Of a DNA stretch of 64,000 nt, positions 1 through 64,000 are shown in pieces. The notes beneath the pieces were generated by a model that ran no database searches, was not told the origin of the DNA, and saw only the letters and a program-made list of their open reading frames with translations. Position numbers and translations under genes: made by a program. This DNA comes from Heterodontus francisci. Lineage: Eukaryota. Positions within the stretch are counted from its first letter, which is position 1. Every line of letters starts with the position of its first letter. The stretch is from NCBI RefSeq assembly GCF_036365525.1, contig NC_090393.1, positions 54,514,488-54,578,487 on the forward strand, in the 5' to 3' direction.

Positions 1-161
1 TCGTCCTTAACAGTGATATGTACTTGTTTATGATTCCTTATATTGAATAGAACCTTGTTTGCTATCTGAGCTGTTAAAGCAGGCCTAAAGCAATATTCTC
101 CCTTATTTAATTGACATACTAAACTGCCATATGTATGCCCTGTGTGGGTAGGAAGGACAAT

Positions 162-634
162 GGGCCGGATTTTGTTCTGTCCCGTGTGTCGGGGTCTGTG
201 GTGGGGCGAGGGGAGGCCCTGAAGATGCCTCCAGGAGAGGGCCACCATGCACCCCAATGCTGGGAGGGCGTGGCCCGATATCTCCGGTGGTGGCGAAGCC
301 TCGTGGCGACAGGACCACCATTTCAATATGTAAATAAATTACAGAGAGAGGGACAAAAGGAATGCCTTTATTTATTTTTATTTTCCACAGCTTTAAATAT
401 TTAAATTTACTGGCAGGGCTCATTAAAAATGGTGTCAGCGCCTGCACACAGGCAGCTGACACCATTGCTGGGGTCAGACAGCCTGCCCTCTCCATGTGAT
501 CGGGGAGGGGGTGAGGTGGGGCGGCCTGCCCTGGCTATTTAAGTGAGAAAGTTGTAGCGGCTCCGCGACATGCGGTCCGCGTGGGTGGGCCGCTGTTCTC
601 TCAACATCGGTGGTGGGCACAGAAGATTCAGCAC
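162..634. mobile_element. Harbinger-type MITE
   Basis: Degenerate TIRs GGGCCGGATTTT / AAGATTCAGCAC and 3-bp TSD AAT/AAT. Confidence 0.65.
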
Positions 635-1969
635 AATATCTTCCCTTGCCTTGGTAGGCAGTGTGAACGGAGAACTCCTTTCCACTCATATTTCCATTAT
701 ACAGTTAAGGGGTTCTTTGTTACAGGTGAATCCACATGCTAGAGCAGAGTTTTCTACAATATCATTTGGCCAAACAAAGGCATGCTCTGACTGGAGACAT
801 CCAGTCAAGTCTAGAGCAACCCAGCTGGTTCCATTGACTAGGGAGATATACTTTGGTGGATTTTAGTACTTAACAATGTGGTTCCTCATTAGAATCTGTT
901 CCTTAACAACTGTTACTGTAATTCCAGATTCCCAAGGCCACGTCTTTATTCTTTTGCTGAAGCACCATTAAATCTACGTTGTTGGCCTATTGGAAGTACT
1001 TTTGGTTCAAGTAACAGGTCAGGTATGGACACAGGAGTATCCAGCTCTCCCTTTACCGTATTCATCTTGTGGATAATTCCTAGCCCTTCAACTGTCTCTC
1101 TGAACCTTGATTTTACTCCCTCTGCCCATTAGCTATGTGTTTAATTCTATCCTAATTGTTTTAAAGTCAGTTTCTCTCTGGAATGCATCAATGCCTTGAC
1201 AATTTAAATATATGTTTCACTTTACTGGACACATTAACCATTTCCTGTCGTGCTGTTGTCAAGTAGCTGAGCATGTTTGAGACCCATTCTTCAGTGCAAG
1301 ATCGCCATGTATTTCCACATGTTAGTTACTTCACATGTGACACATTACATTTACAGAGGTGTCCCAATATCATGTCACACATTTTTGACTCTTTGGCGAT
1401 CTTATTAAAAGATCAAAAGTGGGGTGGTGGTGGGGGGTGTCTGTCGAGATCCTTTCTCATCTCCCCCGCATGGTCCCAATGCCTTGGGTAGTGGCCAGAA
1501 CATCCAATTCAGTTCTCTTAAACAAAAAAATAGGCAAGGTACAAATCTCCAAGACAAAGCTATCAATTACAATTCTTAACTACACTCTGCTAACTCTTAC
1601 TCGAAAGTTCTGAACTTCTTGGAAATTATGCACATTAATTTAACAGTTTGAATTCTGATTCTGCCAATTCTTGTTCCCAAAATTCCTTTATTAGCTCTTG
1701 CATTAACCAGATTTTATTTCCAATTCCCATTAATTACAATTCTATTTTATTTTTGGGCTCTGGAGAAATGTTATAGTCCATTATCCATAATATCTTTAAA
1801 ACAGAAATCAAACAGACTCTTCAGCATTACCTCGCTGTAGCAGCAGTCAGATCTTACAACATTTTGGAAGGATAGAAAGAAAGGAAAAGGAGGTGGAGTA
1901 GCTCTGTTAATAAAGGATGTGATCAGTGGAGTAGTGAGAAATGATCTTGGCTTGGAAGATCAAAATGTA

Positions 1970-2672
1970 GGGCTGAATTTTGTTCTGATATGGGGGGCCT
2001 AGCAGCGGGCTGGAAGATGGGAGGGGACCCCGTCATCTGCCCTCTGTAGGACTCCCGTTGTGATTCCACGGCGGGCAGGCAATTAACTGCCCACCATCGG
2101 GGACACCATCTCCTTAAGGGATGAGCTCACACCTCCAGAGCTGCCAGCCCATCAGAGGACTGGCAGCTCTGCAGTACTGGGAGGCCGTGCAGTACCGAGG
2201 AGATAGAAGACCCTGGGATCAGTAAGTGGGGTTGGGGTCACTGGCACCATTCAGACAGGCCCCTGTGATGGATTGGGGGGGTGGTTGTGTTTAGTGAAGT
2301 TTGAGGGGGCCTTCCCAGAGGGGGCGGCGATCATCACCTGGGGGAGGGGCCATCAGGGGCCCCAATTTGCACCCAAAGGAGGGACTCCCCAACCCCACTA
2401 GGAGACATCTCCTATCGGTGGTGAGCCCCTCCACCTTCTATTAGATTGAGGAAGAGGTGAGAAGAGGTCCTTAATTGGCTATTAATTGGTCACTTAAGAG
2501 CCTCAATTGACCTGGGACAGGGAGGCCATCCTCAGCCTTCCCTGCCTGGACTAAATTGGAAGGCATCAGGAAGGCAATGGGCACCCCTCCACACCCCCAC
2601 CCTCATCTCCCAATGCAATTTTATGGTCTCCCCGGCTCTATTCCCATCCTGGGGGGTGATAAAATTCAGCCC
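1970..2672. mobile_element. Harbinger-type MITE inside CR1
   Basis: TIRs GGGCTGAATTTT / AAAATTCAGCCC, TSD GTA/ATA; the CR1 sequence resumes after it. Confidence 0.75.
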
Positions 2673-3553
2673 ATAGAATCAGTTTAGGTAGAGATAAGAA
2701 ATAGTAAGGGAAAAGTGCCACTGGCGGGAGTAGTTTATAGGCCACATAACAGTAACCATACTATAGGACAGAGTATAAATCAAGAAATAACAGGGGCTTT
2801 TAAGAAAGGTACTGCAATAATCATAGACAATTTTAATCTTAATGTCAGTTGAAGAAATCAAATTGGCAAAGGTAGTCTTGAGGGAGATTTCATAGCATGT
2901 ATTCGGGACAGTTTCTTAGAAAAATATGTTCTGGAACCAACAAAGGAACATGCTATTTTAAACCTGTTAATGTGTAATGAGACATAATTAACTAATTATC
3001 TCATAATAAAGGATCCTCCAGGCATGGATGATCATATCAAGATAGAATTTCACTTTTAGTTTGAGAAGCTTGGATCTGAAATTAGCGTATGAAACTTAAA
3101 TAAAGGCAATTACGGGTATGAAGACGGAGTTGGCTAGAGTGGACTGGTAAAATACGTTAAAAGGTAACAGTAGATAACCAGTGACAGACATTTAAGGAGA
3201 TATTTCATAACTCTCAACAAAGATATATACCATTGAGAAGGAAAGACTCTCTGAGACGGATGCACCATCCGTAGTTAACAAAGGAAGTTAAGGATGGTAT
3301 TAAATTGAAAGAAAAGGAATACAATACTGTGAAGATTAGTAATAGGCCAGAAGATAGTGAAACGTTTAGAAACCAACAAAGGATGACTGAAAAAAAGCAA
3401 AGAGGGAGAAATTAGAATATGAGAGTAAACAGCAAGAAATATAAAAATAGACAATGAAGAGAGTAGTTAAAGTAAACATTGGTCTCTTAGAGGATGAGAT
3501 TGAGGAATTAATAATGGGAAATAAGGAAATGACAGAGACTATCAACAAGTATT

Positions 3554-4371
3554 GGGCTGAATTTTTTCCAGACCGTCGCTGATCTCAGCGGAGAGCTTCA
3601 AAAGCAGCACAGCACATGAGCGAGATGTGCGCGCTGAGCCACCGCGATATTTGGCACGGTGGCTCATTTAAATGGACGGGGTGGACCCCCTGCCCCTGAT
3701 GATGTAGCGGGGACGGGGACTCCGTCACCATCAATGGCGTCTGGCACCACTGCGCAGGCACCGGAGCTATTTTTAATGGGCTTCAAGTCTTTACATATAA
3801 TTTAAAATTTTACGGACACAGGCAATTAAAATGTAAGGTGCAAAATTTAATAAATGATTCAAGCCCCTCTTCCACCTCCACAATAACTGAAGACTCTATT
3901 GATGGTCCTAGCACCCACCGCCCCCCCCAAAAAAACTCATTTTCCAAACCCGAACTTTCTCCCCAAGCTTTGTTCACTTTGACCTACAATCCCCTCCACC
4001 AATTGCAAGAGTTTTCCCCCGCTGCCCCCTCCTGCCCTGAAAACTTAATTCCTCTCCCTTCCCCATCAGTGTTCCACCTCTGATCTCCAAACAGAGATCC
4101 GAAAGTTCGGGAGTTCCGGCAACTGGCCGGAATATCGGAGCGGGACAGCTGTCACGACAAGGTAATTAATTAACATTTATTTAAATATTTAAATGAAGTT
4201 TCTGTCGTTGAGTGGTGGGCGGGCTGCCATGAGGCCTCGCTGCTGCCAGTAATATGGGGCGGGGCCTTCCTGGCATCGAGGCCTATGGCGGACTTCTCCC
4301 AGAGGTATTTTTCTTGCCCCCCACTCATCAACCATGAACCCCGACATCGGGGGGCTGGTAAAATCCAGTCC
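3554..4371. mobile_element. Harbinger-type MITE inside CR1
   Basis: TIRs GGGCTGAATTTT / AAAATCCAGTCC, TSD ATT/ATT. Confidence 0.75.
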
Positions 4372-5130
4372 ATTTTGTATCTGTCTTCAAGGAAGACGAC
4401 ACAAAAAAATCCCAAGAATAGTAGAAAATCAAGGGGCAAAAGGGAGGGAGGAACTTAAAACAATCTCTATCTCTAGAGAAAAATTACTAGAAAAACTAAT
4501 GGGACCAAGGGCTGACAGATCCCCTGGACCTGATAGCCTGCATCCTAGAGTCTTAAAAGAAGTGGCTGCAGAGATAGTAGGTGCATTGGTTGTAATCTTC
4601 CAAAATTCCCTAGGGTCTGGAAAGGTCCCAACTGATTGGGAAATCACAAATGTAACACTTATATTCAAGAAAGGAGGGAGACAGGAAGCAGGAGAGTATA
4701 GGCCAATTAGCCTAACTTCTGTCATTGGGAAAATGCTGAAATCCATTGTTAAGGAAGTAGTAGTAGGACATTTAGAAAATCATAATACAATCAAACAGAG
4801 ATTCCATTGTTTTGTGAAAGGGAAATCATGTTTGACAAATTTATTAGAATTCTTTGAGGATATGACAAGCAGGGTGGATAAAGGGGAACCAGAGGGTGTC
4901 GTGTATTTGGATTTCCAAATGGCATTCGATAAACTGCCACATAAAAGGTTGCTGCACAAGATAAGAGATCATGGTGTTGGGGATAACAAATTGACATGAA
5001 TAGAGGATTGCCTAACTAACAGTAAACAGAGTTGGGATAAATGGGTCATTTTCATATTGGCAAACTGTAATTAGTGGGATGCCATAACAATCAGTGCTAG
5101 GGCCTCAACTATTTATAATCTATATTAATG

Positions 5131-6586
5131 AACATATGAACATATGAATTAGGAGCAGAAGTAGGCCATTAGGCCTCTCGAGCCTGCTACGCCATTCAAT
5201 TAGATCATGGCTGATATGTTTGTGTCTCGAATTCCACACTCCCATCTACCCCCAATACCCCTTCATTCCCTTGCGTAACAAGAATCTATCTACCTCCACC
5301 CTAAATATATTCAATGTTCCTGCTTCCACTACCTTCTGAGGCAGAGAGATCCAAAGTCTCACAACCCTCTGAGAAAAAATTTCTCCTCATCTCTGTCCTA
5401 AAAGGGCACCCCCTAATTTTAAAACAGTGCCCCCTAGTTCTGGACTCACCCACAAGAGGAAACATCCTCTCCACATCCACCTTGTCAAGACCATTCAGGA
5501 TCTTATAAACTTCAGTCAAGTCTCCCCTCACTCTTCTAAACTCCAGTGAAAACAAGCCCAGTCTGTTCAACCTTTCCTCATAAGACAAAACATTCATTCC
5601 AGGCATCAATCTAGTAACCCTCCTCTGAACCGCCTCCAATGCATTTACATCCTTCCTTAAATAAGGAGACCAAAACTGCACACAGTATTCGAGATGTGGT
5701 CTCACCAACGCCCAGTATAACTGAAGCATAACATTTTTATTAGAATTTATTCGAATTCTTTGAGGATATGACAAGCAGGGTGGATAAAGGGGAACCAGAG
5801 GGTGTCGTGTATTTGGATTTCCAAATGGCAGATTCAATTCCTCGCATAATAAATGATAGCATTCCATTAGCCTTTATTACCTGCTGTACCTGCATACTAA
5901 CTTTTAGTGACTCTTGCACTAGAACACCTAGATCCGTCTGCACCTTAGAATTTTGCAGTCTTCTCCGCTTAAGTAATACTCTACTTTTTTATTCTTCCTG
6001 CCAAAGTGAACAACTTCGGCAGATTTTTGCCCACTCACTCAACCTATCTATATCAGTTTGCAAACTCCTTATGTCTTTTTCACAACATACTTTCCTACCT
6101 ATCTTTGTGTCACCTGCAAATTTAGCTACCATGCCATCGCTCCCCTCATGTAAGTCATTAATATAAATTATACAATGTTGAGGCCCCAGCACAGACCCCT
6201 GCGGGACTCCACTTGTCACATCCTGCCAATCAGAAAAGGACCCAGTTATGCATACTGTCTGTTTTTTGCCAGTCAGCCAATCTTCTATCCATGCTGATAT
6301 GTTACCCCCTACACCATGAGCTTCTACTTTGCCCAATAACCTTTTATGTGGCACTTTGTCAAATGACTTCTGGAAATCCAAGTACAGTATGTCAACAGGC
6401 TCCCCTTTATCCACAGCAAATGTCACTCCTTCAAAGAACTCCAACAAATTGGTTAAACATGATTTCCTTTTCACAAAACCATGCTGAATATTCCCAATTA
6501 CCTTGAATTTTCTTGAGTGTCCATCTACAAACTCCTTAATCGATTCTAACACCTTCCCCACGATAGACGTCAAGCCAACTGGCCTA
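5131..6586 (-). mobile_element. 5'-truncated CR1 LINE nested in the older CR1
   Basis: RT motifs in ORFs 5989..6573 and 5301..5867 (GVPQGSVLGP, RPHLEYCVQFWSPYL); short-repeat 3' tail at ~5131-5148. Confidence 0.85.
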
Positions 6587-8346
6587 CCTTGGATGACTTG
6601 GATGAAGGGACCAAATTTGCTAATGATACAAAGATAGATAGGAAAGCAAATTATGAGGAGGATACAAAGAGCCTAAAAACCGATATACGTTGGTAAAGTG
6701 AGCTGACAAAATTTGGCAGATGGAGTATAGTATGAAACCACACCTAGAGTACTGCATACAGTTTTGGTCTCCTTATTTAAGGAGGGACATACTTGCATTG
6801 GGGGCAGTTCAGAGAAGGTTTACTGGGTTGATTCCTGGGATGAAGGGGATTTCTTATGAGGAAGGGTTGAGCTGGTTGGGACTATACCTATTGGAATTTA
6901 TAAGAATGAGAGGTGATGTTATGAAACATAAGATTCTGAGGAGGCTTGACAGACTGAGAGAGTGTTTTCCCTGATGGGGAATCTAGAACTAGGGGGCAGA
7001 GTTTCAAAATAAAGTTCTCCCCTTTAAGATGGAGATGAAGAGGAATTTCTTCTCTCAGAGGGTCATTTATCTTTGGAATTCTCTACCCCAGAGAGCAGTG
7101 GAGGCTGGGTCATTGAATATATTCAAGGCTGAGTAAGACAGATTTTTGATCTGCAAGGGAGTAGAGGGTTATGGGGGATAGGCAGGAAAGTGGAGTTAAG
7201 GCCACAATGAGATCTTATTGAATGGTGGAGCAAGCTCGAGGGGCCAAATGGCCTACACCTGCTTCTATTTCTCATGTCTTATGTTCTTATATTCTTAAGA
7301 TGGGCATGGATTCAGGAGGTGGCAATACATTCAAGGACTTTGGAGAGGAATGGAGGTTGGACATGGGGGTGTTTGTTTTCATTGATGGTGGTGTCAGGAG
7401 TTGTTTTTTGAGGAGAGGGATGATGATGACAGTTTTGAAGGAGAAAGGGACCTTATCTGAAGAGAGAGAACGATTAACAATATCAGCTACCATGGGGACC
7501 AGGAAGGCAGTGTGGGTGGTCAGCAATTTAATAGTAATAGGGTCAAGGGAGCAGGAAGGGGGTCTCGTGGACAAGATGAATTCAGAAAGGGCATGAAGGG
7601 ATATCATAGCGAACTAGGAAAATATGCAAGTTCAGAGCTAGGGCAGGTAATAGTGATATGGAGCAGGGAGGTCTTGGAGATATTTAAACATTAGGATGAG
7701 AAACTTAAAATTGAGACTTTGCAGGACAATATTCATCTGAATCAATTATTGCTGCTATTATTAGTGTTCTACTAAATGGAACAATAATCAAAAGACAATT
7801 GCAATTTATTTAATTCAATTTTCAAATAGTAATTTGCTTTATTAAAACCTGGTTTTCACTTGGGGAAGTCGACGTTAATGGGCGATAGCTTTTCACAGAG
7901 AGGTACAGCTGGTTAGCCAAAGTACATGCCTGAAACAAGTAAAAGGCCTCCTTCCCATGCAAGTGGAGTTACCATGGCATAGTTATGACTCAGTTTGCAG
8001 TGTTAAGGGCCAGATGGGCTTAGCTCTGCTCATGCATACTAATGCCCTGACAGGAATGGACCAGAATTTTTGTTAACCTTTCCTATGGAGTGGGAAGAAG
8101 TAGCAGTGCTACCCTTGGCTTCATAAAAATATTCCAGTGCCCTGGCAAGGCAGTGGAGGGATTTGAACACAAGGAGTAGAATTTTAATCTGGAGGCATTG
8201 GTGAATTAGGAGCCAATGTAGGGCAGAAAGCAAAGGTGTGAGCAGGGCATGGTGCGAGTTAGATTATATGCAGCAGAGTTTTGGATAAGCTGAAGTTTGT
8301 AGAGGGTGGAAGAGGGGAGACTGGCCAGGAGGGTATTGGTATAGTC

Positions 8347-9670
8347 CAGGGTTGTAAAATCTTTTTGTGTGGGGGGCCATATAACAATTTTTGTCTTACA
8401 TGGGATGGGAGGCATGATACAATTGTGGAAAGATAAAGACATCAACATTTATCTTACTATTAATCAAAACAACAACAAAGGTGCATTTTTGTGAAGAAGC
8501 TTTAAATGAGAAGACTAATTTATTGACTGACTTTCTAGTCACTATGTTGGACACTGATTTAGTAAGATACCTGGCATTTTTTGTTTGCTCACACAGGTAG
8601 TCAATGTTTGCCTGTGCACATGTTGTAGTGATGTGGAGTATTCAGGATAGATGTCATTCTTTTAAGAGTGATCTTGATCACTCTCTCTTCCTCTCTCTCT
8701 CTGCCCCCTCTTTTTCTCTCTTCCCCCTCTTTTTCTCTCTGTCCCCTTTCTCTCTCTCTGTTCCCTTACTCTCTCTCTGCACCCTCTCTCTCAGCTCCCT
8801 CTATCTCTCTCTGTCCCCCTTTCTCTCTCTCTGCCCCTCTCTCTTTGCCCCCTCTCTCTCTGCCCCCCTCTTTCTGTCAGTCCCTTTTTTTCTCTCTCTG
8901 TCCCCCCTCTCTCTGCCCCTCTTTCTGCCCCCCTCTCTCTTTGCTCCCCTCTCTCTCACTTTCTGTCCAATCCCCTTTTTTCTCTCTCTCTCTGTCCCCT
9001 CTCTCTTTGCCCTCTCTCTCTCTTAGCCCCTCTCTCTGCCCTCTTTTTCTCTCTGTTCCCCTCTCTTGGTCTGCCCCTCTGCCTCCTCTCCCTTTCCCCC
9101 TCTTTCTCTGTTCCCCTTTCCCTCTCTGCCCCGTTTCCCTCTCTCTCTCTCTCTGCCCCCTTTCTCGCTCTCTCTGCCTCCTCTCTGTCCCTTTCTCTCT
9201 GCCCCCTCTCTCTGTCCCTCCCTCTCAGTCCCTCTTTCCCTCACATTCTCTCTGCCCCCCTTTCTCCCTGTCCTACTTTCTCTCTGACAGTTGCAGAGAG
9301 CGGGACCGCTCAGTTGATGGTTGATCAGTTTTTTAAAATCTCAAGTCAGTTTCACAGCTGACAGGTGCTCACATAGCCAACAGCAGTTTCTGAACTTCGG
9401 GCAGATTCGGGGTTTTCCGGAGCGCTTGTAAAAAATCCCGCATCTGTCCGAAGTTCAGAAACTGCTGTACCAGATGTCAGGATCTGTCAGCTGTGAAACT
9501 CAGCGCGATTTTTTTTAATTGCAAGAAGGCAAAGGGAAATTTGTCATCTCCAGTCACGGACCCCTGATGAGGAGGAGGAACTGCCCCGGGTACAGTTCAC
9601 ATCCGCGGGCCGGATGGAAACCTTTGGCGGGCCGGATCCTGGCCCAAGGGCCGTTTGTTAGATAACCCTG
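8347..9670. mobile_element. Non-autonomous hAT (Charlie-like) element
   Basis: Termini CAGGGTTG... / ...TAACCCTG with GGCC-rich subterminal motifs; 8-bp TSD GTATAGTC/GTACAGTC. Confidence 0.75.
8680..9285. repeat. CT-rich low-complexity/degenerate microsatellite
   Basis: About 600 bp of near-pure pyrimidine (CTCTCTCTGCCCC-like units) inside the hAT element. Confidence 0.9.
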
Positions 9671-12600
9671 GTACAGTCGAATCTGAAGAGAACAAAATCA
9701 GGGTTGAGGGATTTGGCAGCCGGCGAGCTGAAGCAAGGGCAAAGACTGACAATGCTACAGAGGTGCAACTGGGTGGTCTTTGTAATGGAGCGGACATGGG
9801 GTGTAAAATTCAGATCAGGGACAAGTAGGAATACAAACTGGACTGCACTTACAGAATTCAAGATATGAAACGCTTAGCTGATGCAGCGCTGTGATATCCG
9901 TCATTCATTTTTGTAAAATTCATCATTTAATCTTATTTAGGCTTTTCAAAATAAGCCCCAAAGGTGGTCAGAAAACATTTTACATATCACATTGCGGTTT
10001 TATATTTTGCAATCAAAGGATATGTATAAAGTGTAGTTTAGCAGTCGTGACCTTTAAGGTCTGTCTTGCTATTACTAAGTTCCATTTGATGGCACAAATA
10101 CATCTAAGTCCTGTGCAGAGTAAGTAGGTGTATTGCGGTGAGACAGTGTTATCTTTTCACCAAACATACTAAATCTGCTAAATTCTCAGCTTCGGAAAGA
10201 TATGTAACAATACATTCCCACCATGGGCAAAGACAATCTACCTATGTATTGCATAAGTAATTTTGACTAAACGTGCATCGCTTTTATTCATCTCCCTTTT
10301 GTTTACTTTTGTGTCTGATTCTCTATATCGCACACAATTCTCCCCTTTCTCTCCGTCTCTTTATTCAGCGACCAGATTCAATCACCCAGCTGGACCTTTG
10401 CAACATAAAGTATCAGTGGAAGTATCCTGAGACTGTTTTTTATTTTGTGGAACCAGGCTTTTGGAGAACATGAATAGTAAAGAAATTTAGATATGTTTTA
10501 CCATTTAGTGAATTAGGCATGGATGCAAAAATAAATTGATGTAAATTTTGTTCATCAAGATATTGCAAGCATTTTTTTTATCAGTAGCACCCGCAAAATT
10601 TCCCTTCAAGATTTTCCTTTTCATTGCTCTGTGTGGATCCAGAGTAATCCAAACTACATTATAATAAAATGCTAAAATTTTGAGAAAATTACTGCAGTCA
10701 GTAAATAGTCGACGCAGTTCACTTGTTGCACATTACATCAATCTTCCTTGCACCTGTGTTTCAAATACAAAATTCGTCTGGTTTCTCCTGCGGACGATTG
10801 ACGGAATTCTAGGATAAAAAGGTTAAAAACGACCGTTTACACAGTTTCTCCTGGGTTTGCGCAGAAGTTATGACGGGAGACCGGGAGCACATCTGTTGAA
10901 TTTCGAGGGTAATAGGGTCAAAATTTCGATTATCGATCGCCGAACGAAAGTTACTTGTCCATTCACGCTAATCTGCTGAGATTCACATGCTGACCAGTGC
11001 AGAACCGAAATTTCTACCCAATGGAATAATTTTTCCGAAAATCAGGATATTCCTCTATTAGTAATGCAGTCAAGATGTTTAAACCGTCGTTTCCCTGTTT
11101 GTTTGAATTACCAGTGTTAAAATATATTTTGAATGCAGAGTACCCCATTACATGCGTACACGAAGACCTGTATGCCCCAATTCATGCACAGAGGTATACA
11201 AAAAAATATTTGAACGCCCAGCAACACCGCCCCCGCCCCCCCTCCCCACACACACTCTCTGCCATTCCACATGAAAAGTAAGTCATTAACGATGATCAGT
11301 ATTGCTACTACTGTGTAGGCAGAGAAACCAGCTGTAGGTGGTATGTGACAGACTGCCTTGGCCATTTTATTGGTTTCATTTCTAATCTGGTAACATGTGG
11401 GTGATTTACTCAGACGCGTGCGGCTTTGCTGTATGCTGCTGTCTGCACGCAAAGTAACCATGTACTGCCTGATATGTACAGTCATTTACAATATTCCTTG
11501 CTCTTTTCACAGTTTCCCTTTCTATTGCATGTTGTCCTTGTCCCAAGCTTGCCATCGAGACGGGACTAAAGTTTATTTACGGCGTACGAGGCCGATATTA
11601 ATCGGAAGAAATGGGAAGAACATTAAAAGTTTGAAAGAGGACGGAGAGGAGGTAGTGATTGCAACGTGAAGCATTTAATATGGAACGCTTCGGAACTGCA
11701 GCAGTTTAACGTTGGAGATGGTGCCTCGTCATAAACAGGTTTAACTTCACCTTTCGTAACCGTGTTTTGGCTTACGTAGCCAAAACTATAACGGTTAGCA
11801 TTTTAGTGTAAATCGTGACTCGGTGGCTGTGGAGAAAAATAACTTGGGGGGTGGGGCTCCGGAGGGAGCGGGGTATTTTGCCAAAGGATGAAAACAGGCG
11901 CTAAATGGGTGCCGTGCTAACTTTAAGTAGTTTGGAAATCAGTTTTGGTCCTAATTGCTGATTGCTGTAACTTGAACTTTCCTGCAGTTGTTAAACAGAC
12001 ACCCGCAGGTTTAGCACTCAAAAGTTAATTTGACTACATTTTTGTGGGCTGTTCGCAGACATTTCCACTGAGGTTGTGGAGTGATTTGACTGGCAGACAG
12101 CGGCACGATCCAGGACGGCTCCAGGACTGAGGGAGAAGGTCCACAGGTTCTCGAATTCAGCACCAGAGATCCTAGTTTGTGAAGGTCTAGAGGAGGAGGG
12201 ATGTCCTCTACCCACAGGGAGAAGAGTGCCACCTCATCCTCCGCATCCACCTGTCCCTCTTTCCTGCGGCAACTGGTGCTGCTCTGCACGTCCTCATGTC
12301 CTCCTCCCATTTCTCATTCTGACCAAAGGGCGAGATGCCCAATGACCAAGCACACCCTTTCTCCTGGTGGCTCCTATAAGGTGGAGGAACACAACAATTA
12401 TGCTTTTTAAATTGAAATCCTCAGAGAATTTCTGGAACAAATGTTGGTTGAGTGTTGCTGAAGTCTTGACAATGTGCTCCAGAATGACTGCCAACATGTT
12501 TCAGAAGTTCTCTTCACAGCTCCAGCAGCAATCAGCATGAAATGGTGAGCATCCTTTTAAGTGGTGAGTGTCCCAAATGTTTACTCATTCTCATATTTAC

Positions 12601-12936
12601 TCTCAAACAGCTGATTGCTGTTAGGAAAGGTAATACTTGCAGTGCTGATCATCAAGATGCCATGCAGACTCTTTAATGAGCTTTCTCATGAGTAATCAGC
12701 TTTCTCATGAGCTTCCAAGCTTCCATTCCTATCATTGGCTTCAACTCCTTTACCAAGAGAGCACCTTGCACTAAATGTGGGTTAAATCAATGTTTCAGCT
12801 TAAGACCTGATCTTGGTCACTTTTCAGCACCTAAAGTATTTGGTTAAAATTGCTGCAGTGGGTTGTAAAGATATTCCCTTAGGTATTGCCTCACCATAGG
12901 GGCTAATTCCCTGGTTGGGTGCTCATAGTTGCCGCC

Positions 12937-13285
12937 TTAGATTAGAGATACAGCACTGAAACAGGCCCTTCGGCCCACCGAGTCTGTGCCGAACATCAAC
13001 CACCCATTTATACTAATCCTACACTAATCCCATATTCCTACCAAGCATCCCCACCTGTCCCTATACTTCCCTACCACCTACCTATACTAGTGACAATTTA
13101 TAATGGCCAATTTGCCTATCAACCTGCAAGTCTTTTGGCTTGTGGGAGGAAACCGGAGCACCCGGAGAAAACCCACGCAGACACAGGGAGAACTTGCAAA
13201 CTCCACACAGGCAGTACCCAGAATCGAACCCGGGTCCCTGGAGCTGTGAGGCTGCGGTGCTAACCACTGCGCCACTGTGCCGCCC
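12937..13285 (-). mobile_element. tRNA-derived V-SINE (HE1-like)
   Basis: Head GGGCGGCACAGTGGCGCAGTGGTTAGCACC...GGTTCGATTC, V-core GTGCTCCGGTTTCCTCCCAC, CR1-like 3' tail. Confidence 0.9.
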
Positions 13286-15292
13286 TACTTTTTCCATTCA
13301 TTAATTGAAATAGTCAGTAAATTAGGCATGATATCCTGACTAATTCCAGGCAGGCATCACTCCATGCCAGGAGCATGGGACTGCAGAGTCAGCTCCTAAC
13401 ATCCTTATTCCCAGAAGAATTAGGTGGTGGCCACTTTACATCATTCTCATTGGTCTTTAATATATGTTCCATCATAAGTGAAACTATGAAATGATCTGGA
13501 AGATATCAATAAACTATTAGGCTGTTGGCAGTGAAGCAATGCCATTGTCACTGACCTCAAAGAATGTGCAATCTTTGTGGCTTGGATTTCCCCTTTCCTG
13601 ACATTCATTTGAATCTGGCACCAAGTTTAGAGGATCTCCAGGTGTCCAGCTGCAGGGATGTCATCAAGCAGGTTAATCAGCCAATCACATTGAAGTATTG
13701 TCACAGACAGCGAACCAGGAAGTAAAAACTGCTGAAATTCCTTCACTTTTAATTTTAAATTTTACAAATAGCAAAAAAATGTTTGGGACATACACATGGA
13801 ATTATGGTAAAATCTAAAATATCATAAACAAACTTTTAAAAATATTATTTTAAAAATATGTGGAATTACTTATCATTATGGAGAAGTTTTACATTCAACA
13901 AAAATAAAATTACTCTTTCAGGACCAGTGAGGCTGTTTAGCAGTAATTATGAACTTAGTGAACATTAAAATTCCAGTTACACCTCTTTCAACAAGGGTTT
14001 CAAGGGTTTTACTTCAAGATAAGAACATAGGAGTGCAAACTTTCATCAATTCAATGATTTCCAATTGATTGCATTTTGGGGGGACCTCAACTGTTTACCC
14101 TTTGGAGACGCAAAGAATCACTGACAGCAACTTCTGAATTTCCACATTTAACTGCGCATGTGTGGACTCCAGAAGTTACTGTTTCAGAGGAGCAATGACA
14201 ATGAATCCTAACCAGGCCAATTGTCTTCTGTGCACTCGTATGACAGATAATGAAGTGTCTCCAATCTGCAGCAAGCCATAACCTTACTCCCCACTTAACT
14301 TTATGCACAGCATCTCATGTTATACAACTGATTGCTGAAACACCTGAACGTTAGGAATGCCATTCAGGATAGTAAGTAGAATGACAGGAACACAAAAGTG
14401 GCAAATAATTCGCACTGTAACGTTATACAGTCATTTAGAGGCTCTAATAATAAAAATAGAAAATGCTGGACACAGTCAGCAGGTCAGGCAGCATCTGTGC
14501 AGAGAGAGACAGTTAACATTCCAGGTGGAGGATATTAGAACTGAACAGTTTCTAAGTAAGTACAGAGCCAGGAAAGAAAGGGGGCAGGAAAACAACAAAT
14601 TATGGATGGGCAACAAATTCTAGCCTTGCCAGTGACACATCCCATGAAAGAATGACAAAATAGGTCTGTGATAAGGTGGAGCGCAGCTGTGATAAGCAAA
14701 GGCGTGAAAATGAAGCACTGTGTGTCTCCTGACTTACTGTGTATCCCTAGCATTTTCTGATTTTATTTTAGATTCCCAGTATCTGCAATATTTTGCTTTC
14801 GTTTCAACATAAGCGTTTTGTTGGAAACAGTTAAGGGCTGAAGGTTGCAGCTTTACTGCAAGCAGGGTGTCAGAAACTGAGCTTCGTTCTTCGCTTTAAA
14901 CTGCAGATGGGAGTAAAGCATTTGCTCTTCATTTCCACTTTGGGCCTTGGGCTCTGTTTTGCAGGTCTCCGCTGCTGAATCTTTCGCCTGTAATTGTAGG
15001 ATAGCTCATTAATTGTCCATATTTTGATATATAGAGAACTTAGCAAGCAGCTATCTACTTTTTAAATGATATCAGTCTGTACTATTTGCAATAAATTAGT
15101 CATGGGTGAGACTTCAAACAGACCATAATGTAGCGGCAAGTACATTTCACACGATGTTCATTCACTTTTGAAATATGCCTGTTAGCTCACTAAATAATAA
15201 CTTCATTATTTTTCATCGCCGGATCATAGTTGCTGCATTCATTTATAAGATCAATTGCGGGCTGAATTCTCTATTTGATTTGAAATCTACGT

Positions 15293-15451
15293 TTACTGTG
15301 TAAGCCATCGTGCCTTAGCTGTTGTATTGGGCGCCTTCCTTTCTATCAGTGGATCAGAATAAACGATCTCCAAATTTACATTCTGCGGAGTTTCCTTCAT
15401 TCTTGCAGGGGACAACGTCGCATATGTTATTCTATCCGATCTTGAAGTGTC
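15293..15451 (-). CDS. Exon 4 (terminal, ITIM-bearing cytoplasmic tail) of the IgSF receptor
   Basis: Acceptor ttggttcttcccag|, phase 0. Encodes DTSRSDRITYATLSPARMKETPQNVNLEIVYSDPLIERKAPNTTAKARWLTQ*. ITYATL fits the ITIM consensus (I/V/L/S-x-Y-x-x-L/V); IVYSDP lies 21 residues later. Confidence 0.8.
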   Translation of the reverse strand, partial: DTSRSDRITYATLSPARMKETPQNVNLEIVYSDPLIERKAPNTTAKARWLTQ

Positions 15452-15692
15452 CTGGGAAGAACCAATAGAACGCGTTAACTATTCGTGCTAGAAAGACCTA
15501 CTGGCGATCATAAGTGTCTTAGATATAGTCTGAAATTGTCTCTGTAAGATATTGTAATGTTAATTATTTTGCATCATTAAAATATAACATGAGTGTTGAA
15601 GATACAATAATTACAACATTAGAAAAGCCACCACAAGGAAGTTTGGTCTACACAGCACAAGGCAGTTATAATTAAAATATTTATTTTTATTC

Positions 15693-15961
15693 ATTTAGAG
15701 ATACAGCACTGAAACAGGCCCTTCGGCCCACCGAGTCTGTGCCGACCAACAACCACCCAATTATACTAACCCTGCAGTAATCCCATATTCCCTACCACCT
15801 ACCTACACTCGGGGAAATTTATCATGCCAATTTACCGATCACCTGCAAGTTTTTGTGGGAGGAAACCGGAGCACCCGGCGAAAACCCACGCGGTCAGAGG
15901 GAGTGCCCAGAATTGAACCCGGGTCCCTGGAGCTATGAGGCTGCTAACCACTGTACCACCC
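15693..15961 (-). mobile_element. V-SINE (HE1-like), internally deleted
   Basis: Same family as 12937-13285, with deletions. Confidence 0.8.
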
Positions 15962-16013
15962 AGAGTTTTCTCCTGATGGAGATGCACAACACCGCAGTGA
16001 TAAAGGCGTTTGA

Positions 16014-16089
16014 CAAAGAGCAGGGACTTGAACCCCTCCCCGACCCTCAGATTAAAAGTCTGATGCTCTACCGCCTGAGCTATCCAGGC
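16014..16089 (-). pseudogene. tRNA-Lys(UUU) pseudogene in intron 3 of the receptor gene
   Basis: Minus strand reads GCCTGGATAGCTCAGGCGGTAGAGCATCAGACTTTTAATCTGAGGGTC-GGGGAGGG-GTTCAAGTCCCTGCTC. This matches vertebrate tRNA-Lys-TTT but has an insertion before the T arm and a broken 3' acceptor strand. Confidence 0.85.
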
Positions 16090-17058
16090 TCAGCTGTTAT
16101 AATTGAATTCAACACAGGACTAACAATTGAGATATACATTGTACACTTCTGGCCTCAAGCCTCCCGCTTTCTCTCGCTGACTCAGCACTTAGTTTTTCTT
16201 ATTTTCTCTTTCTATTTTATCCATACTACCTCCTCTGAGGCTTCCTATCTTGTATCTTCTCAGTTGCCAATATTCCATTAACAAGCACAGGTCCCTGCCT
16301 ACACAGTCCACGTTTTGACATTGAGACACGCTGCAATGTCCGACCCGAACGCCCGAATGCGATTTCTCAGTGGTTTTCACTGAGAGTTCGGGCTGTGGAT
16401 CGGGACAAACTCTGCGGAAATTACTGGTGTAGAACTCCTTCACTCGTTCAATTTCCCTTCCTTATACAATCTTCACCCTTTTAAAGCCCAACATTGTCCG
16501 CATAACAACACGTTTCTTTACCCACCGACAGTGACCATCTGATCTAGCCAGCGAGTTTGTACCCCAGCACACGTATCAAACTTTAATCTATTCCCCATGA
16601 AGCACTCTGTAAAATTCTGACATTCCGAGAGATGCGATATAAATAAAAATAGAAACTGTAATCTTCCGTGTTGGGGTCGCCTACCACGATTTACTGTTTT
16701 ATCTCGTCTTCATAGAATCATAGTCTTGCAATTTATTTTTCTCATTTTTAGGTGCTCTTTCGCACCATGGTTCGTGATCCTTCACAATGTTTTCCCGTGA
16801 TAAATCTTAAAATCAAAGATTGCGGGATTTGATCCTAACATGATTCTGTTTTAATTAAATATGTCACGTTTGAAAGCAAAAACATGTTTGAAAAATACGA
16901 AAGAATGAAAGCAATGACCAGTGACTATTGTTAAATCTTAACAAAAACATTCATTACATAGTATGTTTTTCGCTTGTACATCAGACTAAAATCTAAATTA
17001 TGAACAGTGCAGGCATGGCATCATCGTGATAAACATAATCTTATTACAGGTACAGTAC

Positions 17059-17108
17059 CTCTGGGATGGTATCGGTAGTCGAAGCTCTGTATTCAACTAA
17101 TCGCTTCC
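17059..17108 (-). CDS. Exon 3 (membrane-proximal cytoplasmic) of the IgSF receptor
   Basis: Acceptor ttgttttgtcattccag| and weaker donor GAG|gtactg; 50 nt, phase 1-0. Encodes (R)KRLVEYRASTTDTIPE and supplies the phase change needed to join the TM exon to the ITIM exon. Confidence 0.65.
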
Positions 17109-17885
17109 CTGGAATGACAAAACAACCGAAAATTATTGCACGCGAAACTTTTACGTTATGCCGAATGTGTAACTGTAATTCAATTTATTCTCGGGCAAAA
17201 CAGAAGATTGTATTGTACCGGCCTGCAACGTGAGCATGTGCCAGCCTCAGTATTATCTTTTTGCAAAATTCTAAAGAATTATTGCTAACAGAATCTTTTA
17301 AACTGGAAATGCAAAAGCGTTTTATGTAGAATAGGAGTCAAAACATGGAGCAACACTACTTTGGGACCTGAATCACAGATCAGTTTTCCACAATTGTAAA
17401 CGCTACACTACTACGCAACAGTGAGTTGTGAACTGCAGCCTATGGGAGGACAGTTAAGCTGAATAACGCGAGAGTTGTCTTATAGTTGTATGAGAATCAA
17501 TAAGATTTGCAAGATGTGAAGGTTCAATGTTTTCAACAAACCGTTGTATAAGAAAGCTATTGAATAAGAAAGCTACTGAAGCTAATCTAGCTTTTATGCC
17601 AGCGGTATAAAACTGTAATGTATACACGCATGTGGAGAGAGGAGCTTATCTACTCCACACGTGTAACAAGATTAGAGATAACAGACCCCAGCACATCATA
17701 CACAGGACAACTATAGCAGCGTTTAATCACATAGTCTGTAACGCTCTCCACACTAAGAGACCTAACTCAGTCTAGCTGTACTACACGCTGCAATATTAGG
17801 CATAACTTGAGCATATGGGGAATTGAGAATACATATAGTTGCGAACCATTGGAGCAGATGGTCTAAGGACACCATATGGAATTCA

Positions 17886-18201
17886 ATGGCGCAGTGGTTA
17901 GCACCGCAGCCTCACAGCTCCAGGGACCCGGGTTCGATTCTGGGTACTGCCTGTGTGGAGTTTGCAAGTTCTCCCTGTGTCTGCGTGGGTTTCCTCCGGG
18001 TGCTCCGGTTTCCTCCCACATCTAAAAGACTTGCAGGTGATAGGTAAATTGGCTGTTGTAAATTGCCCCTAGTGTAGGTAGGTGGTAGGGAATATGGGAT
18101 TACTGTAGGGTTAGTATAAATGGGCGGTTGTTGGTCGGCACAGACTCGGTGGGCCGAAGGGCCTGTTTCATTGCTGTATCTCTAAATAAAAAATAAATAA
18201 A
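17886..18201 (+). mobile_element. V-SINE (HE1-like)
   Basis: TGGCGCAGTGGTTAGCACC...V-core...CTGTATCTCTAAATAAA tail. Confidence 0.9.
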
Positions 18202-18927
18202 TGTAATCGATATTCGAACAGAAAGCATGAAACATTTACACCACTAATCGTTCTTATTTTATCAGGCTGGTGAAAATCAAAGTGCCAGGTAAACACATGG
18301 GCGCGGGATACAAATGTCCCTTATGGGGAAAACAACACCGGATTTCCAAGGAGTGACCAGGCCTAGTTTTAAAACATATATCAAAATAACACAATTGTAA
18401 ACATGGTAAACGAGGAGATATGTCACAAAAGGGCATCCATACACAATCGTTAAAAAAGAAAAGTGCTTGAGTGTAATAAAACAGAGAAAGTGCTGGAAAT
18501 ACTCAGCAGGTCAGGCAGCATCTGTGGAGACAGAAGCAGAGTTAACCCTGAAACGTTAACTCTGTTCTCTCCACAGATACTACCGGCATTTCAGATTTCC
18601 AGCATCCGTAGTATTTTACTTTGATTTAGTGCTTGAGTTTGTTCATTTCAATTAAAGTGAAGCCAGTACTAGGTTACATCTAGAGCTGTTTTATAATCCG
18701 GCAGAACAAGCTGTTTTAAGCTTGTTACATCACTGTATAGAGTCCGTTCACTGAACCTTCACAACATACATTATTATACGTTGGACTGAGAGTTGAGAAA
18801 ACTTTGCTGATAATGCCCAGTCTCAGGGTATTACGTTTTGGAGAGCTCAACATAGCTTTATTTAGAAAAGGAACATTGGGTCAAAATCTAGGTCTTAAAC
18901 TGCGGACAGACGGGTATAATAAAATGT

Positions 18928-19145
18928 AATAAAAACAAGAAATGCTGGAACCACTCAGCAGGTCTGGCAGCATCTGTGGAAAGAGAAGCAGAGTTAACGT
19001 TTCGGGTCAGTGACCGATGAAGGGTCACTGACCCGAAACGTTAACTCTGCTACTCTTTCCACAGATGCTGCCAGACCTGCTGAGTGGCTCCAGCATTTCT
19101 TGTTTTTATTTCTGATTTCCAGCATCCGCAGTATTTTGCTTTTAT
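18928..19145. repeat. Fold-back (inverted) Penelope-like terminal repeat
   Basis: 88-bp arms (18928-19015 and 19023-19110, 2 mismatches), 7-nt loop, flanking 15-bp duplication TATAATAAAATGTAA. Related copies lie near 14445-14800, 18470-18630, 27795-27960, 53703-53800, 57070-57172, 58080-58180, 58697-58870 and 60785-61100. Confidence 0.75.
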
Positions 19146-19806
19146 TATAATAAAATGTAAGCAGGTTTGGACTGCGGTCCGAGCATTAGAAGTCACGAGT
19201 ACATTTTATACCGCAGAACAGCTGAACAGACTCCCAGAAAAAAGATAACAAAAACAATTAAAAAGGACACATGTCTGCTTAGGATAGAGGTGACTTGAGT
19301 GAGGATATTACTATTATGCTATAATACCCGATAGTTGATTCGCTTTTGTAAGCAAGGAAATGCCATCACTGGTTAAATAGTGGACATGACAATCGATTGA
19401 TAATTAAAGTCTGAGTAGATTACTTTTAGGTAAGAGTCCAGGGAGAATTTTTTTAAAAGAAAATATCTCAGCGTTGTAGAAAAGCTGGTCTTCATATGTT
19501 AGATTGATTTTTTCTTATAATTAATGTTACAAAAACTCTAGACCAATTGCAAACGTTCACATATTTTAGTTAACATATTTAAGTACATATATAACACATT
19601 ACGGCGCAGGTACAATGGGCCGAATGGCTTCTTTTATGCAGTATCTTTCTTTATGATTCTTATTACTTTATGAACAAGAACAGCAACAGAGTCTAAATTT
19701 GTCTTGTTTTTGATAAAATACATTATATTAATTTGAGAATATTTTATATTTATAGTGAAAGTAGGATAAATGCATTTAACATAGGTAATGAAAGTGTAAT
19801 ACTCAC

Positions 19807-19911
19807 TTTTCGCTTTCCAGCTGTACAGAGTTAAGAGTAAAATAACGAATATCACCAGTAGACACAGTAGCAGATAATGCCACGAATCTTTGCTTTTCGA
19901 GGGATCAGATG
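19807..19911 (-). CDS. Exon 2 (stalk + transmembrane) of the IgSF receptor
   Basis: Acceptor tttcctttaaag| and donor A|gtgagt; 105 nt, phase 1-1, in frame with the V exon. Encodes (A)SDPSKSKDSWHYLLLCLLVIFVILLLTLYSWKAK, a hydrophobic TM without charged residues followed by basic stop-transfer residues. Confidence 0.85.
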
Positions 19912-21437
19912 CTTTAAAGGAAATTTGTATATATTTAGTACGAATGAAAGTGCAAATCTCTGCCAAAATATACGTCCTTTACTATGATTTTAAGTGAAAA
20001 CAAGTAAAAGGTAAATGATTATTATTGCAGATCTCACTGTGAGATAACCCCGGGATGTAGATGTTTTTATGGGTTCCTTTCACTTTATAACCTTTAATTA
20101 AACGACTAAATCACCGATTAAACGCGGGACCTTGATATTCGGCAGAGGTTTTAGCCTGAATTCCCACTCTCGGCTATTTCAGGGAAAGTGTTATTTTAAA
20201 ATTAAAAGGTTAAAATATCTTCTGAAACAGCCAATAGACGAATTTCCAGAAAGTTGAATTCATCAGCTAATATCCCAGGACATGATTGGTCGATCGGTAT
20301 TTAAAATTCTGAGTTTGTTGCCGATTGTCGGCCTTCATTACACAGGGGTGGCAACTAATAATACTGTGCAGGATCTCGGTGATATAATTTAGTGGAAATG
20401 TGAATTCTGGCTGGTTTGCGGCACGACTTGCTTGTGCCGGTTGTGCAGCAACAATCAGAAAAGAAAGTCAAAAATGACCTTAGTAAAACCCAACATTCCA
20501 AGTGAAGTTCAGCAAAGTCCACAAAATTATGGATTAATTATATTTCTGCTTGTTTACAACCATGATCTGCACAGACATTCTCCTTCACCATAAGTAAAGG
20601 TATAAATCTGGAGAGCACGACATCCTCCTGACGTTGTCAGTCCAAGTCACAGATGTACTGCTGTGGATTAAACAGTATTCACCAACACAGTTACTCTCCA
20701 AGCATAAAATCAAGTCCATGCGTCGCAGTCTTGACATTCAAAATTCACATGAATCTAAAAGATGGTGAAAATCCTAGTTGCGAAGTAATATTGAGAAGAA
20801 CAAAGTAATTGTTGTAAAGACGCTCTCTTATTTATTTACAACTTTGGAAATATTGAGCATCAATGTAATAACGATCAGGAAAATAACGTTTAGATTAGGA
20901 TGCCGCTGTCACGCTTACCCGAATCTACATCCCCAACTGTGCCAATTCCTGAACCGATCCGAATTAAAATTGCATTCAGGTTATCCACAGTGATTCATTG
21001 AAACCAGATGCATCGATATTTTTGTACCAATTTTCTCTTCCTCCTCCCTCGAAGGTCTTGTTTGTTGCCGTTTGTAGCGTTCCATCGATACCCAGCGCCC
21101 ATCTTCACCTCTTCCAAGTGAACACTCTCAGCCAGCCTTGCTGTTTCGCCCAGTCCGCTCCCGCCCCATCCGCCCACACCCTCACACTTTGCACCAAGAA
21201 TCACGGACACTATATAATGACCAGAAGCAGCACTCCTGCTGATTGCCCCTTTCTAGCCGGTGGGCTTGGCAAATTGTGGCTTCTCATCTATAGAACCCGA
21301 CTGAGATCATGGAACTCAGTTTAACTGTTTTCATTTTCATATCACTAATAAACACTTTTTGGTCACGAATGCAATAGCTGACAGCTTGAATTACAATTAA
21401 TAGCGCCACACTTTGAAACTTAAATAATATAACCTAC

Positions 21438-21855
21438 CTGTCACTAGCAATCGGCTTCCATTCCCCTTCAAATCTTCAGTGCTTGGTGCACTCAAAATCA
21501 TCAATTCGCAAAAATATGTGCCGCTGTCTTCCTGCTGAAGGTGCGTTATTGTTAACTGGTTTATGTTCCGTTCATGGTCTTTTGTATTGACCAGTCGAAT
21601 TGACTGCTTGTTCTTGCAGCTGTCCATGTAATAAACATACGTCTGATTCTTCTGCTTTCTTGGTTGATGAAGCCAGTTGATTACAAAGTCGCGAGTTTTA
21701 TCAACAGAATAGGCACAGGTCAGGTTCGCTGTCCCTCCTTCAGACACAGTGAGAGATTCTGGGTTCTGTTCAACCCAAATCCCTTCGGCAACAGTCAGCA
21801 CCCACTCTGTGCAGGCTATAGACATCTGTATCAATATTAATGTAATGATGTCCAT
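21438..21855 (-). CDS. Exon 1 (putative leader + VJ-type IgSF V domain) of a single-V inhibitory receptor
   Basis: Encodes MDIITLILIQMSIACTEWVLTVAEG-IWVEQNPESLTVSEGGTANLTC...FVINW...LTITHLQQEDSGTYFC...GNGSRLLVT. It has the B-strand Cys, C-strand Trp, D-x-G-x-Y-x-C motif and J-like G-x-G-S-x-L-x-V G strand. It ends at a phase-1 donor (ACA G|gtaggt, intron from 21437). The start is uncertain because phase-1 acceptors inside the leader would also allow a separate upstream leader exon. Confidence 0.88.
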
Positions 21856-22055
21856 GTTAACGAGACAACACCGGGAAACATCCGTATTAAAGTTTGTAAG
21901 AGTCAACAGGTTGAGACATTCTATTACTGTTCATCACTCACACTGCTCGGCGCGGATGTGGGCTGGTGGAGTTTGCAGATACCAACACGCCGCTTGCAAG
22001 TTCCGCGTGGGATTCACAGCCCAATTCCCCCACAGCCCAATTCTGCGGCTCAGTA

Positions 22056-22373
22056 TTAGTTTAGTTTAGAGATACAGCACCGAGTCTGTGCCGACCATCA
22101 ACCACCCATTTATACTAATCCCATATTCCTACCACATCCCCACCTGTCCCTATATTTCCCTACCACCTACCTACACTAGGGGCAATTGCTAATGGCCAAT
22201 TTACCTAGCAACCTGCAAGTCTTTGGCATGTAGGAGGAAACCGGAGCACCCGGAGGAAACCCACGCAGACACAGGGAGAACTTGCAAACTCCGCACAGGC
22301 AGTACCCAGAATTGAACTCGGGTCTCTGGAGCTGTGAGGCTGCGGTGCGAACCACTGCGCCACTGTGCCGCCC
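22056..22373 (-). mobile_element. V-SINE (HE1-like), ~200 bp upstream of the receptor ATG
   Basis: Full head and V-core with a (CTAAA)n tail. Confidence 0.9.
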
Positions 22374-23659
22374 ATTCTGAGACAAGCTGTCGCCCACCAA
22401 AAGTAGCAACGTTCAACCCAGCGATTACCATTCCTGGCGATTTCAGTGCGGAAATAATAATTTAAGACTTTAAGACCTTCCTCGCTGTTATCCACATTTC
22501 GGCCTGGTTGGTGTCACATCACTGAAGGGTTCCAATTTGTCCAAACCTGCCTGCTCCGAAAAGTAGTGGAGAAAAATCGAAAAAACGTGTATATAAATTC
22601 AGTCCAATTAAAGTTGCAAATGTCCATAATTGTCGGCAAATATAAAATCAAATGCTGCGAGTAATGAAAACTGCAAAAGTCCACCTGATGCAATAGATGA
22701 ATAAATAAACATTGCCAAAAAGAAACTGGCGGCAGATAAGCCCAGAAAGGTGGTTTGAAACTTTCACTGCCATGACAGCACTTTTCTACTCTCGGTTCCT
22801 GTTCGTCACACAGGCAGCAATGCAGGGTTAATGTTGATCGCACGGGCACACAGAGCAGCTGGTACAAGAAGCCAACTTCGTGAATATGTTTGTCTTCACA
22901 AAAATTGTGAAAAAGTGACCTATAACTGATTTGGATTCTCCGCGTCCCTCGACTCCCTGACTAATTAAACGCACGATTCCTCTCTACGTAGGATCGCGGT
23001 GTAAACAATAATCCTCAATTTGTGAATTTTTTGCGGTTCTGACCGTAAATCATGCAGGGCACTGTCGTGTTGTGGCAGCAGAAGTGACATGAGGCTTTCG
23101 AATTGGTGCAAAGGAAATTTACCACCCTTTGCTCGTCTGGCCTACATATCGAGTCCAGCCCCATATCGATATGGTTTGCAATGAACTGCCCGCTCAAGTG
23201 GCCTCACAAACCACCCATTCTCTCTGGTCAATTAGGGTGGATAATAAATCCTGGCCTTGTCAGCAACACAACCGAGAATAAACACAAATATATTAAATTG
23301 AGACTTAGGGCAAAGGATTATTCTGTTAAAGGTTTTGTTTGAGTAACTTTTTACTAAAAGAGTTGTTCAACTTGGCCACTGTAGCGATCACGGAAACGAA
23401 GACCTAGTGCCCTAACGGTAATAACATTTTGGTTATAAACTTCACTCCTAGTTTTTTCAAAATATACGCTTTAATGATGGCAGGCTGAATCACTTTTTGG
23501 CTTTGAATGTTGTTAAGTTCGAGTCACTTTTTCACGAAAATTTCTTCCTGTGGATGTAAGGAATGGAAGCAACGGGAAGAAACACCTTCGATTTCAGGCA
23601 ACCAAATCGAGTGTCAAATCCTCCCAGGTCAGGTATAGCACCTCTAGTTTCAGAGTTTT

Positions 23660-25630
23660 AAAAAATTCATTCATGGGACGTGGGCCTCGCCGGCTAGGAC
23701 AGCATTTATTGCCTATCCCTAACTGCCCTTGAGAAGGTGGTGGTGAGCTGCCTTCTTGAACCGCTGCAGTCAATATCAGGTGTAGTGAATCGAATTGGCT
23801 GAATACCGGTATCTGTGATGCTGGGGACTTCAGGAGGAGGCCTAGGTAGATTATCCACTCGGCACTTCTGGCTGAAGATTGTAGCAAATGTTTCAGCGTT
23901 ATCTTTAGCACTGATGTGCTGGGCTCCCCGATCATTGGGGATGGGGATATTTGTGGAGCCACCTCCTCCAGTTCGTTATTTAATTGTCCAACACCATTTA
24001 TGACTGGATGTGGCAGGACTGAAGAGCTTAGATCTGATCCGTTGGTTGTGGGATCATTTAGCTCTGTCTATTTCATGCTGCTTATGCTATTTGACCTGCA
24101 AGTAGTCCTGGGTTGTTGCTTCACCAGGCTGACACCTCATTTTCTGGTATGCCTGGTGCTGCTCCTGGTATGCCCTCCTGCACTCTTCATTGAACTAGGG
24201 TTGATTCCCCGGCATGATGGTAATGGTCGAGTGAGGGATATGCTGGGCCATGAGGTTACAGATTGTGTTTTTTTAATTCATTCCTGGGATGTGGACGTTG
24301 CTGGCTAGCCCAGCATTTATTGCCCATCCCTAATTGCCCTTGAGAAGGTGGTGGTGAGCTGCCTTCTTGAACCGCTGCAGTTCATGTGGGGTACACCTAC
24401 AGCGTTGTTAGGAAGGGAGTTTCAGGATTTTGACTCAGCGACAGTGAAGGAATGGCGATTTAGATCAAAGTCAGGAAGGTTTGTGGCTTGGAGAGGAACT
24501 TGCAGGTGATGGTGTTCCCGTGCATTAGCTGCCCATGTACTTCTAGGTTTGGAAGGTGCTGTCTAAGGAGCCTTGTTGCATTGCTGCAGTGCATCTTGTA
24601 TATCGTACACACTGCTGCCATCGTGCATCAATGGTAGAGGGAGTGAATGTTTGTGTATGGGGTACAAGCGAGTGGGCTGCTTTGTCCTGGATGGTGTTGA
24701 GCTTCTCGAGTGTTGTTGGAGCTGCACCCATCGAGGCAAGTGGAACGTATTCCATCACACCCCTGACTTGTACCTTGTAGCTGGTGGACAGGCATTGGGG
24801 AGTCAGGAGGTGAGTTACTCACCTCTGACCTGTTCCTGCAGTCAAGTTATTTATATGGCTACTCCAGTTCAGTTGATGGTCAATGGTAACACCCGGCTGT
24901 TGAGGACAATTCTGCTGGCGCACAGTGCCTCATGGATGTCCAGTTTTGAGTTGCTATGTCTGTCTGAAGTCTATCCCATTTAGCACGGTGGTAGTGCCAC
25001 ACAACACGATGGAGGGTATTCTCAATGTGAAGCTGGGACTTCATCTCCACAAGGACTGTGCGGTGGTCACTCTTTCCAATACTGTCATAGACAGCTGCAT
25101 TTGCGACAGGCAGATTGGTGAGCACAAGGTCAAGTATGTGTTTCCTTCTTATCGGTTCCCTCACCACCAGCCGCAAATCCAGTCTAGCAGCTATGTAGAG
25201 TCATAGAGTCATACAGAGATATGACACCGAAACAGGCCCTTTGGCCCAATGAGTCCATGCCGACCATCAACCACCCATTTATACTAATCCTACATGAATC
25301 CCATTTCCCTCTCACATCCCTACCTACCCTCAATTCTCATACCACCTACCTACACTAGGGGCAATTTACAATGGCCAATTTACCTATCAACCCACAAGTT
25401 TTTGGCATGTGGGAGGAAACCGGAGCACCCAGCGGAAACCCACGCGGTCACAGGGAGAACTTGCAAACTCCGCACAGGCAGTGCACAAAAGGGTATTTCC
25501 TTTAGGAATTGGCCAGCTCGGTCAATAATGGTGCAACCAAACCACTCTTGGTGATGGAAATTGAAGTCCCCACCCGGAGAACATTATGCGCCCTTGCCAC
25601 CCTCAGTGCTTTCTCCAATCACTGATAGCT
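23660..25630 (-). mobile_element. Nested fragments of a second CR1/L2-group LINE family
   Basis: Repeated 3' end (TGGGATGTGG...GCATTTATTGCCCATCCC) and ORF pieces LDLVLTNLPV...SDH and MEYVPLA...IQDKAA. The same family occurs at ~38560-39140 (-) and ~46850-48230 (+). Confidence 0.7.
25195..25485 (-). mobile_element. 5'-truncated V-SINE
   Basis: V-core and 3' tail present, head missing; nested in a LINE. Confidence 0.75.
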
Positions 25631-26891
25631 TTATCCTGAAGCCGTAGCTGGGGCTGTCTTTGGTGTTCCACAATTCACTCACCATCTAGGGAATTGAAGT
25701 ATCCATGCCCGATGAACAGTTTGCTCATCCTTCAGCTGGGGGAGTGCCATCTGACCTTCCATGTCTTTTCTAGAGCAGATAGAACACATAAGTCTATCTA
25801 ATCCTGAAGGAAGTGTGGTTCAGAAGTGATTCTTGGTAATGTTGGGTTCCCCTGTGTGACTGACAAAATTGCATCCCCCTCCCCAAAAAGTGCACTTTGA
25901 ACTTTAAACTGTGAAATAATCATTCTCGTGTGTTTTCCCAAAACCTTCAGGTGTGATTGGCCATGGGCCCCTCTATCAGTACTGTCGTTTATTGTTCCTG
26001 CCTTCTTGGGCACTCAAATCCCTGACATTACTTGTCGCCATCTGCAGGCCGCCATTATGTTTGGAGCTCACCCAACAACTCATTTGCCTGTTGTTGCATA
26101 GCCTCATAACTCCACTCAAGAGGACAAATACTGACTCTTTTGCCACTTGATCAGTGAGTAATGCAGCCGACTGTGGTGAACGAGGAAGGCCTGCCCTTTG
26201 CTTTATCATCCTGGTCTACCATTAGCTGAGATAGATGGTTGTACCCTTTTGGGTCCATGTCAGCGCCTTCAATGACGTGGATCAATAGGCTCCATGTTCT
26301 CACATCTGCCTAATTTAAACATTGCAGCAGAACTCTAGCCATGAGTACCATTGTGGCTTTCTAAAGTCCTTGAATGTGAGTAACTTTGTCCCTCACACAA
26401 TGCTTATACTGCATTAATTGAGCATGTATTCTTGTGAAGGAACAAGTGGTATTCTGAAACTCTATTCTGTGCATTCCTGTTCCATTCATCCCACAATTGG
26501 TGACTGTACCGGCAGCCAATTAGGACTCTCACTAGAATTCTCTCCCTAAAACCGGGCAACTCCCTGTCCTCCTTTAACAACTCTCACCACTCACCTCTTT
26601 CACCATAATTATGGTCACCCCTCCTAATATCTCCTTCATTGGCTCAACATCCATATTTGTCTACAGGCTGCTCCATGCTACATCTGAAGACACAATGTCA
26701 GGTTTCCCATGGATGCTGTCAACAACCAGCTTTACTGCACCATCACATCCCTCGATCCTTCCATTCTCTCTAATTTCACACATTACCTGTCCAACATTCA
26801 GTACTGGATGAGCAGAAGTTTCTTCCGACTAATTATTGGGAAGACTAAAGCCATTATCTTAGGTCTGCACCACAAGCTCCATTCTCTAGCC

Positions 26892-27289
26892 CAGGGGTCA
26901 CCAACATGTCGATCATAAGCTACTGATCGCTTGCATCGGCCTTTGAGTAGCTTGCATAAAGCTCCTAACAATGCAGTCCAATTGCCTACATCATCCTGCC
27001 AGCATTAATCCGCACATATGCATCCTGACATCACTGCGCACCGATGTCACCATGCACTGACATCACTAAGTACTGATGTCACAACAGGACAACCAAGCAA
27101 AAAGGATCAGGGGAGCAGGCGAGGGAATAAGCGGAGGGGAGGGAGTGAGGAGGAGGGAGTGAGCAGGGGGAGAGTGTGCGGGGGAGGAGGAGCGACTGGA
27201 GGGGGAGGAGCAAATGTTCGGGGTGGCACGTGATATTGTTCCTCATTAGTAGAAGTAGCTCTCAGTAAAGAAAAGGTTGGCAACCCCTG
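26892..27289. mobile_element. hAT-Charlie-like MITE
   Basis: TIRs CAGGGGTCACCAAC / GTTGGCAACCCCTG; 8-bp TSD CTCTAGCC/CCCTAGCC. Confidence 0.8.
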
Positions 27290-27508
27290 CCCTAGCCACT
27301 GACTCCTCTTCTCCCTTTTCCAAATGGTGGTATTTGCAAACTAACTTACAATACTCCCAACACCATTGTCCCAGTCATTAGTGAAGATTGTGAAAAGTAA
27401 TGAGCCTAGGAATGATCCAAGCTGAACCATATCTGTTAACTACAATGTTTTGGCTGCTGGTTTGGAGCCAATTCCTAATCCAGCCTTTGAAATTTCTACA
27501 GATATTAC

Positions 27509-30500
27509 AGGCTGAATTTTATTGGGGCGCTCTGCAGCGGTGCCCTTTGAACTCGGCAGTGCACCTGCATTCACCAGTCGCTGCCGAGCACCCACAACAT
27601 TAATCATGGGAGCTCATTTCCATTGATGCCGCGCGCCACCCACACCCCCTCCCACCCCCCCCCCCCCCCCCCCATATTACATGGTGAGAGGCGGGACCTT
27701 CGGCGCAGCGAGAGTTTCGCCAGCTGTGCAGCAGGTGCTGGGGCAAACAATACTTACCTGACTGCTGAATTGTCGGGCTACTGTCAGTCTGGTAGCAAAG
27801 CAGAAAGTGCTGCAGAAATCCAACAGGTCAGGCAGCAGCTGTGGAGAGAGAAGCAGAGTTAACTTGTCCAAGTTCACAGACCTGAAAGTTAACTCTGCTT
27901 CTCTCTCCACAGATGCTGCCTGACTTGCTGTGTTACCCCTGCACTTTTCACTTTGCTGCCACATACTAACCCTGCTGTGTCCCAGTGTCCTGTGAAGTTG
28001 CGATCCTCTTCTCCCACTCAAGTGTAACATTCCTTCTTGCAGGTGTGCTGCACCTGGGTGAATGATCGTACATTTGCACATTCCAGGACGTGAGTCTTAA
28101 ATAGACCATAAAAGGCATTACAGAGGTTTACAGAGAACAAACTGAAACAAATGGGAACGCACGGGTGTCACAGCAATATAAATACGTCTTTCACTAAATG
28201 TTCCTCACCAACGTGTGTCCTTTCCTCTGTGCGAAGCATGTGTGCCAGCATGTAGCGCCAATGCCACATCCCTTTGCACCATTGGCACTTCAGGAGAGCC
28301 AATGTATGCAATAACATGACCATGCCACCATTACACATGAGCATCTCCACGCATGCAGTGACAACGACATTGGCTCAGTCAGCTGCTGCCTCTTATAGTT
28401 TACACAGGGATGCTGCAGATGTGGACTGGTGCACAGCAGGTGAGCAAGGGTAATATGTGGCTTGCAAAGCTCATGTCGGTTTCTATGGTGCAGAGAGCCT
28501 TTGTCTGATAAGCCACTGCCGTACATCCCTACCTCACTGCTAGCCCTGCGTGCAGAGCCTGGGTGCCATCTGCCCTCCCATGCGTCTTTCATGTTGTAGG
28601 TCCTCAGTGTCCTCATAGTCCGAGGAGGAATCCTCTTGATGTCTCTCCTCATCATGCCAGGCCTGGCCCCTATTGGATGCGCAGTTGTGCAGAGCAGCAA
28701 AGAAAGGAGCTGGCCTTTTCGGCCCATAGTACAGGGCATCACCCTATCCATACAGGCATTTGAGGTGCTCTTTCAGCATGCTGATCTCCCTCTCAATTGT
28801 AGCTCTTGTAGCTCAGTGGTTGGCGTTGTATCACTCCTCTGCAGCAATGGTGGGGTCTCTCACTAGTGTCGGGAGCCATGTCTGCAAAGGATAGCCCTTA
28901 ACTCCAAGAAGCCGCCTCTCCATCTGAGCCAGTTCAGTGAACAGCGGTGGCAGCCGGGACTGGCGTAAGACCTAGGTGTCATGGCAGCTGCCTGAGAAGT
29001 GGTCACAGATTCACTGCAAGCATCTGTGATGTTCACATACCAGCTTCACCTCGATTGGGAGGGCTCCTTTAATGGTGATGTCTGCAGGTGGTAGCCTGGC
29101 GGGAGGCCTGATGGCCACATGTGCGCAATCTGTGAACATTACAACCTATGGTTCTCCGGCAATGGTGCCAGAATCAATCGCCCTCTGGGCCTGGCTGTGA
29201 GAGTCCGTCCTGAAACAGACATACTCACTGGCCGTCTGGTTCAGGGCATTAGTGACATCCTTGATGCAGCGGTGCACTGCTGACTGTGTGACCCCACAAA
29301 GGTCTCTGGTGGGCCCCTAAAAGGCTGCAGAGGCGTAAGGCTTGAGAACCGCTGCCACTATGAGGAACCAAGGCATGAGATGCCCACCGGAGCCCATGGG
29401 CTGCAGGTCAGCCTTGAGCAGGGCACAGAGACGTGTCACTGCTCTCTCTATATGCGCAATCTCCTCTGACACTGGACCACTGACATCCGATGGCAAGTCA
29501 TGTGGGGCCTGTAGATGCACAGCAGATGTAATGGCGAGCTCCCCTTGGGGGCTGCTGCTCGCAACCGGGGGCCTTACATGGATTGCACCTGCCTGTTGGT
29601 ATTGCCTCTGACGCATACGGATCCTCACATGCAGAGGATCACACAATGTTGGATGAGCCATACCTATTTCCATGTGATGAATAAAGTTGAACCCTTCAAG
29701 TATTTGAAAGTTCCTAACAGGGTATGGACTGGTGTTGACGGGTACATCAGCTGCTTTCCTGGACCAACTGTATGCTTGATTGCCCGTTGCCCATCTTGGC
29801 CAACACTCAGAGTGGCACAGCATGACCACATCAAGATCCTACCAGCTGAATCGATTGCCCCCACCATCCATATAAGCTTAATGCTCCTGTCCTTTCTGGC
29901 ACCCTCCCCAAACACAAGGTGCCTAGTGTGCCATTGCCCCCTCAAAAACACAGAGCGTACACTGTTACGGAGGGATGATATCTTCCTTCATGCCAGCACA
30001 GCTTTCCTTCCAGTAATCCCAGAACCCCTTCCTTTCAGAATGCAGAGTGAGACCCCTGTGAATCACCCCTTCCAGAATGCAGAGTGAGACCCCTGTGTAT
30101 CCTCCCCCCTTCCTCTTTGCTTTAGGAATGCAGAGTTAGACCCCTGAATATCCCCCCTCCCTTAATGCAGAGTGAGACGCCTGAATAACAGAACTTACCT
30201 TCGCTGGCGATAACTTTTGCCTCTGAGGACCCGCTGGCTTTGCAAATCGTGAATGGGATGGCACGTGAAGGCTGCCCGTTCAGCGAAAAATCCGGAAGTG
30301 TCAGTGGAGAGACAACGGGCTGCATAATCAGCAAAGGTAAGTACTCTTTACTATATGCTAAATGTGGTGCTGCCGCCATGCAGCGGGGGGTCGCACCAAG
30401 GTCCTGCCACCGCTGGTAATATGCAGTAGGCCCTTCTTGACGTCACAGGTCATGGCGGGCCTCTCCCTGTAGCATTTCACCGGCCCCTGCGCCATGACCT

Positions 30501-30531
30501 GTGACGTCGAGGGGCCAGTAAAATTCAGCCC
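27509..30531 (-). mobile_element. Decayed PIF/Harbinger transposon with both TIRs
   Basis: TIRs AGGCTGAATTTTATTGG / CCAGTAAAATTCAGCCC and TSD TAC/TAC. Frameshifted HARBI1-like transposase (...DLCGVTQSAVHRCIKDVTNAL...DCAHVAIRPP) at ~28600-29500. Confidence 0.8.
30036..30188. repeat. Four-unit minisatellite (AATGCAGAGTGAGACCCCTG core)
   Basis: Four imperfect ~37-50-bp tandem units in the Harbinger subterminal region. Confidence 0.8.
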
Positions 30532-30534
30532 TAC

Positions 30535-33500
30535 AAGTTTCTATCTCATGAAGCAACCTAGTGTGAGGCACCTTGTCAAAGACTTTCTGAAAGTCCAGGT
30601 AACCAGTGTTAACTGGATTTCCCTCATCCTCTAACCTAGTGACGTTGTCAAGAAACTCTATGAAATATGTGGCACGAACTATTGTTTTGGGAGCTGTGTT
30701 GTGAATTTCTAAAAGGCCCTTCCTTTACCCAGTAATCATAAAGAACATCTCTCATGATTCCTTTCAGCATCATCCTAATAATGGACATCAGGCTAATAGT
30801 TTCCTACAGTCTCAGGCTCTTATTTGTCACCTTTTTTTAAAATAGGAACTACATGAACTAGCTTCTCGTCTAAGGGAACTAGCCCTGACTCTATTGAACA
30901 ATTGACAATACACGCAAGGGTCTCACAGAACACCTGTCTCATCTCTTCAATCATTTATGAATGGATGTTATCTGAAAATGGAGCTCTATTGATTCTGAAT
31001 ATTCCTATTCTATCCAAGGTGATACTATGTTCTATTTTAATATTATTGCTATTTAATATTGAGCAACCCTCATTAGGAACATAAGAATCATCAACAGGTA
31101 TAGAGACCGATGTGAAATAGTAATTTAGCAGCTCTGCCATAACCTGAGTATCAGTTTGAATCTAGCCTACAGTAAACCTTCAGTGGCCCAATAGAGTCCT
31201 TAATGGTCTTCTGATTGCTGACATAGCTGAAAAAACTTTTATTGTTACTGCCACAATTATACACCAACTTCTTTTCCAGAGATCATTTGGCTAATTGTAT
31301 GGCTGTTGTCACTCTTGATTACATGCCTTAAATGCGTAGAATGCCATCTGTTTCAATCTAATTTACCTTTGTACATTCATTGTCAATCATTCATAATGGT
31401 TTACATAGAAGCATAAAATCATCGCAATTTATGGCACAGAATGAGGCCGATCAGCCCATCATGACTATGCCATCGAAAAAGAGCTATCTAACCTGACCAC
31501 ACTTGCCAGGTCCTGATCTGTAGTCGTGTTGGTTACAGCACTTCAAGTGCATATCCAAATGCTTTTTAAATGTGATAAGGATTTCTGCCTCTCTTACTCT
31601 TGCAGGCAATGAGTTCTGGACTCTCAACACCCTCTGGGTGAAAATAATTCTCCTCAACCTCCTCTAATCCTTCTATCAATTGCTTTAAATTTATGCCACC
31701 TGGTTATTGATTTCTCTGCTAATGGAAATAGGTCCTTCCTATTCAGTCCATCTAGATCTTTCCTAATTTTCTATACCTTAATTAAATCTCCCTTTCTGAC
31801 CCAAAGAAAATGAACCCAGTCTATCCAATCTTTCCTCATAGTTAAACTCTCCAATCCTGGTAACAACATCTTTAATCTCCTCTGCACCCTCTGTACTGCG
31901 ATCACATCCTCCTATAAACTGGTGAGCAGAACTATACGCTGTAATCTAACAATGGCCTAATTAATGTTTTATATAGTTCCAGCCTAACCTCCCTGCTCTT
32001 ATAGTCTATGCCTCGGCTAATAAAGTAAGCATCTTGTATGCCTTCTTCAACACCTTATCTACCTGTCCTGCTACCTTCAGGAATCTGTGGAGATGCACTC
32101 CAAGATCCCTCTCATAGTTTAGTTTAGTTTAGTTTAGAGATACAGCACTGAAACAGGCCCTTCGGCCCACCGAGTCTGTGCCGACCATCAACCACCCTTT
32201 CATACTAATCCTACACTAATCCCATATTCCTACCACATCCCCACCTGTCCCTATATATTTCCCTACCACCTACCTATACTAGGGGCAATTTATAATGGCC
32301 AATTAACCTATCAACCTGCAAATCTTTGGCATGTGGGAGGAAACCGGAGCACCCGGAGGAAACCCACGCAGACACAGGGAGAACTTGCAAACTCCGCACA
32401 GGCAGTACCCAGAATCGAACCCGGGTCCCTGGAGCTGTGAGGCTGCGGTGCTAACCACTGCGCCACTGTGCCGCCCATTCTCAGTATCATACCATTTATT
32501 GTGTATTCCCTTCCCTTGTTTGCCCTCCCCGAATGCATTACCTCACACTCCTCCAGATTGAAATCCATTTGCTACTTTTCTGCCCACCTAACCATTGATA
32601 TTTTTCCGCAGTGTACAGCTTTCTTCCTCACTATCAAGCACATGTCCAAGTTTTGTATCATCTGCAAACTTGTTAATCATGCCTCCTATATTTAAATCAG
32701 TGACATATACCATAAAATGCAAGGGACTTAGTACTAAACCTTGTGGAACTCCACTGGAAACATGCTTCAAGTCACAAAAACACCTTTCAACAATTACCCA
32801 TTGCTTCCTGCCACTGAGTCAATTTTGGAGCCAACTTGATACTTTCCCTTGGATCCCATGAGCTTTTAACTTTCTGACCAGTCTGCCATCTGGAACCTTG
32901 TCGAAGGGCTTGCTAAAATCCATGTAGACTACATGAAACATGCTACCCTCATAACTTCCCTTGTTAGCTCCTCAAAAAATTCAATCAGGTTAGTCAGATA
33001 CAACCTTCCCTTAAGAAATCCATGCTGACAATCCCATATTAATACATGCTTTTTTAAATCACAATGAATACTGCCCATTAGAAGTTTTTCCAATAATTTT
33101 CCCATCAGTGAGTATAGGCTAACTGGCCTGTAATTACTCAGTTTATCCCTTTCTCCATTTTTAAACAATGGCACAATGTTAGCAAACCTCCAGTCCTCAG
33201 GCATCACACTTGTATCCAGAGAGACGTGGAAAATGATGGTCAGAACCTCCGTTGTTTCCTCCTTTGCTCCTCTTAGCAGTCTGGGATACATTTAATTCAC
33301 TCCTGGCAATTTATTTACCTTCAAAGATTCTAAACTCATTAATATTTCATCTCCCATTATGTTTATCCCATCCAATATTTTACAGTCCTCCTCTTTAACT
33401 ACAATGTCTCCTTTGTCCCACTCCTTTGTGAAGACAAATGTGAAGTCTTTATTAAGAATAATGCCCACATCTTCTGCCTCCACACAAAAGTTATCTTTTT

Positions 33501-34800
33501 GCTCTCTACTCTTTCCTTAGTTATCCTCTTGCTGTTTATGTATTTATAAAACATCTTTGGGGTTTCCTTGATTTAACCTTCCAATATTTTTAATGCATCT
33601 TAGTTTGCTTTCTTAATTTCCTTTCTAATTTTACCCCTGCACACTCTACACTACTCTCAGCTTTCTGCAGTATTGAGCTCTATTCTTACTATGAGCATAT
33701 TTGTTTTGAAGCATCACTATCTCCTCCTGAGTCTACCTGTGCCCTCAGCTCATCTGTCTTATTCACTGGATTCCTTGCATAGAAATGAATATAATAAAGC
33801 ACTGACAAACTCCTTTGTTGTCTATTTTCTAGGTTTGTTTCCTCTGCCTTCCATACATATTTACTAATTTTCCCCTTCCATTTGCAGCTTTGCTTCTCTC
33901 CCTTCTGAATCTATCAATTGCCATCACCCTGCCAAGCCTCTTTCAAGCCTCTCCAACAGAACTTGGAAATCTTCCTCTGACAATACTGGTCTCGGCCCTG
34001 TTGAGGTGCAAACAACTTGTACAGATCCGACTTCCCCCCCAAAGCCCTCTCTCCTGTACCATCTCTTCAGCCATGGCTCCATCTGCACTATTCTCCTAAT
34101 TTTGTACTCACTTGCATGCTTTTTAATTTATTTCCTAGCTTGCTAAAATCTGTCTGCAGGAACTCATCCCTCTTAATACCTATGTTCTTGGTACCAATAT
34201 GGACCATGACCTCAGAATGTTCTACAGCCACTCAGTAACATCATTGACTCTGATACTAGGGAGCAACATACCATCCTGGAATCACATCTTTGACCACATA
34301 AGTGCCTGTATGTCCCCTAACTATTGAACTCCCTATCACTATTTTCTGACCTTCTTCCCCCCCTCCCAGTACAGCTGAGCCATCAATGGTGCTATGGATT
34401 TGGCTCTGGCTCTACTTCCAGAATCACCACCCTTACCACAGATTAGAGAGCAAGATGAACTCTGCACTAACTGCCTGCTCCTTGTCTGTTTGGCAGTCAC
34501 CCATTCATTGGCTCTTAAGCTGCAAAAATGTGCTATCTATGTAGCTCTCAGTCTCATGGATGCACTGCAGTGACCCCAACTGCTGCACAAGTTCTAAAAT
34601 CCATAACTCGAGTTTCTCCCACTGATGACACTTGCCTCACCTGTGATCAGGAATCAGGGACACGAGGAGCATCCTGGAGTTCCCAAATGGCATACAATGT
34701 GTATTTGATGGGACGGAATTCCACTCCCATGCCTCTGTATATTAGACTGTGAACTAAACTTACCTGAAATAAACTTATGCTTTGTGCCTGATATGGTCAA
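30535..34800 (-). mobile_element. Decayed CR1 LINE segments
   Basis: YRPVSLYSLMGKLLE, TNLIEFFEE, SGVPQGLVLSP and KFADDTKLG in ORFs 32588..33483. Confidence 0.8.
32116..32476 (-). mobile_element. V-SINE (HE1-like) nested in CR1
   Basis: Full head, V-core and (CTAAA)n tail. Confidence 0.9.
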
Positions 34801-35384
34801 AAGAAACCACTCACCAGCTACTCATCAATCAGTTCCTTCCCTTGTGCTGACATTACTTTAGTTATTTTCTAACTCCCTCCCTGAAGCTCATGCTCCCTAC
34901 CTCTTGTGGATACAGAGCACTTGGTGAAAATAAGGGCATGGGCAGCAGAGTTTTGGATGACCTCATGTTTATGGGGCAAACTGTGGGAGACTGGCTAGGA
35001 GTGCTTTGCAATAGTCAAGTCTAGAGTCAACAAAGGCTTGGATGAGCTTTTCAGCAGCTGATGAGTTGACGCAGGGGTGGAGTTGGCTGCTATTATGAAA
35101 GTAGAAATAAGTGGTCCAAATGATGGTGTGAATATGTGGTCAGAAGTTCATCTTAGGATCAAATCAGACAGTTGCCAGGGAGAGGGATGGAATCAGTAGC
35201 TAGGGAACAGAGCTTATAGTGGGGACTGAAGATATTGGATTTGGTGTTCCCAAAATTTCATTGGAGGAAATTTCTGCTCATCCAGTACTGGATATCGGAC
35301 AAGCAGTGTGATAATTTAGTGACTGTGGAGGAGTCTGAGAGGTGTTGGTGAGGTAGAGCTCGGTGTCTTCAGCATACAGGTAAA

Positions 35385-38300
35385 AACAGTATGAGTACAA
35401 GGAATTGTATCAGAATAGATTGGTGGCTATCATATAAGGAAATCCAAAGATCTTCGATAGGCATATTAAAAGTGAAAAGGTTGTTAGAGGAGTGGTGGGG
35501 CCAATTAGGGACCAAAATGGAGATTTATTGGTGGAGGCAGGAGGCACTAAATAAATATTTTACATTGTTGTTAACCAAGGAAGAGGACTTTGCCAAAGTT
35601 ATGGTAAACAAAGAGGTTGCCAGGATACAGGATAAGATAAATATAGATTAAGAGGAGATACTAGGGAGGCTGGAAATACTAAAAGGGGATGTGATTCATT
35701 CTATGTTGCTAAAGGAAGTAAGTCTAGAAACTGCAGAGTGCTGCCCGGAATTTTCCAATTCTTTTTAGATAAGGGGGCACTGCCAAAGCACTGGATTGCA
35801 AATGTTACACCCTGTTCAGAAAAGGGTAGGCGGATAATCCTGACAATTACAGGCTAGTCAGTTTAATGTCAATGGTGGGGAAGCATTGTAAGAGAACATT
35901 AACAGCCACTTGGCAAAAACATCGACTAGTAAAAGAGCCAGAATGGATTTGTTAATGGCAAATCATGTTTGACTAACTTGATTGAGTTTTTAATTGAGTT
36001 AACAAAGAAGATGGATGAGAGTAGTGCAGTCAATGTTGTGTACATGGATGTTCAAAAGGCAATGGATTAAATAGCACATATTGGACTTGTTAGCAAAACT
36101 GAAACCCATGTGGTAAAAGCTGCAGTAACAGGATGGATACAGGATTTGCGAAGGGATAGAAAACAGAAAGTTGTGGTGAATGACTGTATTTCAGACTGGA
36201 GGGAGGTAAACACTCGAATTCCCCAAGGATCAGTATTCGGACCACTGCTGCTTTTGATATACCTTAATGCCTTGAACTTGCTTGTAAAGAGCACAATTCC
36301 AAAATTTGCAGGTAACACAGAAGTTGGGAATGTACTAAACACTGAGGAAGATAATAATAGACTTCATGAGGACTTAGCTGATGGAAAGGGCAGTCATATG
36401 GCAGATAAAATGCAATGCAGAAAATTGTGAGGCAATACATATTGGTAGGAAGAATGAGGGGACACAATACACAGTACAATTTTAAAGTGGGTGTAAGAAG
36501 AGGGAGACCTGGGGATGTTTCTGCACAAATCTTTGAAGGTGGCAGGATAGGTAAACAAGGCAACGAATAAAGTTTCTGGGGTTCTGAGCTTTATAAATAG
36601 AGGCAAAGCAAAGAAAGTTATGCTAAACCAATATAAAATGGTAGTTTGGCCCCAGATTTAGTAGTGTCTCCAATTTTGGGCACCACACTCTAGAAATGCT
36701 CTGGAGAAGGTACAGAAGAGACTTATGCAGACAGCCGGCATGGACTCGATCGGCCAAATGGCCTCCTTCTATGCCATAAATGACTCTACGACTCGACAAC
36801 TAGAATAATGTGGATAGACGTGAGAAGCTGGAGTGTTCCCCAGAAAGCAGAAAAGCCTGAGAGGAGATTTGATAGTGGTGTTTAAAATCATTAAGGCTTT
36901 GGAAAGCATAATTGAAGAGAAACTCTTTCCAATGACTGAGGGATTGATAATCAGAGGATGAGAAAAAATGTTATTATGCACCGAGTGATTAGGATTTGGA
37001 ATGCACTGCCTGATATGGTGGTGGATACAAATTCAATAGTAATCTTCAAAAGGGAATTGGGTAACTATTTGAAGCAGAAAAAAATTGCAGGGATATGGGG
37101 AAAGAGCAAGGGAGTGGGAATAACTGGATTCATCTTCAAAAGAGCAGGTGCAGACTCAACAGGCTGAATGACCACCTGCTGTGCTGTACTGTTCTGTGAT
37201 TCTATGATTCATTGCTGGTGTCTACAAAAGTCTCAGCTACTCTTCCTACTACATTAGGTGATTCATCATTGGACCAGTTAATACAAGGAAAGTGGAAGAC
37301 AAATGCAAATTGGGAGCAGGATCTGCTCAGTGTTGGGCTCAGTGCTTCAAATAGTTCATCTTCTTGAGGTCCTGCTCTTGGGCCTGGCTGAAAAATTATC
37401 TTATGGTTCAGGATGGTGATGCCAATGGGGGTGGGGTGGGGGGGGGGGGGTGCAGGGATGGTGGGAGAGTTGCACAGTGTGCAGTTGCTTTGGTTGCAGT
37501 CTTGTCTGTGCCCAGGTGGCCCTGGAGTGTTCACCGGTGTGCTTGAAGCTTTCTGCAACCAGTGGGCACACAGGGAATAGTGTATCTTATAGATACTGAT
37601 AAAATATTATCTCTCTAGCTGGAAAGGTTACCTTTGATTTTGTTAGGACTTTGTTGCTTATTTTGACTTCTTTTATTTTGATTGGAATGTACTTTTCTTT
37701 CCTGTATTAGTGGCACTTGTTATGATGTTTCTTGTTTGGTGACCCTGGAGCAACTCAGTTGCACCTTTACTGCTCCATCAAAAAAGGCCCAGGCTAGAAA
37801 CCTTATCAATTTGTGAATAAAGTTCCTCATCAGCTGGGATTGCCTGTCCTGGAGGTCTATAACAGGTCCAATCATAACCTTAGGAATATTGGCTTGGATT
37901 AATTGACTCCAAACACCTTCTGCTTCTTCTGATGTATCAGTATCTCTTGCCACAGAAGACATGTCTCAGACAAATAAGGCTACACCTCCTTCTTTCTGGC
38001 CTGTTCTACCTTTCCTAAAACAGCTGTACCCTGTGATATGACATTCAGTACCATCATTTAAATCCAGCCATGTCTCAGTAACATTTTCTAATTGCTGCAT
38101 TAAGATTATAGTTCCACCCCCCCCCCCCCACCCCCCCCCCCCCCCACCTCAACTGAGACTTCTTGTATTAGCACAGAAGCATTTCAATAGTCTATCATTT
38201 AACTGAGTCTGGGAACCATTCCTTTTATGTACCTTCCCTTTAGAATATCCTGGTTGTCTATTAATGTTACCTGCCTTATTAAAACTACTGGCTGATTTAT

Positions 38301-38450
38301 CTATTCTTACCCTGGGCTCAACTAATTCAAATTCTCCCCAAAGGCTACTTCAAAATTCCATCCCATCATCTGTGCACCCAAAATATTAAGATGGAAGCCA
38401 ATTCTCCTAAAATGTTTACCTTACCACTGAAAATTTCCCCAGCTCTCTAT
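35385..38450. mobile_element. Decayed CR1 LINEs (35385-37210 plus strand; 37210-38450 minus-strand EN fragments)
   Basis: IPQGSVFGPLL, KFAGNT, RVIRIWNALP; CTATGATT-type tail at ~37200. Confidence 0.7.
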
Positions 38451-40725
38451 AAAAGTACATAGTTTTTCAAGCCACAGGTTGAGTCCAATGCTTCTGCTGC
38501 TCCCTTTTGCAGAATCTCGTAGCATAGGAAAAGGCTGGAGCTGACTATGTTTGTTCCTTTGTCAGCTGTTGATGAAGCAATGGTGAATTGCTGCATTACA
38601 TCTTCTAGATGGTACACACTTGCAGCCATGGTGCGCTGGTGGTGGAGGGTGTGAATATTTAAGGTGGTAGATGAAGTACCGATCAAGGTGACTGGATGGT
38701 GTTGAGTGTTGTTGGAGCTGCACCCATCCAGACAAGTGGAGAGTATTCCATCACACTCCTGACTTGTGTCTTATGGATGGTGGACTGGCTTGAGTCAGGT
38801 GAGTACTCACCACAGAATTCTTAGCCTCTGACCTGCCATTGTAGCCACAGTCCAGTTAAGTTTCTGGTCAATGGTGACCCCCAGGATGCTGATGGTGGGG
38901 GATTCAGTGATGGTAATGCTGTTAAATGTCTAGGGGAGGTGGTTAGACTCTTTCTAGTTGGAGATGGTCATTTTCTGACATTTTTATGGCACGAATGTTA
39001 TGTGTGACTTATCAGGCCATGTCTGAATGTTGTCCAGGTCTCATTGCATATGGGCACGGACTGCTTCTGTATCTGAGGAGTTGCGAATGTAACTGAACAC
39101 AATGCAATCATCAGCAAACATCCTCACTTCTGACATTATTATTGGAGTTGCCACAGTGGTACCATGTTGCTTTCCATTCATGTGGTCATCCTTTGTCTTA
39201 AAGATCAATAACTTTTGCTCCTGAAAAACACAAAACTGCACGGGTAACAGTCTTACCAATGTCCAGCATGGCATCTGTATGCCTGGCAATGGAGTTTCTG
39301 ATGACTAGAGTCAGCTATCTTTCTTTAATTGTGCTTTATCGTTCCGCTGGTGTTAACATGGGCTGTGCTGCAGAGCAAGGCTACGATCGGAATCGATGTC
39401 TTCCTGTGCGAAAGCAGAAAATATTATTCTCGAAGACAAAAGTACATTTCAGAGTACAGCAGGAAATGGAGTCAAGTGGAGACGTCCAGTTGCCTGATTA
39501 AGGAAGTTCTCAAAATCCACCAGATATATGAAAGCTTTTGAGGTCGGAAGATGATCAGTGCGGTCACTTCGCTGCTTGAGAGTTTCCCCCTGCGCAAGTA
39601 ACGAGACCGATAAAATTGCTCTTTGTTAGATCCTGGTGTGTTTGATAAAATGATGCTGATCTTGGTTAGGTGGAAGTGAAGTACAGACTGTAAGATCTGA
39701 ATCTGGTGTTCAGAGCTGTAAGACGGTAATGGCGAGTGGAACAGATACAGCCGCCAAGTGGAACTCGCATAAGGAACGCTATTGAGTGATAAACATCAAT
39801 TACTGGGTCCTTGTTTCTGCCCTTCAACAATAAATGAAGTTTATTCTGTAATCCGTCATTATAATTAAAATGTTCAAAATTGTATACTTGTTACAGATTT
39901 AAGATATTTTCTTGAAAATGTATTTTAATCTCCTCATAAAATTAACACGTGCTAATTGTGCTCCTATCGTTCTGATATTTGTGTTGCTTTTAATATTTGG
40001 TGCAGCTCCTTTACATGAGCACCTCGCTTTACTGAACCAATGACCGTGACCTACAAGGAGCTCTGGCGTTCTCTGGTGGCTATAATACGACATTGCGGAA
40101 AAAAGCATTTTCCACCACGACACGCCGTGCAATTTTGGGATTCGTTGAAGTTTATCAAGGATGAAGGAAAAAGGTCATTCAGCTTCCTGATAATTCAAAG
40201 TACTTAATAAGGTTATAATTATCTATCTATCTCGCAATTTGATTTAACAATGTGAACAACGGCGAAAAGTAGGAATTTACTGGTGCGAATGAGTCAAAGT
40301 AAAAGTCACAGTAAAAGAGGTAGTTGAGATGTTGGAATGACTAACAATTGATAAAGCGGTGTTAGAATGAAGAGTCACATGGACAAGTGTCAATTGATTA
40401 AGGAAAGCCTGCACAGATCTGTTAAAAACCATCATGTCTAATTAACTCGATTGAGTTTTTTTTGAGGGAGACAATTGATGATGGTAATGCAGTTGATGTG
40501 CTGTAAATAGAATTCCAAAAGGCATCTGATAAAATGCCACATCATAGGTTTATCAGCAAAATTGAAGCCCATGGAATAAAAGGGACAGTGGCAGCATGTA
40601 GGACGTTGGCGAAAGGGCAGGAACAAAAAGTAGAGGTGAGGAGTTATTTTTCAGACTGGAGGCAGGTATACAGTCTGGTTCTCCAGGGGTCAGTACAAGG
40701 ACTAATTCTTTTCATGATATATATT

Positions 40726-43700
40726 TCTTTTGGGCCTCCTTATCTCGAGAGACAATGGATACGCGCCTGGAGGTGGTCAGTGGTTTGTGAAGCAGCGCCT
40801 GGAGTGGCTATAAAGGCCAATTCTGGAGTGACAGGCTCTTCCACAGGTGCTGCAGAGAAATTTGTTTGTTGGGGCTGTTGCACAGTTGGCTCTCCCCTTG
40901 CGCCTCTGTCTTTTTTCCTGCCAACTACTAAGTCTCTTCGACTCGCCACAATTTAGCCCTGTCTTTATGGCTGCCCGCCAGCTCTGGCGAATGCTGGCAA
41001 CTGACTCCCACGACTTGTGATCAATGTCACACGATTTCATGTCGCGTTTGCAGACGTCTTTATAACGGAGACATGGACGGCCGGTGGGTCTGATACCAGT
41101 GGCGAGCTCGCTGTACAATGTGTCTTTGGGGATCCTGCCATCTTCCATGCGGCTCACATGGCCAAGCCATCTCAAGCGCCGCTGACTCAGTAGTGTGTAT
41201 AAGCTGGGGGTGTTGGCCGCTTCAAGGACTTCTGTGTTGGAGATATAGTCCTGCCACCTGATGCCAAGTATTCTCCGAAGGCAGCGAAGATGGAATGAAT
41301 TGAGACGTCGCTCTTGGCTGGCATACGTTGTCCAGGCCTCGCTGCCGTAGAGCAAGGTACTGAGGACACAGGCCTGATACACTCGGACTTTTGTGTTCCG
41401 TGTCAGTGCGCCATTTTCCCACACTCTCTTGGCCAGTCTGGACATAGCAGTGGAAGCCTTACCCATGCGCTTGTTGATTTCTGCATCTAGAGACAGGTTA
41501 CTGGTGATAGTTGAGCCTAGGTAGGTGAACTCTTGAACCACTTCCAGAGCGTGGTCGCCAATATTGATGGATGGAGCATTTCTGACATCCTGCCCCATGA
41601 TGTTCGTTTTCTTGAGGCTGATGGTTAGGCCAAATTCATTGCAGGCAGACGCAAACCTGTCGATGAGACTCTGCAGGCATTCTTCAGTGTGAGATGTTAA
41701 AGCAGCATCGTCAGCAAAGAGGAATTCTCTGATGAGGACTTTCCGTACTTTGGACTTCGCTCTTAGACGGGCAAGGTTGAACAACCTGCCCCCTGATCTT
41801 GTGTGGAGGAAAATTCCTTCTTCAGAGGATTTGAACGCATGTGAAAGCAGCAGGGAGAAGAAAATTCCAAAAAGTGTGGGTGCGAGAACACAGCCCTGTT
41901 TCACACCACTCAGGATAGGAAAGGGCTCTGATGAGGAGCCACCATGTTGAATTGTGCCTTTCATATTGTCATGGAATGAGGTGATGATACTTAGTAGCTT
42001 TGGTGGACATCCGATCTTTTCTAGTAGTCTGAAGAGACCACGTCTGCTGACGAGGTCAAAGGCTTTGGTGAGATCAATGAAAGCAATGTAGAGGGGCATC
42101 TGTTGTTCACGGCATTTCTCCTGTATCTGACGAAGGGAGAACAGCATGTCAATAGTCGATCTCTCTGCACGAAAGCCACACTGTGCCTCAGGGTAGACGC
42201 GCTCGGCCAGCTTCTGGAGCCTGTTCAGAGCGACTCGAGCAAAGACTTTCCCCACTATGCTGAGCAGGGAGATTCCACGGTAGTTGTTGCAGTCACCGCG
42301 GTCACCTTTGTTTTTATAGAGGGTGATGATGTTGGCATCGCGCATGTCCTGGGGTACTGCTCCCTCGTCCCAGCACAGGCATAGCAGTTCATGTAGTGCT
42401 GAGAGTATAGCAGGCTTGGCACTCTTGATTATTTCAGGGGTAATGCTGTCCTTCCCAGGGGCTTTTCCGCTGGCTAGGGAATCAATGGCATCACTGAGTT
42501 CCGATTTGGTTGGCTGTATGTCCAGCTCATCCATGACTGGTAGAGGCTGGGCTGCATTGAGGGCAGTCTCAGTGACAGCATTCTCCCTGGAGTACAGTTC
42601 TAGGTAGTGCTCAACCCAGCGGTCCATCTGTTTGCGTTGGTCAGTGATTATGTCCCCCGATTTAGATTTGAGGGGGGTGATCTTCTTGATGGTTGGCCCA
42701 AGAGCTCTCTTCATGCCATCATACATTCCTCTGATGTTTCCGGTGTCTGAGGCCAGCTGAATATGACTGCATAGGTGTTGCCAGTAGTCGTTTGCGCAAC
42801 GCCTAGCTGTTCTTTGTGCAGTACTTCTGGCTGCTTTAAGTGCTGCGGATGTTAAATCGCTGGGGGCTTTCTTGTAGTTCAAAAGTGCAATGCGCTTAGC
42901 GGCTATGACAGGTTCCAGCTCTTCATTATGAGATTGAAACCAGTCTGCATTTCTCTTCGCACTTTTGCCGTAGGTGGTCAAAGCTGACTCATAGATGGCG
43001 TCTCTGATGTGGGCCCACTTGGTCTCAGCATCCCCTGTGGGAGTGTTTTGAAGGGCTGTTACAAGTGAATTTAGAAATTTTTGTAACAGCTGTGGGTGAG
43101 AAATTCTGCTCGTGTTGATGCGCGGGTGGCCCTTCTGCTTGGAATGATGCAACTTCTTTGGTCTGAGTCTAACCTTGCTGCACACCAGGGAGTGGTCGGT
43201 GTCGCAGTCCGCACTGTGGAAGCTGCGTGTGATTTGAACAATGTTTAAGGCGGCTCGCCTTGTGACAATGAGGTCTAGCTGGTGCCAACGACGTGATCTT
43301 GGGTGCCTCCATGAAACCTGGTGACAGGGTTTAGTGTGAAAGAACGAGTTGGTGATGCAGAGGTTATGATAGGTACACAACTCAAGCAGTCTCTGCCCGT
43401 TCTCATTCATCCTTCCAACGCCATAGCGCCCAAGGCAGGAGGGCCATGAGTCATGGTCGGCCCCAACCCTGGCATTAAAGTCCCCCAGCAGGAATAGGTG
43501 TTCGGTGTTGGGGATGCTGCTAATGATGTTATGGAGTTGTTCATAGAACTGGTCTTTAGCTTCAGGTGCGGAACAGAGTGTTGGAGCATAGATGCTGAGT
43601 AGGTGTACTGGACCAGAGGTGGTGAGCAGTCGGATGGACAGTATGCGTTCCGAGCCATTTGAGGGAGGCTCTATCATGCTGAGCAAGGAGTTTCTGATGG

Positions 43701-44449
43701 CGAAGCCCACTCCATGCTGTCTTGGTTCTTCAGGATCCCTGCCCTGCCAGAAGAAGGTGTAGTCTTGCTCTGCTAGAGAGCCACTCGCGGGGAGGCGAGT
43801 CTCCTGAAGTGCTGCAATGTCCACATTGAGTCTACTGAGCTCGTTGTTAATGATGGCGGTCTTCCGAGAATCGTTGATTTGTGTAAGGTCTTCCGACAGG
43901 CCAGGACACATAGTTCTGACGTTCCAGCTTGCAAAGCGAAGGGCTGGTACCTTCTTTCCTTTTTTCATGTTGTTTGGTGCGGTGTATCAGTCCACCTTTC
44001 GGGCAATGACCCTGAGCTCCAAGCACCCATTGAAGCAGGCAGACTGTGGCGGGACAGAACCTTATTGACCGGGGGCTGCCCGGTTTGAGGCGGGCGGTAG
44101 CTGTCCAGTGAGGTGCAATGACCTCTCCCACCGACAAAGGCAACCCGTGGCGCCCAGTTTCTACGCCAATTTATCTGGACTTATAACCCGTAACTGCTGC
44201 CTTCCGTGTTGTTTCAGTCGCTGTGAGGCAACTATGGAGTGACCTCTCCATGGCGCATGCCTGGGCAAATTTATGGAGGTTGAGAGTTGCCCAGTCGTCA
44301 AAACCCCCCTCTCGGCCTTTCTGGTGGGGTCCAAAGGAGTGCAGGACACGACGTTTGGCACCAGTATGGCTGCAGGAACTGCCGGAAACATGCCAAAGGT
44401 GACACATGACCGCCTACGGGGTTCCGCTCCGGATTTTCTGTTAGGGTTA
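40726..44449 (-). mobile_element. Near full-length RTE LINE inserted into an older CR1, with a 67-bp TSD
   Basis: Identical 67-bp direct repeats at 40659-40725 and 44450-44516. Short 3' UTR ending ...GGAGGCCCAAAAGA and ~480 bp of 5' UTR. Confidence 0.92.
40777..43968 (-). CDS. RTE-clade LINE ORF (AP endonuclease + reverse transcriptase + C-terminal C2H2-like zinc finger), uninterrupted, 1063 aa
   Basis: EN motifs WNVRT, LQET, GDFNA, TDH; RT motifs QCGFR, FIDLTKAFD, GVKQGCVLAPTLF, FADD, YLGS; RTE-type RRLRWLGHV; C-terminal CxxCGRxCxSRIGLxSH. No stops or frameshifts. Confidence 0.95.
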   Translation of the reverse strand: MKKGKKVPALRFASWNVRTMCPGLSEDLTQINDSRKTAIINNELSRLNVDIAALQETRLPASGSLAEQDYTFFWQGRDPEEPRQHGVGFAIRNSLLSMIEPPSNGSERILSIRLLTTSGPVHLLSIYAPTLCSAPEAKDQFYEQLHNIISSIPNTEHLFLLGDFNARVGADHDSWPSCLGRYGVGRMNENGQRLLELCTYHNLCITNSFFHTKPCHQVSWRHPRSRRWHQLDLIVTRRAALNIVQITRSFHSADCDTDHSLVCSKVRLRPKKLHHSKQKGHPRINTSRISHPQLLQKFLNSLVTALQNTPTGDAETKWAHIRDAIYESALTTYGKSAKRNADWFQSHNEELEPVIAAKRIALLNYKKAPSDLTSAALKAARSTAQRTARRCANDYWQHLCSHIQLASDTGNIRGMYDGMKRALGPTIKKITPLKSKSGDIITDQRKQMDRWVEHYLELYSRENAVTETALNAAQPLPVMDELDIQPTKSELSDAIDSLASGKAPGKDSITPEIIKSAKPAILSALHELLCLCWDEGAVPQDMRDANIITLYKNKGDRGDCNNYRGISLLSIVGKVFARVALNRLQKLAERVYPEAQCGFRAERSTIDMLFSLRQIQEKCREQQMPLYIAFIDLTKAFDLVSRRGLFRLLEKIGCPPKLLSIITSFHDNMKGTIQHGGSSSEPFPILSGVKQGCVLAPTLFGIFFSLLLSHAFKSSEEGIFLHTRSGGRLFNLARLRAKSKVRKVLIREFLFADDAALTSHTEECLQSLIDRFASACNEFGLTISLKKTNIMGQDVRNAPSINIGDHALEVVQEFTYLGSTITSNLSLDAEINKRMGKASTAMSRLAKRVWENGALTRNTKVRVYQACVLSTLLYGSEAWTTYASQERRLNSFHLRCLRRILGIRWQDYISNTEVLEAANTPSLYTLLSQRRLRWLGHVSRMEDGRIPKDTLYSELATGIRPTGRPCLRYKDVCKRDMKSCDIDHKSWESVASIRQSWRAAIKTGLNCGESKRLSSWQEKRQRRKGRANCATAPTNKFLCSTCGRACHSRIGLYSHSRRCFTNH

Positions 44450-44516
44450 GAGGCAGGTATACAGTCTGGTTCTCCAGGGGTCAGTACAAGGACTAATTCT
44501 TTTCATGATATATATT

Positions 44517-46400
44517 AATGACTTGGATTTGGGTTTACATGGCACCATTTCAAAGTTTTCAAATCATACAAAATTGGAAATATTGTGAACAATGATAGAG
44601 TTCAAGAGGACATAGACAAGTTGGTGGAATGGGCATACACATGGCAGATGAAATTTAATTCAGAGAAGTGTGATATGATGCATTTTGATAAGAAGAGGCA
44701 ATATAAAATAAAGGATACAATTCTAATATGGTGCAGGAATAGAGAGACCAGGGGGTATATCTACACAAATCATTGAAGGTGGCAGGGCAGGTTGAAAAAG
44801 CAGTTGAAAAAAAGCATATGGGATTCTGTGCGTTATAAATAGAGGCATAGAGTGCAAAAGCAAAGAAATTATGATGAACTTTTATAAAACACTGGTTTGG
44901 CCTTGACTGGAGTATTGTGTCCAGTTCTGGGAGCTGCACTTTAGGAAGGATGTGAAGGCCTTAGGGAGGCTGCAGAAAGGATTACAAGAATGGCTCCAGG
45001 CATGAGGAACTTCAGTTACATGGATAGATTGGAGAAGCTGGGGCTGTTCTTCTTAGAGCAGAGAAAGTTGAGAGGAGATTTGATAGAAGTGTTCATGAGG
45101 CGTTTAGTGTTACAAGTGCTTCCATTTTTTGGTAAATTATGAAGATTTGTGGTTTAAAAATGAAAAGGAGTCCATGGATTTTTTTTTACAAAGGTTACTG
45201 AGAGGTCTGGACTGTAAATAATTACTGGAAGGCACCTGTTTTCAAATAATTACACAGCAGGGATTGTTTTTGACTTGGAGAAAGATGGTCATAGAGAAGT
45301 GACAGGTCGAGATTTATAGGGGTCAGGAGCCTTATCTGTTGTGACATTGTTTATGGTTTCACTTTGGACAGTGAGTTGGGATATGGGAAATGGTTTGAAA
45401 AGACAGTTGGAGAAAACATGCCGAGGAAGCAGAACCCCAGCTCAGTCTGTTCCATTCTTTAAAAAGCCTGCCAGATTTCCATCTCTTGAGAAGCTGAGCA
45501 GCAATTGTAAGAAACTGCCTGAAACCCGTAACTGCATTTTTTCTGGAAAGCTTGCCTAAATTGATCTTCAATGTCGCCTGAAAAGAACTGTTCCAGGAAG
45601 ATTCCAGTGACAGCCGTCTATATGCATTTGGGACGCCAAACCAAAATGAAGGACATCTTTCCACATCTCTTTTATCTTCAAAAATTAGCAAGTATTTAAC
45701 TCAAGTGTTTTTGTCATTTTTTTTTGTAATAGAGCTCTAAAACAAAAATGCCTTTATTTTTCTGGTTAACCACTGTATGTGTGTGTGTGTGAGAGGGGCT
45801 AAGGTAAAAGGGAACTTTAATATTTCAATCTGTGTGTTTATGCTTTGCTACCTTACTGGTTAAGACTTGTTTTATAATAAACTGATAATTTTGTTGTTTA
45901 TTAAAGAAACCTGGTTGGGATGTTTTATTCTGGGGTAAAAATAGAGTTTATGATTAACAGTATCGGTAAGTGGGAAAAATTTTAATATATATTGTGACCT
46001 GTGGCGAAGTGGAACTAAAATAAACAGTGCACTCCTCTCGCCTCAGTCATAACACGAGACACAATTGTTGGAGAGAAACTTCCCATTAATAGAATGGTCG
46101 AGAACCAGAGGACACATTTAAGGCAATTGGCAAAGGAACAAAAGGTGACATGAGGAAAAACATTTTTACACAGTAAGTGGTTAGGATCTGGAGTGCACTA
46201 CCTGAGGGTAGAGAGGAGGCAGATTTGATTGTGGTTTTCAAAAGGGAATTAGAAAGTACTGGAAGAGAAAAAAAAATTGCAGGGCTCTGGTGAAAGGCCA
46301 GGGGAGTGGGACTAGCAGGATTGCTCTTGATGAGAGCTGCCGTGGACTCGATGGGCTGAATGGCATCTTCTGTGCTGTAACTATTCTATGATTGTATGAT
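44517..46400 (+). mobile_element. 3' part of the CR1 that hosts the RTE (5' part at ~40290-40725)
   Basis: WAYTWQMKFNSEKC, LEYCVQFW; 3' tail CTATGATT at ~46385-46400. Confidence 0.75.
45108..46054 (+). mobile_element. Probable solo LTR (Gypsy-like)
   Basis: TGTTACAA...TCATAACA termini, internal AATAAA, and CR1 sequence continuous on both sides. The TSD is degraded (TTAG/CGAG). Confidence 0.55.
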
Positions 46401-48624
46401 TTTATAAATTATTAAATTATTTGAAGAAACTCAAACTGAGGATTAACGTTAGTCACAAGTAACCAGCAAACAAATGCTTTGTGTACAACGACCACAAGGC
46501 AGTTATACTACCCATGTGTTAGGATGTAAATAACAGTTTCAAAGGTAATGAATTATTACCGTATGAAGAACATCACCTAATAAGGATAAAAATCAACTCG
46601 AAAGCAAAAGAAGACATTGATTGTATAGGTCTGTGTTGATGTGTTTATGTATTTGTTTGTATGTGTGTGTGCTGAGTGCTTTGTGAGGTGGGAGAGGTGT
46701 GGTGGGAGAGAAACAAAGGCTCTGTCTATGCGGACAACTGAAGACAGGGAAACAAATAGAAAGACACCATGATTTTTGAAGGCACCTGGCGAGAGTAGGG
46801 ATGTAGTGATTGAATGAATCACTTTCTAGGTAAAGCTACCAATCAGACCTTGTCCTCACTAATCTACCTGTTGCAGATGCATCTGTCCAAGACAGTACTG
46901 GTAGGAGTGACCACTGCACAATCCTTGCAAAAAAAAAGTCTCGTCTTCACATTGAGGATACCTTCCATTGTATTGTGTGGAATTACCACCGTACTAAATG
47001 GGATAGATTTAGAACAAATTTGGCAGCTTAAAACTAAGCATCCATGAGGCATTGTTGGCCATCAGCAGCAGCAGAATTGTATTCAACCACAATCTGTAAC
47101 CTCATGACCCAGCAAATCCCTCTCTACCATTACCATCAAGCCTAGGGATCAACCCTGGTTCAATAAAGAGTGCAGGAGAGCCTGCCAGGAGCAGCACCAG
47201 GCATACCGAAGAATGACGTGTCAACCTGGTGAAACTATGGCACACGACTACTTGCAAAACTGGAGTCAATGAGAATCAGGGGGAAAACCCTCCATTGGTT
47301 GGAATCATACCTAGCACAGAGGAAGATGGTTGTGGTTGTTGGAGGTCAATCATCTCAGTTCCAGGACATCACTGCAGTAGTTCCTCAGGGTAGTGTGCTA
47401 GGGTCAACCATCTTCCGCTGCTTCATCAATAACTTTCCATCCATCATAAGGTCAGAAGTGGGGAAGCTCACTGATGATTGTACATTGTTCAGTACCATTT
47501 GCGACTCCTCAGATACTGAAGCAGCCTGTGACCATATACAGCAAGATCTTGACAACATTCAGGCTTGGGCTGATAAGTGGCAAATAACATTTGCACCACA
47601 CAAGTGCCAAGCAATGACCATTTCCAATAAGAAAGAATCTACTATCTACCTTTAACATTCAATGGCATTACCATTGCTGAATCCCCCAGGATCAACATCC
47701 TGAGTGTTACCATTGACCAGAAACTAAACTGAAGCAGTCACATATATACTGTGGCTACAAGAGCAGGTCAGAGGTTGTGAATTCTGTGGCAAGTAACCCA
47801 CCTCCTGACTCCTGAAAGCCTGTCCACCATCTCCAAGGCACAAGTCAGGAGTGTGATGGAACACTCTCCAGTTGCCTGGATCAGTGCGGCTCCAGCAACA
47901 CTCAGGAAACTCATCATCCAGGACAAAGCAACCCGCTTGATCGTCACCCATGCACCACCTTCAACATTCACTCCCTCCACCACCGATGCACAGTAGCAGC
48001 ACTGTGTACCATATACAAGATGCACTGCAGCAACTCACCACATTTCCTTTGACAGCATCTTTCAAACCTGCGAACACTGCCACCAAGAAGGACAAGGGCA
48101 GCAGATATGTGGGAATACCACCATCTGCAAGTTCCTCTCCAACCACACACTATCCTGACTTGGAAATATATCACTGTTCCTTCCACTGGATCAAAATCCT
48201 GGAACTCCCTCCCGAACAGCACTGTGGGTGTGATCAAAAGATGTCAAGCATAAAATGAATAGGAAGGGACCAGAGTTTGGACGTTGAAACACCTGGATGT
48301 GACTACGAAGTTATCAAAAGGAGAAACTGTTAGACCCTATATCGTGACAACATTTAGCAGAAATGAATGGAACCAGGGAATTACTGGGCCCTTGGATAAA
48401 CCCAGGAGTAGAGGATGTGGAATAGAAGGGAGTGGTCAATGGTGCGGAATATGGAAGACAGAACGAGAAGATAGGAAAGTTCACCATTGCTGACTATGAC
48501 CAGGGCAGCAACGATGCAGCTGATAGGCAGGAACTGGGATGGATTGATATTAAACAAATATCACATGAAAATTCAGGGGTACATTTCTGAAAGGGTTTGC
48601 CTGATCTCCCTGTACATACCAGCA

Positions 48625-51045
48625 TACATATTAGGAGCAGGAATCGACCATTTGACCCCTCGAGCCTGCTCCACCATTCAATATGTTCATAGCTGAACTG
48701 ATTACTTCACATTTCCATCTACCCCCGATAACCTTCCACCCTCTTGCTTATCAAGAATCTATCTACCTCTGCCTTAAAAATATTCAAAGAATCTGCTTCC
48801 ACTACCTTTTGAGGAAGACAATTCCAAAGACTCATGACCCACTGAGAGAAAGAAACTTCTGCTAATTTCTGTCTTAAATGGGTAATCCCCTATTTTTAAA
48901 CAGTGGCCCCTAGTTAGAGATTCTCCCACAAGGGGAAACAGCCTTTCCACATCAATCCTGTCAAGACCCCTCAGGATCTTATATGTTTCAATCAAGTCGC
49001 CTCTTACTCTTCTAAATTCCAGCGGATACAAGCCTAGCCTGTCTAATCTTTCCTCGTAAGACAGACCACCTATTCCAGGTATTAGTCTAGTAAACCTTCT
49101 CTGTACTGCCTCCAATGCATTGACACCCTTCCTTAAATAAGAAGACCAGTACTGTACACAGTACTCCAGATGTGGTCTCACCAACGCCCTGTATAGCTGA
49201 AGCATAACCTCCCTACTTTTGTATTCAATTCCCCTCATGATAAACGATAACATTCTATTAGCTTTCCTAATTACATACTGTACCTGCATACTAACCTTTT
49301 GTGATTCATGCGCTAGGACACCAAGCTCCCTCTGCATCTCAGAGCTCTGCAATCTCTCACCATTTAGATAATACGCTTCTTTTTTATTCTTCCTGCCAAA
49401 GTGGACAATTTCCCACTTTCCCACATTATAGTCCATTTGCCAGGTCTTTGCCCACTCACTTAACCTATCTATATCCCTTTGTAGCCTCCTTACGTCCTCT
49501 TCACAAGTTACTTTCCTACCTATCTTGGTGTCATCAGCAACTTAGCAACCATACCTTCGGTCCCTTCATATGTCATTTATATAAATTGTAAAAAGTTGAG
49601 GCCCCAGCACAGGTCCCTTGTGGCACACCACTCATTACATCTTGCCAACCAGAAAGTGACCCATTTATGTCTACTCTCTGTTTCCTGTTAGATAACCAAG
49701 CTTCTATCCATGCTATTTGTTACTCCCTACACCATGAGCTTTTATTTTCTGTAATAACCTTTGATGTGGCACCTTATCAAATGCCTTCTGGAAATCCAAG
49801 TACAGTACAGCCAGCGGTTCCCCTTTATCCACAGCCCTCAAAGAACTCCAATAAATTGGTTAAACATGATTTCCCTTTCACAAAACCATGTTGACTCTGC
49901 CTGATTACCTTGAATTTTTCTAAATGCCCTGCTATAACATCTTTAATAATAGCTTCTAACATTTTCCCTGAGACAGGTGTTAAGCTAACTGGCCTGTAGT
50001 TTCCTGCTTTCTGTCTCCCTCCTTTTTTAATAAAGGAGTTACATTTGCTATTTTCCAATCTAAAGGAACCTTCCCCGAATCCAGGGAATTTTGGAAAATT
50101 AAAATGAACGCATCAACTATCTCACTAGCCATTTCTTTTAAGACCCTAGGATGAAGTCTATCAGGACCCGAGGATTTGTCAGCCCGCAGCTCCAACAATT
50201 TGTTCAGTACCACTTCCCTGGTGATTATAATTTTCTGGAGTTCCTCCCTCCCTTCCATTTCCTGATTTACAGCTAATACTTGTATCCTTAATAGTGAAGA
50301 CCGATGCAAAATATCTGTTCAATTCATCTGCCATCTCCTTATTGATTCCCCAGACTCACTTTCCATAGGACCAATGCTCACTTTGTTAACTCTTTTCTTT
50401 TTTAAATCTCTATAAAATCTCTTACTAACTGTCTTTATATTTCTAGCTAGCTTTCTCTTGTACTCTAATTTTACCTTTTTTTAAAATCAATCTTTTAGTC
50501 CTTCTTTGCTGTTTCTTATATTCTGTCCAATCTTCTGACCTGCCTCCCATCTTTGCACAATTGTAGGCTTTTTCTTTAAGTTTGATACTATCTTTAACTG
50601 TTTTAGTTAACCATGGATGGTGGGTCCCACCTTTGGAATTTTTCTTTCTCGTTGAAATGTATCTATTCCGTGTATTCTGAAATATCCCCTTAAATGTCTG
50701 CCACTGCATCTCTATTGACCTGTCCCTTAACCTGATTGGCCTGTACACTTTAGCTAGCTCTGCTTTCATGCACTCATAATTGTCCTTATTTAAGTTTAAA
50801 ATACTAGTCTTGGACCCACTCTTCTCTCCCTCAAACTGAATGTAAAATTCAATAATATTATAATCGCTGCTACATAGAGGCATCTGAACTATGAGGCCAT
50901 TAATTATTCCTATCACGTTGCACGATACCAGGTCTAGTATTGACTGCTCTTTTGTTGGCTCCAGAATGTATTGTTCCAAGAAATTATCCCCAAAACATTC
51001 TATGTACTCCTCATCTAGGCTACCTCTGATTTTTCTAGTCTATAT
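48625..51045 (-). mobile_element. CR1 LINE, moderately decayed
   Basis: ORFs 48774..49436, 49825..50309 and 50443..50979 carry CR1 EN/RT motifs. Confidence 0.88.
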
Positions 51046-51314
51046 TGTACTGCCCACCACTATTTGACCCATAAAGTCACTCAAAGCATTGCTTCAAAAT
51101 TCCAATCATATGCTGGATGCTTGTCCTGTTTGAGGCATGGACTGCATTAGATCTGTGCGGGCCTTTGTGTGTGTATGTATGTGCATTACACAGGTAGCAA
51201 AAGGTATCTTTGGTTACCCATTAGCCAGTCCTGCAGTGTTCATGGATAATTAAAAACTGGTGGCATGGAAGACTGATGTAAAGGAAAGCACCTACAAGGT
51301 ACAATATCAAGTTC

Positions 51315-51960
51315 TGTGATCAAGTCAGAGAGATTACGAGGCTTAACTAAGATATACAAAGTTAATACTTAACAAAGTCAATAGATATGCAGCAACACTC
51401 TGCACTGGTTCTTTCTTCTGAGCTCGGTGGGACATGGACATCTCTCCTTCTTCTCCTCTTGCTGTGTTCTGTTGACCTTGGTCTATCTTCTCCTTCTAAG
51501 TGTGCCAAAAATGTCCCGCAATTCCATTTTTATCCTTCTTGGGGTACTAGGAACTTACCATATTAGGATACTTGGAACAATTCATAACCTAATTGGTCTA
51601 GGTTGACATCATTGTTAGATCCTAGTTAATGGTTCAACATAGTTTACAGACGTTTCCCGTTTCTTTCTATTTTCACAAGGATTCTAAAGGTCAAATTTTT
51701 GCTGATACCAACCATTTTTACAATTCTGCTGTTTCACATTTATCTCCTCCTGAAAGGAGTGCTGTGGTCTTCAACCCATCTCTCCCATTGTTCTTACCCA
51801 AAGGATAAAACATAGCCTTGAAAAATCATTTCATAATAAAACAAGCATTAGCTCAAACAGACTTCAATATATTAGTGTACATAGCATATGATTAGTCCTA
51901 TTATTTTAGCGTTTCATATTTTTCACAAATGTAAAATATGTCACAGTTCATAGCCCCACA
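51315..51960 (-). mobile_element. Possible solo LTR
   Basis: TGTG...CACA termini, flanks AGTTC/AGTGC (4/5 TSD match), AT-rich and non-coding. Confidence 0.4.
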
Positions 51961-54129
51961 AGTGCACCACTCCAGCTGCATGACTTCTCCTTTCCATTTG
52001 GCTACGTGCAGCTTTCCACACATATCTCTCAACATGACCTTTTGACATATTTCAGTGAAGATGACTATGATCCTTTTCAGCCCAGTCTTGACATTACATT
52101 TAGCCTTTGAGAAAAAAGTATTGCAAAGTTATTCATTAAAGCAAGCCATGAAAATGCTCTAAACCTTACAGAGGGACCAGTTAAATGCCGGAGAGCTGCT
52201 TCAGGATGGCGCACTGAAGTTGTCCTGCTGCCAGGAAAGTTTCTCAGTGGAGGGAATGGACTCACGGAGGCCAGCAGCCAAGTTGAATCAGTAATGGCCC
52301 AATTAAAGACTACTTTCCTGGTCCACTGGCATTCTCCCGCCACTTGTGAAGACTGCCAGCTGTATTGAGGCAGCCTCCCAGTGCCTTCCTGGAGGCTCCA
52401 TGGTGCAGATAGGGGGCCACCGGCAGCAAATTACACCCCAGTGGCCCCAGCACTGCCGCTGGACAAGTTTCCTCTTCGTTCTCCGGGCCCTGTCTCTCTG
52501 GCTCGCGTAAAAAATTATTTAATGCCCGCCCTTCCAACGGCATCTCAAAGTCCTCGTGTTCTCCTTGCTGCCTCAACAGCAGCCACCTCTGGCTCTTTAT
52601 TACCTCCTGGCAATATGGGGGCGGGGAGGTAGGAAAGAGCCCCGCCTCCTCCACAAAATCCAGCCCAGTGAGGATTCCGTTTGTTTCTGGTAAACTACTT
52701 TGAAAACGCTGGTTGAGTGGTCCCTCAATGGCCTTAATTGGCATCCCGCCAATGCTGGGAGGGGGAGGTTGCCGTCCACGCACCCAACCCACCCTGGGGA
52801 AGAGCGGCCGGAGTCGGGAACATGTCGGGGAGTCAGCCCCGCACTTCGCTTTCACAATTTCTATGGCCTCCACATCTCCAAAACTGCATTCACGAGGCTG
52901 GGAAAATTCAGTCCATGAATTCTTTGACCCTAAAGTTTCCTTAATCTGGAAGTCAAAAGTGTTACGGGCCTATTTTCAGCTTGACCTCACAAAAGTCCAG
53001 CCAACTGTGTCTGAAGCGCATCTGCTCATAGCAGGCTGGATCACAGTGAGAGGTCAGAGCGCCGTTATCTGGACTTTGCAAACTCATGCAGGCAAATACA
53101 GTCGTTTGGAGGCATTGTCCCTACGGACTGATCCCAAGATGGTTCTGCCCACTACTTGTACGATGAAATTTCCATCACAAGGTCAGTGCCTTCATCTTAT
53201 GATGCCATCTCGCTCTCTGCCTGCCGGATCCCCTTTTTCAGTGGGGCTGCCAGCCACCCCTCTGGCTCTCCTGTGTCTGTGTGCCAATTCCAAATTGGCA
53301 GCCTCCTGTAAAATTAAGCTGCGGGCAGCGCTCTGAAATGCATTGGGACCCAGAAATGGTCTCGCTGTTGGATTCCCGCTGCCTGCGGGAAAATTAAGCT
53401 CCATAAATCTTGGAAGAAGCGCTCAGTTGTATAACTGGAAACTATATTTTAAAAGTTTCTTCCAGTCAGTATTTCTAGTTAAACCACAAAGCATTTTGGG
53501 AATGGAAGAATCAAGAAATAACTTGCATCTATCGTGATGTTCACGACTTCAGAATGTGGCCAAGCGCTTCACCGCCAATGAGGTATGTTTGAACTGTAGT
53601 CAATGGTATAGTGTGAGGAAACCTGGCAGCCAATTTCCATATAGCCAACTCCCAGAAACAAAAATTAGATAAATTACGAGACTATCTGTTTTTAGTGGTA
53701 ACAAAGCAAAATTCTATGGATGGTGAAAATCTGAAATAAAAACAGAAAATGCTGGAAATACTCAGCAGGTCAGGCAGCATCTGTGAAGAGAGGAACAGAG
53801 ATAATGGGGGGAATTTTCCCAGCGTGTTTGGAGATAGGGGCTGGGAAAGTTGCAGGTTCCCCCACATGTTCCCACTTCCTCACACGTTTCCCGGAAGCTG
53901 CTTCAGCGCAGTAATAGCAACCCCAACAGCAGTAGAAAGTCAATTAAGGCTTATCAGCAACCAATTAGCAGCAATTTTTCCGCGTAGATGAGATTTTACC
54001 AACATCATATGGGACCCCTGCTTGTGTCTGCAGTTCGTCAGTGAAGAAAAGTGAAGAAAAAAAATGTGTCTAGAGAAGGTATAGGTGGAAAAGCAGAATC
54101 ATTAACAACAGCTGCCATCCAAAACCAAA

Positions 54130-55020
54130 AACCAAAAACACAAAACAGAATGGGGGCAGAGGTTATGATCTGAAATTGTCAAACTCAATGCTGAGTCCAG
54201 AGGGTTGTAAAGTGCTAATCAAAGATGTGCTTACGTTGAGCTCCACTGGAACACTGTAGTAGGTCGAGGACAGAAAGGACAGAGCAGGAGTGGAGTAGAG
54301 AATTAAAATTACAGACATCTGGAAGCTCAGGGTCATGCTTGTGAACTGAATGGAGGTGTTCTGCAAAGTGGTCACTCAATCTATGTTTAATCTCCCCAGT
54401 TTAGAGGAAACTGCATCATGTGCAGTTAATACAGTACACTAAACTGAAAGAAATACAAGTAAATCATTGTTTCAACAGGGAGAAGTGTTTGGTGGCTTGG
54501 ACAGTGAGAAGGGAGGATGTAAAAGGGCGTGTGTTGCATCTCCTGGGCTTGTATGGGAAGGTGCTGTGGGAAGGGGTGGGGGGTTTTGGGGATAATAGAG
54601 GAGTGGACAGGGTGAAATGATTAGTTCTTTGGGGATGCTGAAAGGGGAGGGGAAGGGAAGATGCGTTGGGTTGTGGCATTATGCTGGAGGTGGCTGCAAT
54701 GGCGGAGGCTGATGCATTGAATGTGAAGGCTGGAGAGGTGCAAGGTGAGGGCAAGGGGTATCCTATTGTGGTTTTCGGAGTGGGAGGGGCTGGGGTGGGG
54801 AAGGGATGAGAGCAGAAGTGTGGACAATCAAATGGACATGGACCTTGTCAACCATGGCGGAGGGCGAAATCCTTATTTAAGGAAAAAGGAATACATATCT
54901 GAATCACTGGTATGGAAGGTTGCACCATCAGAAAAGGTGCAATGGAAGATGAGTGAATGGAATGGAGTCCTTCAGGGAGTGGAATATGAGGAAGTTTAGT
55001 TGAGGTAGCTGTGGGAGTCA
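54130..55020 (-). mobile_element. Decayed Penelope-like element (GIY-YIG endonuclease region)
   Basis: Frameshifted minus-strand translation includes RIPLALT..., PRRCNT..., FTCISFSLVYCINC.*CSFL*TGEIKHRLSDHFAEHL, a GIY-YIG-like segment. Confidence 0.7.
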
Positions 55021-55023
55021 CTG

Positions 55024-56960
55024 GCCTGGTGACTTATCAACTTTAAGTACAGCCAGCCTATCTAAAACCTCATCTTTATCAATCTTTAGCCCAACCAGTG
55101 TCTGAACTACCTCCTCTTTCGCTATGACTTGTGCAGCATCTTCTTCCTTGGTAAAGAAAGATGCAAAGTACTCATTTAGTACCACTCCCTACCTCCATGT
55201 GTAAATCCTCTTTTAGATCCCTAATCTGACCCACTCCTCCTTTTAGCACCCTTTTACTATTTATATGCCTACAGAAGACTTTTGCATTCCCTTTTTTGTG
55301 AGCTGCCAGTCTCTTATACTCTCTCTTTGCTTCTCTTATTTGTTTTTCACTTTGCCTCTGTACCTTCTATATTCAGCCTGGTTCTCACTTGTGCTATCCA
55401 CTTGACATCTGTCAAATGCACCCTTTTTCTGCTTTATTTTACTGTCTATCTCTTTCTTCATCCAGGCATCTCCAGATTTGTTTGGCTTACCTTTCGCCTT
55501 TGTAGGAATGTACATTGACTGCACCCAGATTATCTCCTCTTTAAAGGCAGCCAATTGTTTTGCCACAGTTTTGCCTGCCAATCTTTGACTTCAATTTACC
55601 TGAGCCAAATTCATTCTCAACCCACTGAAATTGCCCCTCTCCCAATTAATTATTTTTACTCTGGATTGCCCTATTTCATAGCCAGTCTAAACCTTATGAT
55701 ACTATGAACACTGTCCTCTAAATGTTCCTCTACTGACATTTGATCCACTTGACCCATCTTATTCCCCAGAACCAGATCCAGCAATGCCTCCTTCATCATT
55801 GGACTGGAAATGTACTGATGTAGAAAATTCTCCTAAACACACTTTATAAACTCTTCTCTTTTTCTGTCCTTTGTACTATTAATATCCCAGTCTATATTAG
55901 GATAATTAAAGTCCCCCATAAATCGTTCACCTCTCTGTAATTCCCCTGCAAACTTGTTCCTCTATATCTTTCCCACTTTGGTTGCTTATAGAGTACACCA
56001 AGCAATGTACTGGTACCTTGATTGTTTCTTAGCTCTAACCAAATAGATTGTATCCTTGACCCATTTAGGACATCCTTTCTCTCCAGTACTGTAATGTTCT
56101 CTTCAATCAATACTGCTATCCCTCCTCTTTTCTTTCCTTCCTTATTTTTCCTGAACATCTTTTATCCGGGAATATTCAGTACCCAGTTCTCCCCTTTTTT
56201 GAGCCAGGTCTTCATTGTCACCATGACATCATTTTTTCAAGTGGCTATCTGCACCTGCAGCTCACTAACCTTATTAACCACACTCAACATATTCACATAT
56301 ATACACAGTAAATCTAATTTAGACTCTATTACATTCCTTGTTACTCTGACCGCATCTAATACCTTGCTATTTCCTACTCTCGTGCTATTTGGCTCTCCCA
56401 ATTCTCTGAGGTTTTCCTCTCTAATATGACCTCCTGGTTCTCACACCCCTGCCAATTTAGTTTAGACCCTCCTCAATCCAACCCACTAGTAAATCACCTC
56501 TCAAGGGCATTGGGCCCGGCTGTGTTCAGGTGCAACCTGTACGGTCGGTACAGGTTCCCCAGAATCAGTCTCTCTGTCACAGGAATCTAAAGCCCTCCCT
56601 CTTGCACAATCTTTTTCAGCCATGCATCCAACTGCTCTATCCTCCTATTTCTAAATTCACTTACACATGATACTGGGAGTAATCTGAAGATTACCTTTCA
56701 GATCCTGCTTGCTACTTTCTTTCATAGCTCCCTAAATTTTGCCTGCAGGACCTCATCCCTCTTCCTACCTATGTCATTGCCATGGATATGGACCACGACC
56801 GTTAGTTGTTTACCCCCACCCCGTAGTACTCTGCATCTGCTCAGTGACCTCCTTGACCCTGACACCAGTGAGGGAACATACCATTCAGAATTCATGTTAG
56901 CAGCTGCAGAAATGCCTGTTGGCTCCCTTAACTATTGAATCCCCTATCACTGTTGCTTTT
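55024..56960 (-). mobile_element. Decayed CR1 LINE (EN region and upstream)
   Basis: KRGGIAVLIEENI...SIWLELRN...LLGVLY (ORF 55892..56158). Confidence 0.75.
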
Positions 56961-57685
56961 CCAATCGCTCTTGCCTTCCACCCTCTCAGAGACCTTTCCT
57001 TTTGTTCTATCTGCCCTTCCCCTTCCCTTGCCTGTATGCTTGCTTCTAACCAGTTATATCTCTAACTTCTTTTGCAGTTCTGATGAAATGTCATTGACCT
57101 GAAATGTCAACTCTGTTTCTCTGTACACAGATGCAGCTTGACTTGCTGAGTATTCCCAGCATTTTCTATTTTAACAGTGTTGATTGAGTACGAAATGTTG
57201 GCCAGGGCTTTGGAAGAAACCCCTGTTCTTTTTGGAACGGTGCTGTTGGACCTTTTACATCCAACTAAGTGGGCTGCACTTTAAAAGTCCGCCACCGAAG
57301 TAGGTGGTGGGCATAGAAAATGTGCCCCACCTGGACAGGCATTGCATCACAGAGCCGCCACAATTTCAAACGTGGCGGCTCATTTGCATAGCTGCATTGC
57401 CCGCCCCCTATGATTACATAGAGGGGTGGGCGAGCCATTGCAGGCAAAGGCGTCCGGTGCCAAAGCGCAGGCACCAGTGCTATTTTTAAAGGGATTACAT
57501 CCCTTAATGGAGATTTTAAAATTAAAGGGCCAGGTCAGTTCAATGATCAAAAAAAAAAGAATTAAATTGCCATTAACTTCATTTTCACACCCCTTAATGG
57601 CATTTCAAAACATTCCTGCCCTTCTTCCACCACCCCGGGCACTTTGTTTATGGGATGTGGGCGTCACTAGGTAGGCCAGAGTTTA

Positions 57686-58014
57686 TCAGATACCACTGGA
57701 TCTCGTGATACTTGTTTGAAGTGGGTTTGCCAGAGTTCCATGTTTAACCCTGCAGGAATAAAGCTCGTGTGCGTTCCACTCGGAGGTGGACTGGGTCAGA
57801 TAACTGCTCACACTATACGTCTGGCCAGAGTCCTGTAAAGTTGAACTGATCTGGACGCCCGCCTCTCTGACTTTGCCGTCCATACTCCACACAACTTTCA
57901 TAGAATCCGGGTAAAAATTATTTGCCAAACACACCAGGGTCACCGTGTTGGCTGCTGCAATCTGCTCCTTTGTGGGAGGAAGAAGCAACACTGTGGGATT
58001 GGCTGGCTGACAAC
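57686..58014 (-). CDS. IGLC: Immunoglobulin light chain constant (C1-set) exon, lambda-like; possibly a pseudogene
   Basis: Acceptor cattttccttttag|, phase 1. Encodes xCQPANPTVLLLPPTKEQI...TVTLVCLANNFYP...VVW..DG...YSVSSYLT...EWNAHELYSCRVKH...NPLQTSITRSSGI*, with C1-set hallmarks (LVC, FYP, W, YSCxVxH) and a light-chain-length terminus. The terminal Cys is replaced by Gly. Confidence 0.9.
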
Positions 58015-58869
58015 CTAAAAGGAAAATGGGTTGCATTAATTATGAGTTCATTTACATAGATCTGTGTAATTGAATTATAACAAAAGCAAAATATTGTGGA
58101 TGCTGGAAATCCGAAATAAAGACAGAAATGCTGAAAATACTCAGTAGGTCTGGCAGCATCTGTGGAGAAAGAGTTAACCATCTGAATTTTTTGGAAGAGT
58201 GTCAAGTCCCGCCACCCGGGCTGAAAGAGGAAGCCGAGAATCTGGTTGGCCATGGAGTGTCCATCAAGGAGACTTCCCGCCCTCCCCACCCCCCCAAACA
58301 CTTGGAGGCCCCCCCTGTTTACATGACAGTCTCCTCACGAGGCAGCGGACCCTCCTAACGCTGGTAAAATGCTGGTGGGGGCAGGAAGACATCGGCTCCC
58401 CTCCCAATGCCTTCCCCCGTCATACTGCCAGACCTCCCAGCTTCCATCTGGCTCCAAAGGGCTGGGAAAATTCAGCCCAATTTTCAGGTCCATCAGGTCC
58501 TTTCATCAGAGGCTGCTTTTGCTGACAATGCAACCACTAGGTGGTACAGTATTTGCACATGCGCAATTGCAGGCTCTTCAACTGGAAGGTCAGCGTCTGC
58601 CATGTTCAGGCAGCTGCCAGGATTAAAGATGGCACTGCTCAATTTATCACAGGAAATGCTTATGGTCAAATGTTCTAGCAAACTAACCTTACATTAAAAT
58701 TAAAGCAAAATACTGCGGATGTTGGAAATCTAAAATAAAAACAGAAAGTACTGGAAAAACTCAGCAGGTCTGGCAACATCTGTGGAGAGACAAGCAGAGT
58801 TAACGTTTCAGGTCAGTGACCCTTCTTCTGTTCTTCTTTTGAGTTTTTCCAGCACTTTCTGTTTTTATA

Positions 58870-60650
58870 ATCTTACATTAAGTTGGATGGAAGCCCAGTA
58901 ATATGCTATGTCATTATAGGATACTAATTGTAATCCTCAGATCCAGTTAATATTCCAGTAATCCTATTAAATACAAAAGGAATTTTATGATTTAATTTCC
59001 ATTGGAAGATAGTGAATTGGCATCCTGATCCATGGAAAAGAAAATCAGGCGCAATATAAAATGTGCTGCCAATTGGTCAGCAGTCCGCTGCGTTATCAGG
59101 CGTCACTTTGTTATATGAAAGGTTGGACGAATGAAAAATCGAAGCCTCAATAGGTATGCAAATGACTTTCTTTCTGAAAGCGTCCATTGGACGGCCGAAC
59201 AATGATCAGTTTCTGGCAACCAATTGTGTCAGTAATACTGTTTCAAAGCAGGACAAATCACAAATTGACCTTTTAAACTGCGCAAGATATTGCTCGTTTA
59301 GTTATCATTGCTACATTTAGTTAAAACCAGGTATATCGGAGGACCCCCTATATAGCAGTACATTTAAACTGCTTATTATTATTCAGTAGGATCGGAATCG
59401 TGCTCTATTTTAGTTTTCGGAAGGTGTAAAACAATGCAAATAATCTTCATTGATAATATAGTAAACTCGAACATATATACAGTTTCTATATATATACATA
59501 TATAGCGTTGGGAAGCTATTTTGTCATTTGCAAGCTCCGTTTGCCCCTTTGTTGAATGGCCAATGGATTGAATGCCCTCATCCGAAAAACAGATGATGTT
59601 ACGAGCATTTAACATGTTAACTTTCCTGAACCTTCCCTTGCTACCACAATGCTACAGTTTCCTTGAATTTATATATTTCCACCAAAAAGTGAGTTTCAGA
59701 ATTTCTGAGCTTTCAGATTTTTACGCTGGCAGAAATAATCTTCACGCTACTTGATCTCGGTACAGGGTGTCATGAAGTCACAATCACAAGATATTTCGCA
59801 CCAACACTGATCTTCCGCTGATGGAGAGGAAGGACAGAGAGGTGACACGTTTAGGTTTGATATTTAGAGTAGGACACAAATTTTCTTCTGAACATTCCAC
59901 GCAACACAGAAGTTCTAGTTGTCGTGAATCGAATAATCACAAAGGATTTGTCTTTTGAATGGAACGAACCACTGATGAAGCGATTTACTGTATAAGTTCT
60001 GCAAGCTATAATTTTCAGTGCATTGAGCTGATGAGTTTCTTATATGTAGTTATATTAATAAAACGGAGAATTTGCAACTTAAAATATGTAGTAATATCGA
60101 TATCTTAAAGCGGCTGACATCTGCGAATGTATCCTGTTTCGCTTCCTATTTACGGTACATCGACTGCAATTATATCCATTCTTAGAATGGGGAATCCCCG
60201 GGCAGCATCTGTTAGAGATATGAAAGTGCTGTCGAATTCTTGATTAAATGGCTCATTCAAGAAGCTAGGCAAATATTGTAGATTTTTTTTAGCAAATAAA
60301 CATCCAATTCCATCACACACACATTTATTTTAACATTGTTACGTTGGTGTCGGATATCCCATCTGCGCAATCCATATTTTTAAACGTAGGAAAGAATATA
60401 TTTGGAACAACTTGAAGAAAAGTCACTTCTTGCAACGTTAATTCTTACATATTTTATCGTGTAAAAACTATTTGCAGTCGTGATTTCTTTGCCGTTTCCG
60501 GTTTGAGTTGATGTTGCCTTACTTTACACGTGTTTTCCACTGTAGCGCAATCACCCTCAAGGAACGGCTACATTGTGGTGGAATACTGTATCACTGTCTC
60601 CGTGTAATGCACTTTCCTTATCTTATGTCATTAAATATTGCAAAGTGCGT
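58870..60650. promoter_or_regulatory. Candidate Ig light-chain (J-C intron-type) enhancer region
   Basis: Repeat-free, CpG-retaining block upstream of the C exon. It carries octamers ATGCAAAT (59156, 59434), EICE GGAAGCGAAA (minus strand, 60137-60146), NF-kB GGGGAATCCCC (60189-60199) and CATCTG E-boxes (60118, 60206, 60360). Confidence 0.5.
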
Positions 60651-60659
60651 TTAAATCGT

Positions 60660-62030
60660 TGCAAATCGTGTTTAACTAACTTGATTGAGTTATTTGATGA
60701 GGTACCAGAGAGGGTTGATGAGGATAATAAGGTCGCATGGACTTCCAAAAGGCTTTGATAAAGTGCCACATATTAGGCTTGTCCTTTGTTATCTCTTGCC
60801 CAACCCCCACCTCACTTGTTTATAATCTGTGACTTTTCTAATATTTGTCAGTTCCGAAGAAGGGTCACTGACCCGAAACGTTAACTCTTCTCTTTGGTTA
60901 TCTCTTGCCCCACCCCCGCTTTAGTTGCTTAAAACCTATTACATTTCCAGTGTCTGCCAGTTCGGATGAAGGGTCACTGACCTGAAATGCTAACTCTGCT
61001 TCTCGCTCCACAGATGCTGCCAGACCCGCTGAATATTTCCAGCATTTCTTGTTTTTATTTCAGATTTCCAGCATCTGCAGCATTTTGCTTTTATTATTAT
61101 TATGGCCAAAAGTATACCCTGGTGTTCCCCAGTGGTTGATACCAAGCCCATTGCTTTTCTTGATATAGATTAATGACTTAGACTTGGGTGTACAGGGCAT
61201 CATTTGAAAATTTGCAGATAATACAAAACTTGGAAATATAGTGAGCTGTGAGGAGGATGGTGATAAACTTCAAGAGGGCAGAGGTAGGCTGGTGGAATGG
61301 GCAGATGAAATTTGAGGCCAAAAAGTGGTAGGAAGAACATGGAGAGGCAATATAAACTAAAGGGTGTGATTGTAAAGGTGGTGCAGGAACAGAGAGACCT
61401 TGGGGTAAATGTGCACAAATTGTTGAAGGTGGCAGGGCAAGTTGAGAAATTTAACAAGTACAAAGGATCATAAAATAGTGGTTTGGCCTCAACTGGAATT
61501 GTGTGCAGTTCTGGGCACCACACTTTAGGAAGGATGTGAAGCCTTTAGAGAGGGTGCAGAAAAGATTTATGAAAATGGTTCGAGGGATGAGGGACTTCAG
61601 TTATGTAGATAGATTGGAGAATCTGGGATTGTTCTCTTTAGAGAAGAGAAGGTTGAGAGGAACTTCGATAGAGGTGTTCAAAACATACACAGTCTAGACA
61701 GAGTATATGGAGAAAAATTGTTCCTATTGGCAGAAAGGTTGAGAACCAGAGGACACAGATTTAAAGTGATTGAGAAAAGAACCAAAGGCAACGTGAGGAA
61801 AAATCTTTTTATGCAGCCAATGATTATGATCTGGAATGCAGTGCCTGAAAGGGTGTTGGAAGCAAATTTAATTGTTCCTTTAAAAAAGGAATTGGATAAG
61901 CACCCAAAGGGAAAAAATTGATAGGCTATGGGCAAAGGGCAGAGAAGCGGAACTAGCTAAATTGTTCTTGCATAGAGCCAGCATGGACTGAATGGGCTGA
62001 ATGACCTTCTGTGCTGGAATCATTCTATGA
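60660..62030 (+). mobile_element. CR1 LINE 3' part with a nested Penelope terminal repeat
   Basis: KSCLTNLIELFDEV, QFWAPHFRKDV, RTRGHRFKV. Confidence 0.8.
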
Positions 62031-62036
62031 GTCTAT

Positions 62037-64000
62037 AGGCAGAATTTTACCTGCCCTGTGGTGATGGAAATGGAGACAGGGGACCTAGTAAAATGGCCTG
62101 GGACAGCGGCAGGCCTGCTGCTGAGCAATTTTATGCAGTGCAACAGGTCAATGGCTGACAGATTGGCAGCAGGCAGGTAATTAAGCCTGTTAAACAGGCA
62201 ATTGTCTGATTCAATTTTGTGAAAGGTGCACGAGTTTCCTGGAGACTCAGTGTCTCAGCTTCATGGAGATGTCCAAGCACCAATGTCTATGAAGACTGCG
62301 TCTCAGCAGGCAGGTGATGGTGGAGCTGTATGGTAGGCTGGAGCAGGTGTTGATGCCATTGGGAAGTGATGGACAACCAATGCCCGTAGCATCAAAATGT
62401 AGCGTTGGCACTCAATTTTGTTTTTGCCTATGGTTCATTCCAGGATTATCCACAGATCTATGTGGCATTTTTCAGTCAGTAGCCCATCACTGCATGAAGG
62501 AAGCCACAGATGCCATGTACTGTCAGGCTGGCCAATATATCAAGTTCACAAACGATCAGGCCAGTCAGGTTGACAAGGCAGTCAGCTTCGGGGCATGGCT
62601 GGATTTCCTTAGGAGCAGGTGGTCATGACTCTACACATGTGGCCATCAAGGCTCCTTCAGAGTAGCCTTTGTGAACAGGAAGGGGTTCCACTCCCTGAAT
62701 GTTCAATTCATCTGCAACCACCATAAATGGATCATGCAGGTGTGCGCAAGGTTTCCAGGAAACTGTCATGAATCCTACATCCTTAGACAATCCCAGTGCC
62801 TCAGCTGTTCAGACCACCCTAACATCTTCATGGTCAGATCCTGTGGGATGAGGGGGTACACACTCAGACACGGCTTCTGACCATTGTACACAACACCCAC
62901 ACACAGACAGAAGACACATATGACCACTGCCGTATGACTACAAGGGCCACCATCAAGCAGACTATTGGCCTTCTGAAGATGAGGTTTAGGTGCCTTGATA
63001 GCTCTAGGGGAGCCATGCAATATGTGTCCTCAAGTATATCCTGCATCATTGTTATCTGCTGCATATTTCACAACCTGTTGCTCCAGAAGGGAGTAGTGCT
63101 GGAGCCAGAGGAAGACACTGAACAAGCCGCTACCTCAGAGGAGGAAGATAAGCATGAAGTACCTCAACAGCTGACAGTCAATGGAAATGGTGCCACGCGG
63201 CCCAGACCATTGGGCAGTGACATGCATGGCAGGGAGACTTGTGTCTCTCTGATCAGCAGACACTTCACATGAGGTCAAGTGCAAGGGGACACTGAAATAG
63301 AAGTTCTCTCCCAGAGGCAGGCTTGCTGACCTTTTATAAGAGGATGCTACCCATCTCTCTGTACCAGTCATCACTATGTGACAAGGCCTTCTGTCAACAC
63401 AGGCATGCATGAGGTGCTCACCTTCACACACCATCCGTATATTTGATTCCTCATCTTTCCATTGCCAACTGGTACTCAAAAATGAATACATGGGTCATTA
63501 TCCATTGCATCACAAAACCTTTAACTCTAATAGCATATTAAAGGTTTCTGCATTGAACAAATAATTATCAACCATTGAAACACCAAGTGTCAGTCCATGC
63601 ATTTATGTGCTCACTCATGGTACTTCTACGGGATGTTCTCCCTGCACCTGAAGTTGATGTGGGCCAGCCTGCTGCCTTTCTTGCTCCAGTGCATGAGATG
63701 GCCATGACTTGTGTCCTCTGGGTGCCTGAGCCCTACTGGAACCCAGAACATTCAGGGCCACCTGTATCCGTGCAGGGGCCGCCTCAATTATCAGATGAGC
63801 ATGCAGCATTGATATCTCTGTCCAAGGGGCCGACGGTCAGCCTTCAGTAATCGAAGCCCCCAATGCCTTCAGCCTGTCCCTCCTTAACCCTTTCAGGCCC
63901 CACATGCACTACTGTGGTTGCCTGCAGTGTGTCACATCCTGGCAATGGGGAGATGCGTGGCTGGCCCATCTTGAACACCCATCACTCCATACATCTCATG
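62037..64000 (+). mobile_element. Decayed PIF/Harbinger transposon (runs off the window)
   Basis: Left TIR AGGCAGAATTTT. Frameshifted DDE transposase: DLCGIFQSVAHHC, NRKGFHSLNVQFICNH, ARFPGNCHESYIL, TRATIKQTIGLLKMRFRCLD, CCIFHN. Confidence 0.85.

What the first reader, a model, noticed from the sequence alone, without database searches (positions are those of the whole stretch)
15293..58014. Non-rearranging VJ receptor lies directly downstream of an Ig light-chain C exon on the same strand
Seen: the light-chain C exon and the receptor's first exon are ~36 kb apart, co-oriented, with no other recognisable gene between them. Known: shark IgL genes are clustered, lambda-type clusters are germline VJ-joined, and a 'primordial immune complex' linking antigen receptors with NKp30-like VJ genes has been proposed. 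Inference: this linkage may be a retained ancestral arrangement. Alternatively it may place an inhibitory receptor under light-chain enhancer control, giving B-cell expression.
Basis: inference. Interest (0 to 1): 0.72.

Follow-up and report, generated by a model that had tools for sequence, protein, structure and literature searches.

The report
Shark checkpoint receptor beside lambda locus
In this shark genome a single-copy membrane receptor gene with a CD28-like domain and tyrosine motifs that likely make it an immune brake sits at the edge of the lambda antibody light-chain region, and database records suggest the two have stayed neighbours from chimaeras to sharks; the light-chain piece next to it here has lost its variable part and is likely decaying.

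Summary
A six-exon VJ-TM-tyrosine-motif receptor (22,497 to 14,853, minus strand) lies 35-36 kb downstream of an Ig lambda C exon (58,014 to 57,686, minus), with only repeats recognised between them. It has no VJ upstream, lacks the inter-chain Cys and departs at 8 of 40 conserved columns. It is the remnant of an old lambda sub-lineage that is whole in six other cartilaginous-fish proteins. The linkage looks conserved: lambda genes share the receptor's contig length in 5 of 5 species, and in elephant shark the receptor orthologue and this same lambda gene have consecutive accessions. The locus is not MHC-linked, and the receptor V is no closer to lambda than to kappa, VH or TCR. It sits inside the TMEM233/PRKAB1-PXN/RPLP0-PLA2G1B block, which makes it a candidate for CD28HL3, reported as undetected in cartilaginous fish. 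The CD28HL3 loop motif is not strictly met. Enhancer sharing is untested. Verdict: a new CD28-type, likely inhibitory receptor with old microsynteny, not a shown relic of the primordial complex.

The parts
22477..22497 (-). Upstream coding exon of isoform X2 (MWITARK), phase-0 GT donor
   Evidence: P0001 start maps here; a database gene model, not verified by reads
21438..21855 (-). Leader plus germline VJ-type IgV exon (YFC-x6-AP-x6-GNG; no RSS), phase-1 donor
   Evidence: single copy in the genome, next hit E 2.4e-4
19807..19911 (-). Stalk and transmembrane exon; no Arg/Lys/Asp/Glu inside the hydrophobic stretch
   Evidence: helix 143-180 in the AlphaFold model
17059..17108 (-). Cytoplasmic exon 1
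15314..15451 (-). Cytoplasmic exon 2 with ITYATL (ITIM consensus) and IVYSDP; weak GC donor at 15,313; read-through stop at 15,295-15,293
14853..14987 (-).
40777..43986 (-). LINE-type ORF (endonuclease + reverse transcriptase, 1069 aa) in the intergenic interval; not part of the system
57686..58014 (-). Orphan Ig lambda C exon, open frame and intact acceptor, no VJ, terminal Cys replaced by Gly; likely decaying remnant of an old lambda sub-lineage
58835..60656 (.). Locally unrepeated, CpG-rich stretch upstream of the orphan C with two exact octamers (59,156 and 59,434, minus); candidate leftover regulatory DNA, function untested
   Evidence: its one match to another lambda cluster is a genome-wide repeat

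Best explanation
The gene is a single-copy, six-exon membrane receptor with one germline VJ-type Ig domain and cytoplasmic tyrosine motifs; it is likely an inhibitory CD28-type receptor (candidate shark counterpart of CD28HL3), and it likely has sat at the edge of the lambda locus since the chimaera-shark split through ordinary conserved gene order, while the adjacent C exon has no VJ and is likely a decaying remnant. Shown: exon anatomy, single copy, orthologues in six other cartilaginous fishes, position between RPLP0/PXN and the lambda clusters, MHC on another contig, loss of the VJ next to the C exon. Inferred mechanism: the V domain binds a B7-type ligand through its proline-bearing FG loop, the tail tyrosines are phosphorylated by a Src-family kinase and recruit SHP-1/SHP-2, and this damps lymphocyte activation (from what is known of PD-1 and ITIM receptors; not tested). 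Inferred history: a VJ-C gene of one old lambda sub-lineage was the receptor's direct neighbour; in this genome its leader-VJ part was deleted and the C exon has drifted since.
For: Orthologues at 40-65% identity in Carcharodon (two genes), Cetorhinus, Chiloscyllium, Heptranchias, Pristis and Callorhinchus; they form one clade (92/88, 91/87). Lambda chains carry the same longest-contig length as the receptor in 5 of 5 species with such data. Callorhinchus receptor XP_007906700.1 and lambda XP_007906701.1 are consecutive, and that lambda's five best VJ matches among 105 are the five other members of the sub-lineage (57-60% against 51% or less). In Chiloscyllium punctatum the two are 30 accessions apart. 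The window C is 73% and 65% identical to that sub-lineage's C against 50-58% to intact C exons on its own contig, and groups with it at 85/87 with a long end branch, 0.28 against 0.04-0.10 for the five shark members. It departs at 8 of 40 columns conserved in 117 other chains (median 1; sub-lineage members 1-3) and lacks the terminal Cys found in 114 of 117. Best V match to the sub-lineage in the genome is 49%. Markers on C23: TMEM233-like 51.92, PRKAB-like 52.03, PXN 54.34-54.40, RPLP0 54.42, PLA2G1B-like 57.78-57.84 Mb; prkab1, tmem233 and pla2g1b define the CD28HL3 block, and that gene was not found in Chondrichthyes (PMC11599192). A profile of 14 other CD28H/NCR3/CD7-like V domains scores the receptor 86 bits and lambda VJ 30-33 bits, and finds no other such exon in 1.42 Mb scanned, including 400 kb around each marker end. 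CD28H-, CD28HL2- and CD28X-like exons lie on C36, C1 and C6 by their loop motifs. The tail resembles sterlet CD28HL3 by eye: two motifs 55 against 61 residues apart, with similar flanks. Nearest Atlas clusters are PD-1 (0.96).
Against: The published CD28HL3 loop motif YxCxxxxx[IAVL]P is not met: position 6 is S/N/D/T in all 8 proteins, and the window has AP where the other 7 have PP. The markers are 2.5 and 3.3 Mb away, while the fish block spans 40-165 kb, and about 4.5 Mb of the interval was not scanned. No bony-fish CD28HL3 sequence could be put in a tree; the receptor clade does not join the CD28 family with support. The 14 profile sequences were themselves found with the receptor's profile, which inflates the 86 bits. 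Cross-species linkage rests on contig lengths and accession order, not on DNA I read; orientation and distance in other species are unknown. In sterlet and gar lambda lies by IFT81 (PMC5985310), which here is 23 Mb away, so adjacency outside Chondrichthyes is not shown. The orphan C still has an open frame and an intact acceptor. The Callorhinchus model has no tyrosine-motif tail (it may be truncated).
Confidence: 0.62

Rival explanations
1. The adjacency is kept by selection: lambda enhancers drive the receptor in B cells, giving a light-chain-coupled inhibitory checkpoint; the DNA at 59-60.6 kb would survive as that enhancer after the VJ was lost.
For: Adjacency appears conserved from chimaera to sharks. 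58.8-60.7 kb is locally unrepeated and CpG-rich, with two exact octamers; 3 of the window's 4 octamers lie within 1.5 kb of the C exon.
Against: Four octamers in 64 kb is below the shuffled mean of 5.4; the local cluster was noticed after the fact. No exact octamer lies near the receptor's 5' end, whereas the lambda promoters examined carry one. The stretch has no homology to introns or 5' flanks of five other lambda clusters beyond repeats. Long-lived gene order is common in slowly evolving shark genomes (general knowledge), so conservation alone shows no function.
Confidence: 0.15
2. The receptor is a relic of the unrearranged VJ gene from which antigen receptors (or lambda) arose, kept beside lambda as part of a primordial immune complex.
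For: V and J are joined in one exon with a GxG strand. Against a profile of 106 lambda VJ the six orthologues score 36.5-53.5 bits, the 13 other non-rearranging V domains 4-38. PMC12227049 argues for VJ relics near antigen-receptor loci.
Against: The likeness is generic: mean scores of the window V are 84-94 to lambda, 100 to kappa, 110 to VH, 94 to TCR-type V, much like the NCR3-like V of C29. The clade lies outside the antigen-receptor clade (90/86). No MHC class I on C23. There is no C1 domain, unlike UrIg or PRARP (recalled). C23 carries 12q24/22q-type markers (human positions partly, partly recalled).
Confidence: 0.08
3. The receptor is a tenth CD28-type family member limited to cartilaginous fish, unrelated to CD28HL3 by descent, that happens to lie on the same ancestral chromosome arm.
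For: Own loop signature (L-[SNDT]-PP) unlike the EIP/[IAVL]P of CD28H-like genes; up to four tail tyrosine motifs; no bony-vertebrate single-V hit above about 56 bits in 1.84 billion representatives.
Against: It lies between the markers that define CD28HL3, the only ITIM-type slot left empty in Chondrichthyes; CD28HL3 sequences diverge fast even among bony fish, so a weak search score is expected. This rival changes the name, not the mechanism.
Confidence: 0.3
4. The lone C exon is functional as a V-less, surrogate-type light chain.
For: Open frame, both domain cysteines and the acceptor are kept. A V-less light-chain gene is described in sterlet (PMC5985310).
Against: Excess changes at conserved columns, loss of the heavy-chain-linking Cys, no AATAAA/ATTAAA within 1.2 kb after the stop; no leader or J-like exon recognised upstream; orthologues are ordinary VJ-C chains; two frameshifted C remnants lie 9-12 kb upstream.
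Confidence: 0.07

Closest known systems
CD28HL3 of bichir, sterlet, gar and otophysan fish (PMC11599192)
   Same: One V domain, 14 residues from the second Cys to GxG, TM, two ITIM-like motifs at similar spacing (55 against 61 in sterlet), position among prkab1/tmem233/pla2g1b markers.
   Different: Loop motif not met (polar residue before PP); three to four tail tyrosines; markers megabases away with the lambda locus in between; reported as not detected in Chondrichthyes.
PD-1 (PDCD1)
   Same: V-stalk-TM-tyrosine-motif layout; nearest Atlas clusters (0.96); the Callorhinchus orthologue is auto-named PD-1-like; the white shark first motif fits TxYxxV.
   Different: PD-1 lacks loop prolines and GxG; its shark orthologues are other accessions with other flanking markers.
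NKp30/NCR3
   Same: Non-rearranging VJ exon with a GxG strand; some shark NCR3-like proteins carry ITIM-like motifs (P0146, P0051).
   Different: About 29% identity; shorter loop in NCR3; the NCR3-like V is on the MHC contig C29, this gene on C23.
Cartilaginous-fish Ig lambda (type II/NS3) germline-joined clusters
   Same: The C exon is lambda-type and borders about ten VJ-C clusters over 54.63-55.95 Mb.
   Different: It has no VJ, no terminal Cys, faces away from the next cluster, and belongs to a separate sub-lineage that predates the chimaera-shark split.
UrIg/UrIg2 and PRARP (non-rearranging antigen-receptor-like genes)
   Same: Non-rearranging VJ exon next to immune loci.
   Different: Those carry C1 domains and lie in the MHC or the IgH/TCR complex (UrIg; PRARP: recalled); this gene has none and lies elsewhere.

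Membership tests
CD28 family (broad, as in PMC11599192) | Single extracellular IgV domain, TM, cytoplasmic tail | tested here: met
CD28 family (broad, as in PMC11599192) | Proline(s) in the FG/CDR3 loop followed by GxG | tested here: met
   PP in 7 of 8 proteins, AP in the window; GxG in 8 of 8
CD28 family (broad, as in PMC11599192) | Cytoplasmic tyrosine signalling motif | tested here: met
   three motifs in the window, 2-4 in five orthologues examined; none in the short Callorhinchus and P0002 models
CD28 family (broad, as in PMC11599192) | Groups with CD28-family V domains in a tree | tested here: inconclusive
   deep forks unresolved; profile score 86 bits against 30-33 for lambda, with selection bias
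CD28 family (broad, as in PMC11599192) | Binds a B7-family ligand | not testable with these tools
   no ligand identified
CD28HL3 | Loop motif YxCxxxxx[IAVL]P | tested here: not met
   position 6 is S/N/D/T in 8 of 8; hence called a candidate, not a member
CD28HL3 | ITIM pair in the tail | tested here: met
   ITYATL ... MLYSHL; compared by eye with sterlet and bichir rows
CD28HL3 | Synteny with prkab1, tmem233, pla2g1b | tested here: met
   lies between them, at megabase scale; markers named by Pfam family and position, not by reciprocal search
CD28HL3 | Clusters with bony-fish CD28HL3 | not testable with these tools
   those sequences were not returned by any search as usable proteins
NCR3/NKp30 | MHC linkage | tested here: not met
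   0 of 64 MHC class I matches on C23; NCR3-like V on C29
PD-1 | No loop prolines/GxG; ITIM then ITSM | tested here: not met
Functional Ig lambda cluster (for the C exon) | Joined VJ exon a few kb upstream on the same strand | tested here: not met
Functional Ig lambda cluster (for the C exon) | C-terminal Cys for the bond to the heavy chain | tested here: not met
   Gly here; Cys in the last four residues of 114 of 117 others
Functional Ig lambda cluster (for the C exon) | Open C1-set frame with splice acceptor | tested here: met
UrIg/PRARP-type antigen-receptor relics | VJ followed by C1 domain(s) | tested here: not met
   V is spliced to the TM exon

The most novel reading that the evidence does not exclude
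This is the missing cartilaginous-fish CD28HL3, and its 400-million-year adjacency to one particular lambda gene is functional: a PD-1-like brake wired to the lambda light-chain enhancers, marking an ancestral B-cell checkpoint that left the locus in bony vertebrates.
Probability: 0.12. Interest if true: 0.8.

Novelty: new member of a known kind. Interest (0 to 1): 0.5.

Why it matters
It names an unannotated, conserved ITIM-type receptor of sharks, rays and chimaeras. If it is CD28HL3, that gene dates to the jawed-vertebrate ancestor and the one gap in the published family table closes. It also points to an old lambda sub-lineage that stays next to the receptor and is being lost in this genome. 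The receptor-lambda pair gives a concrete locus for asking whether such neighbourhoods share regulation. It does not by itself add to the RAG-invasion or MHC-paralogon story.

Tried and rejected
RNA: no listed holder is on record as RNA (three runs of one sample, share of V-exon words 0.96, 0.96, 0.21; RNA is only a guess). On 57,180-58,065 one 48-letter contig fitted 31 bases and runs on unlike the window, most likely from another lambda C; the other two runs laid nothing. Neither result is used for or against expression. Splicing of the receptor was not checked on reads. A 34-base match between 59.1 kb and a lambda 5' flank looked like a shared element but has 143 matches genome-wide: rejected. 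Lambda-2 identity for the sub-lineage: not supported by anything tested; PMC5985310 found no lambda-2 in cartilaginous fish and the chains group with lambda. An 'invariant' light chain: rejected, the sub-lineage's chimaera-shark VJ identity (57-60%) is lower than that of 9 main-lineage holocephalan chains (65-74%). PDB sequence and fold searches gave only generic V domains; model mean pLDDT 54.6. GCN1 search was blank and uninformative. Non-lambda Ig loci by V sequence: C8 kappa-like, C46 sigma-2-like, C34 heavy chain/TCR (labels mine); their flanks were not examined. A second ITIM-type V gene, P0116, lies on C48 and so does not fit the block. The bacterial promoter scan and tRNA scan were irrelevant or blank. 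Not in print as far as these searches show; the library lacks most subscription papers, and Ohta 2019 (PMC6761025) was not held, so a mention there or in shark NCR3 papers cannot be excluded. Supplement S7 of PMC11599192 is a figure; only its text labels were visible, so gene order around cd28hl3 in fish is unseen.
Full report
Setting. The window is G000:C23:54,514,488-54,578,487 of a 6.0-Gb genome. The receptor protein is in the public collection letter for letter as 'uncharacterized protein', labelled Heterodontus francisci, on a contig of the same length.

Observation. The C exon (58,014-57,686, minus) is a C1-set domain. The receptor has a leader/VJ exon (21,855-21,438), a TM exon, and three cytoplasmic exons; its annotated 281-aa product ends at 14,853, not 15,293. 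The last exon is reached through a weak GC donor, so a read-through form ending at 15,293 may also exist; the last exon is conserved in orthologues. The interval is 59% locally repeated. Of the frames scanned there only a LINE passed a Pfam cut-off.

The C exon. It is the outermost C of the lambda locus (54.57-55.95 Mb). No VJ, J or RSS lies upstream on its strand in 105 kb; the first whole cluster begins at 54.632 Mb on the other strand, and two broken C pieces lie between. Its best relatives are not in this genome: they are whole VJ-C lambda chains of Mustelus (73%), Hemiscyllium/Chiloscyllium (65%), Stegostoma, Heptranchias, Rhincodon and Callorhinchus. The V of that sub-lineage has no match above 49% here and no remnant near the C. 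The window C has a long branch, 8 departures at 40 conserved columns (one of 117 others has as many, a divergent model with 27; two reptile hits and one earlier-numbered hit were left out), no terminal Cys and no poly(A) signal within 1.2 kb. I read it as a remnant under relaxed selection. The Callorhinchus C falls just outside the 85/87 group, so its membership rests on the VJ.

The receptor. It is single-copy. Orthologues were found in six other species covering galeomorph and squalomorph sharks, a ray and a chimaera. All have Cys-14 residues-GxG (13 in Callorhinchus) and a PP loop, AP in the window. Full-length tails carry three or four conserved tyrosine motifs; in the window one of the four has become Asp. 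The TM has no charged core residue. This is the anatomy of an inhibitory receptor of CD28/PD-1 type; the signalling steps are inferred. It is not CD28H, CD28HL2, CD28X or NCR3, whose look-alikes lie on C36, C1, C6 and C29 (motifs). It lies outside the antigen-receptor clade and is no nearer lambda than kappa, VH or TCR-type V, although it scores higher on a lambda profile than most other non-rearranging V domains tested.

Linkage in other species. I could not read their DNA. Indirect evidence: lambda chains and the receptor share the longest-contig length in Carcharodon, Cetorhinus, Chiloscyllium punctatum, Heptranchias and Pristis, 5 of 5 with data; this shows the same chromosome only. Closer: 30 accessions apart in C. 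punctatum and consecutive in Callorhinchus, where the neighbour is the orthologue of this very C exon's gene. That consecutive RefSeq numbers mean neighbouring genes is an inference from general practice. Mustelus, Hemiscyllium, Stegostoma and Rhincodon have the lambda gene but no receptor orthologue came back, so they are untested.

Chromosomal context. On the far side lie RPLP0 (54.42 Mb) and PXN (54.34-54.40 Mb); further out PRKAB-like and TMEM233-like hits at 52.03 and 51.92 Mb; beyond the lambda locus PLA2G1B-like genes at 57.8 Mb. PMC11599192 places the ITIM-bearing CD28HL3 of ray-finned fish in a block with prkab1, pla2g1b and tmem233, and did not detect it in Chondrichthyes. No other CD28-type V exon was found in 1.42 Mb scanned, about a quarter of the interval. 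The tail resembles sterlet CD28HL3 by eye, but the loop motif fails. I put orthology at about 55-60%. MHC class I is on C29. In gar both cd28hl3 and a lambda C pseudogene are on LG20, but that lambda lies by IFT81, which is 23 Mb away here.

Regulation. Two octamers lie in a CpG-rich stretch upstream of the orphan C; none lies at the receptor's 5' end; the window total is at chance level. No homology to other clusters' introns or flanks survives the repeat check. Enhancer sharing stays open.

Papers. PMC11599192: parts 2-5 of 6 of the text, supplements 4 and 7 whole, supplement 3 part 10 and single rows. PMC12227049: abstract, section 6, passages. PMC5985310 and PMC5192425: passages. PMC12151841: one reference-list passage. 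Ohta 2019 and the PRARP paper: recalled only. Human gene order in 12q24 is partly and partly recalled.

Verdict. Real and apparently old adjacency; a new, conserved, likely inhibitory CD28-type receptor and candidate CD28HL3; a decaying lambda C; no evidence for an MHC-linked primordial complex. Interest 0.5.

Noticed in passing
window 57,686-58,014 and P0157, P0158, P0167, P0168, P0170, P0262: An old, low-copy lambda sub-lineage with its own VJ (similar CDR1 from chimaera to sharks) is whole in six database proteins but V-less here; no ray, Carcharodon, Cetorhinus or Scyliorhinus member appeared among the 120 rows listed.
   Followed up: yes
L019-L020, window-scale about 66,760-67,180 and 69,520-70,470 (+): Two frameshifted lambda C remnants between the orphan C and the first whole cluster; one shares the orphan's 3' end pattern, hinting at past exchange.
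   Followed up: partly
P0002 and P0005 (Carcharodon): Two near-identical receptor genes with close locus numbers, suggesting a tandem duplication in white shark.
   Followed up: no
window 11,120-11,485 (-) and G000:C23:54,474,745-54,474,895 (-): A leader-like hydrophobic frame in a CpG-rich stretch and a TM-like frame with splice sites between the receptor and RPLP0; possibly another membrane gene, no Pfam hit for the first.
   Followed up: partly
G000:C48:6.27-7.40 Mb (L059-L061, L178): A cluster of V exons including P0116, another unnamed V-TM receptor with several tail tyrosine motifs.
   Followed up: no
P0068 (lungfish LOC122800284): Unnamed single-V protein whose loop fits the CD28HL3 motif and which scores among the best non-shark matches to the receptor V; position unknown.
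   Followed up: no
window 40,777-43,986 (-): Uninterrupted 1069-aa LINE ORF, apparently young; copies recur in flanking stretches.
   Followed up: no
window about 16,015-16,095 (-): tRNA-like sequence in receptor intron 4 seen by eye; ARAGORN calls no gene, probably a SINE head or pseudogene.
   Followed up: partly
L045:2,900-3,262 (+): MIF-domain match inside the PXN span, perhaps a retrocopy.
   Followed up: no
L018 (G000:C13:120.44 Mb): A V exon with a joined J-like end that groups with sigma-type light chains far from the Ig loci found.
   Followed up: no
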